A stretch of DNA of 64,000 bases from an uncultured Planctomycetaceae bacterium (GCA_963815195.1 CAWFGE010000019.1:128001-192000), one strand, 5' to 3'; counted from the first letter of the stretch, positions 1-64,000 are shown. Numbers and translations are program-made. Notes: generated by a model from the letters alone, not told the origin.

Positions 1-1
1 C

Positions 2-1354
2 ATGTTAGAAGCACATCCAGATCTGACTCGAGAGGTGATTCTCGGCTTGGGTTGGATTTATTTCCTCTTGTTTTTGATGAACGTCTGGTGGGCTTACGGC
101 AGCTTCAAGCGCCACGAGCATGCTCAGATTCGCCTGGGCGGACTCTTAGGCGACGGGCAGGATGTGCCGGTTGCGGGATTCTGGGCGCTGTATGCGGCCG
201 TTTTGAGCATGGTCGCGTTGGGGCACTTCACGGGGGCCGGAAGTCCCGACACCTTCATCATTCGCTTGCCGGAATGGCTCAAGTCCGGGGTGGACGGCGT
301 GGTGGCGAACCCCGTGACCTACTTCATCTTCTCGATCGCGTTGTTCGGGGCGATGATCGTGTTCCGGAATTGGTGGACCCGGCCCACCGTGTCCTGGATT
401 CTCCTGAACGTGGCGCTGGTGTCGATGGCGCTCGCCATGACGGATTGGGACTTCCGCCAAATCGTCGGCAAGCCGGACAACGTGCCGATCGTGTCGATGC
501 TGTTCATCGTGTCGTTCTTCACCTGGATTTATTTCACCCGCGCGGGAGACAACGACCGGCGGATTGAGCAGGGACTGCCGCTCCGCGAGAAGGCGAACGG
601 CGGCGATGAGAAAATTCTCGTCTGGCCCGACCTGGTCTATACCGAATTGATCTGCATGGTGGTGCTCACGGTGATTCTGACGGCATGGGGCATTGCCCTT
701 CAGGCCCCGCTCGAAGAACCCGCCTCCGCCGTGAAAACGCCCAACCCCTCGAAGGCTCCGTGGTATTTTCTGGGCCTTCAGGAAATGCTCGTGTATTACG
801 ATCCCTGGCTGGCGGGGGTGGTGTTTCCCAGTGTGATTCTCGTGGGGCTGATGGCGATTCCCTTCATCGACTTCAATAAAAAAGGCAACGGCTACTACAC
901 GTTCAAGGAGCGGTGGTTCGCCGTCTCCACGTTCCTGTTCGGCTTTTTGCCCTTGTGGGTCGCGATGATCGTTTTGGGCACGTTCCTGCGGGGTCCGAAC
1001 TGGAACATCTTCGGCCCGTTCGAGTTCTGGGACGTGCACAAGCTCGAGGTGTTGAACAACGTCAACCTCTCGGAGGTGGTCTATCTCAACTGGCTGGACA
1101 CATCGCTGCCCGAGGCGATCTGGCTGCGCAAGGCGCCGGGCTTTATTGCGATTTTGGTGTATTTGTTTTTGCTGCCCCCGCTCTTGGCCGCCACCATTTT
1201 CCGGGGCATGTTCCAGCGGATGGGGTTCATCCGGTATCTGGTGTTTATGATGCTGCTGTTATTGATGGCGGCCCTGCCGATTAAGATGGTGCTTCGCTGG
1301 GCGTTCAACCTCAAATACATCGTCGCCATCCCTGAATTTTTCTTCAACATCTGA
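2..1354 (+). CDS. Cytochrome b C-terminal/subunit IV (PetD/QcrC-like) membrane protein with long N- and C-terminal transmembrane extensions; the 5' end may lie outside the window
   Basis: VWPDLVYTE...APLEEPA...TPNPSKAPWYFLGLQEML...IPFID matches cytochrome b6/f subunit IV architecture (PEWY position read as APWY); about 200 aa of extra hydrophobic helices precede it. Confidence 0.8.
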   Translation: MLEAHPDLTREVILGLGWIYFLLFLMNVWWAYGSFKRHEHAQIRLGGLLGDGQDVPVAGFWALYAAVLSMVALGHFTGAGSPDTFIIRLPEWLKSGVDGVVANPVTYFIFSIALFGAMIVFRNWWTRPTVSWILLNVALVSMALAMTDWDFRQIVGKPDNVPIVSMLFIVSFFTWIYFTRAGDNDRRIEQGLPLREKANGGDEKILVWPDLVYTELICMVVLTVILTAWGIALQAPLEEPASAVKTPNPSKAPWYFLGLQEMLVYYDPWLAGVVFPSVILVGLMAIPFIDFNKKGNGYYTFKERWFAVSTFLFGFLPLWVAMIVLGTFLRGPNWNIFGPFEFWDVHKLEVLNNVNLSEVVYLNWLDTSLPEAIWLRKAPGFIAILVYLFLLPPLLAATIFRGMFQRMGFIRYLVFMMLLLLMAALPIKMVLRWAFNLKYIVAIPEFFFNI

Positions 1355-1405
1355 CGTATCAACGTATCGTCGAAATCTCCCCTCCAGGACAGGATTCGAT
1401 AAGCC

Positions 1406-4400
1406 ATGCCGGCCCCCGACACCTACTGGTATAACTTAAAGAAAATGCACGTCGTGTTCGCCGTGAGCGCGATTGGGCTGTTTGCCGTCACCATCGCGAT
1501 GTTGTGGAAAGACCACGCCCGCGAGTGGCCGGAATACCAGCAGACCTTCGACCGCATCGAAGACGCGCGGCTGACTCAGCAAATCGGCGACGAAGAGACC
1601 GCCAAGTACGATCAGCGCGTGAACGACTTGAAAAAGCGCCTCGCCGCCGCCCGCGAAGCGTACGAAAAACGTCAAGAAGAATACAAACAGGCCCACGACG
1701 GCGTCTCGCTCGATGATGAAATCGACAACCTGGCGCTCCAGGCGGACAAGAAAGCCCGCGAGGTGCGGAACCAGCGCGCCGAGCGCGACAAGGCGCGGGC
1801 CGATTACGATCTGGCGATCCGCGATGAGCGGACGAAGGCGGCCGAGCGGCTCAAAGACAAATATGACAACGAACAGTCGCAAGTCGATCGGCTCGAACTC
1901 GAATTGAAGCAGGCCGAGGCGGCACTCGACGCCAAGAAGGCCGAGCGGCAACAGGAAATGGCGCGGGTCACCGCCCTCGAAGCCGAGCTGAAATTGGCCC
2001 AGGCCGACGTCGTCCGCCTGGAAACCACCCGCAACAAAATCGATCCGGACAACTGGTTCTCGGCGGCCAAGCGCGATGTGATGCAGTGGCCGATTATCGA
2101 CGGGTTCAACTCGCCGCGAAAAATCAACCGCATCTGGCTCCCGGATTTGAAGATCACGCTGGGGATGGCCAACACCGCGCGGTTCGATCACTGCAAGACC
2201 TGCCATCAAGGCATCGACCGCGTGGAAGCCGGGAACATTCCCACGTTTCCCCACGGCACCGAGATGGTCTCCACCAGCCATGCCAGCAAAGACCAGGTCG
2301 AAAAGTGGGTGGATGAGAACAAGTACCCGCACCCCTACTCCACCCACCCCAATCCCGATTTGTATCTGTCCTCCACGAGTCCGCATCCGACCCAGAACTT
2401 CGGCTGCACGATTTGCCACGACGGGCAGGGCTTTGCCACATCCTTCGGCGACGCCTCCCATACGCCGAACACGCCCCACGAAGAAGAGCATTGGGCGGAA
2501 AAATACCACTATCACTCGAACCACTTCTGGGAGTACCCGATGCTGCCCGAGCGGTTCCGGGAATCGTCCTGCCTCCGCTGCCATCATGAAGTGACCGAAC
2601 TGGAAACCGGCCCGAGATTCGGCGACAGCGCTCCCAAGCTCGTCAAGGGTTGGCATACCATCCAAACCTACGGCTGCTTCGGCTGCCACGAGATCCACGG
2701 CAGCGAAGGCGAAAAGTCCTTGGGCCCCGATCTGCGGTTGGAGCCCAACTATTACGGCGTGGCCCAGCACATCGCCGCCGCCGCCAAGAATAAACTCAAC
2801 GACTCCGCCGGCACGGAATCCAAGGCCAAGGCCGGCGAGCCGAAGCCCGTTGAAGATCGGCTTCAGGAAATCGTCGATCTCGCCGACCGCGTGGCCGAGG
2901 CCCCGGAGAACGCCGAGCACGAGCGGAAGACGCTTCAGCAAATGATCCTCGCCGACAAAGGCCTCGAGAACCCGCTGTTCTCCGCGCGGATTCACATTCT
3001 GGCCGACGGCCTCAAAGACATCGAAAATCCGGGCCTTTACCGCAAGGTCGGACCGTCGCTGCGGTATGTCAAAGAGAAAACCACGCTGGGCTGGCTGGAA
3101 TACTGGACCGAAATGCCCAAACGCTTCCGCCCCTCGACCCGCATGCCGCAGTTCTTCCATAACACCAACCAGGAAGACAAAACGGCCGAGGCATTCCAGC
3201 CTGTGCAGATCGCGGCGATCGGGCATTATTTGCTCGAAAAATCGCAGCCGATCGATCTCTTGTCTCCGCCCAAGGATTACCAGCCGAACGCCGAGCGCGG
3301 GAAGGATTTCTTCTCGAAGAAGGGCTGCCTGGCGTGCCATTCTCATAAGGACTTCCCGGACATCCACCAGGACTTCGGGCCGAACCTGGACAAAGTCTAT
3401 GCCAAGCTGAAGCCGGGCGAAGAGGGCTTCCGCTGGCTGTATTCGTGGATTCGCGATCCGCACCGCTACCACAAGCGGACGAAGATGCCGCATTTGTTCC
3501 TCGATCCTTACACGCCGGAAGGCCAGAAGGACCTCATCGATCCCGCCGCCGACATCGCGGCCTATCTGCTCCAGGAGCGGGAAAAAGACCAGCCCGAATA
3601 CAAGCCCTACGACGTCGCGAAGGCTTCCCACGAAGGCCAAAGCACGCTCGATGCGTTGGTCGGGATGTCCTTGAGCCAGGCGCTCGGCGAGAGCCAGATG
3701 AAAAAATTCCTCGAGACGCGGATTTATCCCGCCCCCGCGGACGACATCAAAGGCGATGAAATCGAACTCGCCTACCAGGGCCAAGGCCGGCCCAGCGATC
3801 AAGAATGGCGGGCGATGAAGCTCAACTACGTCGGCCGGCGGACGATTTCGCAATACGGCTGCTACGGCTGCCACGACATCCCCGGATTCGAGGCGGCCAA
3901 GCCCATCGGCGTCGCGCTTCAGGATTGGGGCCGCAAGGACACCAGCCGGCTCGCGTTCGAGCACATCACCGAGTTCCTCAGCCACCACAACACGCCCGGC
4001 ACGGACACCACGCTCGTCGAGCAGGTCGATCAGGCGATGAAGCGCTCGAATGCCGGCGAGTTCAAGTCGGAAGAAGAGCAAGAGGAAGAACTGAGCAAGG
4101 CGTTTTATTACGACGCCATCCTGCACCACGGCCGGCCGGGATTTCTCTGGCAAAAACTCCGTCAGCCGCGGAGCTACGACTACAAGAAAATCGAAACCAA
4201 GCGCTACGACGAACGGCTGCGGATGCCCAAGTTCCCGTTCGACGGCGACCAGATCGAAGCCATCGCAACCTTCGTCTTAGGCCTCACGGCGGAGCCGCCC
4301 GCGGAGAAATACGTGTTCAACCCAGAAGGCGCGGTCCAAGCCCGCTATGAAGGCGAGTTTCTGCTCCACAAATACAACTGCACGGGCTGCCATATGGTCG

Positions 4401-5789
4401 AGCCTGCCCGAAATCCGCCAAATGGTCCCGCGGAAAGAGGAAGGCCAAGCCTCCACCTATGCCGATTATGTGGGGATGACCCGCGAGCAGATCGTGGATT
4501 GGTTCGTCCAGAACCGCGAAAAGATTCTCGACGGCTCGCTCTCGTCCTATCCCAGCGACATCCAGCAGATTGAAACCCTAAGTCAGAAATTCGGCCTGGG
4601 CGTGGACATCAAAGGCATCGCCCAACTGGCGAACGTCACCGGCACCGCGGGCGGCAAAAAGCCCGGCTCGGCCGACAAAAAGGTTCTGGATCAAAAGGTC
4701 AAAGACAACGTGCGGGAATGGTTTGTGAACCACCCCGAACTGCTGCTTTCGAGCCTGCCCGCGGCGGACGAACTGCCCTCGGGCATCCTCAAGCTGCTCA
4801 AGCTCAAACCGCCGCATAGCGGGGAGCTGAAAGACACCACCGAAAACGGGGACGCGATTCTTCGCTTCCACGGTTTGCTTTCGGGGCCGCCCGACCTGGA
4901 ATCGCCGGTGGACGAGCAATACCACGGCTACCAGTTGTGGGAAACCTTGGAAGTCGGCGGCCGGGTGTACCTGCCGGGCAAGAACATGTCCTTCACCACG
5001 CCGCAATTGGTGAGCGCGAGCCAAGGCCGCGGCGGAGCGTTCACCGATTGGCTCGTGAATCGCCTGTGGATCGAACGCCGCAAGAACGCCCAGGACATCT
5101 CGGCGATTCCCAAGGCCCGGCAGTCCTCGCCACCGCCGTTGTACTTGGAAGGATTGAAAGTGCAGACGCCGTGGCTGTTCCAATTCTTGAAGAACCCGGA
5201 ACTCATCCGCCACGAAACGGTGCTGCGGATGCCGCGATTCAACATGAGCGATGCAGAAGCCCGGGCCCTCGCGAACTATTTCGCGGCGGTGGACGATTCG
5301 CAGTATCCCTACCAGACCGTTCCCGAACGGGAGCCGGCTTATCTTGCGAAGATGAACGATGTTTACCACCAGGAGTTCGCGAAGGATGCCGACGAGCACG
5401 AAGACTATCTGAACCGGTCGTGGCACATGCTGGGCAAGAACCCGCTGTGTGTCACGTGCCATTCGGTGATGGGGCGGGAATTCAAAGCCCCCGATCCCAC
5501 GCAGGTGACGCACGGGCCGGACCTCGACACCCGCGTGCCCAGCCGATTGCGTCCGGATTGGCTGGAAGTCTGGCTCAACACGCCGCGGTGGATGTTGCCC
5601 TACACGGGCATGCCCGCGCCGCACACGAAGCCGCAGAAAGGCTATTTTGGCGATGACCCCGAACGTCAAACGACGGCGCTACGGGACGCGTTAATCAACT
5701 ACAACCGTTTGATTCAAACGGAAGGCGTAATCAAAGCCCCGCCCCCGGAACCCGCGACTCCCGCGGGCGCTCCGGCGGGGATGGAATAA
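1406..5789 (+). CDS. Giant multiheme (8 CxxCH) membrane-anchored cytochrome c with coiled-coil stalk, ~1460 aa; split by a 1-nt insertion at ~4403
   Basis: CKTCH, CTICH, CLRCH, CFGCH, CLACH, CYGCH, CTGCH in ORF 1406-4573 and CVTCH in ORF 4347-5789; removing one C in GAGCCTG gives the continuous reading CHMVELPEIRQ; N-terminal TM helix, then an E/K/A-rich coiled coil. Confidence 0.9.
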
Positions 5790-5806
5790 CTGAGGAGTAT
5801 CTTGAA

Positions 5807-6757
5807 ATGAAAAAGACTTTTTCACTCGCCACCCTGTTCGCCGGCGTTGCCGTCCTCGGCTTGATCGGTTGCGGCGGAGGCGCCAAAGACGGCACGAGCG
5901 TCGCCCTCAAACCCAATAAAGAAGAACCGGCCGCGGGCGGCACGACCACCGGCGGCAACGGCGGGACGACCACAAACGGCAGCACGCCTGCACAAACGAA
6001 AGCCGGTTTTGGCGGAATCAAAGGCCGGGTCGTGCTCGCGAAAGGCGATCCGGTGCCCATGCGGGGGATCAAAATCGCCAAAGGCGCGGCCACGGTGAAT
6101 CCGGAATATTGCGCGGCCAACAATGCCATCCTCGACAACTCGCTTGTGGTCAATCCCGAAAACCGGGGCGTGGCGTCGGTGTTTATCTACCTCAAGAAAA
6201 AGCCCAAGGGCGGAAAAGACAAAACGGCCGAATCCGAAAAACGGCCCACGATTTTCGATCAGGAAAACTGCACCTTCGTCCCGCACGGGATGGTGATGAT
6301 GACCGGCCAGGATATCACCGTCAAAAGCCAGGACCCCGTGCCGCACAACGTCCACACATATCCCTTGGGGGAAGACGGCTTCAACAAGGTCATCGACCCC
6401 ACGAACAAGGACGGGGAGCAGATGAGCTATCACGTCTCGCAGCAGGTGCCCTGCAACGTGAAATGCGACTTTCACAAATGGATGAGCGCCTATCAACTGC
6501 CGTTGGACCACCCCTACGCGGCCGTCACCGACGAAGCCGGCAATTTCAGCATCAGCGATTTGCCCTCGGGCACGCATGAGTTTGTGATCTGGCACGAAAA
6601 CAAAGGCTACCTGGAACGGGGCTACGAGATTACGGTGGATGCCGATAAGACCAACGACGTGGGCGAAATTTCCTTCAGCCTCGGCCGGCTCGCCCAAGGC
6701 GAGTTCCGCGGCCCCAAACCCAAAGTCGTCAACATCTCGTCCCTGGCGAAGAACTAG
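5807..6757 (+). CDS. Lipoprotein with cupredoxin-like domain and C-terminal carboxypeptidase-regulatory-like beta domain
   Basis: Lipobox LIGC; G/T-rich linker; HNVH and CDFHKWM motifs; HPYAAVTDEAGNFSISDLPSGTHEFVIWHE; RBS GAGGAG. Confidence 0.75.
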   Translation: MKKTFSLATLFAGVAVLGLIGCGGGAKDGTSVALKPNKEEPAAGGTTTGGNGGTTTNGSTPAQTKAGFGGIKGRVVLAKGDPVPMRGIKIAKGAATVNPEYCAANNAILDNSLVVNPENRGVASVFIYLKKKPKGGKDKTAESEKRPTIFDQENCTFVPHGMVMMTGQDITVKSQDPVPHNVHTYPLGEDGFNKVIDPTNKDGEQMSYHVSQQVPCNVKCDFHKWMSAYQLPLDHPYAAVTDEAGNFSISDLPSGTHEFVIWHENKGYLERGYEITVDADKTNDVGEISFSLGRLAQGEFRGPKPKVVNISSLAKN

Positions 6758-6759
6758 AA

Positions 6760-6809
6760 CCCAAGCCGACGCCTTGGCGTCGGTCCGCCGGCAAGCCGGC
6801 GGCTTGGGG
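6760..6809. repeat. Intergenic GC-rich palindromic element (REP-like or mRNA-stabilising stem-loop)
   Basis: Outer CCCAAGCC...GGCTTGGG, with alternative hairpins CCGACGCC-TT-GGCGTCGG and CCGCCGGC-AA-GCCGGCGG. Confidence 0.6.
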
Positions 6810-6918
6810 TGATGCCCTCGTTGAATTGACCGGCGCGACGGATTCACCTAAGAAATAACTAACGACTCGAAAACAGACATCATTGTTTAAGACATTTATT
6901 TTGACCGAGGGACTCTCG

Positions 6919-8667
6919 ATGAGAACCCGATTTTTCGTTGTGGCTTCTACAGTATTGACCGCCGTCTTCGCCGGGTGTGGACCTCCGGAGGCGGAGTTCT
7001 CCTGGAACGAGCGCACAGAAGACCTGTTGCCCAAGGCCCGAAAAGCGGTCCACGACGCGGTGACGGGCCACTTCGGGACGCCGGCGAAGATGGAAGGCTG
7101 GCAGCGGCTGCCGATCGAGTTCGGCGGAGCGGCCGGCACGATGACGAGCGCGAGCCGGGATGACGACAGCGACCTGGTCACAGAATTGACGATCGACTTC
7201 AAGGCCCCTGCGGTGCTCGTGAAATACGACCACAATCTCGACGGAATGTTGACCGTCGATGAACTGCCCACGGATCTCCAAAAGCTTCTGTCCGAAAAAG
7301 TCGGGAGTAAAACGCTCCTCGAACGGGCGGACGCCGATGGCGACAAGATCCTGACCGCGGACGACCTCAAGGGCGTTGCCAGCCGGCTGCCGGACGAGTG
7401 GCAAAAGCTCCTCGGCGAAACCGCGAACCCGGTGAACGACGAGACGGCCGCGGACTACGTCGGCAAAGAACTGGTGTTCGTGACGGGGAATTATGCCAAG
7501 CAAAAAACGGCGGTCCAAAGCTTCGTCAATGCGAAGAAGGGCGTCGTGAAGATTTGGCCGCCCCTCACGAAAGAGCCCGAAAACGGCGGCTCGCCGGTCG
7601 AGGTTGTGCTCGACTTCGGCGGCACGCTGCGTTCGGGGCGGCATCTTTATATGCACCACTGCATGCACTGCCACGGCGTGACGGGCAACGGCGACGGGCC
7701 GACCGCGAAATACTTAAACCCGCTGCCCCGCGACTATCGGCAAGGCATCTTCAAGTTCACCTCGACGGCGCGAAAGCTCCATCCCCAGCGCGAGGATCTC
7801 GCGCGGATCTTGCGGCATGGGATCCCCGGCACGTATATGCCTTCGTTTTCGATGCTGACGGAGACCGAGGCCGCGCACATCATCGAATACGTCCGCTGGC
7901 TGTCCATGCGGGGGCGATATGAGATCGACCTGGATACGCAGTTGGCCTTGCAAGGTGACGTTTCGAACACAGCGGTGGAAAAGCGAATTAATCAGGAAAT
8001 GGCCTCCTATGAAGCCGCGGTGAAAGACAAGCGCGAGGTGGAGAAAGTCACGCCGCAGTCCATACGGTCCGAAGTCGAGAAAGATCTCGCGGACATTCTG
8101 GAATCGTTTCCGGAGATGATGGACACGGCCGGCACCCAAATGGCGGACAAATGGCGCGAGTCGCAGCGGATTGCTGCCGAGGTCTATCCGAAGATCGCCC
8201 GCACGCCGGACGGCGAAGCGTCCCGAGCCCGGGGGCGGGTTTTGTTCCTCGAAAAGTGCGCGGTCTGCCACGGCACGACGGCGGAAGGCAACGGGCCTCA
8301 GACCAAGGACTACGGCGAAGACCCGATCACCAAGGAGAAATACAAAGAGCCGGGCCTGTTCGACGATTGGGGTCATCCCATTCAGCCTCGCAATCTGACT
8401 TTGGGCATATATCGAGGGGGGCGGAGGCCGGTAGACATTTACCGCCGGGTCCACGAAGGCATTCCCGGCACGCCGATGGCGTCCTTTTCGACATTTAAGG
8501 ATGAGCAGATTTGGGACATCGTCAACTATGTCCTGTCGATTCCCTATGGCGGGGCGGTCGATCAGTTTGAAAAGACAAAAGTCGCCCGGAGCCGGCCGGC
8601 CGCCGAAGAGATCGCCGCCTTAAAACCGGCCGTGGCGGGCAAGGCCGATTCCGCAGACGCGAAGTAG
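6919..8667 (+). CDS. Diheme cytochrome c lipoprotein with an inserted EF-hand pair
   Basis: Lipobox FAGC; CMHCH and CAVCH, each followed by PRD/PRN and GIPGTxM axial-Met motifs; loops DHNLDGMLTVDE and DADGDKILTADD; RBS GAGGGA. Confidence 0.88.
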   Translation: MRTRFFVVASTVLTAVFAGCGPPEAEFSWNERTEDLLPKARKAVHDAVTGHFGTPAKMEGWQRLPIEFGGAAGTMTSASRDDDSDLVTELTIDFKAPAVLVKYDHNLDGMLTVDELPTDLQKLLSEKVGSKTLLERADADGDKILTADDLKGVASRLPDEWQKLLGETANPVNDETAADYVGKELVFVTGNYAKQKTAVQSFVNAKKGVVKIWPPLTKEPENGGSPVEVVLDFGGTLRSGRHLYMHHCMHCHGVTGNGDGPTAKYLNPLPRDYRQGIFKFTSTARKLHPQREDLARILRHGIPGTYMPSFSMLTETEAAHIIEYVRWLSMRGRYEIDLDTQLALQGDVSNTAVEKRINQEMASYEAAVKDKREVEKVTPQSIRSEVEKDLADILESFPEMMDTAGTQMADKWRESQRIAAEVYPKIARTPDGEASRARGRVLFLEKCAVCHGTTAEGNGPQTKDYGEDPITKEKYKEPGLFDDWGHPIQPRNLTLGIYRGGRRPVDIYRRVHEGIPGTPMASFSTFKDEQIWDIVNYVLSIPYGGAVDQFEKTKVARSRPAAEEIAALKPAVAGKADSADAK

Positions 8668-8722
8668 ACTCCTTTCCAGCATCATCCGCCGGGTTCGCCG
8701 GCGGAATTTGGGAGAGACCGAC

Positions 8723-9579
8723 GTGAAAAAGTTTTGGGTGCTATTTTTTATGTTCTGGCCGGTTTTGGCCCTGGGCGTGTGCTTTTACGCGCCGGAGGCG
8801 AACTGGTGGTTCCCCAAAGATGAGGCGGGCAGCGATCATGCCTTCACACCGATCGGCGAGCGGATCGACGACTTGTTTTACTTGATTTTGATCATCACCA
8901 CGGTGGTGTTCATCGGCACGCAAATCGCGTTGGGTTATGTGCTCTGGCGCGGAGCCGGCGGCCGGGACGAAAACAACGCCTGGTTCTCCCACGGCAGCCA
9001 TAACCTGGAAGTGATTTGGACGATCGTCCCCGCCGGGATCCTGCTGTTTATCGCGCTGTTCCAGATGGATACCTGGGCGGATTACCGGGTCAAAAGCAAT
9101 TACCCCAAACAGGCCATGCTCGCGCCGGCCGCCGAGGTGACGGCCCGGCAGTTCGAGTGGCGGATTCGCTACCCGGATCCGGGCCGGAAGTTCAAGACCC
9201 AGGCGGACGTCGACAATTGGCTGAAAAACCCCCAGCCCGACGATCTTTACACGGTCAACGACCTGCATGTCATCTCGAACCATCCCACGGTGATCCACCT
9301 GCGGTCCGGGGACGTGCAGCATTCGTTCTTCGCCCCGCACTCCGCGTGAAGCAAGACGCCGTGCCTGGCATGGTGATTCCCATCTTTTTTGAAGTCACCA
9401 AGGCCGACGAATACCATCTGCTCTGTGCGGAGCTCTGCGGATGGGGGCATTACAAGATGGGGGCCCGCATCGTGGCCCAGACCCCGGAAGACTTTCGGGC
9501 CTATTTGAAACAATTGAAGACCGAACAAAACGACGACGGCGTCGCCGAGGAATCCCAACCCGCCGCCGAGGAGAAGTGA
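8723..9579 (+). CDS. ctaC: Cytochrome c oxidase subunit II (CuA); split by a 1-nt deletion at ~9337
   Basis: HNLEVIWTIVP, ARQFEWRIRY, DVQHSF, then in the second frame LRVKQDAVPG and CAELCGWGHYKM; GTG start after GGAGAG. Confidence 0.93.
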
Positions 9580-9586
9580 GAGAACC

Positions 9587-11410
<1,824 letters not shown>

Positions 11411-11424
11411 CTCGATACCGATTG

Positions 11425-12393
11425 ATGAAACCCCTCGAATATCATCCGCTCTTACACCGCTTCGCCGTCCTCACGCTGATCGTGGCGCTGTTGCCGATCG
11501 TCATGGGGGCGCTGGTGACGACGTATAACGCAGGCATGGCCTTTCTGGATTGGCCTTCGTCCGACGGCTACAACATGTTCTTTTATCCCTGGCTCAAATC
11601 CGCGGGCGACAAGTTCATCGAGCACGGCCATCGGCTCGCGGGGGCTTTGATCGGCCTGGTTTCCATCGGCCTCGCCGCCGTCGCCTGGAAAACCGAATCC
11701 CGCAAAAGCGTCCGCTGGGCCGCGGCCGGCGTTTTGCTGGCGGTGATCGTGCAGGGGCTTTTGGGCGGCGGCCGGGTGCGATTGGACGCTCGCACGCTGG
11801 CGATGGTTCACGGGAGTTTCGCGGCGCTCGTGTTCGGATTGGTCGCCGCGGTCGCGGTCGTTACGAGCCGGTCGTGGATCGCAGGCGAGAAAACCAGCGC
11901 CGGGGCAGGCCCGTCGCGGATGTTGTCGGTGCTGACGTGGATCGCTCCGGCCGTGATATTTCTTCAATATCTGGCGGGCGGTTTTGTCCGGCACTTCGGG
12001 CTGGCCCTTCACGAGCATTTGGGCGGAGCGGTCCTCGTCACGGTGTTTGTCATGGCGACGGTGATCGTTTCCCTGCGCTCGAAACTTCCCGCGCTCAAGC
12101 GGACGGGCTGGCTGCTCTTCGGCTTTCTGGTCCTGCAGATCGGGCTGGGCCTGGGGGCGTGGGTGATGAAATTCGGCTTTCCGCCGTGGGGTTATGTCGC
12201 CGTCGCCGACTCGCTGCCGCAAGTCGTGCTGCGGACCGCGCACACGGTGAGCGGGATGCTGCTGTTCGCCGCCGCGGTCACTTTGAAGCTCAAAACGCTC
12301 CACGCCGGCTCGGTCAAATCGATCGGCGGGAAATCGCAGCCGATGCTGACCGCCGTTCCGGAAGCGTCCTTGACGTGGCAAGGAGGGCTCTAA
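11425..12393 (+). CDS. ctaA: Heme A synthase (COX15/CtaA family)
   Basis: AGMAFLDWP, FIEHGHRL, QGLLGG, VHG, LQIGLG, TAH motifs; multiple TM helices; located in the cox operon. Confidence 0.88.
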   Translation: MKPLEYHPLLHRFAVLTLIVALLPIVMGALVTTYNAGMAFLDWPSSDGYNMFFYPWLKSAGDKFIEHGHRLAGALIGLVSIGLAAVAWKTESRKSVRWAAAGVLLAVIVQGLLGGGRVRLDARTLAMVHGSFAALVFGLVAAVAVVTSRSWIAGEKTSAGAGPSRMLSVLTWIAPAVIFLQYLAGGFVRHFGLALHEHLGGAVLVTVFVMATVIVSLRSKLPALKRTGWLLFGFLVLQIGLGLGAWVMKFGFPPWGYVAVADSLPQVVLRTAHTVSGMLLFAAAVTLKLKTLHAGSVKSIGGKSQPMLTAVPEASLTWQGGL

Positions 12394-13364
12394 TGAGCCG
12401 CGTGGAATTGAAGTCGCCTCGGCATGTCTCAAGGACCGAAGCGCCCGGGAACCTGGGAGCCTTGGGCGAAGCGTCGGTCCCGCTGCCCTGGTCGTCGGTC
12501 GTCGCGGGCCGGTTGAGCGATTATCTGGAATTGATCAAACCCCGCATTTCGGTGCTGGTGTTGATCTGCGTGACGGTGGGATTTCTCCTGGGCAGCCGGG
12601 GGACGATCGAGTTCCCGCTCTTAGCACATGCCCTGTTCGGGATTGCGATGGTCGCGGCGGGATCGAGCGCTCTGAACCAGTTTCTCGAGCGGGAGACGGA
12701 CCAGTTGATGCCCCGCACTGCCAACCGCCCTTTGCCTTCCGCCCGGCTGACGCCGTTGGAGGTGTTCGGCTTCGGGATCTCGGCCGGCGTGATGGGCGTG
12801 TTGTATCTGGCGAGCTTTGTCAATCCGCTCACGGCGGTCCTCACCGCGGCCACGCTCTTGACTTATGTTTTCGTTTACACGCCGCTCAAACGCACGTCCG
12901 CGATGTGCACGGCCGTCGGTGCGATTCCGGGGGCGTTGCCTCCGGTCCTCGGCTGGACGGCGGCGGGCGGCGGGTTGAACATGTCCAGCCTGTCGTTGTT
13001 TGGGATCCTGTTTATGTGGCAGTTCCCGCATTTCCTGGCGATCGGCTGGCTGTACCGCGAGCAATACGCGAAAGCGGGCCTCAAGATGTTGCCCAGCTCC
13101 CGCTGGGGGATGACGGGCTTCCTGGCGACGGCGTATGCCGTGGTCTTGCTGCCCGTGAGTTTGCTGCCCAGCCGAAACGGTCTGGCGGGGAACGCCTATT
13201 TTCTGACGGCGGTCGTTTTGGGTCTCGGCTATTTGTTGTGCGCGGTTCGCTTTATGCGGGACGAATCCCACCGCACCGCCCGCGGGCTGCTCTGGTCGTC
13301 TCTGTTCTATTTGCCTTTGCTGTTGTTCGCATTGACCTGGGATCATTTTCAGTTGTTGCAGTAA
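12393..13364 (+). CDS. ctaB: Protoheme IX farnesyltransferase (heme O synthase)
   Basis: LIKPRI, NQFLERETDQLMPRTANRPLP, YTPLKR, GAIPGALPPVLGW, WQFPHF; TAATG overlap with ctaA. Confidence 0.96.
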   Translation: MSRVELKSPRHVSRTEAPGNLGALGEASVPLPWSSVVAGRLSDYLELIKPRISVLVLICVTVGFLLGSRGTIEFPLLAHALFGIAMVAAGSSALNQFLERETDQLMPRTANRPLPSARLTPLEVFGFGISAGVMGVLYLASFVNPLTAVLTAATLLTYVFVYTPLKRTSAMCTAVGAIPGALPPVLGWTAAGGGLNMSSLSLFGILFMWQFPHFLAIGWLYREQYAKAGLKMLPSSRWGMTGFLATAYAVVLLPVSLLPSRNGLAGNAYFLTAVVLGLGYLLCAVRFMRDESHRTARGLLWSSLFYLPLLLFALTWDHFQLLQ

Positions 13365-13505
13365 GGTTAGCTGCCCGTGGCACCCAAAACCCGTCAATCG
13401 AAGTCTGACACGGCGCTCGTCCCGGTTTTCGACAAATGAACCGGACGCGAGCGCGTTCCGGCTGATCTGAGTTACATTTTTTCGTTTCATTAAGAATACA
13501 CCGCC

Positions 13506-14930
13506 ATGTCACATTCGACGTTGGACCCGCATTCCCATACCATTCCGCCCCGTCCCATGAAGATGGGCATCCCCATCCCGAATTCGAAGCTGGGCATGTG
13601 GCTGTTTCTGGGCACGGAAATCATGTTCTTCACGGCGTTCATCGGCACGTACATCGTGCTCCGCGTGGGCTCGCAGCCGTGGCCTTCGGTCGAGCAGACC
13701 CACATCAACGTGTGGGCCGGGGGCATCAATACGTTCGTGCTGATTTTTTCGAGCTATCTCGTCGTGGTCGCTTACGAGGCGATGACCAACAAGAACTATA
13801 AGAAAGCCTGGGGGACGTTGGTGGGCGTGTTTGTGTGCGCGTGCTTGTTCCTGGGCATCAAGAGCGTGGAATACTACGGCAAATACGAGCATGACGTTCT
13901 GCCGGGCCACATCGCCGAGAGCCGGGAGCAGGCCTTAAACAAGCTGAAGCTCGAAATGGAAGCGGCAGTCAACGCCCAGGTCGCCGAGCTTCGGCCGGAC
14001 AGCCAGGTGGAGGCGGATTTGGAAGCCGAGGAAAAAACGTCCAAGGAGATTTCCGAAAGCATCGCCTTCCGCCCCGATCAAAAAATCATCAAACTCCAGG
14101 CGGAGCTCGCGGCACTGAACGACGCCGGCAAACTGGACGAGACCCAACAGGAACGCAAAGCGGAACTCGCGGGCTTCGTCTCCTTCTACAACCAGTACAG
14201 GACCCTCCGCGACCACATCGACCAGAACGTCGCCCTGGGATCGAGCTTGACGGACCAGCCGACGGTCGTGGTCACCAACGACGGCAAGGAAGTTTCCGGA
14301 ACGATCCCGCCGGGCGCGCCTCCCACGGGACCGGTCAAGCTCAATACGCCGAAGGGGGAAGTCACGATTCCCCGCGAAGACGTGAAGGAGCTGCGGGCCG
14401 GTTCGCCGCCGCCGGAAGTCACTCTCGCCCAGGTGCAGCACAAAGTGCACGACCTGCGGAATACGGTCGTCGCGGCGACATCGGGCAAGACGTACCGCGG
14501 GGTGGAACTCGTCAAGGATGAGCACGGCCACGCGGAAGCCAAGCACGAGAAAGCCGCGAAGCACGAGGAAAAAGAGGAACCCGTCAGCGACGCCTCCACA
14601 CTCGTGCTCCGCCAGGACAACGGCGAAATCGTGAAGATTCCGCGGGATTCGCTCGCGGAGGAACCCGATTATGTCTACAAGGAAGCGATGGAACCGGTCC
14701 ACGATCCCACGGTGATTGTGTACGGGAACATTTTCGCGTCCCTGTATTTCTTGATGACGGGCTTTCACGCCCTGCACGTGGTTGTGGGCATGATCCTGTT
14801 CGCGATCGTGTTGTCCCAAGGCAGCAAGATCAACGAGGCCTGGACCGACTGGGTCGAGAACAGCGGGTTGTATTGGCACTTCGTGGACCTGGTGTGGATC
14901 TTCCTGTTCCCGCTGATTTACATCATCTAA
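13506..14930 (+). CDS. ctaE: Cytochrome c oxidase subunit III with a ~270-aa soluble insertion
   Basis: [24 protein letters not shown], then after the insertion [12 protein letters not shown] and [19 protein letters not shown]. Confidence 0.93.
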
Positions 14931-15003
14931 CCAATCATTAGCCGAAAGGGGCACCGCCCGCAGGGTGGTCCGCCCTGGTTCATGGGAATAACTTGAAACG
15001 AAC

Positions 15004-15080
15004 GCCGGCGGCTAGCGCCGTGCCGCTCACGTTTACATAGAAAGCCGGCGGCTAGCGCCGTGCCGCTCACGTTTACATAG
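15004..15080. repeat. Tandem pair of identical 37-bp REP-like units (period 40)
   Basis: GCCGGCGGCTAGCGCCGTGCCGCTCACGTTTACATAG at 15004-15040 and 15044-15080. Confidence 0.9.
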
Positions 15081-15136
15081 CAAGACATTCTAAAACTCTT
15101 CGCGAATTCAAGCGTTTTTCCAACAGAGGAAGACCA

Positions 15137-15502
15137 ATGGCCGGCGGTCATCATACAAATTATTTCTTGATTTTCATCGCCCTGTGCATTTGCACGGCGC
15201 TCTCGGTGGTGGCGGACGTTGTGCATCTCGACAACCGCATCGTGCTCGCGACGATCGTGCTCGCGATCGCCACGGCGAAGGCACTGTTCGTGATGACGTA
15301 TTTCATGCACCTCAAATTCGAGGGGGCCTGGAAGTTCGTCCTGCTCGCGCCCACGATGATCCTGGCGCTGGGCCTGCCGCTCGCGCTGCTCCCGGACATT
15401 GGCGTGCATTACTACCAGACCGATGTCCCCCAAAACCAAGCCCGCGAGACGGCGGCCCAGGAAGACACCTCCCCCAATATCAGTATCGACCTGGCGCAAT
15501 GA
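15137..15502 (+). CDS. ctaF: Cytochrome c oxidase subunit IV family protein
   Basis: IATAKALFVMTYFMHLKFE motif, three TM helices, follows subunit III. Confidence 0.88.
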   Translation: MAGGHHTNYFLIFIALCICTALSVVADVVHLDNRIVLATIVLAIATAKALFVMTYFMHLKFEGAWKFVLLAPTMILALGLPLALLPDIGVHYYQTDVPQNQARETAAQEDTSPNISIDLAQ

Positions 15503-16443
15503 GCGAGAACGGCGCGGCCATCAGAGTCCAAGGGTTATCCCACCGCTACGGCGAGCACCTGGCTTTGGACGGCCTGTCGTTCGAGGTGCCCGCCGAGAGC
15601 ATTTTCGGACTGCTCGGTCCCAATGGCGGCGGAAAGACGACGCTGTTTCGCATCTTGAGCACGCTGCTCCCCGTGCAAGCGGGCCGCGTTGAGGTCTGCG
15701 GGTTCGATGTCGCGAACCAGCCGCAGGAAGTCCGGCATCAGATCGGCGTGACGTTCCAATCGCCCAGCCTCGACACGCGCCTCACCGTGCAGGAAAACCT
15801 CCGGCATCATGGGCATCTCTACGGCATCGCCGGGGCGGCGCTTCGCGGGCGGATCGCGGAACTGCTCGAGCATCTGAACCTCGCCGACCGCGCGAACGAC
15901 CTGGTGATGGCGCTCTCCGGAGGCCTCAAACGCCGGGTGGAAATCGCCAAGGGCTTATTACATCGCCCGCGGATGCTTTTATTGGATGAGCCGAGCACGG
16001 GGCTCGATCCCGGGGCGCGGATCGATCTCTGGGAATACCTGACCCGGCTGAAATCGCAGACGGGGATGACGATTCTCGTGACGACCCATTTGATGGACGA
16101 AGCCGAGCGCTGCGATCGGCTGGGCATTTTGGATCGGGGGCAGCTGGTGGCCCTCGATTCCCCGGAACAGCTCCGGGCGTCCGTCGGCGGCGATTGTTTG
16201 ACGATTCGCACCGAAGGTTCGCTTTCGGAACTGGCCGGGAAGATTCAATCGCGGTTTGGGATCGAACCCCAACAGATCGGCGATTCGCTGCGGATCGAAA
16301 AAGAGCGCGGCCACGACCTCCTGCGGGACCTGGTGGAAGCCTTCCCCGCGGAGATCGCCGGCATCACCCTGGGAAAACCCACTTTGGAAGATGTCTTCAT
16401 CAAACGCACCGGCCACCGCTTCTGGGACGCCGAGGCCGCGTAG
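15499..16443 (+). CDS. ABC transporter ATP-binding protein (NodI/DrrA-like)
   Basis: Walker A GPNGGGKT, signature LSGG, Walker B LLLDEP, H-loop TTH, C-terminal PTLEDVF; ATGA overlap with subunit IV. Confidence 0.95.
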   Translation: MSENGAAIRVQGLSHRYGEHLALDGLSFEVPAESIFGLLGPNGGGKTTLFRILSTLLPVQAGRVEVCGFDVANQPQEVRHQIGVTFQSPSLDTRLTVQENLRHHGHLYGIAGAALRGRIAELLEHLNLADRANDLVMALSGGLKRRVEIAKGLLHRPRMLLLDEPSTGLDPGARIDLWEYLTRLKSQTGMTILVTTHLMDEAERCDRLGILDRGQLVALDSPEQLRASVGGDCLTIRTEGSLSELAGKIQSRFGIEPQQIGDSLRIEKERGHDLLRDLVEAFPAEIAGITLGKPTLEDVFIKRTGHRFWDAEAA

Positions 16444-16464
16444 CATAGAAGGTGTTTTAAAATG

Positions 16465-16544
16465 TGAGCGGTAGGCGCTAGCCTCCGGTTTCGGTGAAAG
16501 GATAACCCCAAATTCAAGACCGGCGGCTAGCGCCGTGCCGCTCA
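16465..16544. repeat. Inverted pair of REP-like units (REPIN-like)
   Basis: TGAGCGGTAGGCGCTAGCCTCCGG (16465-16488) is a near reverse complement of CCGGCGGCTAGCGCCGTGCCGCTCA (16520-16544), the same unit as at 15004. Confidence 0.85.
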
Positions 16545-16649
16545 TGTTTGTGGGGGAAGGTCGCGTGATACTGGGTTTTGACGCAAACGTCGTGAAGAGA
16601 AGACGCAGAGGCCGCAACGTTTTCTCTCGAACTGAGAAGAACTTGGATT

Positions 16650-17536
16650 ATGACAGACACATTGGCTGCGACTGAGACGAAAGTTTCCGAGCGGGCGGGG
16701 CCGCGGAACTCGGCGTTCTGGCTGGTCGTGATGACCTTGACCTGGCGGGAACTGATCCGCTTCGTCCGGCAGCGGACCCGCGTCGTCGGGGCTCTGGGGC
16801 AGCCGTTGATTCTGTGGGTGCTGATCGGGGCCGGGTTTCAAGGCTCGTTCAAGGCCCCGGGTTATGTGCCGGACCAAGTGACGATGAGCTTTCAGGAATT
16901 TTTCTTTCCCGGGATTGCGGTGTTGATTTTGATGTTCACCGCGATCTTTTCCACGATCTCGATCATCGAAGACCGCCGGGAAGGCTTCCTGCAAGGGGTT
17001 TTGGTGGCTCCCATCTCCCGGCTGTCGCTCGTGATGGGCAAGCTCACCGGCGGGATGGTGCTCGCGGTCGTGCAGGCGGTCGTGTTTCTGGGCATCGGCC
17101 CCTTGCTGACAGCGGTGGGCCTCGCGCCTACAATACATGTGGAATGGACGGTGCTGACGCCCTGTCCGTGTTCGGGTTTTTGATCCTCCTCGGCTACACG
17201 CTGACGGGGCTGGGCTTTTTGATCGCCTGGCCTCTCGATTCGACGCAGGGGTTTCATGCGATCATGAGCGTGTTCCTCTTGCCGATGTGGCTGCTGTCGG
17301 GGGCGACGTTTCCCGGACAAGATTCGGGCTGGCTCAACATCATCATCAAGGCCAATCCGCTGACCTACGGCGTCGCAGGACTCCGGCGGCTGATGTATCC
17401 CCACGTGGAGTTTCTGCCGGGCCAGGGCCTGCCGCCGATGTGGTTATGCGTGTTGGTGACCTGCCTGTTCTGCGCAGCCTGCGTGATAGGCTCCGTCCTG
17501 TTGACCCGCCGCCGCTCCGCGGCGAATACGACATAG
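16650..17536 (+). CDS. ABC-2 type permease (NodJ/DrrB-like); frameshift at ~17159
   Basis: RELIRFVRQ, FFFPG, IIEDRREGFLQGVLVAP, then in the second frame PMWLLSGATFP and NPLTYGV. Confidence 0.9.
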
Positions 17537-17581
17537 AGGCGATTTCCCGCCGCGAACCCGACTGACAACGGACCACCCACG

Positions 17582-18859
17582 ATGAGCCAAGTCACCGAGC
17601 GAGATAGAACATCCTCATCCCCTCTCATTATCAGCTTCTGGACGTTCTCGTTTCTGATGCTGCTGATGGCCGGGGGTTTTGGGGTTTGGAAATATAACGC
17701 GACGCGGCGCGCCGCGGAGATGGCGGCCGAGCGTGCGGCGGCGGAGCGGGCGAAGCTCTTGGCGGTTCAGAAAGCCCAGGCCAACCCGTGGCCGAAATCC
17801 GGCGTGGAGAATTTTTCCTTGGTCGACCAGACCGGGGCGAAGGTTACGAAAGCCGACCTCTTGGGCAAGCCCTGGGCGGCGTGCTTTGTGTTCACGCGGT
17901 GCGCGGGGCAATGCCTGAACATCATGGCGGGCATGCAGGAGGTTTCGGACGAGTTGCAGGACGCCGACGTCCGGTTGGTGACGATCAGCGTCGATCCCGA
18001 TTACGACACGCCGGAGGTCCTGGCCCCTTACGCCCAGGGCTTCGGAGCCGACCCCGCGCGGTGGCTGTTTCTCACGGGGGACAAGAAGGACATTTACCAT
18101 CTCATCCAGAAGAGTTTCCTGTTGCCGGTGGAGGAATCGACCGGGCCGGACCGCAAACCAGGTTACGAGGTGGTCCACTCGCCGGACATTCTGCACGTCA
18201 ACGCCCAGGGGCAGGTCGTAGGGCGATACAACGGCCTCGAGGAACTCGACCGCAAAAGGCTCATCAAAGCCATGAAACAGGAGGCCGCGGAGATCCGAGC
18301 CCAAAACGGTTTCGAGCTCACCGAACGGAGCGGCCGGAAAGTCACGGATAACGATCTTCTGGGACAGCCGTGGGCGGCGTGTTTTATCTTTACGCGGTGC
18401 GCGGGCCAGTGTTTGCAAATCTCGAACAACATGTATCAGTTGCACCAGGAACTCAAAGACGCCCCGGTGCGGCTGGTGACGATCACGGTCGATCCCGATT
18501 TCGACACGCCGGAGGTGCTCAAGAATTACGCGGACAACTTCGGGGCCGACCCCGACCGCTGGCTGTTTCTGACGGGCGAGAAGGATTACGTTTATCCGCT
18601 GCTGCAGAAGCATTTCAAGCAGATCGTGCACGAGTTCACCGGGGAAGACCGCATCAAAGGGTATGAGGTGCTGCACTCGTCCGACGTGATCCATTTCGAC
18701 GCCCAGGGCCGGATGAAGAAGCGCTACAACGGCTTAAACGACGCCGAGATGGCCGAACTTCGCAAGGCACTCTTGGCGGAAGCAGCGGAACTCGAGGGCC
18801 AAAAAAGTCGACCGGCCGCGGCCGAGAAGCCGATGTCTGGTAGCGAGGAACACAACTAA
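17582..18859 (+). CDS. SCO1/SenC family copper chaperone with two tandem SCO domains
   Basis: N-terminal TM helix; FTRCAGQC twice; (S/T)VDPD(Y/F)DTPEVL twice; WLFLTG twice; conserved His (VVHS, VLHS). Confidence 0.93.
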   Translation: MSQVTERDRTSSSPLIISFWTFSFLMLLMAGGFGVWKYNATRRAAEMAAERAAAERAKLLAVQKAQANPWPKSGVENFSLVDQTGAKVTKADLLGKPWAACFVFTRCAGQCLNIMAGMQEVSDELQDADVRLVTISVDPDYDTPEVLAPYAQGFGADPARWLFLTGDKKDIYHLIQKSFLLPVEESTGPDRKPGYEVVHSPDILHVNAQGQVVGRYNGLEELDRKRLIKAMKQEAAEIRAQNGFELTERSGRKVTDNDLLGQPWAACFIFTRCAGQCLQISNNMYQLHQELKDAPVRLVTITVDPDFDTPEVLKNYADNFGADPDRWLFLTGEKDYVYPLLQKHFKQIVHEFTGEDRIKGYEVLHSSDVIHFDAQGRMKKRYNGLNDAEMAELRKALLAEAAELEGQKSRPAAAEKPMSGSEEHN

Positions 18860-18861
18860 TC

Positions 18862-19287
18862 ATGCCGGTTTGGGTTTCCGCGCTTCCGACGGTCAACGCG
18901 AGTCTGAACGCCCTCGCGACGGTGTTGTTGATCACAGGATACGTCTTCATCCGCCGCAAACAGGTCGAAGCGCACAAGCGAACGATGCTCTCCGCGTTCG
19001 GCGTGTCGGTCGTGTTTTTGACGTGCTATTTGATCTATCACAGCTTCCATTTTTCCCAACCGTTCCAGGGAACGGGCTTCATTCGGCCCGTGTATTTCAG
19101 CATTTTGGTGAGCCATATCCTCCTCGCGGCCCTGGTGCCGTTTTTGGCGGCGGTGACGATTTACCGCGGACTCAAAGGCCACTGGGACAAACATCGCCGA
19201 ATCGCCCGGATCACCTACCCGATTTGGCTTTACGTATCCGTCACGGGAGTTATGATTTATTTCATGCTCTACCACTGGGCCGGCTGA
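18862..19287 (+). CDS. DUF420 family membrane protein (CtaM-like)
   Basis: LPTVNASLN, HKRTM, YLIYH, ILVSHI, HRRIAR, PIWLYVSVTG. Confidence 0.92.
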   Translation: MPVWVSALPTVNASLNALATVLLITGYVFIRRKQVEAHKRTMLSAFGVSVVFLTCYLIYHSFHFSQPFQGTGFIRPVYFSILVSHILLAALVPFLAAVTIYRGLKGHWDKHRRIARITYPIWLYVSVTGVMIYFMLYHWAG

Positions 19288-19307
19288 TGGCCCGAAAGGA
19301 TAAACCG

Positions 19308-19565
19308 ATGCGCCGCCTGCTGTTCGCTGTGAGTCTCTCGCTGTTCGCCGTTCTCGGTCCCGCCTCGACCGCCAGTGCCTGCCCGCTCTGCGCCCAGGCG
19401 AACGAAACCGAGGAAAACCGACCCAAAGCCTACATGTACAGCATTTTGTTTATGATGTCGATGCCCGCGGTGATCTTCACGGGCTTCGGCATTGGCCTCT
19501 ATCGCCTGCACAAAAAACACGCTGGGGAGCCTGGCGATCCTTTGGATCCGCACTCGGCCGAGTGA
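19308..19565 (+). CDS. Small exported/membrane protein with CPxC motif
   Basis: Signal peptide ending ASA followed by CPLC; TM helix AYMYSILFMMSMP; RBS AAGGA; last gene of the oxidase cluster. Confidence 0.75.
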   Translation: MRRLLFAVSLSLFAVLGPASTASACPLCAQANETEENRPKAYMYSILFMMSMPAVIFTGFGIGLYRLHKKHAGEPGDPLDPHSAE

Positions 19566-19655
19566 GCTTCCCGGATTGCGGGAACTTTCCTCCGCGGCGA
19601 ACCGTCAGAAAAACAGGGCCTCGGGCGAGGAACTTTTTTCAAGCGGAGGAAGGCG

Positions 19656-20744
19656 ATGAGGATTTGGACACCGATCCCGCTCGCGGCGGGACTGTTGATC
19701 GCGGCAGGGGCGTTATTTGCCGCTCAGGCGGAAGACCAAGGCAACGGGAAAATAATCAAACCCGCTCCGCCCGTGCCGGCGCAGGCGGCGTTTGAGCTCA
19801 AGGTCGAAGCGAAGCCCCGCTTCCCCAACGCGAACCGCCCTGCCGCTTCGGAGCCGGCGGAAGTCAAATTGCTTTCGGTGACGATCCAGCCGGAAAAGAC
19901 AGAGTTCGCGGGCAACGGGCCGCTCTCGTTTCTGGTGACGCTCGAAAACAAATCGAAGTCGCCGCTGCTCGTTTATGGCTTGGAGCATTTGGGGGCCGCG
20001 CCGAAGCTGGTGGTCTCGAATCTGGACAACGCCAACCAGTGGTCGATCGCGGGCGATTTTACGAAGGCCAAAGACCAGGCCGCCGTTCCGTTGGGGGCGG
20101 GCGAGTCGAAGACCTACACGCTCGTCGTGGAGGCGAACATTGCGTTTCCGCGGCCGATCCCGCTGCCTCGCCCCTTGCCGATGCCGTTGCGTCCCGTGCC
20201 CGCTCCGGTTTTTCGAGCCGGCGAAGCGGAGAAGCAGCCCGCGAATCCCCAGCCGGTCCCGCCGGGGCGTCGGCGGCCGATTTTCGTGGGCCCTGCACTG
20301 CCCTGTGGTGCGGGGAAATGCCGGGCGAAGTTGTTTTTGGAGTTTCAAACCGATCCGCTCCGGCGGTACCGCGTTCCGCAATGGACGGGCAAAATCGCCA
20401 CCGGCACCGTGGACTTTGAAGTCGGGAAACCGCAACCCGGCGTGCAGCTGCCCGGCGTCGGCGGTCCGCTGACGAAACAGCAAGCCATCAGGCTCGCCCA
20501 AGCCGCCGCCGAGCGCGCGCTCCAATCCAATTACCAACCGGCGCCCGGCATCAAACCGGCCCATCAGGGAGTATGGATCAAAGACGCCGAAAAGACCGCC
20601 GCCATCGCCGAAAAGAAACCGGGGGGCTGGACGATTTCCTGGACCGCGTTTCCGAAGACGGGCTTTTCGTACAACGTGAAAGTGGACGTGAGCCCGAGCG
20701 GTGCCGCGACCATCCGCGAAGTCTTCACCGGCTACTCTAAGTGA
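19656..20744 (+). CDS. Hypothetical secreted proline-rich protein
   Basis: RBS GGAGG; signal peptide; Ig-like segment (LSFLVTLENKS...PLGAGESKTY); Pro-rich linkers. Confidence 0.7.
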   Translation: MRIWTPIPLAAGLLIAAGALFAAQAEDQGNGKIIKPAPPVPAQAAFELKVEAKPRFPNANRPAASEPAEVKLLSVTIQPEKTEFAGNGPLSFLVTLENKSKSPLLVYGLEHLGAAPKLVVSNLDNANQWSIAGDFTKAKDQAAVPLGAGESKTYTLVVEANIAFPRPIPLPRPLPMPLRPVPAPVFRAGEAEKQPANPQPVPPGRRRPIFVGPALPCGAGKCRAKLFLEFQTDPLRRYRVPQWTGKIATGTVDFEVGKPQPGVQLPGVGGPLTKQQAIRLAQAAAERALQSNYQPAPGIKPAHQGVWIKDAEKTAAIAEKKPGGWTISWTAFPKTGFSYNVKVDVSPSGAATIREVFTGYSK

Positions 20745-20766
20745 CGAAACCCGCGGACAGCTTCGC

Positions 20767-21600
20767 CTATTTCAATTCGAGGTTCACGCGGACGCCGAGC
20801 TTTTTCAGTTCCTCGATCTGTTTGGTCTTGGCTTCATCGCTCAATGGGTTGCCGGCCAGATACAGGTTCCAGTACGGAGCGAAATTCTTCGGTCCGGACG
20901 CGTCTTTCTTGGCCATCTCCACGAGCGGCTTGAGATCGCTGATCTTATTGTTTTGGAGTTGGGTGTACCGCAGATCGGTCATCTCCGACAGCGGGCCGGC
21001 GTCGGTGAGTTCGTTGTCGCGGACATTGAGCGACATCAATCGCGTGATCCCCTTGATCGGCGAGAGGTCCTTGATCTTGTTATAGGACACATCCAGCGAA
21101 GAGAGTTTCACCAGTTCGGACGCCGGGGCCAGCGATTCGATCTCGTTGTGCGCCAAATAAACCGAGGCCAGCCTGGTGAGTTTCTTCAACGGATCGAGAC
21201 TCTTGATCTGGTTGTGCTCGGCTTCGATGTGCTGGAGTTTCTCCCAGCCGGCGATCGGCGTGAGATCGCTGATCTTGTTGTTCGACAGATACAGGCTCTG
21301 GCAGTTCTTGAGATCCGCGAGCGGCTTGAGATCCGAAATCTCATTCCCGGAAAGCTTGAGTTCCGCGAGATTAAAACACTTCTCCAAGCCGGTGAGATCT
21401 TTAATGCCGGCTTTGCCCGCGTGCAGGATGAACACGTTTTTGAGATCGTCTTCCTTGAGTTCCTCCTTGTCGCCTTTCTTGAGCGTCTTTTTGATGGCGG
21501 CTTCGAGGTTCTTGTCAGGAAACAAATCCGCCGCCTGAACGCGCGCGGTCAGAAAACCAAACGTGACGAGAATCAAACTCGCTTTCATCAATCGCGGCAT
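20767..21600 (-). CDS. Secreted internalin-like leucine-rich repeat protein
   Basis: 22-aa repeats LxxLxLxxNxIxDLxPL; FPDKNLEAAIK cap; signal peptide; RBS GAGG before ATG at 21600. Confidence 0.92.
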   Translation of the reverse strand: MPRLMKASLILVTFGFLTARVQAADLFPDKNLEAAIKKTLKKGDKEELKEDDLKNVFILHAGKAGIKDLTGLEKCFNLAELKLSGNEISDLKPLADLKNCQSLYLSNNKISDLTPIAGWEKLQHIEAEHNQIKSLDPLKKLTRLASVYLAHNEIESLAPASELVKLSSLDVSYNKIKDLSPIKGITRLMSLNVRDNELTDAGPLSEMTDLRYTQLQNNKISDLKPLVEMAKKDASGPKNFAPYWNLYLAGNPLSDEAKTKQIEELKKLGVRVNLELK

Positions 21601-21638
21601 CGTGTCAATCCTCGGTGTTACAGAATTGGGATTCAAAA

Positions 21639-24434
21639 TCATTTCGCATTGTTGGGGAGGTCGATCAAATAGGCCCGGCCGTCGTTGGCGGCGACGGCGA
21701 GCTGGTCGCCTTCGGGGTTATAGGTCGCGGAGTAGAGCACGATCGGCAGATCGCTCGAGTACAGCGGTTTTTCCTGGCCGGGCTTCCAGACATTCAATGT
21801 GCCCGCATACCCCGCCGAGAGCAAGTGATCGCCCTTCGGGCTAAACTGCACGCGGTAGATATCATCTTTGTGGCCGCTGAAAACGCTAATCGGCGCGGGG
21901 TTGTTCACATCCCAGAGGAACACCTTGCGGTCATCGCCCAGGCCCACGCCCGCGGCGGCGAGGCGTTTGCCGTCGGGGCTGAAGGCCACGCTGTAAACGG
22001 CGTATTCCGGACCTTCGAAGCTGCGGACCTCGGCCCCGGTTTCGACGTTGATCAGCCGGACGGTCTTGTCGCCTCCGCCGGTCGCCAGAAGTTTGCCGTC
22101 GGGACTGAAAGCCACGCTATACACCTCGCCGCCTTGGGTGGAGAGGGTTTTGATCTGCTTGGGCTGTTCCATGTCCCACAGCCGGACGGTCTTGTCCGCC
22201 GATGCCGAGGCCAAGAGCTTTCCATCGGGGCTGAAAGCCAGGCCGTAAATCTGCGAGCCATGCCCGGTCAACGTCGCCGTCGCCCCGGCGGCGGCGATGG
22301 CCCAGGTCTTCAGCGTGCCATCGGCGGAGGCGCTGAGCGCGGTGCGGTTGTCCGGCAGGAAGACCAGGGACGAGACGGGTTTCGTGTGTGCGGTCAGGCT
22401 TTGGGCGACGTTCCGCGACGGCGGCTCGGCCGGCTGCGGGTTGGGTGGTTCCGGATCGTAATTGCGGATGATATTGTCCGCACCCGCGGCGATCAGTTTT
22501 TTGCTGTCGGGGCTAAAAGCGATTTCCGTCACCGCCGCGGGCGTGGGGATCTTATATTGCATCTGGGCGTTGTTGACGTTCCAGATGATCAAAGTCTTGT
22601 CTTCGCCGCCGGCCGCGATTTGCTGGTTGTTTGGACTGAAGGCGACGCTCAACACGGCTCCCTGATGGCCGGGGAACTCGCGGAAGGGCGAAAAGTTCCC
22701 GGCGTTCCACATCTTCACACTGCCTTCCGGCCCGGTCGTCGCGCAGTAATCGCTGGCGGAGCGAATCGCCAGATCGACGATGCCTTTTTCCTCGGCGAGC
22801 TGCACGGCTTGCACCGCCAGGGTTTCGGCGAAGAGGTCTTTGTTTTTGCCGCCGGTGACGACGGTGCGGTTGTCGGTGGACATCGCCGCGACCACCCGGC
22901 CTTCCGAACGGACAAATGCTTGCTGCTCGTCGCCTTTATTGACATCCCACAGGCGGGCCGTGCCGTCGCCCGCGGACGAAAGCAGCCGCTGGTTGTCGCG
23001 GGTGAACTCGACCGACACCGGCTTCTCGGAATGCCCTTCGAACGTATTGAGCAGTTTGCCGTCGCCGAGGTTGTAGGTGCGGATTTTCTTGTCGTCCCCG
23101 CCCGCGGCGATCCAGGCGGAGTTGAAGGACACCGCCACAGAGGACACCGGCGTGCCCACGTCAATCTTTCGGACTTCCTTCCCGTCGCCGGCGTTCCACA
23201 CGCGGACGGTCTTGTCCGCCCCGGCCGTGATGATGTTCGCGCTGTTGGGCGAATAGCACACGCCGGTGACCGCTCCCTGATGGCCTTTCAGCTCGCGAAT
23301 CTCCGTGCCGTCGGCGATCTTGTAGATTTTGACGATGCCCGAGGCATCGGCGGCGGCGAGTTCCTGCTGATTGGGATGCACCGCGACCGCGGTAATCGCC
23401 CCGGCTTGCGCGGGGAAGGCTTTGACGAGCTGGCCGTTGTTGATGTCGAACAGCCGGGCGATTTTGTCGTCGCATCCCGTCGCCAGGTGCACGCTGTTGT
23501 TGCTGAAGGCGAGGGCCGTCACCACGCCGCCGTGGCCTTCCAGCATTTGGAGTTGCTTCTGGTTGCCGAAGTCCCAAATCCGCACGGTCTTGTCGTCGGA
23601 CGAAGACGCCACGCGCGCGTTGTTCGGACTGACGGCGATCTGCTGGATCGCCTCTTGATGCCCGGCGAAGGTTTTGACGTCTTGAAACTGATTGGGCCAG
23701 CGTTTGAGGAGCCCATCCCGCCCGGCCGAGAGGAAAAACGAATTGTTCGGTGCCCAAGCGAGGCCGCTGATTGGGCCGGTGTGCGCGCCCAGGACCGCGA
23801 GTTCCTTGCCGTCGGCCGCTTGGAACACCCGCACCACGCCGGTGTCGTCCGCGGAGACGATTTGCTGGTCGTCCTTGCGGAAGGACACGTGCGTGACCGG
23901 GGCTTCGTGGCCTTTGAACTCGCGAATGAGCTTTCCCTCCTCGGCGTTCCAGAGCTTGACGAGTTTGTCCTTCCCGCCGGTGACGTATTGCTTGCCATCT
24001 TTGTTCGCGTCCACGCAGGTCACGCCGCCGGCATGCGCGTCCAATGACGCGGTGGGATCGGTGACCGGCACGTCCCACAAGCGGATCGTGCGGTCGGAAC
24101 TTCCGGAGGCGATCCGCGACCCGTCGGGCGAGATTGCGAGCGAAAGCACGATTTCCGTGTGCCCGTCCATCGTCCGCACGGCTTTGTGAGTTTTGGGGTT
24201 CCAGAGCTTGAGGGTCTTGTCGAAACTGGCCGTCACCAGCCACCGGCCGTTGGGCGTAAACGCCGCCTGATACACGGGATCGGTGTGCCCGGTGAGGACG
24301 TTCGGCTCCTGCCCCATCGCCCCGGAAATTGCTGCCGCCGCCAATACCACCGCTCCGGAATACAGGATGCGACGAGAATGGGAAAATCGCCGGGACCGGC
24401 TCGGGCGTGGGGATGAATGATGTGCGGGCTTCAT
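21639..24434 (-). CDS. Secreted/periplasmic WD40-repeat protein, 21 repeats
   Basis: GH...FSPDG...D.TVRLWD-type repeats, counted by eye as 21; basic N-region plus hydrophobic signal segment; RBS GAGGGAG. Confidence 0.95.
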   Translation of the reverse strand: MKPAHHSSPRPSRSRRFSHSRRILYSGAVVLAAAAISGAMGQEPNVLTGHTDPVYQAAFTPNGRWLVTASFDKTLKLWNPKTHKAVRTMDGHTEIVLSLAISPDGSRIASGSSDRTIRLWDVPVTDPTASLDAHAGGVTCVDANKDGKQYVTGGKDKLVKLWNAEEGKLIREFKGHEAPVTHVSFRKDDQQIVSADDTGVVRVFQAADGKELAVLGAHTGPISGLAWAPNNSFFLSAGRDGLLKRWPNQFQDVKTFAGHQEAIQQIAVSPNNARVASSSDDKTVRIWDFGNQKQLQMLEGHGGVVTALAFSNNSVHLATGCDDKIARLFDINNGQLVKAFPAQAGAITAVAVHPNQQELAAADASGIVKIYKIADGTEIRELKGHQGAVTGVCYSPNSANIITAGADKTVRVWNAGDGKEVRKIDVGTPVSSVAVSFNSAWIAAGGDDKKIRTYNLGDGKLLNTFEGHSEKPVSVEFTRDNQRLLSSAGDGTARLWDVNKGDEQQAFVRSEGRVVAAMSTDNRTVVTGGKNKDLFAETLAVQAVQLAEEKGIVDLAIRSASDYCATTGPEGSVKMWNAGNFSPFREFPGHQGAVLSVAFSPNNQQIAAGGEDKTLIIWNVNNAQMQYKIPTPAAVTEIAFSPDSKKLIAAGADNIIRNYDPEPPNPQPAEPPSRNVAQSLTAHTKPVSSLVFLPDNRTALSASADGTLKTWAIAAAGATATLTGHGSQIYGLAFSPDGKLLASASADKTVRLWDMEQPKQIKTLSTQGGEVYSVAFSPDGKLLATGGGDKTVRLINVETGAEVRSFEGPEYAVYSVAFSPDGKRLAAAGVGLGDDRKVFLWDVNNPAPISVFSGHKDDIYRVQFSPKGDHLLSAGYAGTLNVWKPGQEKPLYSSDLPIVLYSATYNPEGDQLAVAANDGRAYLIDLPNNAK

Positions 24435-24536
24435 ATGGCAGTCTCCCTCAGTTCGCGGAATTGCCCAATGTGTTCTTTTTCGCATCCTGTCATACAAGCC
24501 GGCCCGCGTCAACGTAACAGCAAACCGGCGGCGTTG

Positions 24537-24565
24537 TTGAACGCCTCTTCGGATTCCCCTATAAT
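24537..24565 (+). promoter_or_regulatory. Near-consensus sigma70 promoter
   Basis: TTGAAC (24537-42), 17-nt spacer, TATAAT (24560-65) in an AT-rich patch 50 nt upstream of a small ORF. Confidence 0.8.
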
Positions 24566-24615
24566 GAATCCCTCAACAATCAAAACACTTTTTATCGCAA
24601 AGGACTTTTGACCGC

Positions 24616-24705
24616 ATGGGAACGAAGAAATCGGGAAAAGGGCGGCGCAAACTGGGGCGAAAAAAACGGCGAAACCGCAGCAAGATTCGCCACCGCAAAG
24701 GCTAA
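24616..24705 (+). CDS. 29-aa extremely basic protein MGTKKSGKGRRKLGRKKRRNRSKIRHRKG (candidate small ribosome/RNA-binding protein)
   Basis: Translated by hand; AAAGGA RBS upstream, promoter upstream, hairpin plus T-run downstream; below the ORF track's length cutoff. Confidence 0.75.
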   Translation: MGTKKSGKGRRKLGRKKRRNRSKIRHRKG

Positions 24706-24707
24706 AA

Positions 24708-24740
24708 GTCGCCCTTCGCTCCGCGAAGGCCGCGTCTTTT
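24708..24740 (+). terminator. Probable intrinsic terminator
   Basis: CCTTCGC-TCC-GCGAAGG stem followed by TCTTTT, right after the small ORF stop. Confidence 0.55.
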
Positions 24741-24913
24741 CACCACTCTGACACCCTTCGATATTTTCGACGACACCAATGCGAACGTCGCCCCGGCAAG
24801 CGTGGTGCCCGAGCCTGCGGGCATGGCCCTTGTGGGGGTGGGACTCGCGCTGCTACTGTTGGGGGGGAACTTTCTTGCGGAAGCGTCACCCTCTCGTCAA
24901 GGCGGAAAGCTAG
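24740..24913 (+). pseudogene. Orphan PEP-CTERM sorting tail (gene remnant)
   Basis: Reads TNANVAPASVVPEPAGMALVGVGLALLLLGG; a 1-nt shift in the G7 run gives TFLRKRH...stop; no convincing RBS/start upstream in frame. Confidence 0.6.
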
Positions 24914-25225
24914 GCGAGGGATCGGTCGTGTTCCAAACACGGACCGACACCCTGACCTAGGCTTCGACTGTTTGAGGAAAAAGAAACGTCCTCCCTGGAA
25001 GGCGGGTATCATCAGGCCCCCGACCGTTGGAGGATGGTTTCTTGCGCGGACCGTTGTTCCCTGTGACGTACCTGCAAGGTCTGAAAAAGCCGTTCCGGGT
25101 CATCCGCACTCGCCGGTGCCGGCCCCAATGCCCGGGTCCCAGGTCGAAAATCGGGGACGATTCGAGTAATCTCTAAGTCAAAGATCTCAGGGAGGATTGA
25201 TTGGTTCTTGGCTTGGAGAATCCCC

Positions 25226-28200
25226 ATGAAATGCACGTTGTGGATGTTGCTGACCGGCTGGGCGTGTTTGTGTTGGATGGAACCGATTGTTCGTGGCGAC
25301 GAATTCGCCGCTTCGCTGCCCAGCGGCGTCGGGGCCGTTTGGGACGCGAACAAAGCCTTTCGCGAAACAACGCCCACGCGGGAGCGGATCTGCATCAACG
25401 GCCTGTGGCGCTGGCAGCCCGCCGATGCGGAACCAAAACAGCCGCCCGCCGGGGGTTGGGGGTTCTTCAAAGTCCCCGGCTCCTGGCCGGGAATCGCGAA
25501 CTACATGCAGAAAGATTCCCAGACGGTTTTCTCGCATCCGAATTGGAAAGACCAACGGCTTTCCGAAGTTTCCGCGGCGTGGCACGAGCGCGAGATCACC
25601 ATCCCCGCCGAATGGAAAGACCGCCGTGTTGCGGTTTCGGCCGAGTACCTCAACTCGTTCGCGGTCGCGTATGTCGATGGAAAGCGGGCCGGCGAATTGC
25701 ATTTCCCCGGCGGGGAACTCGATCTCACTTCCTTCTGCCGGCCCGGGAAAACGCAACGCCTGACGTTGCACGTGGCGGCCTTGCCGCTCAAAGGGGTGCT
25801 GCTTTCTTATAGCGACAGCAACTCGGCCCGCGAGGTGCGAGGGCAGGTCGATCGCCGGGGTCTGTGTGGCGATGTGTTCCTCGTCGCTTCGCCGGCGGGC
25901 GAGTCCATCACGGATGTGAAAATCGACACCTCCGTTTCCAAAGGGCAAATCCGCTTTGAAGCGGAGCTATCCGGATTGGCTGCTTCAAAACGATATTCGC
26001 TCCGGGCTTTGATAACGAAAGACGGCAAAACGGTCCGCGAATTTGAAAGTCCGCCATTTCAAACCGGCGATCTCGAACGGGGACGGTCGGCTTTCACGGC
26101 GGACTGGAAACCGGAACAACTTTGGGACATTCATACGCCGCAGAATCAGTACGAGATTTCGCTCACGCTAAACGACGCCGACGGCAAACGCATTGATACG
26201 TTTTTCCGCGAGCGGTTCGGCTTCCGCGAGTTTTGGATCGACGGCAAAGATTTTTATCTCAACGGCAGCCGGATTTTTTTATCCGCCGTGCCTTTGGACA
26301 ATGCCCAGATTGGGGCGGCATTGGCCAATTATTCCGCGGCCCGCGAAAGTCTAAGACGGCTGAAGAGCTTCGGCATTAACTTTGTTTACACGCACAACTA
26401 CGGCTGCCAGCCGGGTTCGCATTTGAGCTTCGCGGAAATCCTGCGGGCGGCGGATGATGAGGGCATGCTCGTCGCCCTCTCGCAGCCGCACTTTTCGCAT
26501 TACGACTGGCAAGCGAAAGACGCCGACCAAAACAACGGCTACGCCCGGCACGCGGAGTTTTACGTCCGCGAGGCGCAGAACCATCCCGCCGTCGTGGCCT
26601 ATGCGATGAGCCACAACGCCTTGGGTTATGGCGAGGACATGAATCCGGACAAGATCGACGGCCGGATCGATCCCCGCAGCGGCCGCTATGAGAAAAACAA
26701 CGCCGACCGCGCGTTGCGGGCCGAGGCGATCGTCAAAGGCTTCGATCGGGCGCGAATCGTCTATCATCACGCCGGCGGCAATATCGGCGCGCTGCACAGC
26801 GTCAACTTCTATCCCAACTTCGTCCCGATTCAGGAGATGTCCGACTGGTTCGGGCATTGGGCGAAGGTCGGCGTGAAGCCGGCGTTTCCTTGCGAGTACG
26901 GAGCACCGTTCCTCTGGGACTGGGGCATGTACCGCGGCTGGTACCAGGGCGAGCGGGAATTTGGGAGTGCCCAGGTGCCCTGGGATTTCTGCCTCGCCGA
27001 GTGGAACTCGCAGTTTCAGGGCGATCAGGCGTTCCAGATCAGTGAAGCGGAAAAAGCCAACCTCCGCTGGGAAGCGGCCCAGTTCCGCGCGGGCCGGCTG
27101 TGGCATCGCTGGGATTATCCGCACCGGTTGAGTTCGAACGACTTCGATGAGCGCTACCCGATCATCGCCCGCTACATCACCGACAACTGGCGGGCGTTTC
27201 GCACATGGGGTCTTTCGGCGTTTTCGCCATGGGAGCACGGGCAATACTGGAAGCTCAAGCCCGGAGTGGACCGCGGCCGGCGCAAGCTGCCCGTCGATTG
27301 GCAGAACCTCCAGCGGCCCGGATTCAGTCCGGATTATCTCGATGAGCGGTACGAGCGGATGGATCTCGCCTATAAGCAAAATGACTGGGAACCCACGCCC
27401 GCCGCGGAAGCGCTCATTCGCAACAATCGCCCATTGCTCGGTGACATTGCCGGCAAACCCGCCGCCTTCACCAGCAAGGATCATCTCTTCGTTCCGGGCG
27501 AAACCTTTGAGAAGCAGGCGATCGTCATCAACAATTCCCGCGGGCCGGTGGACTGCGACTGCGCTTGGTCATTCAATCTTCCCAAGAACGTTATCGGCCG
27601 CCAACACGTTTCCCTGCCGACCGGCGAGCAGGTGCGAATCCCGCTGAGCTTCAAACTCCCGAGTTCCACGCGGCCCGGTGAATACGAACTCAAAGCGGTT
27701 TTCAAATTCGGCGACGGCGAAACGCAAGAGGATTCGTTCAAAGTCCACGTGCTGCCTTCCGCGGAAATGCCGTTGCCCAACGGCAAGATCGCCCTGTTCG
27801 ATCCGCAAGGGGAAACCGCGGCTCAACTGAAATCCGCCGGGGTTCCTTATCAAAGCATTAAAGCCGATGCGGATTTGGCCAACTACGATCTGTTGATTGT
27901 CGGGAAGAATGCCTTGACGGTGGCCGGCCCCGCGCCGGACATCCGTCGCGTGCGGGAGGGTCTCAGGGTGATTGTGTTCGAGCAGACCTCGGCCGTCTTG
28001 GAACGGCGGTTTGGCTTCCGCGTGGCCGAGTATGGATTGCGGTGGGTGTTCCCGCGCGTTCCCGGTCATCCGCTGTTGGCGGGCTTGAAGGAAGAGCACC
28101 TCCGCGATTGGCGAGGCTCGGCCACAATTCTCCCGCCCACGCTCCACTATGAAATGCGGCCCCGGCACGGCCCGACGGTGCGGTGGTGCGGGATCGAAGT

Positions 28201-29122
28201 TTCCAGGCTCTGGCGGTGCGGCAACCGCGGGAACGTGGCTTCGGTGTTGATCGAAAAACCGGCCTGTGGCGATTTTCGCCCGATCGTGGATGGCGGTTTC
28301 AGCCTGCAATACAGCCCGCTCATGGAATACCGCGAGGGCCGGGGGCTGATCCTGTTTTGCCAGTTGGACGTGACGGCTCGCAGCGAAACGGATCCCGCCG
28401 CCGAGACGCTGTGGCGGAATGTCTTGGCGTATGCTTCCTCCTGGAAGCCCGCTCCAAGCCGCGGCATCGTGTACGTGGGTGAAGAGGCCGGCCGAAAGCA
28501 CCTGACCGCGGCGGGATTCCCACCCCAGCCCTACGAAGGCAAACTCTCCGCAGACCAAGTCCTCATCATCGGCCCCGGCGGAGGAACCACCCTGGCCAAG
28601 GACAAAAAAGCCATCGCGGATTGGCTCCAATCCGGCGGCCGCTTGCTCGCCATCGGTTTGGACCAGTCGGAATTGCAATTCCTGCCAATTAAGGTCGCTA
28701 CGAAAAACCGCGAGCACATCGCCGCCTATTTTGAACCGCCCGCCTCCGATTCGCTCTTCAGCGGAATTGGTCCCGCGGATGTTCACAACCGCGATCCCCG
28801 GCGGTTGCCGCTGATCGTTACGGGAGCGAAGATTCTGGGCGACGGCGTGTTGGCTCAAGCGGACGGCGGCGACATCGTTTTCTGTCAAATGGTTCCCTGG
28901 CAGTTCGATTCCGCCAAACCGCAGAACGTAAAAAAGACCTTCCGCCGGTCTGCGTTTCTGGCGACGCGATTGCTCGCCAATCTCGGGGCCGCCGCGAAGA
29001 CGCCGCTTATCGAGCGATTCCAGACTCCGTTCGCCGGCGAAGCGGCCCCGCGCTGGCAAACCGGGTTCTATCTCGACCTGCCGGAAGAATGGGACGACCC
29101 GTACCGCTTCTTCCGCTGGTGA
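25226..29122 (+). CDS. Large secreted glycoside hydrolase family 2-like protein (~1298 aa)
   Basis: Signal peptide; INGLWRW sugar-binding domain; LWDIHTP..Y, FGFREFWIDGKDFYLNG, NHPAVV, PAFPCEYG; C-terminal DDPYRFFRW. Confidence 0.8.
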   Translation: MKCTLWMLLTGWACLCWMEPIVRGDEFAASLPSGVGAVWDANKAFRETTPTRERICINGLWRWQPADAEPKQPPAGGWGFFKVPGSWPGIANYMQKDSQTVFSHPNWKDQRLSEVSAAWHEREITIPAEWKDRRVAVSAEYLNSFAVAYVDGKRAGELHFPGGELDLTSFCRPGKTQRLTLHVAALPLKGVLLSYSDSNSAREVRGQVDRRGLCGDVFLVASPAGESITDVKIDTSVSKGQIRFEAELSGLAASKRYSLRALITKDGKTVREFESPPFQTGDLERGRSAFTADWKPEQLWDIHTPQNQYEISLTLNDADGKRIDTFFRERFGFREFWIDGKDFYLNGSRIFLSAVPLDNAQIGAALANYSAARESLRRLKSFGINFVYTHNYGCQPGSHLSFAEILRAADDEGMLVALSQPHFSHYDWQAKDADQNNGYARHAEFYVREAQNHPAVVAYAMSHNALGYGEDMNPDKIDGRIDPRSGRYEKNNADRALRAEAIVKGFDRARIVYHHAGGNIGALHSVNFYPNFVPIQEMSDWFGHWAKVGVKPAFPCEYGAPFLWDWGMYRGWYQGEREFGSAQVPWDFCLAEWNSQFQGDQAFQISEAEKANLRWEAAQFRAGRLWHRWDYPHRLSSNDFDERYPIIARYITDNWRAFRTWGLSAFSPWEHGQYWKLKPGVDRGRRKLPVDWQNLQRPGFSPDYLDERYERMDLAYKQNDWEPTPAAEALIRNNRPLLGDIAGKPAAFTSKDHLFVPGETFEKQAIVINNSRGPVDCDCAWSFNLPKNVIGRQHVSLPTGEQVRIPLSFKLPSSTRPGEYELKAVFKFGDGETQEDSFKVHVLPSAEMPLPNGKIALFDPQGETAAQLKSAGVPYQSIKADADLANYDLLIVGKNALTVAGPAPDIRRVREGLRVIVFEQTSAVLERRFGFRVAEYGLRWVFPRVPGHPLLAGLKEEHLRDWRGSATILPPTLHYEMRPRHGPTVRWCGIEVSRLWRCGNRGNVASVLIEKPACGDFRPIVDGGFSLQYSPLMEYREGRGLILFCQLDVTARSETDPAAETLWRNVLAYASSWKPAPSRGIVYVGEEAGRKHLTAAGFPPQPYEGKLSADQVLIIGPGGGTTLAKDKKAIADWLQSGGRLLAIGLDQSELQFLPIKVATKNREHIAAYFEPPASDSLFSGIGPADVHNRDPRRLPLIVTGAKILGDGVLAQADGGDIVFCQMVPWQFDSAKPQNVKKTFRRSAFLATRLLANLGAAAKTPLIERFQTPFAGEAAPRWQTGFYLDLPEEWDDPYRFFRW

Positions 29123-29154
29123 GCGTGCTGGAACAAGGGAACGCTTCGGGGAGT

Positions 29155-29756
29155 TTAGCGGTTGGCGACCGCGGAATCGCCGCGGGCGGCTTGGAGTTGA
29201 GCCATCCGGGTCTTGGCGGCGTCCGAGCCGAACTTGCTCGCAATCCGGTAATGCAGGCGGGCGACCGAGAGTTTGCCTTCCTGCTCCGCGCCTGTCCCAG
29301 CCGCCAGTATTTCTCCGCCTTGGAAAGCGTTTGCGGATCGGGCAAACGTTGCGGGAAAACCGGACCGTGTTCCGCCTGCAACTGGCTCCACGCGTGGCGG
29401 GCGTTTCCGGTCAATTGGGGATTCGCCGCCGGTGCGGCGGGAGCCTGGCCGAGCAGATACCGGTCCATCGCTTCAAAGTCGTGGATATAGACGTTGACGC
29501 TCATTCCCGTGTGCTGACGGTCGAAGCCATAATTGGTCCCCGAAGGAAGCGGCCCAAACGTTTTGCTGCCACTTCTCGCCGAGCTGATGCTTCCCAAATG
29601 CGCTGTGCCGCGATCCGGCACCGAAACCGTCGTCCCCACCGAGTTCACCCCGAACACGGGCTGCTGCACCGTCAACTGAGCCTGCCCCTGTCGCGGAGAA
29701 AAAACGAACCCCGCGAGTACAACGACAACCGCGAGTGCGATTCGGTTTGGGAACAT
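29155..29756 (-). CDS. Hypothetical exported protein with a TTVSVPD motif and short helical C-terminus; frameshift at ~29290
   Basis: RBS AAGGAG; signal peptide ending QAQ; VQQPVF...TTVSVPDRG; the two ORFs join at LGQ/AEQEGK. Confidence 0.65.
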
Positions 29757-29951
29757 GCTTCTACTCCTTAGTGCGGCGAGGGGTGCGTCGGGCCTCAACC
29801 CAATTCTCATGCTAAACCCTCAGCGGCGGGACATCAATTGGAATCCCCAAGTTTTCGCGGAGCGGGTGCAGGAATCTCGATGGTCGCAATTCACAAAATC
29901 ATGATTCAGTGATCATGGCGCCAAGCTGCCCAAAGCGGGAAGGCACCCGTT

Positions 29952-30723
29952 TCACCGCGCGGTCCAGCCGCCGTCCACGGTGACGAGGCTGCCGGTCATG
30001 TAGCTGGAAGCGTCGCTCGCCAGAAAAATCGCGGCCCCCTGAATCTCTTCCATCCGGCCCCACCGCTCCAAGGCGACCGCGCCGATGATGAATCTTTTCG
30101 TGTTCGCATCCTCGGCGATGGGTTCGTTCATCGGCGTCAAAAACGGGCCGGGGCAAATCGCATTGCAGGTGACGTTAAAGGGGGCGAGTTCCAACCCCAA
30201 GGCCCGGGTCATTTGCACGACTGCCCCTTTGCTGGCGGTGTAAGGCGTGCGGTCGGCAAGCCCCACCACGCCCAAAGTGCTCGCGAGGTTGACGATCCGC
30301 CCGGACTTCGCGGCCTTCATGTGAGGGACCACCGCCCGCGCACAGCCAGACGCCACCCACGTTGATGTCCTGCACTTTTTTGAAATCCTCATAACTCACC
30401 TCATCGATCGGCCCGCGAATGTTGACGCCGGCGTTGTTGATGAGGATGTCGATCTTCCCGAACTCGGCGAGCGCGCGGTCCGTCATCGCGGCCACGTCTT
30501 CGGGCGAGGTGACATCCGCACGCACGCCGAGGGATTTGTGTCCGAAGTCCTTGGCGATTTCCTCGGCGGCGGCCGCGGCTTCGCCTTCGGTCCGGCTGGC
30601 GAGCAGAACATCCGCCCCCGCCGACGCCAACCCCGCGGCCATCGCCAACCCCAGCCCCTTCGAGCCTCCCGTGACAATTGCGGACTTTCCGGTCAGGTCA
30701 AATAGCTTAATCCCAGGCAGCAT
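29952..30723 (-). CDS. Short-chain dehydrogenase/reductase (gluconate 5-dehydrogenase-like); frameshift at ~30341
   Basis: LFDLTGKSAIVTGGSKGLG, ILINNAG, YTASK, NAICPG, TGSLVTVDGG. Confidence 0.92.
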
Positions 30724-30833
30724 GATGTGATTCCTCAAGTTGAAAACAAGGCAAAGCGAACGATGAAACCGTCAACACACGAATTACACGAAATTCCACC
30801 CGCATTCACAACACAGCGCGGGTGATTTCATTC

Positions 30834-30942
30834 GCCGCAGGGCGCTAGCCCCGGTTCGCTTCTTGATGGTCGCCTGTGCCGACGATACACTCGATGCAAG
30901 CTTGGATCACATAGATTAGCCGTAGGGCGCTAGCCCCGGTTC
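30834..30942. repeat. Two direct copies of a 24-bp REP-like unit
   Basis: GCCGCAGGGCGCTAGCCCCGGTTC (30834-57) and GCCGTAGGGCGCTAGCCCCGGTTC (30919-42); the reverse complement shares the GGCTAGCGCC core with the 15004/16520 units. Confidence 0.8.
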
Positions 30943-30973
30943 ACTCGGATACTCCTGTTGGAGGAAACTGGCC

Positions 30974-31570
30974 ATGCCGTCCAAAGGATCCGTGTCGCAG
31001 TGGATGGATTTGGTGAAGGAAGGGGACGAGGACGCCGCCCAGAAACTTTGGGAGCGCTATTTCGAGCAACTGGTCCGGCTCGCCCGCAACCAGCTTCGCG
31101 GGCTGCCCAAAGGACCGGCGGACGAGGAAGACGTGGTCGTCAACACCTTCGACAGTTTTTGCCGGGGCGCGCGGGCGGGGCGGTACCCGGAACTCAAGGA
31201 CCGCAACAATCTCTGGCGGCTGCTCATCACGATGACGGCGAACAAAGCCAAGGACCTGGCCCGGCACGAACGCCGGCAAAAGCGAGGCGGGGGCAAAGTG
31301 CTCAACGAAGGCGCGCTGTTGGGCAGCGACGACGCCCGGTCATCGCCGCTTTTGGACGTCATCAGCCGCGATCCGACGCCCGAGTTCGCCTCGGAGTTGG
31401 CCGAGGATCTGGAACGCCGGCTGGATGCGCTCGACAACGAAACGCTCCGGCAAATCGCGTTGTGGAAAATGGAAGGCTATCAAAACGAAGAGATCGCTGA
31501 GAAGCTGGGCTGCGTCTCCCGCACCGTGGAACGCAAACTCCAACTGATCCGCCGGCTATGGGCGGAGTAG
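30974..31570 (+). CDS. Planctomycete-type ECF sigma factor
   Basis: GSVSQW, GDEDAAQKLWERYFEQLVRLA, DEEDVV, LWRLLITMT, C-terminal HTH EGYQNEEIAEKLGCVSRTVERKL; RBS GGAGG. Confidence 0.92.
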   Translation: MPSKGSVSQWMDLVKEGDEDAAQKLWERYFEQLVRLARNQLRGLPKGPADEEDVVVNTFDSFCRGARAGRYPELKDRNNLWRLLITMTANKAKDLARHERRQKRGGGKVLNEGALLGSDDARSSPLLDVISRDPTPEFASELAEDLERRLDALDNETLRQIALWKMEGYQNEEIAEKLGCVSRTVERKLQLIRRLWAE

Positions 31571-31922
31571 CTTCGTGTTTGAAAAGCGAGCGTCCGATGG
31601 GGCGGGTCCTCCGCCGGCTCTCTCGTCCGACTCCGCGACGGAGAACACCGAGTCCCATACGGTTCGGACGTGAATTTGATTTTTATCGAATGCTTGATCT
31701 AGAACGCGGAACTCACATCGCACGCGCAAAAAAACGGCTCGCCCTCAAGGCGGAGATCAAGAAGCTGAGAATCCTGGCATACGACCGCAGCCTGGCCGAG
31801 GACCTCCGCTGGATGATCGAGCAAACTCAAAAGAACAAAACGCAGGTGCAGAGAGACGCCTTTGAGCAACTCAAGAAGCTAAACCTGCTGGACGGACGGG
31901 AAACCGCCGCGGTGTTTGCACC

Positions 31923-33290
31923 TCAACGATCGGCTGCCGGTTTCGCTTTCAGGAGTTTGCGGACGGCGGTCATCAGCACCTCTTCGACGGCCGGGGCGAC
32001 CTTGGAGGCGCCGGGGCTGGTTTCATATCCGCCTTGGCTGTAGGCGATCTCGGTGCCGATGTAGCCGGGGGCATAGTCGCCGTACGCCGCCATCGCCACG
32101 AACAAATCCGGCCGAAGCTTCTGGGCGGCTAGTTGATATTCCACGAACAGCTCGCCCGGCATCAACAGCACGCGGGCCTTGCCGAGCGACAAGCACGCGA
32201 GGTCGATCGCGTCCCGCCGCCCGCACCGGCGAAGCCATGTCAGGTTCTTCGCGGCGGCATAGCGGGCGGAAGGCGACGCCGATGTGTCCGCGATCGCTTT
32301 CTGAAGCGCCGCTTCGTCGAGATGCTCCGCCGCCGGCAGGACGACCGGCTCGAGTTCCCAGCGCACGTCGTCGGCGGACAGCGGAGACTTCTTCGTGCTC
32401 TCCCACGCCTGTTTCATGCCGGCGGCCACACGGTCGGCGAGAATCTGCCGATTCTCGTGCGAGCCGTCGTTCCACTTCCCCGCCCCGACATTCCCGCCCG
32501 CGCCGTTGAAATGAATGTGCGGGACGCCGGTCTCCTTTTCGCGGGCGTTCCGGGCCAGCCCGGGAAAATCGGGATTGGCAAGCCCCGTGCGGTAATAGCT
32601 CTGCGGATGCGTCGCGTAAAACGTGACCGCTGCGATCGGCTTGTCGCCGTTCCAAAAGCTGATGAGTTTGAGCTGCGGATCGATCGTGCCGGCCGGGAAG
32701 GCGCGGATTTTCGGATCCTTGGTCGCCGTGTAGCGGGTGTGGATGACTTTTCCGTCAGGCCCCAGAATCCGCCGATTGGATGCGACCTTCTCCACAATGC
32801 CGACGCCTAACCCCAAATGCGTGACCGGCTGAGCGTCCGTGATCGCTGTTTGAACGGCCTTCGCCGACCGGCGAACCACGTCGCGGGCAAACCGCGGATC
32901 GAACCCTGCCCCGGCTAACCCTTGTGCGTTCAAAAGCTCCTCCGCCGAGAAATCGCACCGCGGGGCATCGTGTTGATGGAGCGTATGCACCGCCACGCGG
33001 CTCGGCTCCGTGCCCGCGGCTTCCGCGATCGCTTCGCGAAACACCGTCTGGCCGCCGCTGCTGATCCCGATCCAATCCACCGCGCACAACACGATCGGCT
33101 TCCCGGCCCCGACAAGCACCACGCCGCGAAAGCTCAAAGGCGTCTCGACGGCCTTGGTCGGATCATAAGCCAAAGGCGACCCCACCGGCGGCGAAGCATC
33201 CACGGCAAACACCCCCACCGAGAGCGTCTCCGCCTTGAGCGGCGCGACCAGAACCGCCAACAACAAAAACAAAGCCAATCGAGCCATCAT
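31923..33290 (-). CDS. Secreted neutral-ceramidase-fold-like hypothetical hydrolase
   Basis: Signal peptide; CAVDWIG, HTLHQHDAP, IDPQLK, YATHPQSYY, GAGGNV, PGELFVEYQL, GYIGT..AY..GGYE. Confidence 0.65.
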   Translation of the reverse strand: MMARLALFLLLAVLVAPLKAETLSVGVFAVDASPPVGSPLAYDPTKAVETPLSFRGVVLVGAGKPIVLCAVDWIGISSGGQTVFREAIAEAAGTEPSRVAVHTLHQHDAPRCDFSAEELLNAQGLAGAGFDPRFARDVVRRSAKAVQTAITDAQPVTHLGLGVGIVEKVASNRRILGPDGKVIHTRYTATKDPKIRAFPAGTIDPQLKLISFWNGDKPIAAVTFYATHPQSYYRTGLANPDFPGLARNAREKETGVPHIHFNGAGGNVGAGKWNDGSHENRQILADRVAAGMKQAWESTKKSPLSADDVRWELEPVVLPAAEHLDEAALQKAIADTSASPSARYAAAKNLTWLRRCGRRDAIDLACLSLGKARVLLMPGELFVEYQLAAQKLRPDLFVAMAAYGDYAPGYIGTEIAYSQGGYETSPGASKVAPAVEEVLMTAVRKLLKAKPAADR

Positions 33291-33526
33291 GATCCCTCCC
33301 GAAAACCGGTCTCGTGGAATTCTCAACACGCCCAAAGCATACCAAACAACAGAGGTTCCCGCAGGCGTTCCGGTCCGCCGATCCGCTCTGGCTTTCCGGG
33401 GTGCACAGCGTAGGGTGGGCAGATTTGGGCGAGTCCGGCAGATGCCATCATGCAGGCCCCCGTCCCTGTTAGAATTACGAAATAGGACAAGGATGTCGTT
33501 GCGCATTTTTTATCTCCGCAAATACC

Positions 33527-33559
33527 GTAGGGTGGCCCCGGTTGCTTGCCAACCGGGGC
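33527..33559. repeat. GTAG-headed palindromic element (REP-like)
   Basis: GTAGGGTG followed by GCCCCGGTTG-CTTGC-CAACCGGGGC; a second GTAGGGTGG head at 33410. Confidence 0.55.
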
Positions 33560-33585
33560 GGCGTCGCCGGTCTGCAAAGCCTCTA

Positions 33586-35100
33586 TTAAAGATGATACAA
33601 CTCATCATACTTCCCGTGCAGGTGGGTCATCAGCGGTTTGTGCGACAGGGGTTCGCCGGTGACGATGCGGACGAGCTCGGTGGGCGGGTACTGCCGGCCT
33701 CGGCGGTGGATGTTTTTGTTGAGCCACTGTAGCAGCGGGGCGAACTCGCCGCGGACGAACTGGGCGGAGAGATCGCCCAATTCCTTCTGGGCCGACTCGA
33801 AGAATTGGGCCGCGTACATATTGCCGAGGGCATACGTCGGAAAATAGCCGATCAGACCCGCGCTCCAGTGGATGTCCTGCAGGCAGCCCAGCGAATCGTG
33901 CGGCGGCGTGAGACCGAAGAACTGCTGGAACTTCTCGTTCCAAACGCCGGGGGCGTCCGCCGGTTTCAAATCGCCCGCAATCAAGGGTTGCTCCATCTCG
34001 AACCGCAGCATGATGTGCAGGTTATACGTCACCTCGTCGGCTTCCACGCGGATGAACGACGGCTGCACATCGTTGACGGCGAAATGAAAATCCTCCAAGG
34101 CGACACTGCCCAGGGCTTCGGGAAACGCTTCCTGCGCGGGGCCATAGAGATTTTGCCAGAACGCCAAACTCCGGCCCACGAAGTTTTCCCACATCCGGGA
34201 TTGCGATTCGTGAATCCCCAAGGAGACCGAATCGCCCATCGGCGTGCCATAGGCTTCGCGATCGAGTCCCTGCTCGTACATCCCGTGGCCCGCTTCGTGC
34301 AAGGTGCCGAAGAACGCGCCGGGGAAATGGTGCTCGTCGTAGCGGGTGGTCAATCGGCAGTCGCCCGGTCCGAAGCCGCTGCAAAATGGGTGGGCCGCTT
34401 CGTCGAGCCGGCCTTCGCCAAAGTTGAAGCCGATCTTGGTCGCGGCGGCGATGCCGAACTTCCGCTGGGCGTCGATGGGGTAGCTCCGCGTGATGATTTC
34501 GCGGTCGGGCGTTTTTCCGGAGTCCCGAATCGCCGCGACCAGCGGGACCAACTCATCCCGGAGCGCCGCGAACGCCTTCGTCACCTCGGCGGTTTTCGCA
34601 CCGGGTTCGTAGCGGTCCAGCAGGGCATCGTAAGGCACGCCGCCGTCGTAACCGAGGGCCTGGGCTTCTTCGCGTTTGAGGTTGACGATCTGCTCGAGCC
34701 AGGGGAGGAACTTGGGAAACGCCTTCTGCTTGCGGGCGTCGATCCAGGCCTGCTGCCCGAGCGAGGTCACGCGGGACATTTCCTCGACCAGCTTTTTTGG
34801 GAGCTTCGTGGCCCGGTCGTAATCCCGGCGGGCTTCGCGGACGTTGACCGCCATCGGCCCGTCGGCCCGTCCCAAATCGGTTTGTTCCAGTTCGCCGAGC
34901 AATTCGCCCACGCGGGAAGCGGTCCGCTGTTCGTGGGCCAGGCCGGACAGCAGACTGACTTGATTCGCCCGATGCTCCGCGCCGCCGGGCGGCAGGTAGG
35001 TTTGCTCATCCCAACCCAGGACGCTCCCGCACGATTCCAAAACCGCCGTCTTCCGCAAGTGGTCCACGAGTTCGGCATACAAGCTTTGTGCGTCCGCCAT
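33586..35100 (-). CDS. Carboxypeptidase, M32 family
   Basis: LGWDEQTYLP, PYDALLD.YEPG, HPF, LHEAGH, HESQSR, IRVEADE, GCLQDIHWS, GYFPTY. Confidence 0.97.
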   Translation of the reverse strand: MADAQSLYAELVDHLRKTAVLESCGSVLGWDEQTYLPPGGAEHRANQVSLLSGLAHEQRTASRVGELLGELEQTDLGRADGPMAVNVREARRDYDRATKLPKKLVEEMSRVTSLGQQAWIDARKQKAFPKFLPWLEQIVNLKREEAQALGYDGGVPYDALLDRYEPGAKTAEVTKAFAALRDELVPLVAAIRDSGKTPDREIITRSYPIDAQRKFGIAAATKIGFNFGEGRLDEAAHPFCSGFGPGDCRLTTRYDEHHFPGAFFGTLHEAGHGMYEQGLDREAYGTPMGDSVSLGIHESQSRMWENFVGRSLAFWQNLYGPAQEAFPEALGSVALEDFHFAVNDVQPSFIRVEADEVTYNLHIMLRFEMEQPLIAGDLKPADAPGVWNEKFQQFFGLTPPHDSLGCLQDIHWSAGLIGYFPTYALGNMYAAQFFESAQKELGDLSAQFVRGEFAPLLQWLNKNIHRRGRQYPPTELVRIVTGEPLSHKPLMTHLHGKYDELYHL

Positions 35101-35237
35101 GAGTTTCCTGCCTTTTTTGTGTGGAATGGAATAATGGTTCGTTGGTCTCTCGAATCATAGCGAATCCAAACCGCGCGGCACAGACATTCCTTTCAATCAA
35201 CACACACAGAATCAACGTACGCGATATTGCCCCGGAA

Positions 35238-35293
35238 AATCCGAAATCCGAATCTCGAATTCCGAAACAAATCCCAATGTCCGAAATTCCAAA
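35238..35293. repeat. Degenerate heptamer tandem repeat (AATCCGA-type)
   Basis: AATCCGA AATCCGA ATCTCGA ATTCCGA AAC AAATCCC AATGTCCGA AATTCCAAA. Confidence 0.6.
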
Positions 35294-35650
35294 ACGAGCC
35301 AGCGTCGGAACTCGATTCCAACTCCGACGACCGGGACACAGCATCCACAGATGCGCCTCTCGGCGTGCGGCGGGTTTGTGACAGAGTGCGGACGGATGGG
35401 GTTGAACGCGCGCGGGTTTTTCCGGGGATTTGACAGCGTGGAGTGGAGGACTCAAATCGTGCGCAATTCAAAGGTCTCTCTGACCACTGATTCGATTCAA
35501 TCCGGATGGACTTGAGCTTTCTTCGCACATGGCTGGCCCGCTGGCCCGCTCGCCGATGGATTGGCCTACTTCTTGACAAAAACCGGCTATTGGGAATAGT
35601 AGAGTAGCCCGTTCCCATTTCGAGGAGCCTTCAACGGACCGCCCGATATC

Positions 35651-36712
35651 ATGCACAGCGTCCACACCCCAAGTTTCCCTGGAATTCTGGATGCCCTCCA
35701 GGCGAGTGTTATCGTTTCGACCTATCAGGCGGGGAAGTTGATTTTGCTCCGCAACGAGAACGGAACGCTCAATACGCATTTTCGTAATTTCCAACAGCCC
35801 ATGGGCGTGGCTTTACATGATGGGCGGCTGGCTGTCGGCACTCTCCATGAGATTTGGGAATTTCATAACACCCCCGCCGTCGCTCAAAGATTGCCGAGCG
35901 AACCCTGCCGGACCGATGCCTGTTATCTTCCGCGGTCCTGTGATGTGACCGGCGACATCCAGATTCACGAGATGGACTACGACCGCGATTTGGAATTGTG
36001 GTTTGTCAATACGCGGTTTTCTTGCCTTGCCACGCGGAGTCGAGAATACAACTTCGTGCCGCGCTGGAAGCCGGGTTTCATCTCGGGATATACGCCGGAG
36101 GATCGCTGCCATCTCAACGGCTTGGCGATGGCCGACGGCCGGCCGAAATATGTGACGGCGCTCGGCGAGACCGACACGCCGGCGGGTTGGCGGGAGAACA
36201 AAGCCTCCGGCGGAGTCGTGATGGACGTCGAAAGCGGCGAGATCATTTCGCGGGGCTTGTCCATGCCCCATTCGCCGCGGGTGCACCAAGATCGGTTGTG
36301 GGTGCTCAATTCGGGAGACGGCGGGTTCGGCTCTGTGGACCTGAAGACGGGGCGGTACGAACCGGTTTTGGAGCTTCCGGGATTCACGCGGGGCCTGTCC
36401 TTTCTTGGCCGCTTCGCCTTCATTGGACTCTCCCAGGTCCGCGAGTCGGCCGTATTCAGCGGCATTCGCATCGCCCAAATGGAGGAAACCGAGCGCTGGG
36501 CGGGCGTGGCGATTGTAGATATTGAAAAGGGCGACCTGGCCGGCTTTCTCAAGTTCCAACAGGACGTCCACGAAGTCTTCGCGGTCTGCGTCTTGCCCGG
36601 GGCCGTGTGGCCGGATGTGATAAATCACGATGCGGACCTGATCGGCCAATCTTACGTGCTGCCGGATGACGCCCTGGCCCAAGTCCCCCCCGAGTTCCGC
36701 ACGCGCTCCTAG
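35651..36712 (+). CDS. TIGR03032 / DUF4915 family protein
   Basis: STYQAGKL, PMG, CYLPR...VTGDIQIHE, FVNTRFSCL, WKP.FIS...PEDRCHLNG, GLSMPHSPR, PGFTRGL. Confidence 0.9.
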   Translation: MHSVHTPSFPGILDALQASVIVSTYQAGKLILLRNENGTLNTHFRNFQQPMGVALHDGRLAVGTLHEIWEFHNTPAVAQRLPSEPCRTDACYLPRSCDVTGDIQIHEMDYDRDLELWFVNTRFSCLATRSREYNFVPRWKPGFISGYTPEDRCHLNGLAMADGRPKYVTALGETDTPAGWRENKASGGVVMDVESGEIISRGLSMPHSPRVHQDRLWVLNSGDGGFGSVDLKTGRYEPVLELPGFTRGLSFLGRFAFIGLSQVRESAVFSGIRIAQMEETERWAGVAIVDIEKGDLAGFLKFQQDVHEVFAVCVLPGAVWPDVINHDADLIGQSYVLPDDALAQVPPEFRTRS

Positions 36713-36929
36713 CGGCCGGAACATATTCGATTCGCGTCTCTGGCAACGCATTTCCTGGCCCCCTTTCCCGCATTGATCGGAAAAATGCCGATTTTCGGCA
36801 ACGGGGGAATTCCCAAAAAAATCATCGGGAATCCTCTTTTCTGTTTGCGTGGGGAAATCCCCCTGGCTATCGTAGTCGTAACCCTCTCTATAGATAGAAC
36901 TCACTTCTCGTCCTCGGTGGAGTCTCCCG

Positions 36930-39900
36930 ATGAAATTCGCCCCGTTTGGAGGTCGGCTGCCAAGATTCGATTGGTCCATCGCGCTTCGCGTTCGAGAAAT
37001 GTTTCACCGACCCCATCGGCGGACTGAGTTCCGCCGCCTCCTTTCCATGCGTGGACTTTCCCGGGCGGGGATCATCGCAGAGGTGTTGGAGGATCGAACC
37101 TTATTGTCCACGATTGTGGTCGATACGTTGGTGGACGAAAACAACGGCGTCGGCACAGGCGGTGTGAGCTTGCGCGACGCCATTGCCGCCAGCGGTTCGG
37201 GCGACACGATTACATTTCAGTCAGCGCTTGCCAACGGAACGATTCTACTCACCAACGGGGAGTTGCTGGTCGATAACGCCCTGACGATTGATGGGGGCCT
37301 GAGCAACATCACCGTCAATGCCCAGGCTGGCAGCCGGGTGTTTCACGTCGATGATGGCGACAGCAACAATCAAGCCGTCGTGACGATTTCCGGGTTGACA
37401 ATCACCGGGGGACATGTGACGAGTGGAAGCGGGGGCGGAATCGACAACAGCGAATCCCTGACCGTCACAAACTGCACCATCTCGGGGAACTCGGCGTTTA
37501 ATAACGGCGGTGGGATTTTTAGCATTCAGAGCTTGACTCTCGCGAACTGCACCGTCTCGGAAAACACCGCGTTTAACGGTGGCGGTATCGAAAACAAATT
37601 CGGGACGGCGGCTGTCGTGAACTCCACCATCTCCGGAAATCTCGCTGAAGACGGAGGCGGTGGGGGATTGTATAACTATGCCGGCACGGCGACCATTACA
37701 AACTCCACCATCTCGGGAAATACCGTGTCCGGCGGCAGCCTCAGCGGCGGCGGAGGCGTTGCAAATGTCTTCGGCACGGCGACCGTCGTGAACTCCACCA
37801 TCTCCGGAAACTCCACTCAAGGTCAAGGTGGCGGCTTTAACAACCTCCTCGCAACGTTGAATGTGACAAATTCCACCATCGCCGGCAACGCGGCGTCCGG
37901 CAGCAGCGGCGGAGGCGGCCTTTATAACGGCAGCAACTACTTCCCCGGCACGGCCAATCTGAATAACACAATCATCGCCGGGAACGCGGGAGGGGACCTT
38001 TCGCAACCGGGCACGTTTTCGGGGACGAACAATTTAATCCAGGACGGAAATGCCCCCGCCGGCCTTGCAAACACGCGGACGGGAAATCCCTTGCTGGGCC
38101 CACTGGCCGACAATGGCGGGCCGACCAAGACGCAGGCCCTCCTGGCCGGCTCTCCTGCTTTCGACGCGGGGAGCAACTCGGCCGCCGTGGACGGCCAGGG
38201 CAATCCTCTGACCACAGACCAACGCGGGCAGACTCGGTTTGTGGGCACGGTGGACATTGGGGCGTTCGAAGTGCAATCCCAGTCCGCCGTGATCACCGTC
38301 AATACGTTTGGAGATGAGAACAACGGCGTCGGCACAGGCGGTGTGAGCTTGCGGGACGCCATCCTTCTGGCTAACGCCAATCCCGACATGGAATATGAAA
38401 TCCGTCTGCAAACGGGGACTTACTCGCTGAGCATCACCGGTGCGGGCGAAGATGCGTCCGCGACGGGCGATCTGGACATCCTCAACACAGCGGGTATCAC
38501 AATCACCGGGACCGGTGCCGGACAGACAATCATCAACGCCAGCGGCAACGGCGACCGCGTCTTCGACATCCACACCGGCGCTGCGCTCAGTATTGAAAGC
38601 GTGACAATCACGGGCGGCAGCATCACCGACAGCCCGGGCGGCGGCGGGTTCCTCGTTGACGGCGGCATGCTGACCGTCACCGGCGGCAGCATCACTGGCA
38701 ACACCGCCGTCATGGCCGGCGGCGGCGGCATCCGCAACCAGAATTCCGGCAGTGTGACCCTCACAGACACGACGCTATCGCAAAACTCAACTGGTGGCAG
38801 TTTCGGCTTCCTCACTGGCGGTGCCATCTCCAACGTTTCTGGCAGCAGCGTGATCATCACCGGCGGCAGCATCACCGGCAACTCGGCTAGGGATGGAGGC
38901 GGCATCCACAACGAGGGTTCCGGCAGCAGCGTGACAATAACCGGCAGCAGCATCAGTGGTAACTCGGCCGACTACGGTGGCGGAATCCGCAATGACGCCA
39001 GCGTGGCCATTACCGACAGCACGGTGTCCCATAATACGTCCAGTACCGGCGGCGGCGTCTTCAACGAATCCCGCGGCAGCGTGACCGTCACCGGCGGCAG
39101 CATCACCGGAAACTCGTCCTCCGACGGCGGCGGGATTCGCAACGACGGCAGCCTTACTATTATCGGCGTCAGCATCACAGGCAACACCGTCAATTTCTAT
39201 GGTGGTGGCATTGAAAGTTCCGGCAGCCTGATTGTCGTTGATAGCACTTTCTCGCAAAACTCGGCCGGTAGCACCGGCGGCGGCGTCAGCGCTGGGGGCA
39301 ACCTGTCCATTACCAACACCACTTTATCGCAAAACTCCGCCGACAAGGGGGGCGGTGTGTATACAAGTTTCGGCAGTGTGACCATCACCGATACCACGCT
39401 AATGGAAAACTCGGCCACGAACGGAGGGGGGCTCTTTACCTCGCGTTTCGGCACCAGCGTGGCTATCACTGGTGGCAGCATCATCGGCAATTCGGCCAGC
39501 GCCAACGGCGGCGGGATTAGAAATGAAGATTCGGGAAGCGTGACCATCACCGACGGCACCCTCTCGCAAAACTCGGCCAACCGCGGCGGCGGCATTTCCA
39601 ATGACGGCTCCGGAAGCCACGTGACGATTAATGGCGGCAACGTCACCGGCAACAGCGGCATCGGAATTCAAAACCGGAATTCCGGCAGCCTGACGATCAT
39701 GAACACCACCGTCTCGCAAAACACCGGGGGCGGGATCAACAATGAGTCGTCCGGTAGCATCACTGCCGTGACCATCACCAACAGCACCGTCTCACAAAAC
39801 TCCGGAGGCAGTTTCGGCGGGGGGATTGTGAACTTTGGTTCCGCCAGCAGCGTGACCGTCACCGGCGGCAGCATCCTTAGCAACTTCGCCGGCCTAGGGG

Positions 39901-42900
39901 GAGGCGGTATCGCCAACTTTAATGGGGGCGGCGTGACCATTACAGGCAGTACCCTTTCGCAAAACTCCGCCGGCGGCTACGCCGGTGGAGGCGCCATCAA
40001 AACATTTGGCGGCAGCGTGACCATCACCAACAGCGTGCTGTCGAAGAACTCGGCCGCCGCGGGCGGTGGCGCCATCAGTATCGAGGACGCCGCCATCGTA
40101 ACAGTCACGAATAGTACGTTGTCCCAAAACTCGGCCGGATCCGGCGGCGGAGTCGCAACCAGCTTTGGTGGTATGTTGAATGTGACCGACTCCAACTTCG
40201 TGGGAAATACGGCAAACAACGATGGTGGCGGCATCCGCATCTATTCCGGCACGGCGACGGTCGTTAACTCCACCCTCTCCGGAAATACCGCAAACCTCAA
40301 TGGCGGCGGCATAAGCACCTACGGCAGCAATTACGGCAGTTCCGGTCGGGTGATTGTCATCAACTCCACCCTCTCCGGGAACACCGCGAACAACAACGGT
40401 GGCGGCATCCGCAACGCCGGGACGGCAACAGTCATCAACTCCACCGTCTTCGAGAATAGCGCTCAAGGCGTCGGTGGCGGGATCGTTAACTCGACGGGGA
40501 CAACCACCCTCAACAATTCAATTGTTGCCGGAAGTGCCGGGGGCGAACTGGCGGGTTCATTTTCCGGAACGAACAATTTGGTACAGGATGGATCAGGAAC
40601 GGGCCTTGCCAACACCATCACGGGCGATCCATTGTTGGGACCGCTCCAAGACAACGGCGGCCCGACGAAAACTCACGCTCTTCTCAGCGATTCCCCGGCC
40701 ATCAATAGGGGCAAAAATGCGGCCGCTGTCGATGCGTCCGGCAATCCCTTGATCTCCGACCAGCGCGGACGCGAGCGGTTTGCGGGAACCGTGGACATTG
40801 GCGCCTACGAATTTGCGCCCTCTTGCTCACCGTCAATACCCTCGCGGACGAAAATGACGGCATCAACGTGGGCGGCATCAGCTTGAGGGACGCGATCGCC
40901 ACCGTCGGCGCAGGCGGCCTGATCGTTTTTGACGCCTCGCTTGGCAATGGGACGATTCTCTTGAGCAATGGCGCATTGCCGGTCGACAAAAGCGTGACCA
41001 TCAATGGGGAACTGAATAACATTAGTATCAGAGCCCAAACCGGTCACCGCGTGTTCTTCATTGATGACGGCAATGCTCTCGAGTTGGCCAATGTGACGCT
41101 TTCCGGCTTGACGATCGCCGGCGGCAGCAGCACCGAGAGCGGAGGCGGGATCTATAACAAGGAAGCCCTCACGGTCACCAAATCCACGATCACCGGCAAT
41201 ACCACGATGAGTAGCGGCGGAGGCATCTACAACAACGAAGGCCTTTTGAATGTGACCGAATCCACAATCTCCGGAAACACGGCCGAGAGTGGCGGAGGCA
41301 TCTATAACGACGACGGCGTCTTGAATGTGGCGAAATCCGCCATCTCCGAAAACACCGCGATCAAAGGCGGCGGCGTGTTTAACTATGACAGGGCGAATAT
41401 CACGGAATCCACCATTAGCGGAAACGCCGCGACCAGAGGCGCCGGTCTGTTCAACTTCTACACAGCGAATATCACGAACTCCACGATCAGCGGAAATGTT
41501 GCGTCCACTCGCGGGGGCGGTCTCTTCAACGGCAAGAGCCCCAATTATGCCGCAGGCACGTTGACTGTCACAAATACCACAATCGCCGCGAATCTCGCTC
41601 AAACTCAAGGGAACGGAATCTTTAACGATGTCCAGGGCGTGGCGGTTCTAAACAACACGATTATTGCCGGCGGCGACGGAGGGAATCTTGTCGGAACCGG
41701 CACCTTTTCCGGAACAAACAATTTGGTTCAAGACGGAATCATCCCTACGGGGCTTGCCAACACGATCACAGGCGACCCTATGTTAGGCCCGCTTCGAGAT
41801 AATGGCGGCGTGACGCAAACGCATCTTCTATTGAGCGGTTCCCCTGCCCTTGATACCGGAAAAAACTCGGTCGCCGTCGATGCAATGAGCAACCCTCTGA
41901 CGGCGGACCAACGCGGGAGAGACCGGTTTGTCGGGACAGTGGACATCGGTGCCGTGGAAATGGTGAAGTTAGCGATCGCGGCGGATATCCAGAGCCAAAC
42001 CGAAGGGGACAGCGGAACCACCAGTTTCACCTTCACGGTCACGCTCAGCGGGAGTCCCTCCGGCAAGACGACGGTGGATTATGCCGTTGTCGGGAGCGAT
42101 GTGGATGCGGACGATTTTTTGGGCGGGGTTTTTCCCTCTGGAATGGTCACCTTCAACCAGGGCGAAACGCAGAAAACCATCGCGATTCCAGTGGCCGGCG
42201 ACACCAAGGTCGAGGCTTCGGAATCCTTCACCGTGGCTCTCTCCAATCCTACATCGGAAGCGGTAATCGATGCTCCGGCGGTTGACATAAGCGACGCTTC
42301 AAGCACCATCCTCAATGACGACTCCGCCACGCTCCATTTGACCGGGGTGGATCAAGCGGAAGGCGACGGCGGCGGTCAGACGGCGTTCCTATTCGCCGTC
42401 ACGTTGGACCATGCCGTTGAAGGCGGGTTCGATCTGGCCTTCACGACGAACGACGGAACCGCGACGACGGCTGATAACGATTACATAAACAACGACAGCA
42501 TGGTGACGTTCGCCGGAACGGCTGGCGAAGTGCAAACGATTACCGTGCAGGTCAACCAAGATGCCAAAGTCGAACCGGACGAAGTCTTCAACGTGGCCTT
42601 GGGGGCGATCAGCTTGTCGGATGGAGGCATTAGTCCGGGCCGCGTGACGATTGTCGGCGGCACGCGGAACGGCATCATTCGCAACGACGATTCAGCTAAG
42701 CTCATTTTGGCAAGTGTCCTAAACATCAGCACGCAACAACTCGAAGGAAACGATCCAGGTTCGGCGGCCCAGTTTCAGTTTTCCGTGACCTTGGATAATC
42801 CCGTGCCGGGTGGATTCACGCTCCGATACTTGGTCCGAGATGGAGCCATTAACCCGGCGATCAATCCGGGGAAAGCGGAGCTTGGCAAGGATTATATCGT

Positions 42901-44905
42901 CGATGATAGCGCTCCTTACAATCAGTTCTCCGGCGGCGTGGGGACGTTGACCTTTGCCGGGAATGCCAACGAGCGTCTGTTTCTCGACCTGAATGCCATT
43001 GGCGATACCATTGTCGAGGCCGATGAGTTCTTTAACATCGAGTTGGACACGATCACTCTCTTCGACAACACCATCGAGTCCGGCCTGGTCACCGTCAGCG
43101 ACGAAAGACCAGGCGATCGGCGGCAGCAGGGTGTGATCCTTAACCACAACCTCAATGGCAATGGCGCTGCCGAAGATACCAGCCTGCTCAGCTTGGCCTT
43201 TGTGGGGAAATTCCCCTCGCCAAATGGCCCCGTTGCACGCTTTCAGGTCACTTCGAGCAATGCCGTTCAAGAGGGATTCCAGGTCGATGTGGTCGTGGAC
43301 CTTGTCAACGGGGCATCGAGCGGGTTGACGTTCGCCGCGTCGAGTTCTCGAGGAACTGCCAATTTTTCGGGCGATGCGGGTGAAGGACGTACCGTCGACG
43401 TCCCGATTCCTCCATCGGCGAATATGATTAGTGCGATGCTGGGGAACGTTTTGCCTTCGGGGGCTGGAGTGAACGCTGGGGATATTATTCCAGGGGCACC
43501 TTTGACGGTCACGCTTCCAGATAACGAGATTTTGGTGGCTGGCCCCGGGCCGGGAAGCCTTCCTTACGTTCAAGTGTTTAAGGGCAGCGAGAACATAGGC
43601 TTCAACGCCTACGATCCCGGGTTTAAGGGGGGAGTCCGCGTGGCGACCGGCGATGTGACCGGCGATGGAGTTCCAGACATTATCACCGCCGCGGGACCGG
43701 GCGGCGGGCCGGACGTGCGGGTGTTCGACGGCGCGACGAACGGGTTGATGATCGCCGGTCCCTTGCGCGACTTCTATGCCTATCCGGGCAACTTCATCGG
43801 TGGCGTGTATATTGCGGTCGCCGACCTGGACGGCGACAACCGGGCGGACATTATCACCGGCCCCGGCGCCGGCGGCGGTCCCAACGTGCGGGCGTTTCGA
43901 GCCAGCGATGGGGCGATGATCATGAACTTCTACGCCTACCCGGGCAACTTCCCGGGCGGCGTGCGCGTGGCCGTCGCCGACGTAAACGGCGACGGGACTC
44001 CCGACATTATTACCGGTCCGGGACCGGGTGGCGGGCCGGACGTGCGGGTCTTCGACGGCACGACGAACGGGAAACTTATCGACGGTCCGTTGCGCGACTT
44101 CTACGCCTACGGCAACTTCACCGGCGGCGTGTATGTTGCGGCAGCCGACTTGGACGGCGACAACCGGGCGGACATTATCACCGGCCCCGGCACCGGCGGC
44201 GGTCCCAACGTGCGCGCGTTTCGAGCCAGCGACGGGGCGATGATCGAGAACTTTTACGCCTACGCGAACTTCACCGGCGGCGTGCGAGTGGCCGCCCACG
44301 ACGTGGACGGCGACGGGACCCCGGACATTGTTACCAGTCCGGGACCGGGCGGCGGTCCCAACGTGCGGGCATTCGATGGGACGAAGAACGGGACGATGAT
44401 CGCGGGTAACTCGGGCAACTTCAATGTGTACAATCCCGAGTTCACGGGCGGCGTGTATGTGGCCGCGACGGACGCAAGCGCGGCCAACTTTGTGGATGTG
44501 ATTGCGGAAGCCGGCCCACGCGGCGCCAACGCGGCCCCTCTAGCGCAATCCGATCTGCCTCCGCTTGTGGACGAGGCAATCCGGGAGTTCGAGCAAGCTG
44601 GCCTTGCTGTTCCCGGGGCCTTGGCGGACGTGCATATTCAAATCGTGGACCTGCCGGGCGATGAACTGGGGGAAGCCATCGGCAACACGATTCTTTTGGA
44701 TGTCGATGCCGCCGGTTTTGGCTGGTTCATCGATCCCACCCCCGCGGACGATGTGGAATTCCAAACGGGCGCTCCCGAAGTCCAGGGACGCGTGGACCTG
44801 CTCACCGTCATCACGCACGAATTGGGTCACGTAATAGGCCTGACACACGACAAGGATCACGCGAGCTTCATGTCTGACCGTTTGCCATTAGGCACTAGAT
44901 ATTGA
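36930..44905 (+). CDS. Giant (~2660 aa) modular surface protein: CSLREA-like caps, beta-helix, choice-of-anchor-Q, Calx-beta, FG-GAP and metzincin-motif domains; frameshift at ~40821
   Basis: EVLEDRTLLS; SLRDAI three times; many GGGI/NSTISGN repeats; LGPLxDNGG...DQRG...VDIGA three times; EGD/EGN...F.VTL Calx-beta-like units; GGV.VA..D.DGD...DIIT repeats; HELGHVIGLTH. Confidence 0.88.
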
Positions 44906-45109
44906 ATTGAAGACGAAGATCACTCGGCACTGGATTCCATCTTCGCGAACCCATCGCTGTCCGAATTGCTATTGTGACTCCGCTCCTGTGACAAACGCTT
45001 TTCCGATTGATGGCCGAACTCGATGAGACAACCTAACAGGTGCCAACCGGCGACGTCGGGTAAAAAGTGCTTGCCGGATCATAGCGGCCCAAAGAGATCT
45101 CGTGGCGAT

Positions 45110-47284
45110 TCAAGGAGGATTGGCGGCGATCACGAGTTGCACGGCATCGACAATGACATAGCCATTGGTGTCGGCGTTTGTGATTGCGATTGTATTTTCG
45201 CCGGATTGGAAATCGAATGTGCCGACCGTTCCGAACATACCGTGGTTGGGTTTCATTTGTTGGTTGACCTTCACCGTCGTGGTTCCGCCTTGGTGCTGCA
45301 CAGTGACGGGCACGTTCGTGGCGCGGTTCCCGTTGGCGGTCCAGGCGATGCGGATTTCGTACCGGCCGGCCTTGGGAACCTTGACTCGAAAACGGGCGGA
45401 CTGCTCGCCTTTGTTCGCGTTGCCGTCGTGCCGATAGCCTGTGCCCACGTAGGGACCGATCACCTGGCTCACCTCCTCAAAACCCTTGTGCTTGGCGTCG
45501 TCGTCATCGACCACGATGCCTTTGAGCGACTTCACGTCCACAGATTGAGCGGCGTGCATCACGGGACCGGTCCAAACCAGGATCTGCTTGTCGGCGAGCA
45601 ATCGCTCGCGGAGTTTGGGATAGTCCACGTCTTGAACGGCCGCATTTGCGTCAATCGCCTGCACGGCCGCCGTCGCCGCCGACTCGCCGAGCACCATAAA
45701 CACCGGCTCCATGCGAATCGAACCAAAAGCGATATGCGAAGCACTCAGGCACACCGGAACCAGTAGATTGTCGCATTCGTTTTTCTTGGGCACGAGGGAT
45801 CGGTAATCAATCGGATACGGCGAAAAGCCGCCGACTTCCACATCGCCTTCGTTCCGGACATGCCGGTCCGCGTCCACGTAGCGCTGGACGTTGTGCGAGT
45901 CCATCGTGTACGCGGCCAGGCCGATGGGACGTTCGGCTTTGGCGCGTCCCTGGCAGTTGTGTTGGGTCATTACATATTCCCCGATCATCCGCCGGGCTTC
46001 CCGAACGTAAAGCTGGTTTTGCCAACCGTTGCCCTCCTCGAATTCATCTTTGCACATCCCCCAGCGGGCCACTTCACGGCGGATGTGATCCGGCACGCGC
46101 GGATGATTCGCCAAGGTCCACATCAAACCCTGCTGGTAGGACTGGTGCCGCGCCAGAATCTTTTCGCGTTCCGCATAACTCGCTCCGGGATAATCATAGT
46201 TCTGCCCAATGAAATCCGTGGAAAAGCCGGTGCGGTTGTTGGTGTCCGTCTTGCGGTTGGGCATGGCGGAGTTGATCCAGGGCATGCCTTTCTCGCCGGC
46301 CTCAAAGTTCCGCAGCAGCAATTCATATTGTAGCGGGTCGTAGTCGGCGGGCCTGGCAAAGGGGATGCGATTTTCCGGATGATCGGTCAGACACATTCGC
46401 AGGCAATAGGCTTGCACCCGCCGATCGCCCGCGCCTTCTTCGCCGGGCCCGTTTGAGTCGATGCCCGGCAGCAGGCCGCTTTGAGGATCGCCGGCTTTCT
46501 TGTAAGGATCGACGCCAGGCGCGAACTGATGATACCGCGCCTGGCGAGTCTGCACGCCGTTGAGGGTTTCCCCGTAGGTCTGATTGCTCTCGCGGCCTAC
46601 GGTGTAGGAAACGCCCGCGGCGGCCAGTAAATCGCCTTCATAAGTCGCATCCAGAAAGACCCGGCCCCGGAACGTGCGGCCGCTTTCCATTGTCATCGCG
46701 ATAATTCTCGGCCCCTCTTTCTTCACGCCTGTTGTCATGGCTTTGGAATTGGGGACGAGCGTTCGATCAAGCCGCTGGTGATATATGACGGGAATCTCGT
46801 GGTCTCGGACCAGATCTTGCATAATCGAGAGCGCCGCCGAAGGCTCGAAAGTCCACATGGTGGCTTCCTTCGCTCCGCTGGGGCTTTGGCCGCCGCCGCG
46901 ATAGGTTTCCCGGCGTTGCCATTTCCAGTGTTTGGGGTCTTCATAGTATTTGCGGACGTGCTGATAGAACTCGCGGGCCACGCCGCCGATGGCCGATTTA
47001 TTGCCGATGTCGGTCTGCCCCAATCCGCCGGTCGTCAGTCCGCCGATGCGGCCTGTAGGTTCGATGACGACGACCGACCCGCCCATCCGCCGCACCTGCA
47101 CCGCCGCCGCAATTCCCGCCGAGGTGCCGCCGTAGATGACGACGTCCCAGGAGGGCGCGGCAGCCAAGGCATTTATGGGTTGAAGCATCAAACTGGCACA
47201 CACCGCAAAGACAAAGCCCCCAGTCAGCCAATGGAAACGGACGGGCCGATGATTTTGGGATGTTTCGGGCAATGAGAGGGACAT
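45110..47284 (-). CDS. FAD-dependent oxidoreductase (xanthan-lyase-annotated family) with C-terminal carbohydrate-binding-like domain
   Basis: DVVIYGGTSAG, IGGLTTGGLG.TD, DATYEGDL, VQAYC.R, YVREARR, SASHIAFGSIRMEP; C-terminal GIVVDD...RATNVPV...DAV; start uncertain. Confidence 0.88.
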   Translation of the reverse strand: MSLSLPETSQNHRPVRFHWLTGGFVFAVCASLMLQPINALAAAPSWDVVIYGGTSAGIAAAVQVRRMGGSVVVIEPTGRIGGLTTGGLGQTDIGNKSAIGGVAREFYQHVRKYYEDPKHWKWQRRETYRGGGQSPSGAKEATMWTFEPSAALSIMQDLVRDHEIPVIYHQRLDRTLVPNSKAMTTGVKKEGPRIIAMTMESGRTFRGRVFLDATYEGDLLAAAGVSYTVGRESNQTYGETLNGVQTRQARYHQFAPGVDPYKKAGDPQSGLLPGIDSNGPGEEGAGDRRVQAYCLRMCLTDHPENRIPFARPADYDPLQYELLLRNFEAGEKGMPWINSAMPNRKTDTNNRTGFSTDFIGQNYDYPGASYAEREKILARHQSYQQGLMWTLANHPRVPDHIRREVARWGMCKDEFEEGNGWQNQLYVREARRMIGEYVMTQHNCQGRAKAERPIGLAAYTMDSHNVQRYVDADRHVRNEGDVEVGGFSPYPIDYRSLVPKKNECDNLLVPVCLSASHIAFGSIRMEPVFMVLGESAATAAVQAIDANAAVQDVDYPKLRERLLADKQILVWTGPVMHAAQSVDVKSLKGIVVDDDDAKHKGFEEVSQVIGPYVGTGYRHDGNANKGEQSARFRVKVPKAGRYEIRIAWTANGNRATNVPVTVQHQGGTTTVKVNQQMKPNHGMFGTVGTFDFQSGENTIAITNADTNGYVIVDAVQLVIAANPP

Positions 47285-47612
47285 GCGGTCTTTACTCCGA
47301 TCCGTTGGTTTCATGCGCTGTGATAGGTTTCGCTCGATGGGGATTGATGATACCCGGCCTCCCGCATCGGTGAAAGCCGAGGGCTGCTCGTGCCCTTGCA
47401 CGTTTTCGACCAGGATTTCTACAACACGCTCTATTTGAATGAGCGTATCGGATACTGACTGAGGACTCGCCGGTAGATGTCCCTGAAAGCCGGAGGTCCG
47501 ACGAAGTCTTCCTCCGTCGAACTTTGCTCCGGCTGAAGTCGCCCCGAGGCCGATCGTCGTCAACCCTACAGCGCGATGAGGGCTCAGTCAACGAGTTACA
47601 GTCCCGTAGGAT

Positions 47613-48386
47613 TCACGACGGAACCTCGCTATCGGAACCGAGGCGCCCCAGGCCCGCGTGCTGGAGTCTGAGTGCCGATTCGTAGCGCGAAAAGGCGGCT
47701 TCGTCGCGGCGACAGCTTTCTCCACGAAAGACCATCGCGAACGCCCGACGATGCCGGTCGACCGTGCGGTTCGGATCGGCCCGGTGAATCGTGTTTCCGT
47801 GATGGGCCACCAGATCACCGACACGAAGGTGGACCGCCCGTTCGGCATTTCGGTCGTCCGACCCGTAATCGGTGATCCCTTGCGAGAATCCCAGCACCTC
47901 CGTCCGGCCGTGAGGACGAATCCCGCACCGATGCGAACCGGCGACGTAGCGCAGGCAACCGTTGTCCTCGTCCACGTCGTCTAGCGCGAGCCAAAGGGTG
48001 GCGACGTTCGGCGGATCGAGACAGAAATAATAGTTGTCCTGATGCGGCGGCGTGGGATGGTCGCAGCCGGGGGGTTTGTTGAACCATTCCGGTTCCTGCG
48101 CATCGGCGGCTTCTCCCAGCAGTCTTGCCGCGAGCTGCCTCCAATGCGGATTGCGTCGGTACGCTTCGAAGAACGGATCGCAGCCCATATGCTGCAACTG
48201 CTTTAGCGAGCCGGGGTCGTTACGGTCGTGGTAAAAGGCGTGCGCATCGGCAAGCGTCGGGACGACCTGGGCGATATAGCGGCCCAGTTCCCGCTCGAGT
48301 TCCAGGAGTTCCCCGCCGGAGAGAAACTGCCGAACGACGACGAAGCCGTCGCGATCAAAGTCTGCCTTAAGCGCCCTATCCGTCAT
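47613..48386 (-). CDS. Phytanoyl-CoA dioxygenase (PhyH) family Fe(II)/2-oxoglutarate dioxygenase
   Basis: FDRDGFVV, KPP....PPHQD, WLALDD...NGCL.YV.GSH, GD...HHG.T.H. Confidence 0.92.
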   Translation of the reverse strand: MTDRALKADFDRDGFVVVRQFLSGGELLELERELGRYIAQVVPTLADAHAFYHDRNDPGSLKQLQHMGCDPFFEAYRRNPHWRQLAARLLGEAADAQEPEWFNKPPGCDHPTPPHQDNYYFCLDPPNVATLWLALDDVDEDNGCLRYVAGSHRCGIRPHGRTEVLGFSQGITDYGSDDRNAERAVHLRVGDLVAHHGNTIHRADPNRTVDRHRRAFAMVFRGESCRRDEAAFSRYESALRLQHAGLGRLGSDSEVPS

Positions 48387-49312
48387 GCCGTTTGGTCCTC
48401 AGCCAGTTGATCCAGAGCCTGTTTTACGATATCGACCCCCACGAGTTCGCTCCAGGCGGCCAGCAATTGCTTCACGACCGGGCCGACTTGCCCATCCCCC
48501 ACCGGCAGCCCGTTGAACCGCGTGGCCGGCATGATGCAATACGGGGTGCTCGTGAAGAAGACCTCGTCGGCGGTGTAAAGGTCGTAGGGTTGCAGTTGCG
48601 TTTCCTCGGACGGAATTCCGATCTGCGCTGCCAGTTCGAGCACCGTGTCTCGACTGACACCGGCGAGGCAGTTCGACGTTGCAGGCGTCTTTAGCACCCC
48701 GCCGGCGACCAGAAAGAGATTTCCCCCCTTGTTCTCGGCCACGTTTCCGTAGATGTCGAGAATCACTCCCTGAGCCCCCTGGTCGACAAGTTTGACTTCG
48801 GCTTCCGCCAGCGTGTAGGCCATGCGGCTCCGGTTCTTGATACGCGCATCGAGCGATTGCGACGGAATCATCCGACTCATCGCCGTCACCGCGTGGCAGC
48901 CGTCGGTGTAGAATCGAGCCCAGCCGCGCAAGTCCATCGGCAGCGTGTAGATCATCACGGTGGCGGGCGTCTGCTGAACCGTGGGATCGGGGCCCGGCCT
49001 CATCAGTCCCCGCGAGATGTTGTGGACGAGCCAGCAGTCTTCGCCGGGGGCGTAGGTCGTCAGGTTGGCGTCCAGCGTCTGCCGTGTGATCCACAACAAT
49101 TCCGCGGCGCCATAGCCGGGATCGATACGAGTCACCTTCAACGACTTGAACAGCCGGTCGATGTGCTGTTCGAGCTTGAAGGGACGATGCCCGAACGTGC
49201 GGGTCGATTCGGTGACCGTGTCTCCCAAGAGAACGGCACTGTCGAAGATGGAGATCTTCGCCTCCGCTTCCGGAACCAATTGGCCGTTCAGATAGACCCG
49301 TCGTGATGACAC
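48383..49312 (-). CDS. PLP-dependent aminotransferase class IV (IlvE/Dat/PabC family)
   Basis: VYLNGQLVP..A.ISIFD, HIDRL, DARIK, AENKGGNLF, CLAGVSR, ADEVFFTST; GTG start after GAGGAG; ATGA overlap with the PhyH gene. Confidence 0.92.
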   Translation of the reverse strand: MSSRRVYLNGQLVPEAEAKISIFDSAVLLGDTVTESTRTFGHRPFKLEQHIDRLFKSLKVTRIDPGYGAAELLWITRQTLDANLTTYAPGEDCWLVHNISRGLMRPGPDPTVQQTPATVMIYTLPMDLRGWARFYTDGCHAVTAMSRMIPSQSLDARIKNRSRMAYTLAEAEVKLVDQGAQGVILDIYGNVAENKGGNLFLVAGGVLKTPATSNCLAGVSRDTVLELAAQIGIPSEETQLQPYDLYTADEVFFTSTPYCIMPATRFNGLPVGDGQVGPVVKQLLAAWSELVGVDIVKQALDQLAEDQTA

Positions 49313-49601
49313 GGCAACTCCTCGCCTCATTTTGTTATTATCTCAAAGTGGAAACGGTCGCGTGGCTGGAGCGCAAATTCCTCTTTGGACAGGCGTAATT
49401 TGCAAACACTGGGGCAATGGACGAGCTAGAAAATTGTCACACGGCCCCAGCGCTCAAAACCCTTTTTGTCCTCGGGACTTTCTTTTGCGCCCCAGCCACC
49501 CTTTCACCGTCGCTTTACAGTTTGAGTTACCATTCTCAGGATGATAGCTTACTCATCGGCCAGGCGGATTTCACCTCACTCGGTTCAAAGGGCGACGGAC
49601 C

Positions 49602-50961
49602 ATGACGGACAATTCTTCAGGCAGCCAGGATTCAGGACGGGTGCGGCGTTCGATGGCTCTCTACCGCCGGGCCGCAGAGATCATTCCCGGCGCGACGCAG
49701 CTCATCAGCCGCCGGCCGTCGAAGTTTGCCTGCGGCGTGTCGCCGGTTTATGCGGCCCGCGCGAAGGGCTCGCGGATTCTGGGATGTCGATGGGAACGAG
49801 TACATCGACTGGGTCAGCGGCATCGGAGCCATTATCCTCGGATATGCCGATCCCGTCGTGAACGACGCCGTCGCTCGGCAGATGGCCGACGGCACGATCT
49901 ACTCGATCAATCACGAGCTGGAACTCGAACTGGCCGAGTTTCTCATCGAGACGATCCCCTGCGCCGAGATGGTCCGCTACGCGAAAGGAGGCGGGGAAGC
50001 GTGTGCGATCGCGGTCCGCATCGCCCGCGGAGCGACGGGCCGGGACAAGGTGCTGTTCTGCGGATACCACGGCTGGCACGACTGGTACTTGGCGGCGAAT
50101 CTGTCGGCGGAGGCCGCGCTCGATTCGCATCTGTTTCCCGGCATCGAACCGATCGGTGTGCCGCGGGCGCTTAAGGGAACCGCGATTCCCTTTCCCTATG
50201 GAGACCTCGACGCTCTCGCCACGCGGCTCGAAGACCATCGCGGCGAGGTGGCGGCGATCATCATGGAGCCGCTGCGAAGCGAAGAACCGCCGGACGGTTA
50301 TCTCGCGGGCGTTCGCCGGCTGGCCACCGAGTTCGATGCGGTTCTGATCTTCGACGAAGTCTCCACCGGGTTTCGCGCTTCGGCCGGCGGAGTCCAACCA
50401 GTCCTCGGCGTGATCCCCGACATGGCGGTGTTCGCGAAGTCGATCTCCAACGGTTTTCCGATGGGAGCCGTCGTTGGGAAGAAGGCCGTGATGGAACCCG
50501 CCGCGAGAATGTTCATTTCCAGCACCTACTGGAGCGACACGATCGGCCTCCGCGCCGCATTGACCACGCTCAAGGAGGTTGGCTCCCGTGATGTGCCGGG
50601 GACCGTTCGCCGCATCGGCGCGGCGATCAAGTCCCGGCTCAATGAACTGGCGGAGGACTGGAACGTGCCGGTCACCTGCGGCGGAATCGACTACCACCCG
50701 CATCTGCATTTTCACGTGGAGGACGCGGTGCTGAAATCGAAGCTCAAAACATTGTACATTCAGGAAATGGCAAAGCGCGGCTGCCACGGATATCCAGCGT
50801 TCTATCTCAATGCCGCCCAGACGGACGCGGACATCGAACACACCGTCCACGCCGCGCGCGAGGCTTTCTCCCTGATGGCCGAAGGGCTAAAGCGAAACCG
50901 CATCGACCGCCTGCTGGAATGCGAGCTCCAAGAAGACGCATTCCAACGTCTCGTCCGCTGA
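49602..50961 (+). CDS. PLP-dependent aminotransferase class III (GSA-aminomutase-like); frameshift at ~49776
   Basis: IPG, WDVDGNEYID, CGYHGWHDW, AAIIMEP, LIFDEVSTGFR, FAKSISNG. Confidence 0.9.
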
Positions 50962-51074
50962 GAACGGAACCCAGACGGTCAGGGTTGGAATTTGTCGGTA
51001 TTGTCGACGCCCGAAGCCGTCCGTGTTACAAAGGACGCAGTTGCATTACCACGAGCTTACCTGGAGCGTCAACC

Positions 51075-52541
51075 ATGAAAGCGATTTTGCCCATCGTGAT
51101 TTTTTTCGGCTCTTCGTTATCGTTCGCCGACGATTGGCCCCAGTTTCGCGGTCCCAATTGCAGCGGAATTTCCACCGCGATGCAGGAACTGCCCGTGGAG
51201 TTCTCCTCCACCAAGAACGTGAAATGGTTCGCCGAGATGGGCGACGGGATCGGTAGCCCGGTCGTGGCGGCGGGGCGGGTGTTTGCCTCGGCCATGAAAG
51301 ACGACCACACGGTGGCTTTGCTGGCTTTTGATGTCGAGAGCGGGCAAAAGCTCTGGGAACGGAGTTGGGAAACCGGCCAACTGCCCGAGGTGCATCAAAC
51401 GAACAGCCACGCCAGCACGACCCCCGCCGCCGATGCCGAACGCGTCTATTTCTACTTCAGCACGTTGGGCATGTTGGCGGTCGATGCGCGGACAGGCAAA
51501 GACGTCTGGCGGAAAAAACTGCCTACGCCGTTCTTTGTGTTCAAGTGGGGGCCGGGCATGTCGCCTGTCCTCTACAAGGACCTGGTGCTGTTCTGCCAGG
51601 ACGATGATTTGTCCCCGGCGTTTTACGCCTTCGACAAGAGGACCGGAGGGATCCGCTGGAAGGACGACCGCAGCGACATGGCGGTGAACTATTCCCATCC
51701 CGTGGTCTGTTCGACGGACAACGGGGATGAAATCGTGGTGGCCGGCACGGGCATTCTCGTCGGCTACGACCCGGCCACAGGCCAACGGCTTTGGAAAGCC
51801 AAAACGCTTCTGCGGAACATCAAAACCACGCCGGTCGTCGTGGGGGATGTGATCTACATTTCTTTGCAGAGCGCAGGAATCGCCAACCAATGGCTGGCCA
51901 CGGCCGATCGTTCCGACACGGGCAACAACGACGGCAAGCTTTCCAAGGCCGAGATGCAAGCCTTTGTGGGGGAGCGAAAAATCCCGGCGGAGTTTTTTCG
52001 CCGTACTTTCGACCGCGGCGACCTGAACAAGAACGGCGTGTTGGAAGGCCGGGAGTTGGATGCCGCTTTTCTCGATCCCGAAAACTTCGCCGGGGCCCGC
52101 TTCGATGCCGAGGATCCCGCGGACGAATTGATCCTCGCGGTCAAAGCGGGCGGACGGGGCGACGTCACCGGCACCCACGTGCTCTGGAAACACAAGACCA
52201 AATACACCGACCACATCGTCTCGCCGCTGGTGTCCCAGGGCCGCATGTTTCTGCTCAAAGGCGGCGGGATCACCACGGTATTCGATCTCAAGGACGGCCG
52301 ACCGCTCCGTAACGTCAAACGCATCCCCAACACCAGCAACTACTTCGCTTCGCCCGTCGCCGGTGATGGAAAGATTTTCGCGGCGGGGGAAAACGGCGTC
52401 ATTGTGGTGCTGGAAGACGGCCCGGATTACAAAGTCCTTGCCGAAAACGACCTGGGCGACGACATTCTGGGCACACCCGCCATTGCCGACGGCCGGCTGT
52501 TCGTTCGCACGCGCGGCCGGCTGTATTGCCTTGGAAAGTAG
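51075..52541 (+). CDS. Secreted PQQ-like beta-propeller protein with an EF-hand-like insertion
   Basis: DDWPQFRGP, SPVV, STTP, YSHP, YFASPV, TPAIADGRLFVRT; GNNDGKLSKAEM and DLNKNGVLEGREL. Confidence 0.88.
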   Translation: MKAILPIVIFFGSSLSFADDWPQFRGPNCSGISTAMQELPVEFSSTKNVKWFAEMGDGIGSPVVAAGRVFASAMKDDHTVALLAFDVESGQKLWERSWETGQLPEVHQTNSHASTTPAADAERVYFYFSTLGMLAVDARTGKDVWRKKLPTPFFVFKWGPGMSPVLYKDLVLFCQDDDLSPAFYAFDKRTGGIRWKDDRSDMAVNYSHPVVCSTDNGDEIVVAGTGILVGYDPATGQRLWKAKTLLRNIKTTPVVVGDVIYISLQSAGIANQWLATADRSDTGNNDGKLSKAEMQAFVGERKIPAEFFRRTFDRGDLNKNGVLEGRELDAAFLDPENFAGARFDAEDPADELILAVKAGGRGDVTGTHVLWKHKTKYTDHIVSPLVSQGRMFLLKGGGITTVFDLKDGRPLRNVKRIPNTSNYFASPVAGDGKIFAAGENGVIVVLEDGPDYKVLAENDLGDDILGTPAIADGRLFVRTRGRLYCLGK

Positions 52542-52634
52542 CCGGCGATCCGCCGTGTTCGCGCATTGATTGCATAAGAGTAAATTGATGGAAATCCGAT
52601 TTACGTCCCGTCTCGAATGCGGAAAAGCAGAGAT

Positions 52635-54037
52635 ATGAGCATACACCGCAGACAATTTGTCGTTGCCTCTGCCCTCGGTTTTGCCGGCTGGTCGTTTGGT
52701 GCCCCTCCGCCTGCCGCCTCTGCCAACGGACCGTCCACGGGTCGTGCCTCGGCCAAATCCACCATTCTCTTTTTCCTCTGTGGCGGCGCATCGCACATTG
52801 ATATGTGGGATTTGAAACCCCATGCTCCCGGGGAGTACCGCGGCCCTTTCCAGCCGATCGCGACATCGTCGCCTGGAGTCCACTCTGCGAGCATCTGCCC
52901 CTGTTGGCGAAGCAGGCGCATCATCTCGCGCTGGTCAATTCGGTTGGTGCAAGCGTGAGCACCAACGATCATCATGCAGGCTATTACTACAATTTGACGG
53001 GGCACGCCCCGGATCAATCCTTTCAAGCCTTGGGCAACAATCGCACGCCGTTTCCCAGCGATTGGCCTTACATGGGAAGTGTCGTGTCGGCGAAACGGCC
53101 AGCCCATAAGTTTTTGCCCAATGCGATTACGTTGCCCCACAAGCCCAGCAAAGCTCCGTACACCCGCCCCGGCCAGTTTGCCGCTCGACTGGGAGTCGAA
53201 CACGATGCCCTCTACCTGCTGGGCAACGTAGAACAGCCTCTGACTTTCCAGGCCCCCGCCCTGATCCTGGAAGGAGAACTCACCGCTGACCGGTTGACGC
53301 GCCGGCGTGCGTTGCTGCGGGACATTGATGCCGCGCACCGCACTTTCGAAAACTCCGCAACGGCCCGAACTTGGCAGCAGCATCAGGACCGCGCGATCTC
53401 CTTGCTCATGTCGTCGCACACGACCCGCGCGTTCGATGTCGGGGATGAGCCGGAATCTGTGCGGCGGCGCTATGGCGAAACCGTCAATGGGATGAGCCTG
53501 CTTCTGGCACGGCGGCTGGTCGAAGCCGAGGTGCCTTTTGTCACGGTGTTCTGGAAGGAGCACGAAAACAAGCTGGCCAAGAAATGCAAAAGTGCGGGCG
53601 GTTGGGATACGCATGGCAACAACTTCAAGTGCTTGAAGGACGATTTGCTGCCGGAGTTTGACCGCGGGTTCTCGGCCTTGGTTGAAGACTTGGCCCTGCG
53701 TGGCTCGCTCGACGAGACACTGCTCTTGGTGACCAGCGAAATGGGACGCAAACCCAAAATCGGCGATCGGAGAAGCGGCGGTGTCTCCGGGGCCGGCCGC
53801 GATCATTGGACCCATTGTCTGACGGATGTTTTAGCGGGGGGCGGCATTCGAGGCGGCCAGACCTACGGCTCCAGCGACCGCCATGCGGAGTATCCTGCGG
53901 ATAAGCCGGTGACGCCCGCCGATGTCACGAAAACCGTCTATCATGCCATGGGAATACAGGATCTCATCGCCTATGACACCCAGAACCGGCCCTATCAACT
54001 CCTGGAAGAAGGCGAAGTACTGACTTCGCTGTTTTAG
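52635..54037 (+). CDS. DUF1501 family protein with Tat-like signal; frameshift at ~52882
   Basis: HRRQF; AKSTILFFLCGGASHIDMWDLKP; LLARRLVEA.V.FV; WDTH; SEMGRKP; GRDHW; GGGIRGG..YG. Confidence 0.93.
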
Positions 54038-54775
54038 CCGGGAGATTTCCATCTTCGCGGCCGTGAGGATGGGAGGCTCCGGAATCCCAGAAATAAAACC
54101 CCAACGGGGGTCGAGGTATATCACGATGGGATCGTTCGGACCGAATTTGGCCCGCTTGTTTTCAAGGTCGTTCAGCCGGAGTCGAATGCCGTCCCCCACA
54201 TCAATGTTCCGGGCCATTGCAAGAACGCTCAGACACCTTCGTCGCGATGGTCGGGGAGTCAAGCATTTCCTCCAACGAGCCCCTTCGAGCCGATCGCGAT
54301 GCACGTGCGGCAAGAGCCGGGGTACAAGCGGCGAACATGTGGCGAAAGAGCAGATCAGCGGCCTCGAACGTGGGGCAAAGGCTCCCGTTTGAAGCCGGGG
54401 CGTTTCAGCATTCGGAATCGCTCAACATCGTCCAAAGGCAAGTCTTCCGATCCCGTATGCAAGGCCAGCGATACCACTTCTCGCATAGGTCGTCGCTGCC
54501 GATTCGGTCGATCGGCCGGGACGGATCGCCCCCCTTTTCTCTTCAGCGGAAAGGCATTAGCATGGATGCGATGTCCCGAGGTTCTGCTTGAGATGATTTC
54601 ATGGGCGTGGAACGGCAAGCCAAATGCTTCGACGGAGGCTTCCGTCTCGACCGTCGCCGCTGTTTGCAGATTAAGGCGTTGAGCTGGCTCGGATTGGACA
54701 TCCCGGCTTTGGCAAGCCTCCGACAGGAGACCTCCGGCAACGCGCAGAGTGGAAGTTCCTGCGTCTTGATCTTCC

Positions 54776-55597
54776 TTACCGCAGAAGCAGTTCGGGTGTG
54801 ATCTTGTTGGCTTTCAGCGTCTCCATTTTTTCGGGCTTCACCGTCACCATCAAGCTTTTGGCGACCCATCCCGTGGCTTCGTGCCAGATGACCAGTTCGC
54901 GCGTTCCCGCGGGAAGATGCTTGAGCTCGAATCGGCCCTCGCGGTCCGTGAGGGCCACGTAGGGATGATCCTTGATGAGGCAGTACGCCGCCCCCGTTGT
55001 GAAGATGCTGCTGTCGAGGCGGCTCGGAATGCGGCCGGGCTCCGGTTTGGCCGGTGTCCACTTCCGCGGTTTGCCGTCGGCGGGGACCAGGATGTTGAAG
55101 TTTTCGTTTCTCGAAAAGAAGCCGCGAAAATTCGTGGCTTCGCCGCCCATTTCGTCCGAGATCATTTCCAACGGCTGCCCGACTTGAAGCGAAAACACCC
55201 GCGGCCGGAATTGCCGTTCCGCAAACGTCAACTTCACGGGGACGGGAGTTTCCTTGACGTACGAGGGATGGACTCGTTCCGGGCGGTTCGCGAGAAACAC
55301 GAACGCATTCTTCACGCCCTTGGTTTTTGCATCCACAATCAGCCGGCGATTGGGGATTTTGTGGACGAGTTCCGGCTCCGCCCCCAGCGGCACGGGAAGC
55401 GTCAACGGTCTCGCGAGGGGCAGATCTTCGAAATACTCTTTCAGCCGCGGATCGTCCAACTCCGCGTCCAGAATCACCTGGCCGGAAACATGCCCCCAGC
55501 CGGAGGCCTTCGGCGTTTCGCGGGCGGGTTCCTCCGCCATCGCCGTCCCCAGCAGCGACACAAAGACAAGCAACGTGAGCAATGTTTTGGGGATCAT
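54776..55597 (-). CDS. Secreted paralog of the 5807 cupredoxin/carboxypeptidase-regulatory-like protein, lacking the Cu ligands
   Basis: LIVDAKTKGVKNAFVFL and HPYVALTDREGRFELKHLPAGTRELVIWHE align by eye with the 5807 protein. Confidence 0.75.
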   Translation of the reverse strand: MIPKTLLTLLVFVSLLGTAMAEEPARETPKASGWGHVSGQVILDAELDDPRLKEYFEDLPLARPLTLPVPLGAEPELVHKIPNRRLIVDAKTKGVKNAFVFLANRPERVHPSYVKETPVPVKLTFAERQFRPRVFSLQVGQPLEMISDEMGGEATNFRGFFSRNENFNILVPADGKPRKWTPAKPEPGRIPSRLDSSIFTTGAAYCLIKDHPYVALTDREGRFELKHLPAGTRELVIWHEATGWVAKSLMVTVKPEKMETLKANKITPELLLR

Positions 55598-55854
55598 TTT
55601 GTCTCTCCCAAAATGAGGGACTCGCCGATTCCAAAGCAGATAAGGGCATTCGCCGATTCTTTTGGAGAATTGCGAGTACCGCAGCTCATGATGCCAGACC
55701 CGCCCTAGGGTCGCAAGCCTTTCGTTCAGACGCAAGCGGGCGGGCATTGGTTTGACAGCGAAGCCCGTTCCATGTCAGTATGCTGAAAGTGATTCATCAA
55801 CCGGGCTGGATTGTAGGATTCGGGCCGGGGACTTCAGCAACGAGGAGCAAACCC

Positions 55855-57509
55855 ATGCCCCCCAGGTCTTTTGGCAGTTTTGTGTTCGCGCTCGCTTTCG
55901 GGCTTTTGATCGGCGGTTCGTTCGCGGCTCAGGCGGCGGAACCGGCGAAGAACGGGGATTCGGGCAAGCTCTCGTTGGTGCTCCGGCAGCGAGAATCGGC
56001 GGGGAAGGACGCGGGGCCTTATCGTGTGACCTTTACGCCCGAGACTTGGGACGCGCGGAAGTCGGCGGTGATCGTCTGCGATATGTGGGACACCCACCAC
56101 AGCGAGAATGCCGCCCACCGCACGGCGGAACTCGCGAAGCGGATGAACCAAGTCCTCATCGAAGCCCGCCGGCGCGGGGCGACGATTATTCATGCCCCGA
56201 GCAGACTGCATGGCGGCTTATGAAAACCATCCCGCCCGCAAACACGCCCAAGCCGTGCCCCGGTCCAAGAATCTGCCCGAGGAGATCGGCAAGTGGTGCT
56301 ATCAGATCCCGGAAGAGGAACAGGGCAAATACCCCATCGACCAGAAAGACGGCGGCGAAGACGACGACCGCGAAAAGCTGAAAATCTTCCAGGCCCAGCT
56401 CGAAGCCCAGGGCCGAAATCCGAAAGCCCCCTGGAAATCGCAAATCGCCACGCTCTCGATCGAGGACCGCGACTACATCAGCGACAACGGCGAAGAGATT
56501 TGGAGCATCCTCGAGCAGAAGGGGATCGACAACGTGATCCTCTTGGGCGTGCATACCAATATGTGCGTCCTGGGGCGGCCGTTCGGACTCAGGCAGATGG
56601 CCAAGAACGGCAAGCACGTCGTCTTGATGCGGGACATGACCGACACCATGTACAACCCGCAAAAGTCGCCTTTCGTCAGCCACTTCACCGGCACCGATTT
56701 GATCGTCGAGCACATCGAAAAATACGTCTGCCCCACGGTGACGAGCGATCAAGTCCTCGGCGGCAAGCCGTTCCGTTTCAAGGGCGACAAGCGAAAACGG
56801 CTGGTGATGATCATCGCCGAGCAGGAATACCGCACCGACGAATCCCTGCCCGCGTTCGCCCTCGAGCAGTTGGGGCACGACTTTTCGGTGGACTATATCT
56901 TTGCCGACCCGGAAGACCGCAACAAACTGATGGGAATCGAGCTTCTGAATGGGGCCGACGTGCTACTCGTCAGCGTTCGGCGGCGGGCGTTGCCTACAAG
57001 AGCAGCTAGCGGCGATCCGGCGGTTTGTGGAAGCGGGCAAACCGGTCATCGGCATCCGCACCGCGAGCCATGCGTTCGCGCTGCGAAACGCGAAGCCTCC
57101 CGCAGGGCATGCCGTCTTGCCGGAATTCGATCATGACATTCTGGGCGGGAACTATCACAACCACCACGGCGAAGGCCCGAAGGTTCAAATCGAAGCCGCC
57201 GAGGATGCGAAAGATCATCCCATTCTCCAGGGCGTGGATTTAAAAAACCTCGCCGGCAACGGATCGCTGTACATGACGAAGCCGTTGACGGAATCGACGA
57301 CGCTGCTGCTGACCGGCTCCATCCCCGGCAAAGACAGCGAACCGATCGCCTGGATCAACCGCCCCGCCACGGGGAACCGCGTGTTCTATACGTCGCTCGG
57401 CCACATCGACGACTTCAAAGAACCCGCGTTTCAGCGGCTGCTCAAGAATGCGATCGTCTGGAGCGTGCAAAAAGGCGAGCCGGAGGTGTCAGCCTCCGGG
57501 TCACGTTGA
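55855..57509 (+). CDS. Isochorismatase-family + ThuA (trehalose utilization) domain protein; frameshifts at ~56203 and ~56999
   Basis: Signal peptide; VIVCDMWD.H, IIHAPS/DCM, GVHTNMCVLGRPFG, RDMTDTMYNP; then GIRTASHAF, RVFYTSLGH. Confidence 0.85.
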
Positions 57510-57561
57510 GCGCGTGTTGACTTCGTACTTACAAATCGTAAGCAAAATAAACATTCAAAGT

Positions 57562-57590
57562 AACCGGGGGGCTTACGCCCCCCGCTCGCC
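57562..57590. repeat. REP-like palindromic unit
   Basis: AACCGGGGGGCTTACGCCCCCCGCTCGCC, same layout as the 15004-type unit. Confidence 0.65.
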
Positions 57591-57619
57591 ATTTTCTGAT
57601 TTTTCCCTGCGAGCATTAT

Positions 57620-60600
57620 ATGAATCGTAGCCGATTATTTGTGCTGATCCTTGCTTCCATCGTTTGCTCGGCGTGGGTTTGGACCAAGAGCCGCGGAGAA
57701 GGCGGCGAGTCGAATGGACTTCGCATAAGCGTGCCGGGGACTTGGGAGGAAGTCGCTCCCAGAGCAGTTCGGGAAGTACGACGGTTACGTCGTGGTATCG
57801 CTGCGAAGTTCTGGTGCCGGAGGACTTGGAAGGGGTTGGAACTGCAGCTTTCGGTCGAGAAGGTCGATAACGCCCACGAAGCCTATTTCAACGGCCGGCG
57901 GATCGGGGGCACCGGGAGTTTTCCGCCGAAGTACGAAAGCGGGCTCGCGGCGAAGCCTCAGTATTACCCCGTCTCGGTCAGCTATGTGAAAGCCGGCGAG
58001 AAGAACACGATCGCGATTCGCGTTTATGACGCCGACGGCCGGGGTGGGTTCAAAGGCAAAGCCCCCGTGCTGATGGCGGCGGACTCGGCGATCGTCCTCA
58101 AAGGCGATTGGCAATTCCGCACCGGCGACGACAAGAAGTGGGCCAACGTGCCGGATGTCGAGGTTGCGAGCGTGCCGAGTTTCAAAGACCTCGTGCCGCG
58201 GTCCACGCTTGTCGCTGAGAACGAGTCGAACCCTGGGGCTCTCTCACCCGAAGAAGCCGCGAAGACGTTCACGGTGCCGGAGGATCTGGTCTGGCAGCAG
58301 GTCCTTTCCGAACCTGCCATTCGCCAGCCGATCTTTCTGAACTTCGACGAGCGCGGCCGATTGTGGGTGATGGAATATCGCCAATACCCGTATCCCGCCG
58401 GTCTCAAAATGGTCAGCAAGGACAAGTTCTGGCGGGCGGTTTACGACAAGATCCCCGAACCGCCGCCGAACGGTCCCAAAGGGGCGGACCGCATCAGCAT
58501 CCATGAAGACACCGACGGCGACGGCACGTTCGATCGCCATAAGGTTTTTGTGGAAGGCCTGAACATCGCCACCTCGTTTGTGCGCGGCCGGGGCGGGGTT
58601 TGGGTGCTCAATCCGCCGTATTTGCTGTTTTATCCCGACAAGAACGGCGACGATGTACCCGATTCGGACCCCGTGGTGCATCTGTCGGGTTTTGGGATGC
58701 AGGATACGCATTCGGTCGTCAACAGTCTCAGGTGGGGGCCGGACGGTTGGCTGTACGCCGCCCAAGGCAGCACGGTCAGCGGCAACGTGATTCGGCCCGG
58801 CCTCGACAAACAGCCCCGGTTCTCGATGGGCCAATTGATTTGGCGGTATCAGCCCGAGACCAAACGCTACGAAATCTTCGCGGAAGGCGGCGGGAATGCG
58901 TTCGGCGTCGAGCTTGATTCCCAGGGCCGAATTTATTCGGGCCACAACGGCGGCAACACCCGCGGATTCCACTACGTCCAAGGCGGGTATTTTCAGAAGG
59001 GCTTCAGCAAGCACGGGCCGCTCTCGAACCCGTACAGCTTCGGCTACTTCCAGCCGATGCAGCACCACTCCGTGCCGCGGTTTACGCACAACTTCATCAT
59101 CTACGAAGGCAGCAGCCTGCCCGAGAAATACCACGGCCGGCTATTCGGCGTGGAACCCTTGCAGGGCCGGGTCGTGATGAGCGAAATCACCGCCGACGGC
59201 TCGACTTATAAAACCCAGGACCTCGGCCATCCGGTGACCACGACCGACCACCAGTTTCGGCCGGTGGATATCAAGCTCGGTCCGGATGGGGCGATCTATG
59301 TGGCCGACATGTACGAACCGCAAATCAGCCACCGCCAGCATTTCTCCGGTCAGATCGACAAAACCAACGGCCGCATCTATCGGCTGCAAAACAAAAATGT
59401 CCCCACGCCTGTGAAATTCAATTTCAGCCGGTTGTCGTCCCAGGAACTGGTGGGCCTGCTCGACCATCCCAACAAATGGCAGCGGCAAACGGCGCTCCGG
59501 CTGTTGGGCGATCGCAAAGACGCTCGGGTCCTTCCGCTCTTGAAACAGAACATCACCGAGCAGCCTGGGCAGCTCGCGCTCGAATCGCTGTGGGCGCTTT
59601 ATCAGACTGGCGGGTTTGATGAGCAGATCGCGTTCAAAACCCTCAACCATGAAAACCCCACCGTGCGAATTTGGACGGTGCGGCTGTTGTGCGATGATTA
59701 TCAAGTCTCCGACGGCATCGCCCGGCGCTTGCCGAGCGGGCGCGGGAGGAATCCTATGTGCAAGTCCGCAGCCAGTTGGCCTCGTCCGCGAAGCGGCTGC
59801 CCGCGAAGCAGGCGCTCCCGATCATGGTCAGTCTGATTGCGCATGATGAAGACGCGGGCGACGTGCATTTGCCGCTGCTCTTGTGGTGGGCGATCGAGTC
59901 CAAAGCCGCATCCGATCCGCAGGCGATCCTCGAGATCTTAAAAGACAAAACCCTCTGGCAGCGGCCGATCATGCAGCAAACATTGCTCAGTCGTTTGATG
60001 CGCCGCTATGCCCAATCAGGCACGCGGAGCGATCTTCTCATTTGTGCGAAGCTCTTCGAACTCTCGCCCGACAAAGACAGCACCAATGAGTTGATGAAAG
60101 GATTTGAAGAAGCCTTCAAAGGCCGGAACCTCACCGGCATCCCGGCGGAACTCGCGTCAGCCCTCACGAAAGCGGGCGGCGGGTCGATCACTTTGGGGAT
60201 CCGCCGGGGCGATGCGGAGGCCATCGCCAAGGCCCTCCAAACAATCGCCGACGATAAAGCCGACGCGAAACAGCGGGCCGGGTTGATCCAGGTATTCGGC
60301 GAGGTGAACCTGCCCGAATCGGTGCCGGCTTTGCTCAAAGTGCTCGAAAGCACGAAAGCCGCTTCGCTTCAAAAAGCCGCGCTCACCGCGCTTCAGCGCT
60401 ATTCCGCGGAGAACATCGGCCAGGCGGTTTTGAAGGTCTATCCGCAGTTTCCCGAACAGGTGCAAACCGTCGCCCAGACGCTGCTCGCCAGTCGGAAGGC
60501 CTGGGCCCGGCAGTTTTTGGAAGCGATCGACCAGAACCAGATCGCCGCGGATTCCATTTCTTTGGATCTCGTCAGGCAGTTGACGTTCCACCGCGACGAC

Positions 60601-61125
60601 CGGATGGCGGAGCTCATCAAGAAGCATTGGAAGGACTTGAAAGGGGCTTCCACCGCCGAGATGCAGGAGCAGATCGAACGACACTCGGCAACTCTCGCCG
60701 AGGGCCAAGGCGATCCGTACAAAGGCAAGGAGATTTACACCAAGACCTGCGGGAAGTGTCATATCCTCTTCGACGAAGGCGGCCGGATCGGTCCGAACCT
60801 CACGACTTACAAACGCGACGACACCTCGCGGATATTGATGAACATCGTCAACCCCAGCGCCGAGATCCGGGAAGGCTTCGAGTCGTACCTGGTGCTCACC
60901 AATGAGGGCCGGACGGCAAGCGGGTTCTTGTTCGATCAGGACAACCGCGTGGTGGTGCTCCGCGGCGTGGACGGCCAGAACATCACGCTGCCCCGCGACC
61001 AGATCGAAGAGATGCTCCCGCAGAAAAAATCCCTGATGCCCGAAGGCCTTTTGAAACCCATGACTCCGCAACAAGTCCGCGACCTGTTCGCCTACCTGAA
61101 GAGCGCTCAGCCCTTGAATAATTGA
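57620..61125 (+). CDS. PVC-type heme-binding CxxCH protein (membrane-bound dehydrogenase-like propeller + HEAT-like + cytochrome c) with an N-terminal sugar-binding domain; indels at ~57760-57825 and ~59725
   Basis: LSPEEA, FDERGRLWV, DRISIHEDTDGDG, WGPDGWLY, FRPVDIKLGPDGAIYVAD; C-terminal CGKCH, IGPNLT, SLMPEGL; N-terminal KYDGY.WYR and AIRVYD. Confidence 0.9.
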
Positions 61126-61287
61126 TTCCGAGGCAAGTCCTGCACTCGGAATGCTTCGGCCGTCGCCGAGAGATTTGTTTCATCTCACGCAATCGAATAG
61201 AACATACATCATAAAGTTCGCTGCGGTGCGCCCGGCATGGGCGCACCGCTTCGTAAGCCTTTCTCCCTTTCCTTCGAAACGACCAAT

Positions 61288-63582
61288 ATGCACTTTAAAA
61301 CCCTTCGGGCGATGCTGGCGCCCCTTGTTTTATTCATCACGACGACATGCTGCTTCAGTCAGGAGATCGCGGACGACTGGCGGTACACGCTCCGCCGGCC
61401 CGCCGACGGTTGGCAAAAGGCCGACCTTGACGATACCGGCTGGAAAGAAGGTTCCGGCGGTTTCGGCATGCGGGACACGCCCGGTTCCCGCGTGGGCACG
61501 ACCTGGGCGACCAACAACATCTGGCTGCGGAAGACGTTCACGCTCAAATCCATCCCGGCGAAGCCTGCGCTGTTGATTCATCACGATGAGGACGCCCAGG
61601 TCTCGATCAACGGCACCCAGGTCGCGGCCGTCAAGGGTTTTACGGTGAAATACGAAGTCGTGCCGCTAACGCATGACGACAAGTCGGCCCTCAAGGTCGG
61701 AAAGAACGTGATGGCCGTCCATTGCCGGCAAACGGGCGGCGGGCAGTTTATCGATGTGCATCTGATCGATGCCGACCATGTGCCGAAGCTCCCGGCTCCC
61801 AAGCGCGAGACGAAGCCGTTCCTTTCGGAACTCATCACGAAATGGGGCGAAGCCGTCACGCCGGAAAACGCCTGGACCGAATACCCCCGCCCGCAGTTCG
61901 TGCGAAAGAATTGGCAGAACTTGGGCGGCCGATGGGACTATGCCATCACGCCCGTTGAACAAAAGCAACCGCCCAAAGAATGGACCGGCAAGATCCTTGT
62001 GCCCTTCTGCCTGGAATCCAAGCTCGGCGGCGTCCAGCGGCTCTTGGATGCCAGCGAAGCCTTGTGGTATCGCCGGACGTTTAACATTCAGCCCGCCGCA
62101 GGAAAACGGGCGCTGTTGAATTTTGAAGCCGTGGATTATCGCTGCGAAGTCATTGTGAATGGCCTGTCGGTTGGCAAACATCAGGGCGGGAACACGCCGT
62201 TTTCGATCGACATCACCAAAGCCGTTCAGCCGGGCGAAAACACTTTGATCGTTCGCGCCCTCGATGCAACCGAGGCCTGGCAACTTCGCGGCAAACAGGT
62301 TTTGAATGCCCGCGGGATCTGGTACACCCAAGTCTCCGGCATCTGGCAAACCGTGTGGCTGGAACACGTTCCCGACCGTTATATCGAAAAAGTCAAAATC
62401 ACCACGAGCGCCAAAGACGGGACGATCACCGTTCGCTCCATTCTTCAAGGTGAAGCCCAAGCCGGCGAGAAACTCAGCGTCCGCGTGCTCGATGGCAAAC
62501 AGACGGTCGCGGAAGCCAAGGGTGACACAGACGGGCTGACGCTTTCCATTCAGAATGCCAAACTCTGGTCGCCAAAAGAGCCGCATTTGTACGATCTGGA
62601 AATCGCTTTGCTCAGCCAAGGCAAACCGCTCGACACGGTGAAATCTTACACCGGCATTCGGGACGTGGGCAAAGTCCAGGACGAGGCGGGGAACTGGCGG
62701 TTTACGCTCAACGGCAAACCGATCTTCCACTGGGGGCCTTTGGATCAAGGCTGGTGGCCGGACGGGCTTTTGACGCCGCCTTCGGACGAGGCGATGAAGT
62801 TCGATATCGAGTATCTCAAATCGGCCGGCTTCAACATGATCCGCAAGCACATCAAAGTCGAACCCCGCCGGTATTATTACCACTGCGACCGGCTGGGGAT
62901 GCTGGTCTGGCAGGACCAGGTCAGCGGCGGACAGCAACCCCCCTGGACTCGCCTCAAACCCAATCCCCAAGATGCCAAGTGGCCCGAAAAAGAGCAGAAG
63001 GAGTTTCTCTTGGAACTCGACCGCATGATCGATGACCTGGAAAACCATCCTTCGATCGTGGTCTGGGTGCCCTTTAACGAAAGCTGGGGCCAGCACGACA
63101 CGCTCGAAGTCGGCCGCTGGGTCGAAAAACGCGACCCCACCCGGCTGGTCAACATCGCCAGCGGCGGCAACTTCTGGCCCGTGGGCGACGTTGTGGACGC
63201 CCACGCCTATCCGCATCCCCGGTTTCCCTTCGAGCAGGGCGCGGGCGGCCGGTTCAATGACTTTATCAAAGTCATGGGCGAGTTCGGCGGGCATGGTTAT
63301 CCGGTCCCCGGCCACCTCTGGGACGCCGACCGTCGCAACTGGGGCTACGGCGGACTCCCGAAGAACAAGGAGGAATACAAAGACCGCTACGTCACGTCCC
63401 TGAAAATGCTCAACGAACTGCAAAGCCAAGGCATCGCCGCGGGTGTCTACACGCAGACGACCGATGTCGAAGGCGAGATCAACGGGCTGATGACGTATGA
63501 CCGCAAAGTCATCAAGATCCCGGCGAACGAACTCGCCGAGCTGCACAAGATGCTCTTTACGAATCCCCCGAAAGAAAAATAG
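61288..63582 (+). CDS. Glycoside hydrolase family 2 with an extra N-terminal sugar-binding domain
   Basis: EYPRPQ, VPFCLES.L.G, FEAVDY, SGIWQTVWLE, LDQGWWPDG, FNMIRKHIK, HPSIVVWVPFNESWGQ, GEFGG, YTQTTDVEGEING. Confidence 0.95.
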   Translation: MHFKTLRAMLAPLVLFITTTCCFSQEIADDWRYTLRRPADGWQKADLDDTGWKEGSGGFGMRDTPGSRVGTTWATNNIWLRKTFTLKSIPAKPALLIHHDEDAQVSINGTQVAAVKGFTVKYEVVPLTHDDKSALKVGKNVMAVHCRQTGGGQFIDVHLIDADHVPKLPAPKRETKPFLSELITKWGEAVTPENAWTEYPRPQFVRKNWQNLGGRWDYAITPVEQKQPPKEWTGKILVPFCLESKLGGVQRLLDASEALWYRRTFNIQPAAGKRALLNFEAVDYRCEVIVNGLSVGKHQGGNTPFSIDITKAVQPGENTLIVRALDATEAWQLRGKQVLNARGIWYTQVSGIWQTVWLEHVPDRYIEKVKITTSAKDGTITVRSILQGEAQAGEKLSVRVLDGKQTVAEAKGDTDGLTLSIQNAKLWSPKEPHLYDLEIALLSQGKPLDTVKSYTGIRDVGKVQDEAGNWRFTLNGKPIFHWGPLDQGWWPDGLLTPPSDEAMKFDIEYLKSAGFNMIRKHIKVEPRRYYYHCDRLGMLVWQDQVSGGQQPPWTRLKPNPQDAKWPEKEQKEFLLELDRMIDDLENHPSIVVWVPFNESWGQHDTLEVGRWVEKRDPTRLVNIASGGNFWPVGDVVDAHAYPHPRFPFEQGAGGRFNDFIKVMGEFGGHGYPVPGHLWDADRRNWGYGGLPKNKEEYKDRYVTSLKMLNELQSQGIAAGVYTQTTDVEGEINGLMTYDRKVIKIPANELAELHKMLFTNPPKEK

Positions 63583-63600
63583 CAGCGGGTTTCAAGCGAC

Positions 63601-64000
63601 ATGCGAATGCAAATGCAACTTCTGTTTTGGCTGCTGACGGCTCTTTGCATGTCTTCAGCGGTTCAGGCGGCCGAGAAGCCGAATGTGCTGTTGATCCTCG
63701 TGGATGATCTGAAGCCTGCGCTCGGATGTTATGGCGACCCGGTGGCGAAGACGCCGAACATCGATCGGCTCGCCGCGAGCGGGATGCGGTTCGATCTGGC
63801 GTATTGCAACCAGGCGGTGTGCGCGCCGTCGCGGTTCACGCTGCTGTTGGGTTCGCATTCGACTTCAACGGGGTTGTATTTTTTGGGAAGCCATTTGCGA
63901 GAGATTGTGCCGAGCGCCGTCACCATGCCGCAGTTCTTCGCAGAGCAAGGCTACCGCACGGAATCGCTGGGCAAGGTGTTCCACATCGGGCACGGGAACT
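63601..64000 (+). CDS. Sulfatase (S1 family, iduronate-2-sulfatase-like), runs off the window end
   Basis: Hand translation: signal peptide, KPNVLLILVDDL, TPNIDRLA, CNQAVCAPSR (CxPxR), GKVFH. Confidence 0.92.
   Translation, partial: MRMQMQLLFWLLTALCMSSAVQAAEKPNVLLILVDDLKPALGCYGDPVAKTPNIDRLAASGMRFDLAYCNQAVCAPSRFTLLLGSHSTSTGLYFLGSHLREIVPSAVTMPQFFAEQGYRTESLGKVFHIGHGN

Follow-up and report, generated by a model that had tools for sequence, protein, structure and literature searches.

A planctomycete gene run that likely connects an APWY-type Rieske/cytochrome b complex to an A2 oxidase through a predicted blue-copper lipoprotein

How electrons taken from quinol would reach oxygen is the question raised by the respiratory genes that open the window, a stretch of 64,000 nucleotides (GCA_963815195.1 CAWFGE010000019.1:128001-192000) from an uncultured Planctomycetaceae bacterium, a soil planctomycete. 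The sequence-only reading had proposed an alternative III-IV supercomplex in which electrons pass in series through ten c-hemes and one copper. A likely route, unstudied so far, leads from membrane quinol to an octaheme protein, then to a lipoprotein predicted to carry blue copper, a two-heme lipoprotein and finally oxygen.

Fifteen genes at 2-19565, all on the + strand as first read, run from subunit IV to a 92-aa protein (Table 1). Their spacing is indeed close, with intergenic distances of -4 to 206 nt; four gaps measure 141-206 nt, and two of these contain a REP-like repeat found in 211 copies across the genome (<=2 mismatches), hence not operon-specific. Looking upstream of the window, as had been suggested, reveals the partners of subunit IV, Rieske and cytochrome b6 genes directly adjacent (G000:C19:125842-127640), which brings the run to 17 genes. 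As assembled, frameshifts split the octaheme, coxB and ABC-2 permease genes. The breaks at 4403 and 9339 are absent from contigs of run X1 (one contig each, depth ~4), which may be the source sample; the permease break has no read coverage, and the gene is intact in relatives. Genomes of the same genus have gene breaks too, but at different positions. The genome also encodes the futalosine menaquinone pathway, cytochrome c maturation genes and other respiratory routes, namely an ACIII-caa3 operon (C12:70214-82910) and two further Rieske/b complexes. The cluster is thus not "alternative" in the sense of ACIII: it encodes a Rieske/cytochrome b complex, a Pfam search of its 15 genes found no ActB/ActC quinol-oxidising core, and the true ACIII lies elsewhere. 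The lack of cytochrome c1 noted for the window extends to the whole genome (94.6% complete), where PF02167 is unmatched.

Table 1. Features of the gene run and its upstream neighbours; positions are those of the window unless a contig is given.
Feature	Position	Strand	Remarks
Rieske	G000:C19:125842-126795		outside window, upstream; 2Fe-2S boxes CTHLGC and CPCHGSGF, twin-arginine RRVFL
Cytochrome b6	G000:C19:126867-127640		outside window, upstream; cofactor motifs intact
Enlarged subunit IV, PetD-like, 450 aa, APWY Qo motif	2..1354	+	PF00032
Membrane-anchored octaheme cytochrome c	1406..5789	+	7+1 CxxCH; assembly frameshift near 4403
Lipoprotein, cupredoxin domain (~145-233) inserted in transthyretin-like sandwich	5807..6757	+	type 1 Cu ligands predicted: H180, C220, H223, M226
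Diheme class I cytochrome c lipoprotein	6919..8667	+	PF00034 twice
CoxB, CuA subunit II	8723..9579	+	PF02790 and PF00116; assembly frameshift near 9339
CoxA, A2-type heme-copper oxidase subunit I	9587..11410	+	PF00115, E 2.8e-147
CtaA-like heme A synthase	11425..12393	+	PF02628
CtaB heme O synthase	12393..13364	+	PF01040
CoxC, short five-helix subunit III with ~270-aa inserted loop	13506..14930	+	PF00510
Two tandem copies of 40-nt REP-like repeat	15000..15079		third copy 16515-16554
CoxD, oxidase subunit IV	15137..15502	+	PF03626
ABC ATPase	15499..16443	+	PF00005
ABC-2 permease, frameshifted near 17170	16650..17536	+	PF01061 in two frames
Tandem two-domain SCO copper chaperone	17582..18859	+	PF02630 twice; internal repeat spacing 498 nt
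DUF420/CtaM-like oxidase assembly factor	18862..19287	+	PF04238
92-aa protein: signal peptide, CPLC motif, Met-rich helix	19287..19565	+	no Pfam match

Alignment shows the four heme b histidines and the CxGG (WCMGG) heme cn motif in the split cytochrome b. WCMGG occurs in 111 of 133 homologues and WGMGG in 14, while His39, proposed ligand of an extra dimer-interface heme b, is conserved in 131 of 133. APWY is found in 133 of 134 subunit IV homologues, 80 of which were preselected by a GTDB scan pattern that itself demanded APWY. All 131 Rieske homologues have the Ser signature (106 S-F, 25 S-Y). The closest solved Rieske protein in a PDB search is 9RK3 (E 1.6e-37), which we infer to be Kustd1480; the latter has a measured potential of +335 mV (preprint 10.1101/2025.06.25.661457). 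A tree of 126 b6 plus subunit IV pairs, built without outgroup or reference sequences, includes anammox loci. Judged by WCMGG, APWY and an octaheme with three His/His and five His/Met hemes, the complex III half is of the known, little-studied APWY or subfamily G type. Such complexes are widespread, with at least 600 rows in the GTDB scan.

The octaheme cytochrome has an N-terminal helix, a long coiled coil, three His/His-type hemes and five His/Met class I domains. H314, H327, H352 and five MP methionines are invariant in the alignment, and of the 93 loci that offer >=9.5 kb of downstream DNA, 89 encode an octaheme with exactly eight CxxCH motifs. In a same-genus locus (L051) the protein is a single 1465-aa frame. 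With regard to HAO/OTR-type octaheme enzymes, the ligand pattern, together with PF00034 matches, points to tandem class I domains; a search with the structure model of residues 1-998 (pLDDT 84.9) matched no fold in the PDB at E 0.001. His/His-ligated hemes are usually of low potential. The first count of ten c-hemes, eight here and two in the diheme protein, is correct; serial flow through all ten is not supported, since three octaheme hemes are of His/His type by ligand pattern and many linked loci have no diheme gene.

In this lineage the diheme lipoprotein is the constant upstream neighbour of coxB (before it in 18 of 20 regions). Two EF-hand-like loops, announced in the initial reading, are present by motif, with no Pfam EF-hand at E 0.01; the motif recurs in one of 42 other two-heme homologues, so that it is genus-restricted rather than a conserved part. 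CoxB has no CxxCH, as expected of a subunit II without fused cytochrome c, and its CuA ligands (H, C, E, C, H, M) do not vary among 24 homologues (alignment A3), with matching motifs spread over the two frames of the split gene. The A2 class given to CoxA agrees with its YSHPAVY motif, in which YS replaces the A1 glutamate; WGHH, HFH, PSAIK and GMPRR presumably provide metal-binding histidines and the K-channel lysine. The CoxC loop spans 290 aa between marker motifs versus 18-42 in distant loci and is predicted to be periplasmic if, as we assume, COX3 topology applies. The ABC ATPase/permease pair is found in 14 of 26 loci whose DNA reaches the assembly genes. CtaM is a DUF420 protein (PMC9145763). 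A small ORF like the 92-aa protein follows DUF420 credibly in 2 of 22 loci, and this protein could possibly be a metal-binding assembly factor.

Are the two halves obligatorily joined? The comparison set comprises 93 loci with >=9.5 kb of downstream DNA, in which kin are not independent and 7 were chosen via cupredoxin matches; counts refer to the DNA retrieved. At 51 of them the module has a gene of oxygen-reductase type nearby (42 A-type, 4 A-type divergent, 3 cbb3, 2 bd-like), and 50 of these have a cupredoxin, the exception being L133. In 37 loci no oxidase was seen in the retrieved DNA, and 5 more are anammox-type. The linkage recurs across several phyla in at least six gene orders. Twenty-four loci have the exact order octaheme-cupredoxin(s)-diheme-coxB-coxA, and the full gene order is found in Schlesneria sp. 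T3-172 (L062), a culturable aerobe. A single gene run would suit an obligate III-IV supercomplex of fixed build, wired without interruption by ten c-hemes and one copper. So would the anchoring of all carriers, cupredoxin-CoxB fusions in relatives and a five-helix subunit III, here with a large loop, resembling the type that contacts complex III in two known supercomplexes (PMC8361435). However, the two halves occupy separate places in 9 genomes, the split always falling before the diheme, and diheme-coxB-coxA occurs without an APWY subunit IV match in 9 genomes, five of them single-contig and with only long cytochrome b frames. In addition, one rigid interface could not serve all the enzymes found as partners of the module, which are of A1, A2, cbb3 and bd-like type, and the cupredoxin varies from 1 to 3 copies. 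An obligate supercomplex of the bcc-aa3 kind is therefore unlikely; since the halves occur apart in many relatives, they likely form a modular chain. The cupredoxin remains with the octaheme in 8 of the 9 split genomes and accompanies CoxB in 6 divergent loci, thus behaving as a hinge for both sides.

The H...C-x2-H-x2-M site first seen in the lipoprotein is present and conserved as H180...C220-x2-H223-x2-M226. These ligands are invariant in 108 aligned sequences, including 65 fusions, and the strict pattern fits 122 of 134 homologues, 8 more having a loop longer by one residue. The structure model (pLDDT 83.8) places the complete set on a cupredoxin fold, in agreement with the proposed type 1 Cu site, copper binding being a prediction. 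Its top Foldseek match is amicyanin (E 2.6e-05); comparison with amicyanin, plastocyanin and kin gives Z 10.6-12.0 and rmsd 1.8-2.6 over 84-103 residues. Structure searches found no full-length solved relative of the two-domain protein. From this model we predict an amicyanin-like cupredoxin with type 1 copper. A lipobox was not seen, with a loose pattern, in 59 of 122 homologues, so that tethering is not universal. The family, currently annotated as hypothetical or carboxypeptidase-like, counts at least 66 full-length natural cupredoxin-CoxB fusions among the 120 matches listed, with examples in Omnitrophota; the query fusion (L126) follows a Rieske/b/octaheme module of this same type. Alternatively, the lipoprotein might store copper for the oxidase or deliver it as a chaperone, with electrons passing from octaheme to diheme or CuA directly; its gene is often directly 5' of coxB or of assembly genes. 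Chaperones, too, use the cupredoxin fold (CupA Z 9.8; Cupredoxin_1 Z 12.0, equal to plastocyanin and amicyanin), the cluster has no visible PCuAC gene, and four further paralogues lie elsewhere in the genome. Yet the full His/Cys/His/Met set and amicyanin-length loop differ from the PCuAC motif (PMC9145763). Permanent fusion to subunit II, persistence beside the octaheme where the oxidase is elsewhere and a position before cbb3 and bd-like enzymes, types without CuA, also make the chaperone role quite improbable. As an electron carrier, the family would represent a new class of electron donor for heme-copper oxidases.

We favour, as fairly probable, a forward menaquinol-to-O2 branch of 17 genes. 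One module would be a Rieske/cytochrome b complex of b6 type that includes the octaheme subunit, the other an A2 oxidase fed by the diheme protein, and a tethered, predicted blue-copper lipoprotein would likely bridge them as a short-range shuttle. The APWY Qo site would oxidise menaquinol, with a Q-cycle via hemes bL, bH and cn. The Rieske protein, of predicted mid to high potential, would reduce the His/Met hemes of the octaheme, whose three His/His hemes may lie off the obligatory path, as a side store or as a second port. The cupredoxin would then carry single electrons to the diheme lipoprotein or, in lineages without it, directly to CuA. The last step would follow the well-known chemistry of A2 oxidases, with O2 reduction and proton pumping by way of CuA, heme a and a3-CuB, and the downstream genes would serve synthesis of hemes O and A and copper loading. 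Since all carriers are membrane-held by lipid or helix anchors, a facultative supercomplex is possible, though not required. Against this branch, a Rieske potential near +300 mV would leave little drive to CuA.

A rival reading has the module operate in reverse, with electrons of a high-potential periplasmic donor split, downhill to the oxidase and uphill to menaquinone. The His/His hemes could be the entry port, and the Ser signature is universal in the set. But no annotated locus has a linked donor enzyme, and cultured Planctomycetaceae are heterotrophs with no clear need of uphill flow. PMC4122944 ties APWY to reverse operation and to a mid to high potential Rieske, and itself reports that no APWY complex had yet been characterised. 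The linkage of APWY modules to oxygen reductases argues against this published idea, and we regard reversal as very unlikely. Another improbable variant is that, in Planctomycetaceae/Pirellulaceae, the modules lock into a new type of heme/blue-copper III-IV supercomplex, its b dimer carrying the extra interface heme b that is predicted for the anammox complex (His39 as ligand) and bifurcating electrons. If true, menaquinol would meet a Rieske of ~+300 mV, and in aerobic cells the large drop, with one electron going to O2, would drive the other onto a low-potential acceptor in the cytoplasm. In the literature found, APWY complexes are uncharacterised apart from one isolated Rieske domain; culturable aerobes like Schlesneria sp. 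T3-172 allow their direction and the extra-heme proposal to be tested.

The nearest known system is the anammox Rieske/b6/subunit IV/octaheme complex (Kustd1480-85; PMC3578206 and preprint 10.1101/2025.06.25.661457), of which Ca. Methylomirabilis and Nitrospina gracilis are also noted as carriers. It is represented here by locus L047, in which the soluble part of the Rieske protein is identical to 9RK3 over 117 of 117 residues; identity to L047 is 40% for Rieske, 58% for b6 and 45% for subunit IV. WCMGG, APWY, the S-F signature, the extra-heme histidine (62 there, 39 here) and, in the octaheme, all eight motifs and the five MP methionines are shared. In contrast, the octaheme has ~1460 aa here and 950 aa there, the cluster has no NAD(P) oxidoreductase gene (a 29% partial match only elsewhere in the genome), and cupredoxin, diheme and A2 oxidase come next. 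No match to this CoxB profile was found in two anammox-type genomes searched. The anammox model can be checked against this cluster, which keeps the Rieske signature of high potential and the proposed extra-heme histidine although it encodes no NAD(P) oxidoreductase.

Split cytochrome b, WCMGG and APWY are common to the APWY clade (PMC4122944) and subfamily G (PMC5600118), both with planctomycete members, in extracts of these papers. The same extracts contain no discussion of a cupredoxin or oxidase link; Figure S1 of PMC5600118 depicts the surrounding genes, and its legend includes oxidase domains. The actinobacterial bcc-aa3 (III2IV2; PMC8361435) shares menaquinol to O2 transfer with no need of soluble cytochrome c, a diheme before CuA and, in part, a five-helix subunit III. 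Its cytochrome b is a single protein with PDWY, and the diheme QcrC belongs to complex III and is the sole link, whereas here b is split with APWY, the diheme travels with the oxidase, octaheme and cupredoxin stand in between, and some genomes have the halves apart. ACIII with caa3/aa3 has in common one operon in which multiheme and lipoprotein cytochromes wire quinol oxidation to the oxidase, with the difference that the cluster lacks ActB/ActC. Sulfocyanin is the type 1 copper protein of SoxM. Archaeal SoxM and the haloarchaeal halocyanin-Rieske/cytb cluster (PMC2946596, PMC3509893) join Rieske/cytochrome b to a heme-copper oxidase, as here, and in the halocyanin cluster a type 1 copper protein is the proposed carrier, like the cupredoxin. 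Those archaeal systems have no c-type cytochromes, whereas the copper protein of the planctomycete cluster belongs to a different family and is a lipoprotein with two domains.

Beside the 15 co-oriented genes already claimed for the window, all of which are present on one strand, the Rieske and cytochrome b genes sought beforehand upstream of it are both found, bringing the run to 17 genes (see table). The Rieske and b6 genes are separated by 71 nt and the b6 and subunit IV genes by 361 nt. The genome amounts to 8.87 Mb with 94.6% completeness, and the named relatives of the window proteins are from Planctomycetaceae. Three genes are split as assembled, coding for the octaheme cytochrome, CoxB and an ABC-2 permease. 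At 4403 the contigs of sequencing run X1 lack one base and behind 9339 they carry an extra one, on which basis the octaheme and coxB frames were each rejoined; the correction rests on single contigs at a depth of ~4, and no reads cover the permease break. The one run sharing half of the window's words is a soil metagenome, possibly the source sample. In three same-genus genomes the breaks lie in other genes or at other sites, and most relatives are unbroken, a pattern expected of long-read indel errors. Programmed frameshifting is ruled out because break sites vary among the same-genus genomes and two are missing from the X1 contigs.

Coordinates of upstream genes of the run, other respiratory gene sets of the same genome (G000; C, contig) and the fused oxidase subunit in locus L126
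Feature	Location	Remarks
Rieske gene	G000:C19:125842-126795, upstream of window	CTHLGC, CPCHGSGF, long low-complexity N-terminus
Cytochrome b6 gene	G000:C19:126867-127640, upstream of window	WCMGG, four heme histidines
ACIII-caa3 operon	G000:C12:70214-82910	
PEWF Rieske/b set, then second, different eight-heme protein in two frames	G000:C23:200458-203824	
PEWY cytochrome b fused to diheme	G000:C4:3298-5993	
Cupredoxin-CoxB fusion	L126:15194-16780	family proteins P0126-P0192

Promoter and terminator scans are uninformative (8 hits for 4.4 expected and 36 for 23.4 expected, respectively), and none of the 36 predicted terminators clearly closes the run. The N-terminal extension of the Rieske protein, ~140 aa long (G000:C19:125842-126300), is of low complexity and includes repeated short KDILAAAR-type units, and extensions of similar size are also present in other Planctomycetia. 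Further upstream on the same strand (G000:C19:117238-123218) lie a MotA/TolQ-like gene and two ExbD-like, proline-rich genes, their translations judged by eye. A REP-like palindromic repeat with 211 copies genome-wide is found at window 15000-15079 and 16515-16554.

Subunit IV of the window contains APWY. The accessible text of PMC4122944 describes an APWY clade, Planctomycetes among its members, in which cytochrome b is split and carries WCMGG; it states that no member had been characterised and regards APWY as characteristic of reverse operation. Subfamily G, in the part of PMC5600118 available, includes planctomycete, anammox, Nitrospina and Methylomirabilis members, and excerpts of PMC3578206 describe for Nitrospina, Kuenenia and Methylomirabilis a single operon with Rieske, split cytochrome b and an atypical octaheme protein. 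In the PDB, the Rieske protein of the run matches 9RK3 best (E 1.6e-37); that of homologous locus L047 is identical to 9RK3 across 117 residues. The gene order of L047 (Rieske, b6, 567-aa FAD/FeS oxidoreductase, subunit IV, octaheme) is the Kustd1480-85 layout of anammox bacteria, and we infer from the S-F signature and the deposit statement in the accessible part of preprint 10.1101/2025.06.25.661457 that 9RK3 is Kustd1480. The same part of the preprint gives a measured anammox Rieske potential of +335 mV, models an extra heme b on His62 of the anammox complex and sets the octaheme hemes in groups. His62 of anammox cytochrome b aligns with His39 of b6 here, and the HxHP motif with this histidine is kept in 131/133 b6 homologues, most of them without a nearby NAD(P) oxidoreductase gene. 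One query for a Kustd1483-like partner in trans found none in the genome, giving only a 29% partial match. WGMGG replaces WCMGG in loci L031-L042, L044 and L048 (14/133 homologues); this subclade adjoins the anammox loci on the tree, is still oxidase-linked and, judging from the motif, has likely lost covalent heme cn.

Three invariant non-motif histidines follow the first heme motifs of the octaheme protein, and five MP methionines are likewise invariant, suggesting three His/His and five His/Met hemes with a putative ligand pairing. The confident 998-residue model of this protein (pLDDT 84.9) gave no PDB match at E 0.001 with Foldseek alone, which we do not take as evidence of a new fold.

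Subunit IV has matches in 66 of the 151 phylum-sample genomes, ~50 of them strong; among closer relatives 23/39 match at E 1e-30. A GTDB scan also matched Acidobacteriota, Marinimicrobia, Omnitrophota, Spirochaetota and Bdellovibrionota within the best 80 of at least 600 matches. Two duplicates being dropped, 134 distinct loci were obtained; the counts cover the 93 with at least 9.5 kb downstream, 41 being excluded, and extra upstream or downstream DNA was examined for 8 loci only. The octaheme protein has eight heme motifs at 89/93 loci. An A-type oxidase is in line at 42 of the 93 and divergent at 4, a cbb3 pair is found at 3, a bd-like subunit at 2 and the anammox oxidoreductase at 5, with no oxidase at 37 within the DNA examined. 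Oxidase-linked loci make up 26/41 of the phylum sample, 20/45 of the GTDB set and 5/7 of those picked by cupredoxin, a count inflated by kinship among loci; for a 6 Mb genome that has two or three oxidases, we put the chance of one lying within 20 kb at ~1%. At least six gene orders, on separate tree branches, show the linkage. The A1 glutamate is present in 8/65 CoxA frames. No evolutionary direction is claimed between anammox bacteria and aerobes because the cytochrome b tree, from which 8/134 loci with missing motifs or broken frames were omitted, is midpoint-rooted with a weak backbone.

At loci L010 and L017 the genes after octaheme and cupredoxin encode a large subunit I of bd-like type and additional cytochromes, one of which has an ethylbenzene dehydrogenase heme b domain; these loci resemble Nitrospira-type bd-like clusters. 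The whole module and an oxidase are found in L128, from a Phycisphaeraceae MAG; PMC11266412, in its accessible text, reports its Phycisphaerales genomes to have no bc1 complex, and automated annotation may overlook this Rieske/cytochrome b type. The Candidatus Kuenenia titles of L070, L081 and L088 look wrong: these loci are positioned on the tree with Planctomycetaceae or Pirellulales loci, and L088 has oxidase genes.

Across 108 aligned cupredoxin sequences there is no variation in the four copper ligands or in a cysteine pair, and in the model of the lipoprotein the cupredoxin domain sits within a transthyretin-like sandwich. Amicyanin is the top Foldseek match of this model; in a wider structure search electron carriers tie with other cupredoxins. 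Ligand conservation and modelled fold thus support the claimed type 1 copper centre as a predicted site. The lipoprotein matches only unnamed or carboxypeptidase-like clusters in Atlas. In L126, an Omnitrophota MAG locus, the Rieske/b/octaheme module and a free cupredoxin are followed by a single frame encoding both cupredoxin and CoxB. With this fusion as query 421 matches were obtained, 66 of the 120 listed spanning at least 94% of it; the named full-length fusions, among the matches listed, come from Omnitrophica. The CoxB part of these fusions is 33-41% identical to CoxB of L051, a locus from the same genus as the genome with the window. A profile search for longer cupredoxin forms, which missed the fusion later seen in L126, gave unrelated repeat proteins only.

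A CoxB profile search of 48 genomes, from which the top 20 regions were retrieved, places the diheme before coxB in 18 of them. The Rieske/b-octaheme part lies elsewhere in nine of these genomes, eight with its cupredoxin(s). Nine others gave no subunit IV match, and a family search of the five single-contig genomes among them found cytochrome b frames of 478-736 aa only, none b6-sized. An obligate III-IV unit is therefore not supported. These results assign the diheme to the oxidase, in the role that a cytochrome c domain has in caa3; they also imply that other donors can serve the oxidase and that the cupredoxin goes with either side. The EF-hand was rejected as a core feature of the diheme, the motif occurring in 1/42 other two-heme homologues. 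The paired genes for an ABC ATPase and an ABC-2 permease (window 15499-17536) may encode an unrecognised assembly factor; of the 26 loci that extend to the oxidase assembly genes, 14 have the pair among them. The loop inserted in subunit III (window 13506-14930) varies in length: it measures 127-291 aa in six close relatives, this genome counted among them, and 18-42 aa in six distant loci.

Menaquinone pathway genes are observed directly, like the run's genes and motifs, their conservation, the fusion and the linkage, with the fold seen as a model. Menaquinol would be oxidised by a forward Q-cycle, and electrons could then pass from Rieske to the His/Met hemes, copper, the diheme and CuA. His/His c-hemes usually have low potential, which makes the earlier proposal of a serial path through all ten c-hemes doubtful, three of the octaheme hemes being apparently of this type; the grouped octaheme hemes of the preprint's model point the same way. 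Apart from the run, the genome encodes ACIII together with a caa3 oxidase, as well as two further Rieske/b sets.

Both the complex III half and the oxidase belong to known kinds; the cluster type is real, widespread and uncharacterised. Our literature search, in which subscription journals were incompletely covered, found no account of the oxidase-linked cluster or of a cupredoxin-CoxB fusion; the neighbourhood figure of PMC5600118 (Figure S1), whose legend includes oxidase domains, could depict the linkage. The portion of the actinobacterial supercomplex paper PMC8361435 available makes no mention of cupredoxin or multiheme proteins. Blue-copper links between Rieske/b and oxidase have precedents in archaeal systems, according to the accessible parts of PMC2946596 and PMC3509893. 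At the N-terminus of the fused subunit II is a domain with a predicted type 1 copper site, in contrast to the C-terminal cytochrome c of caa3 oxidases.
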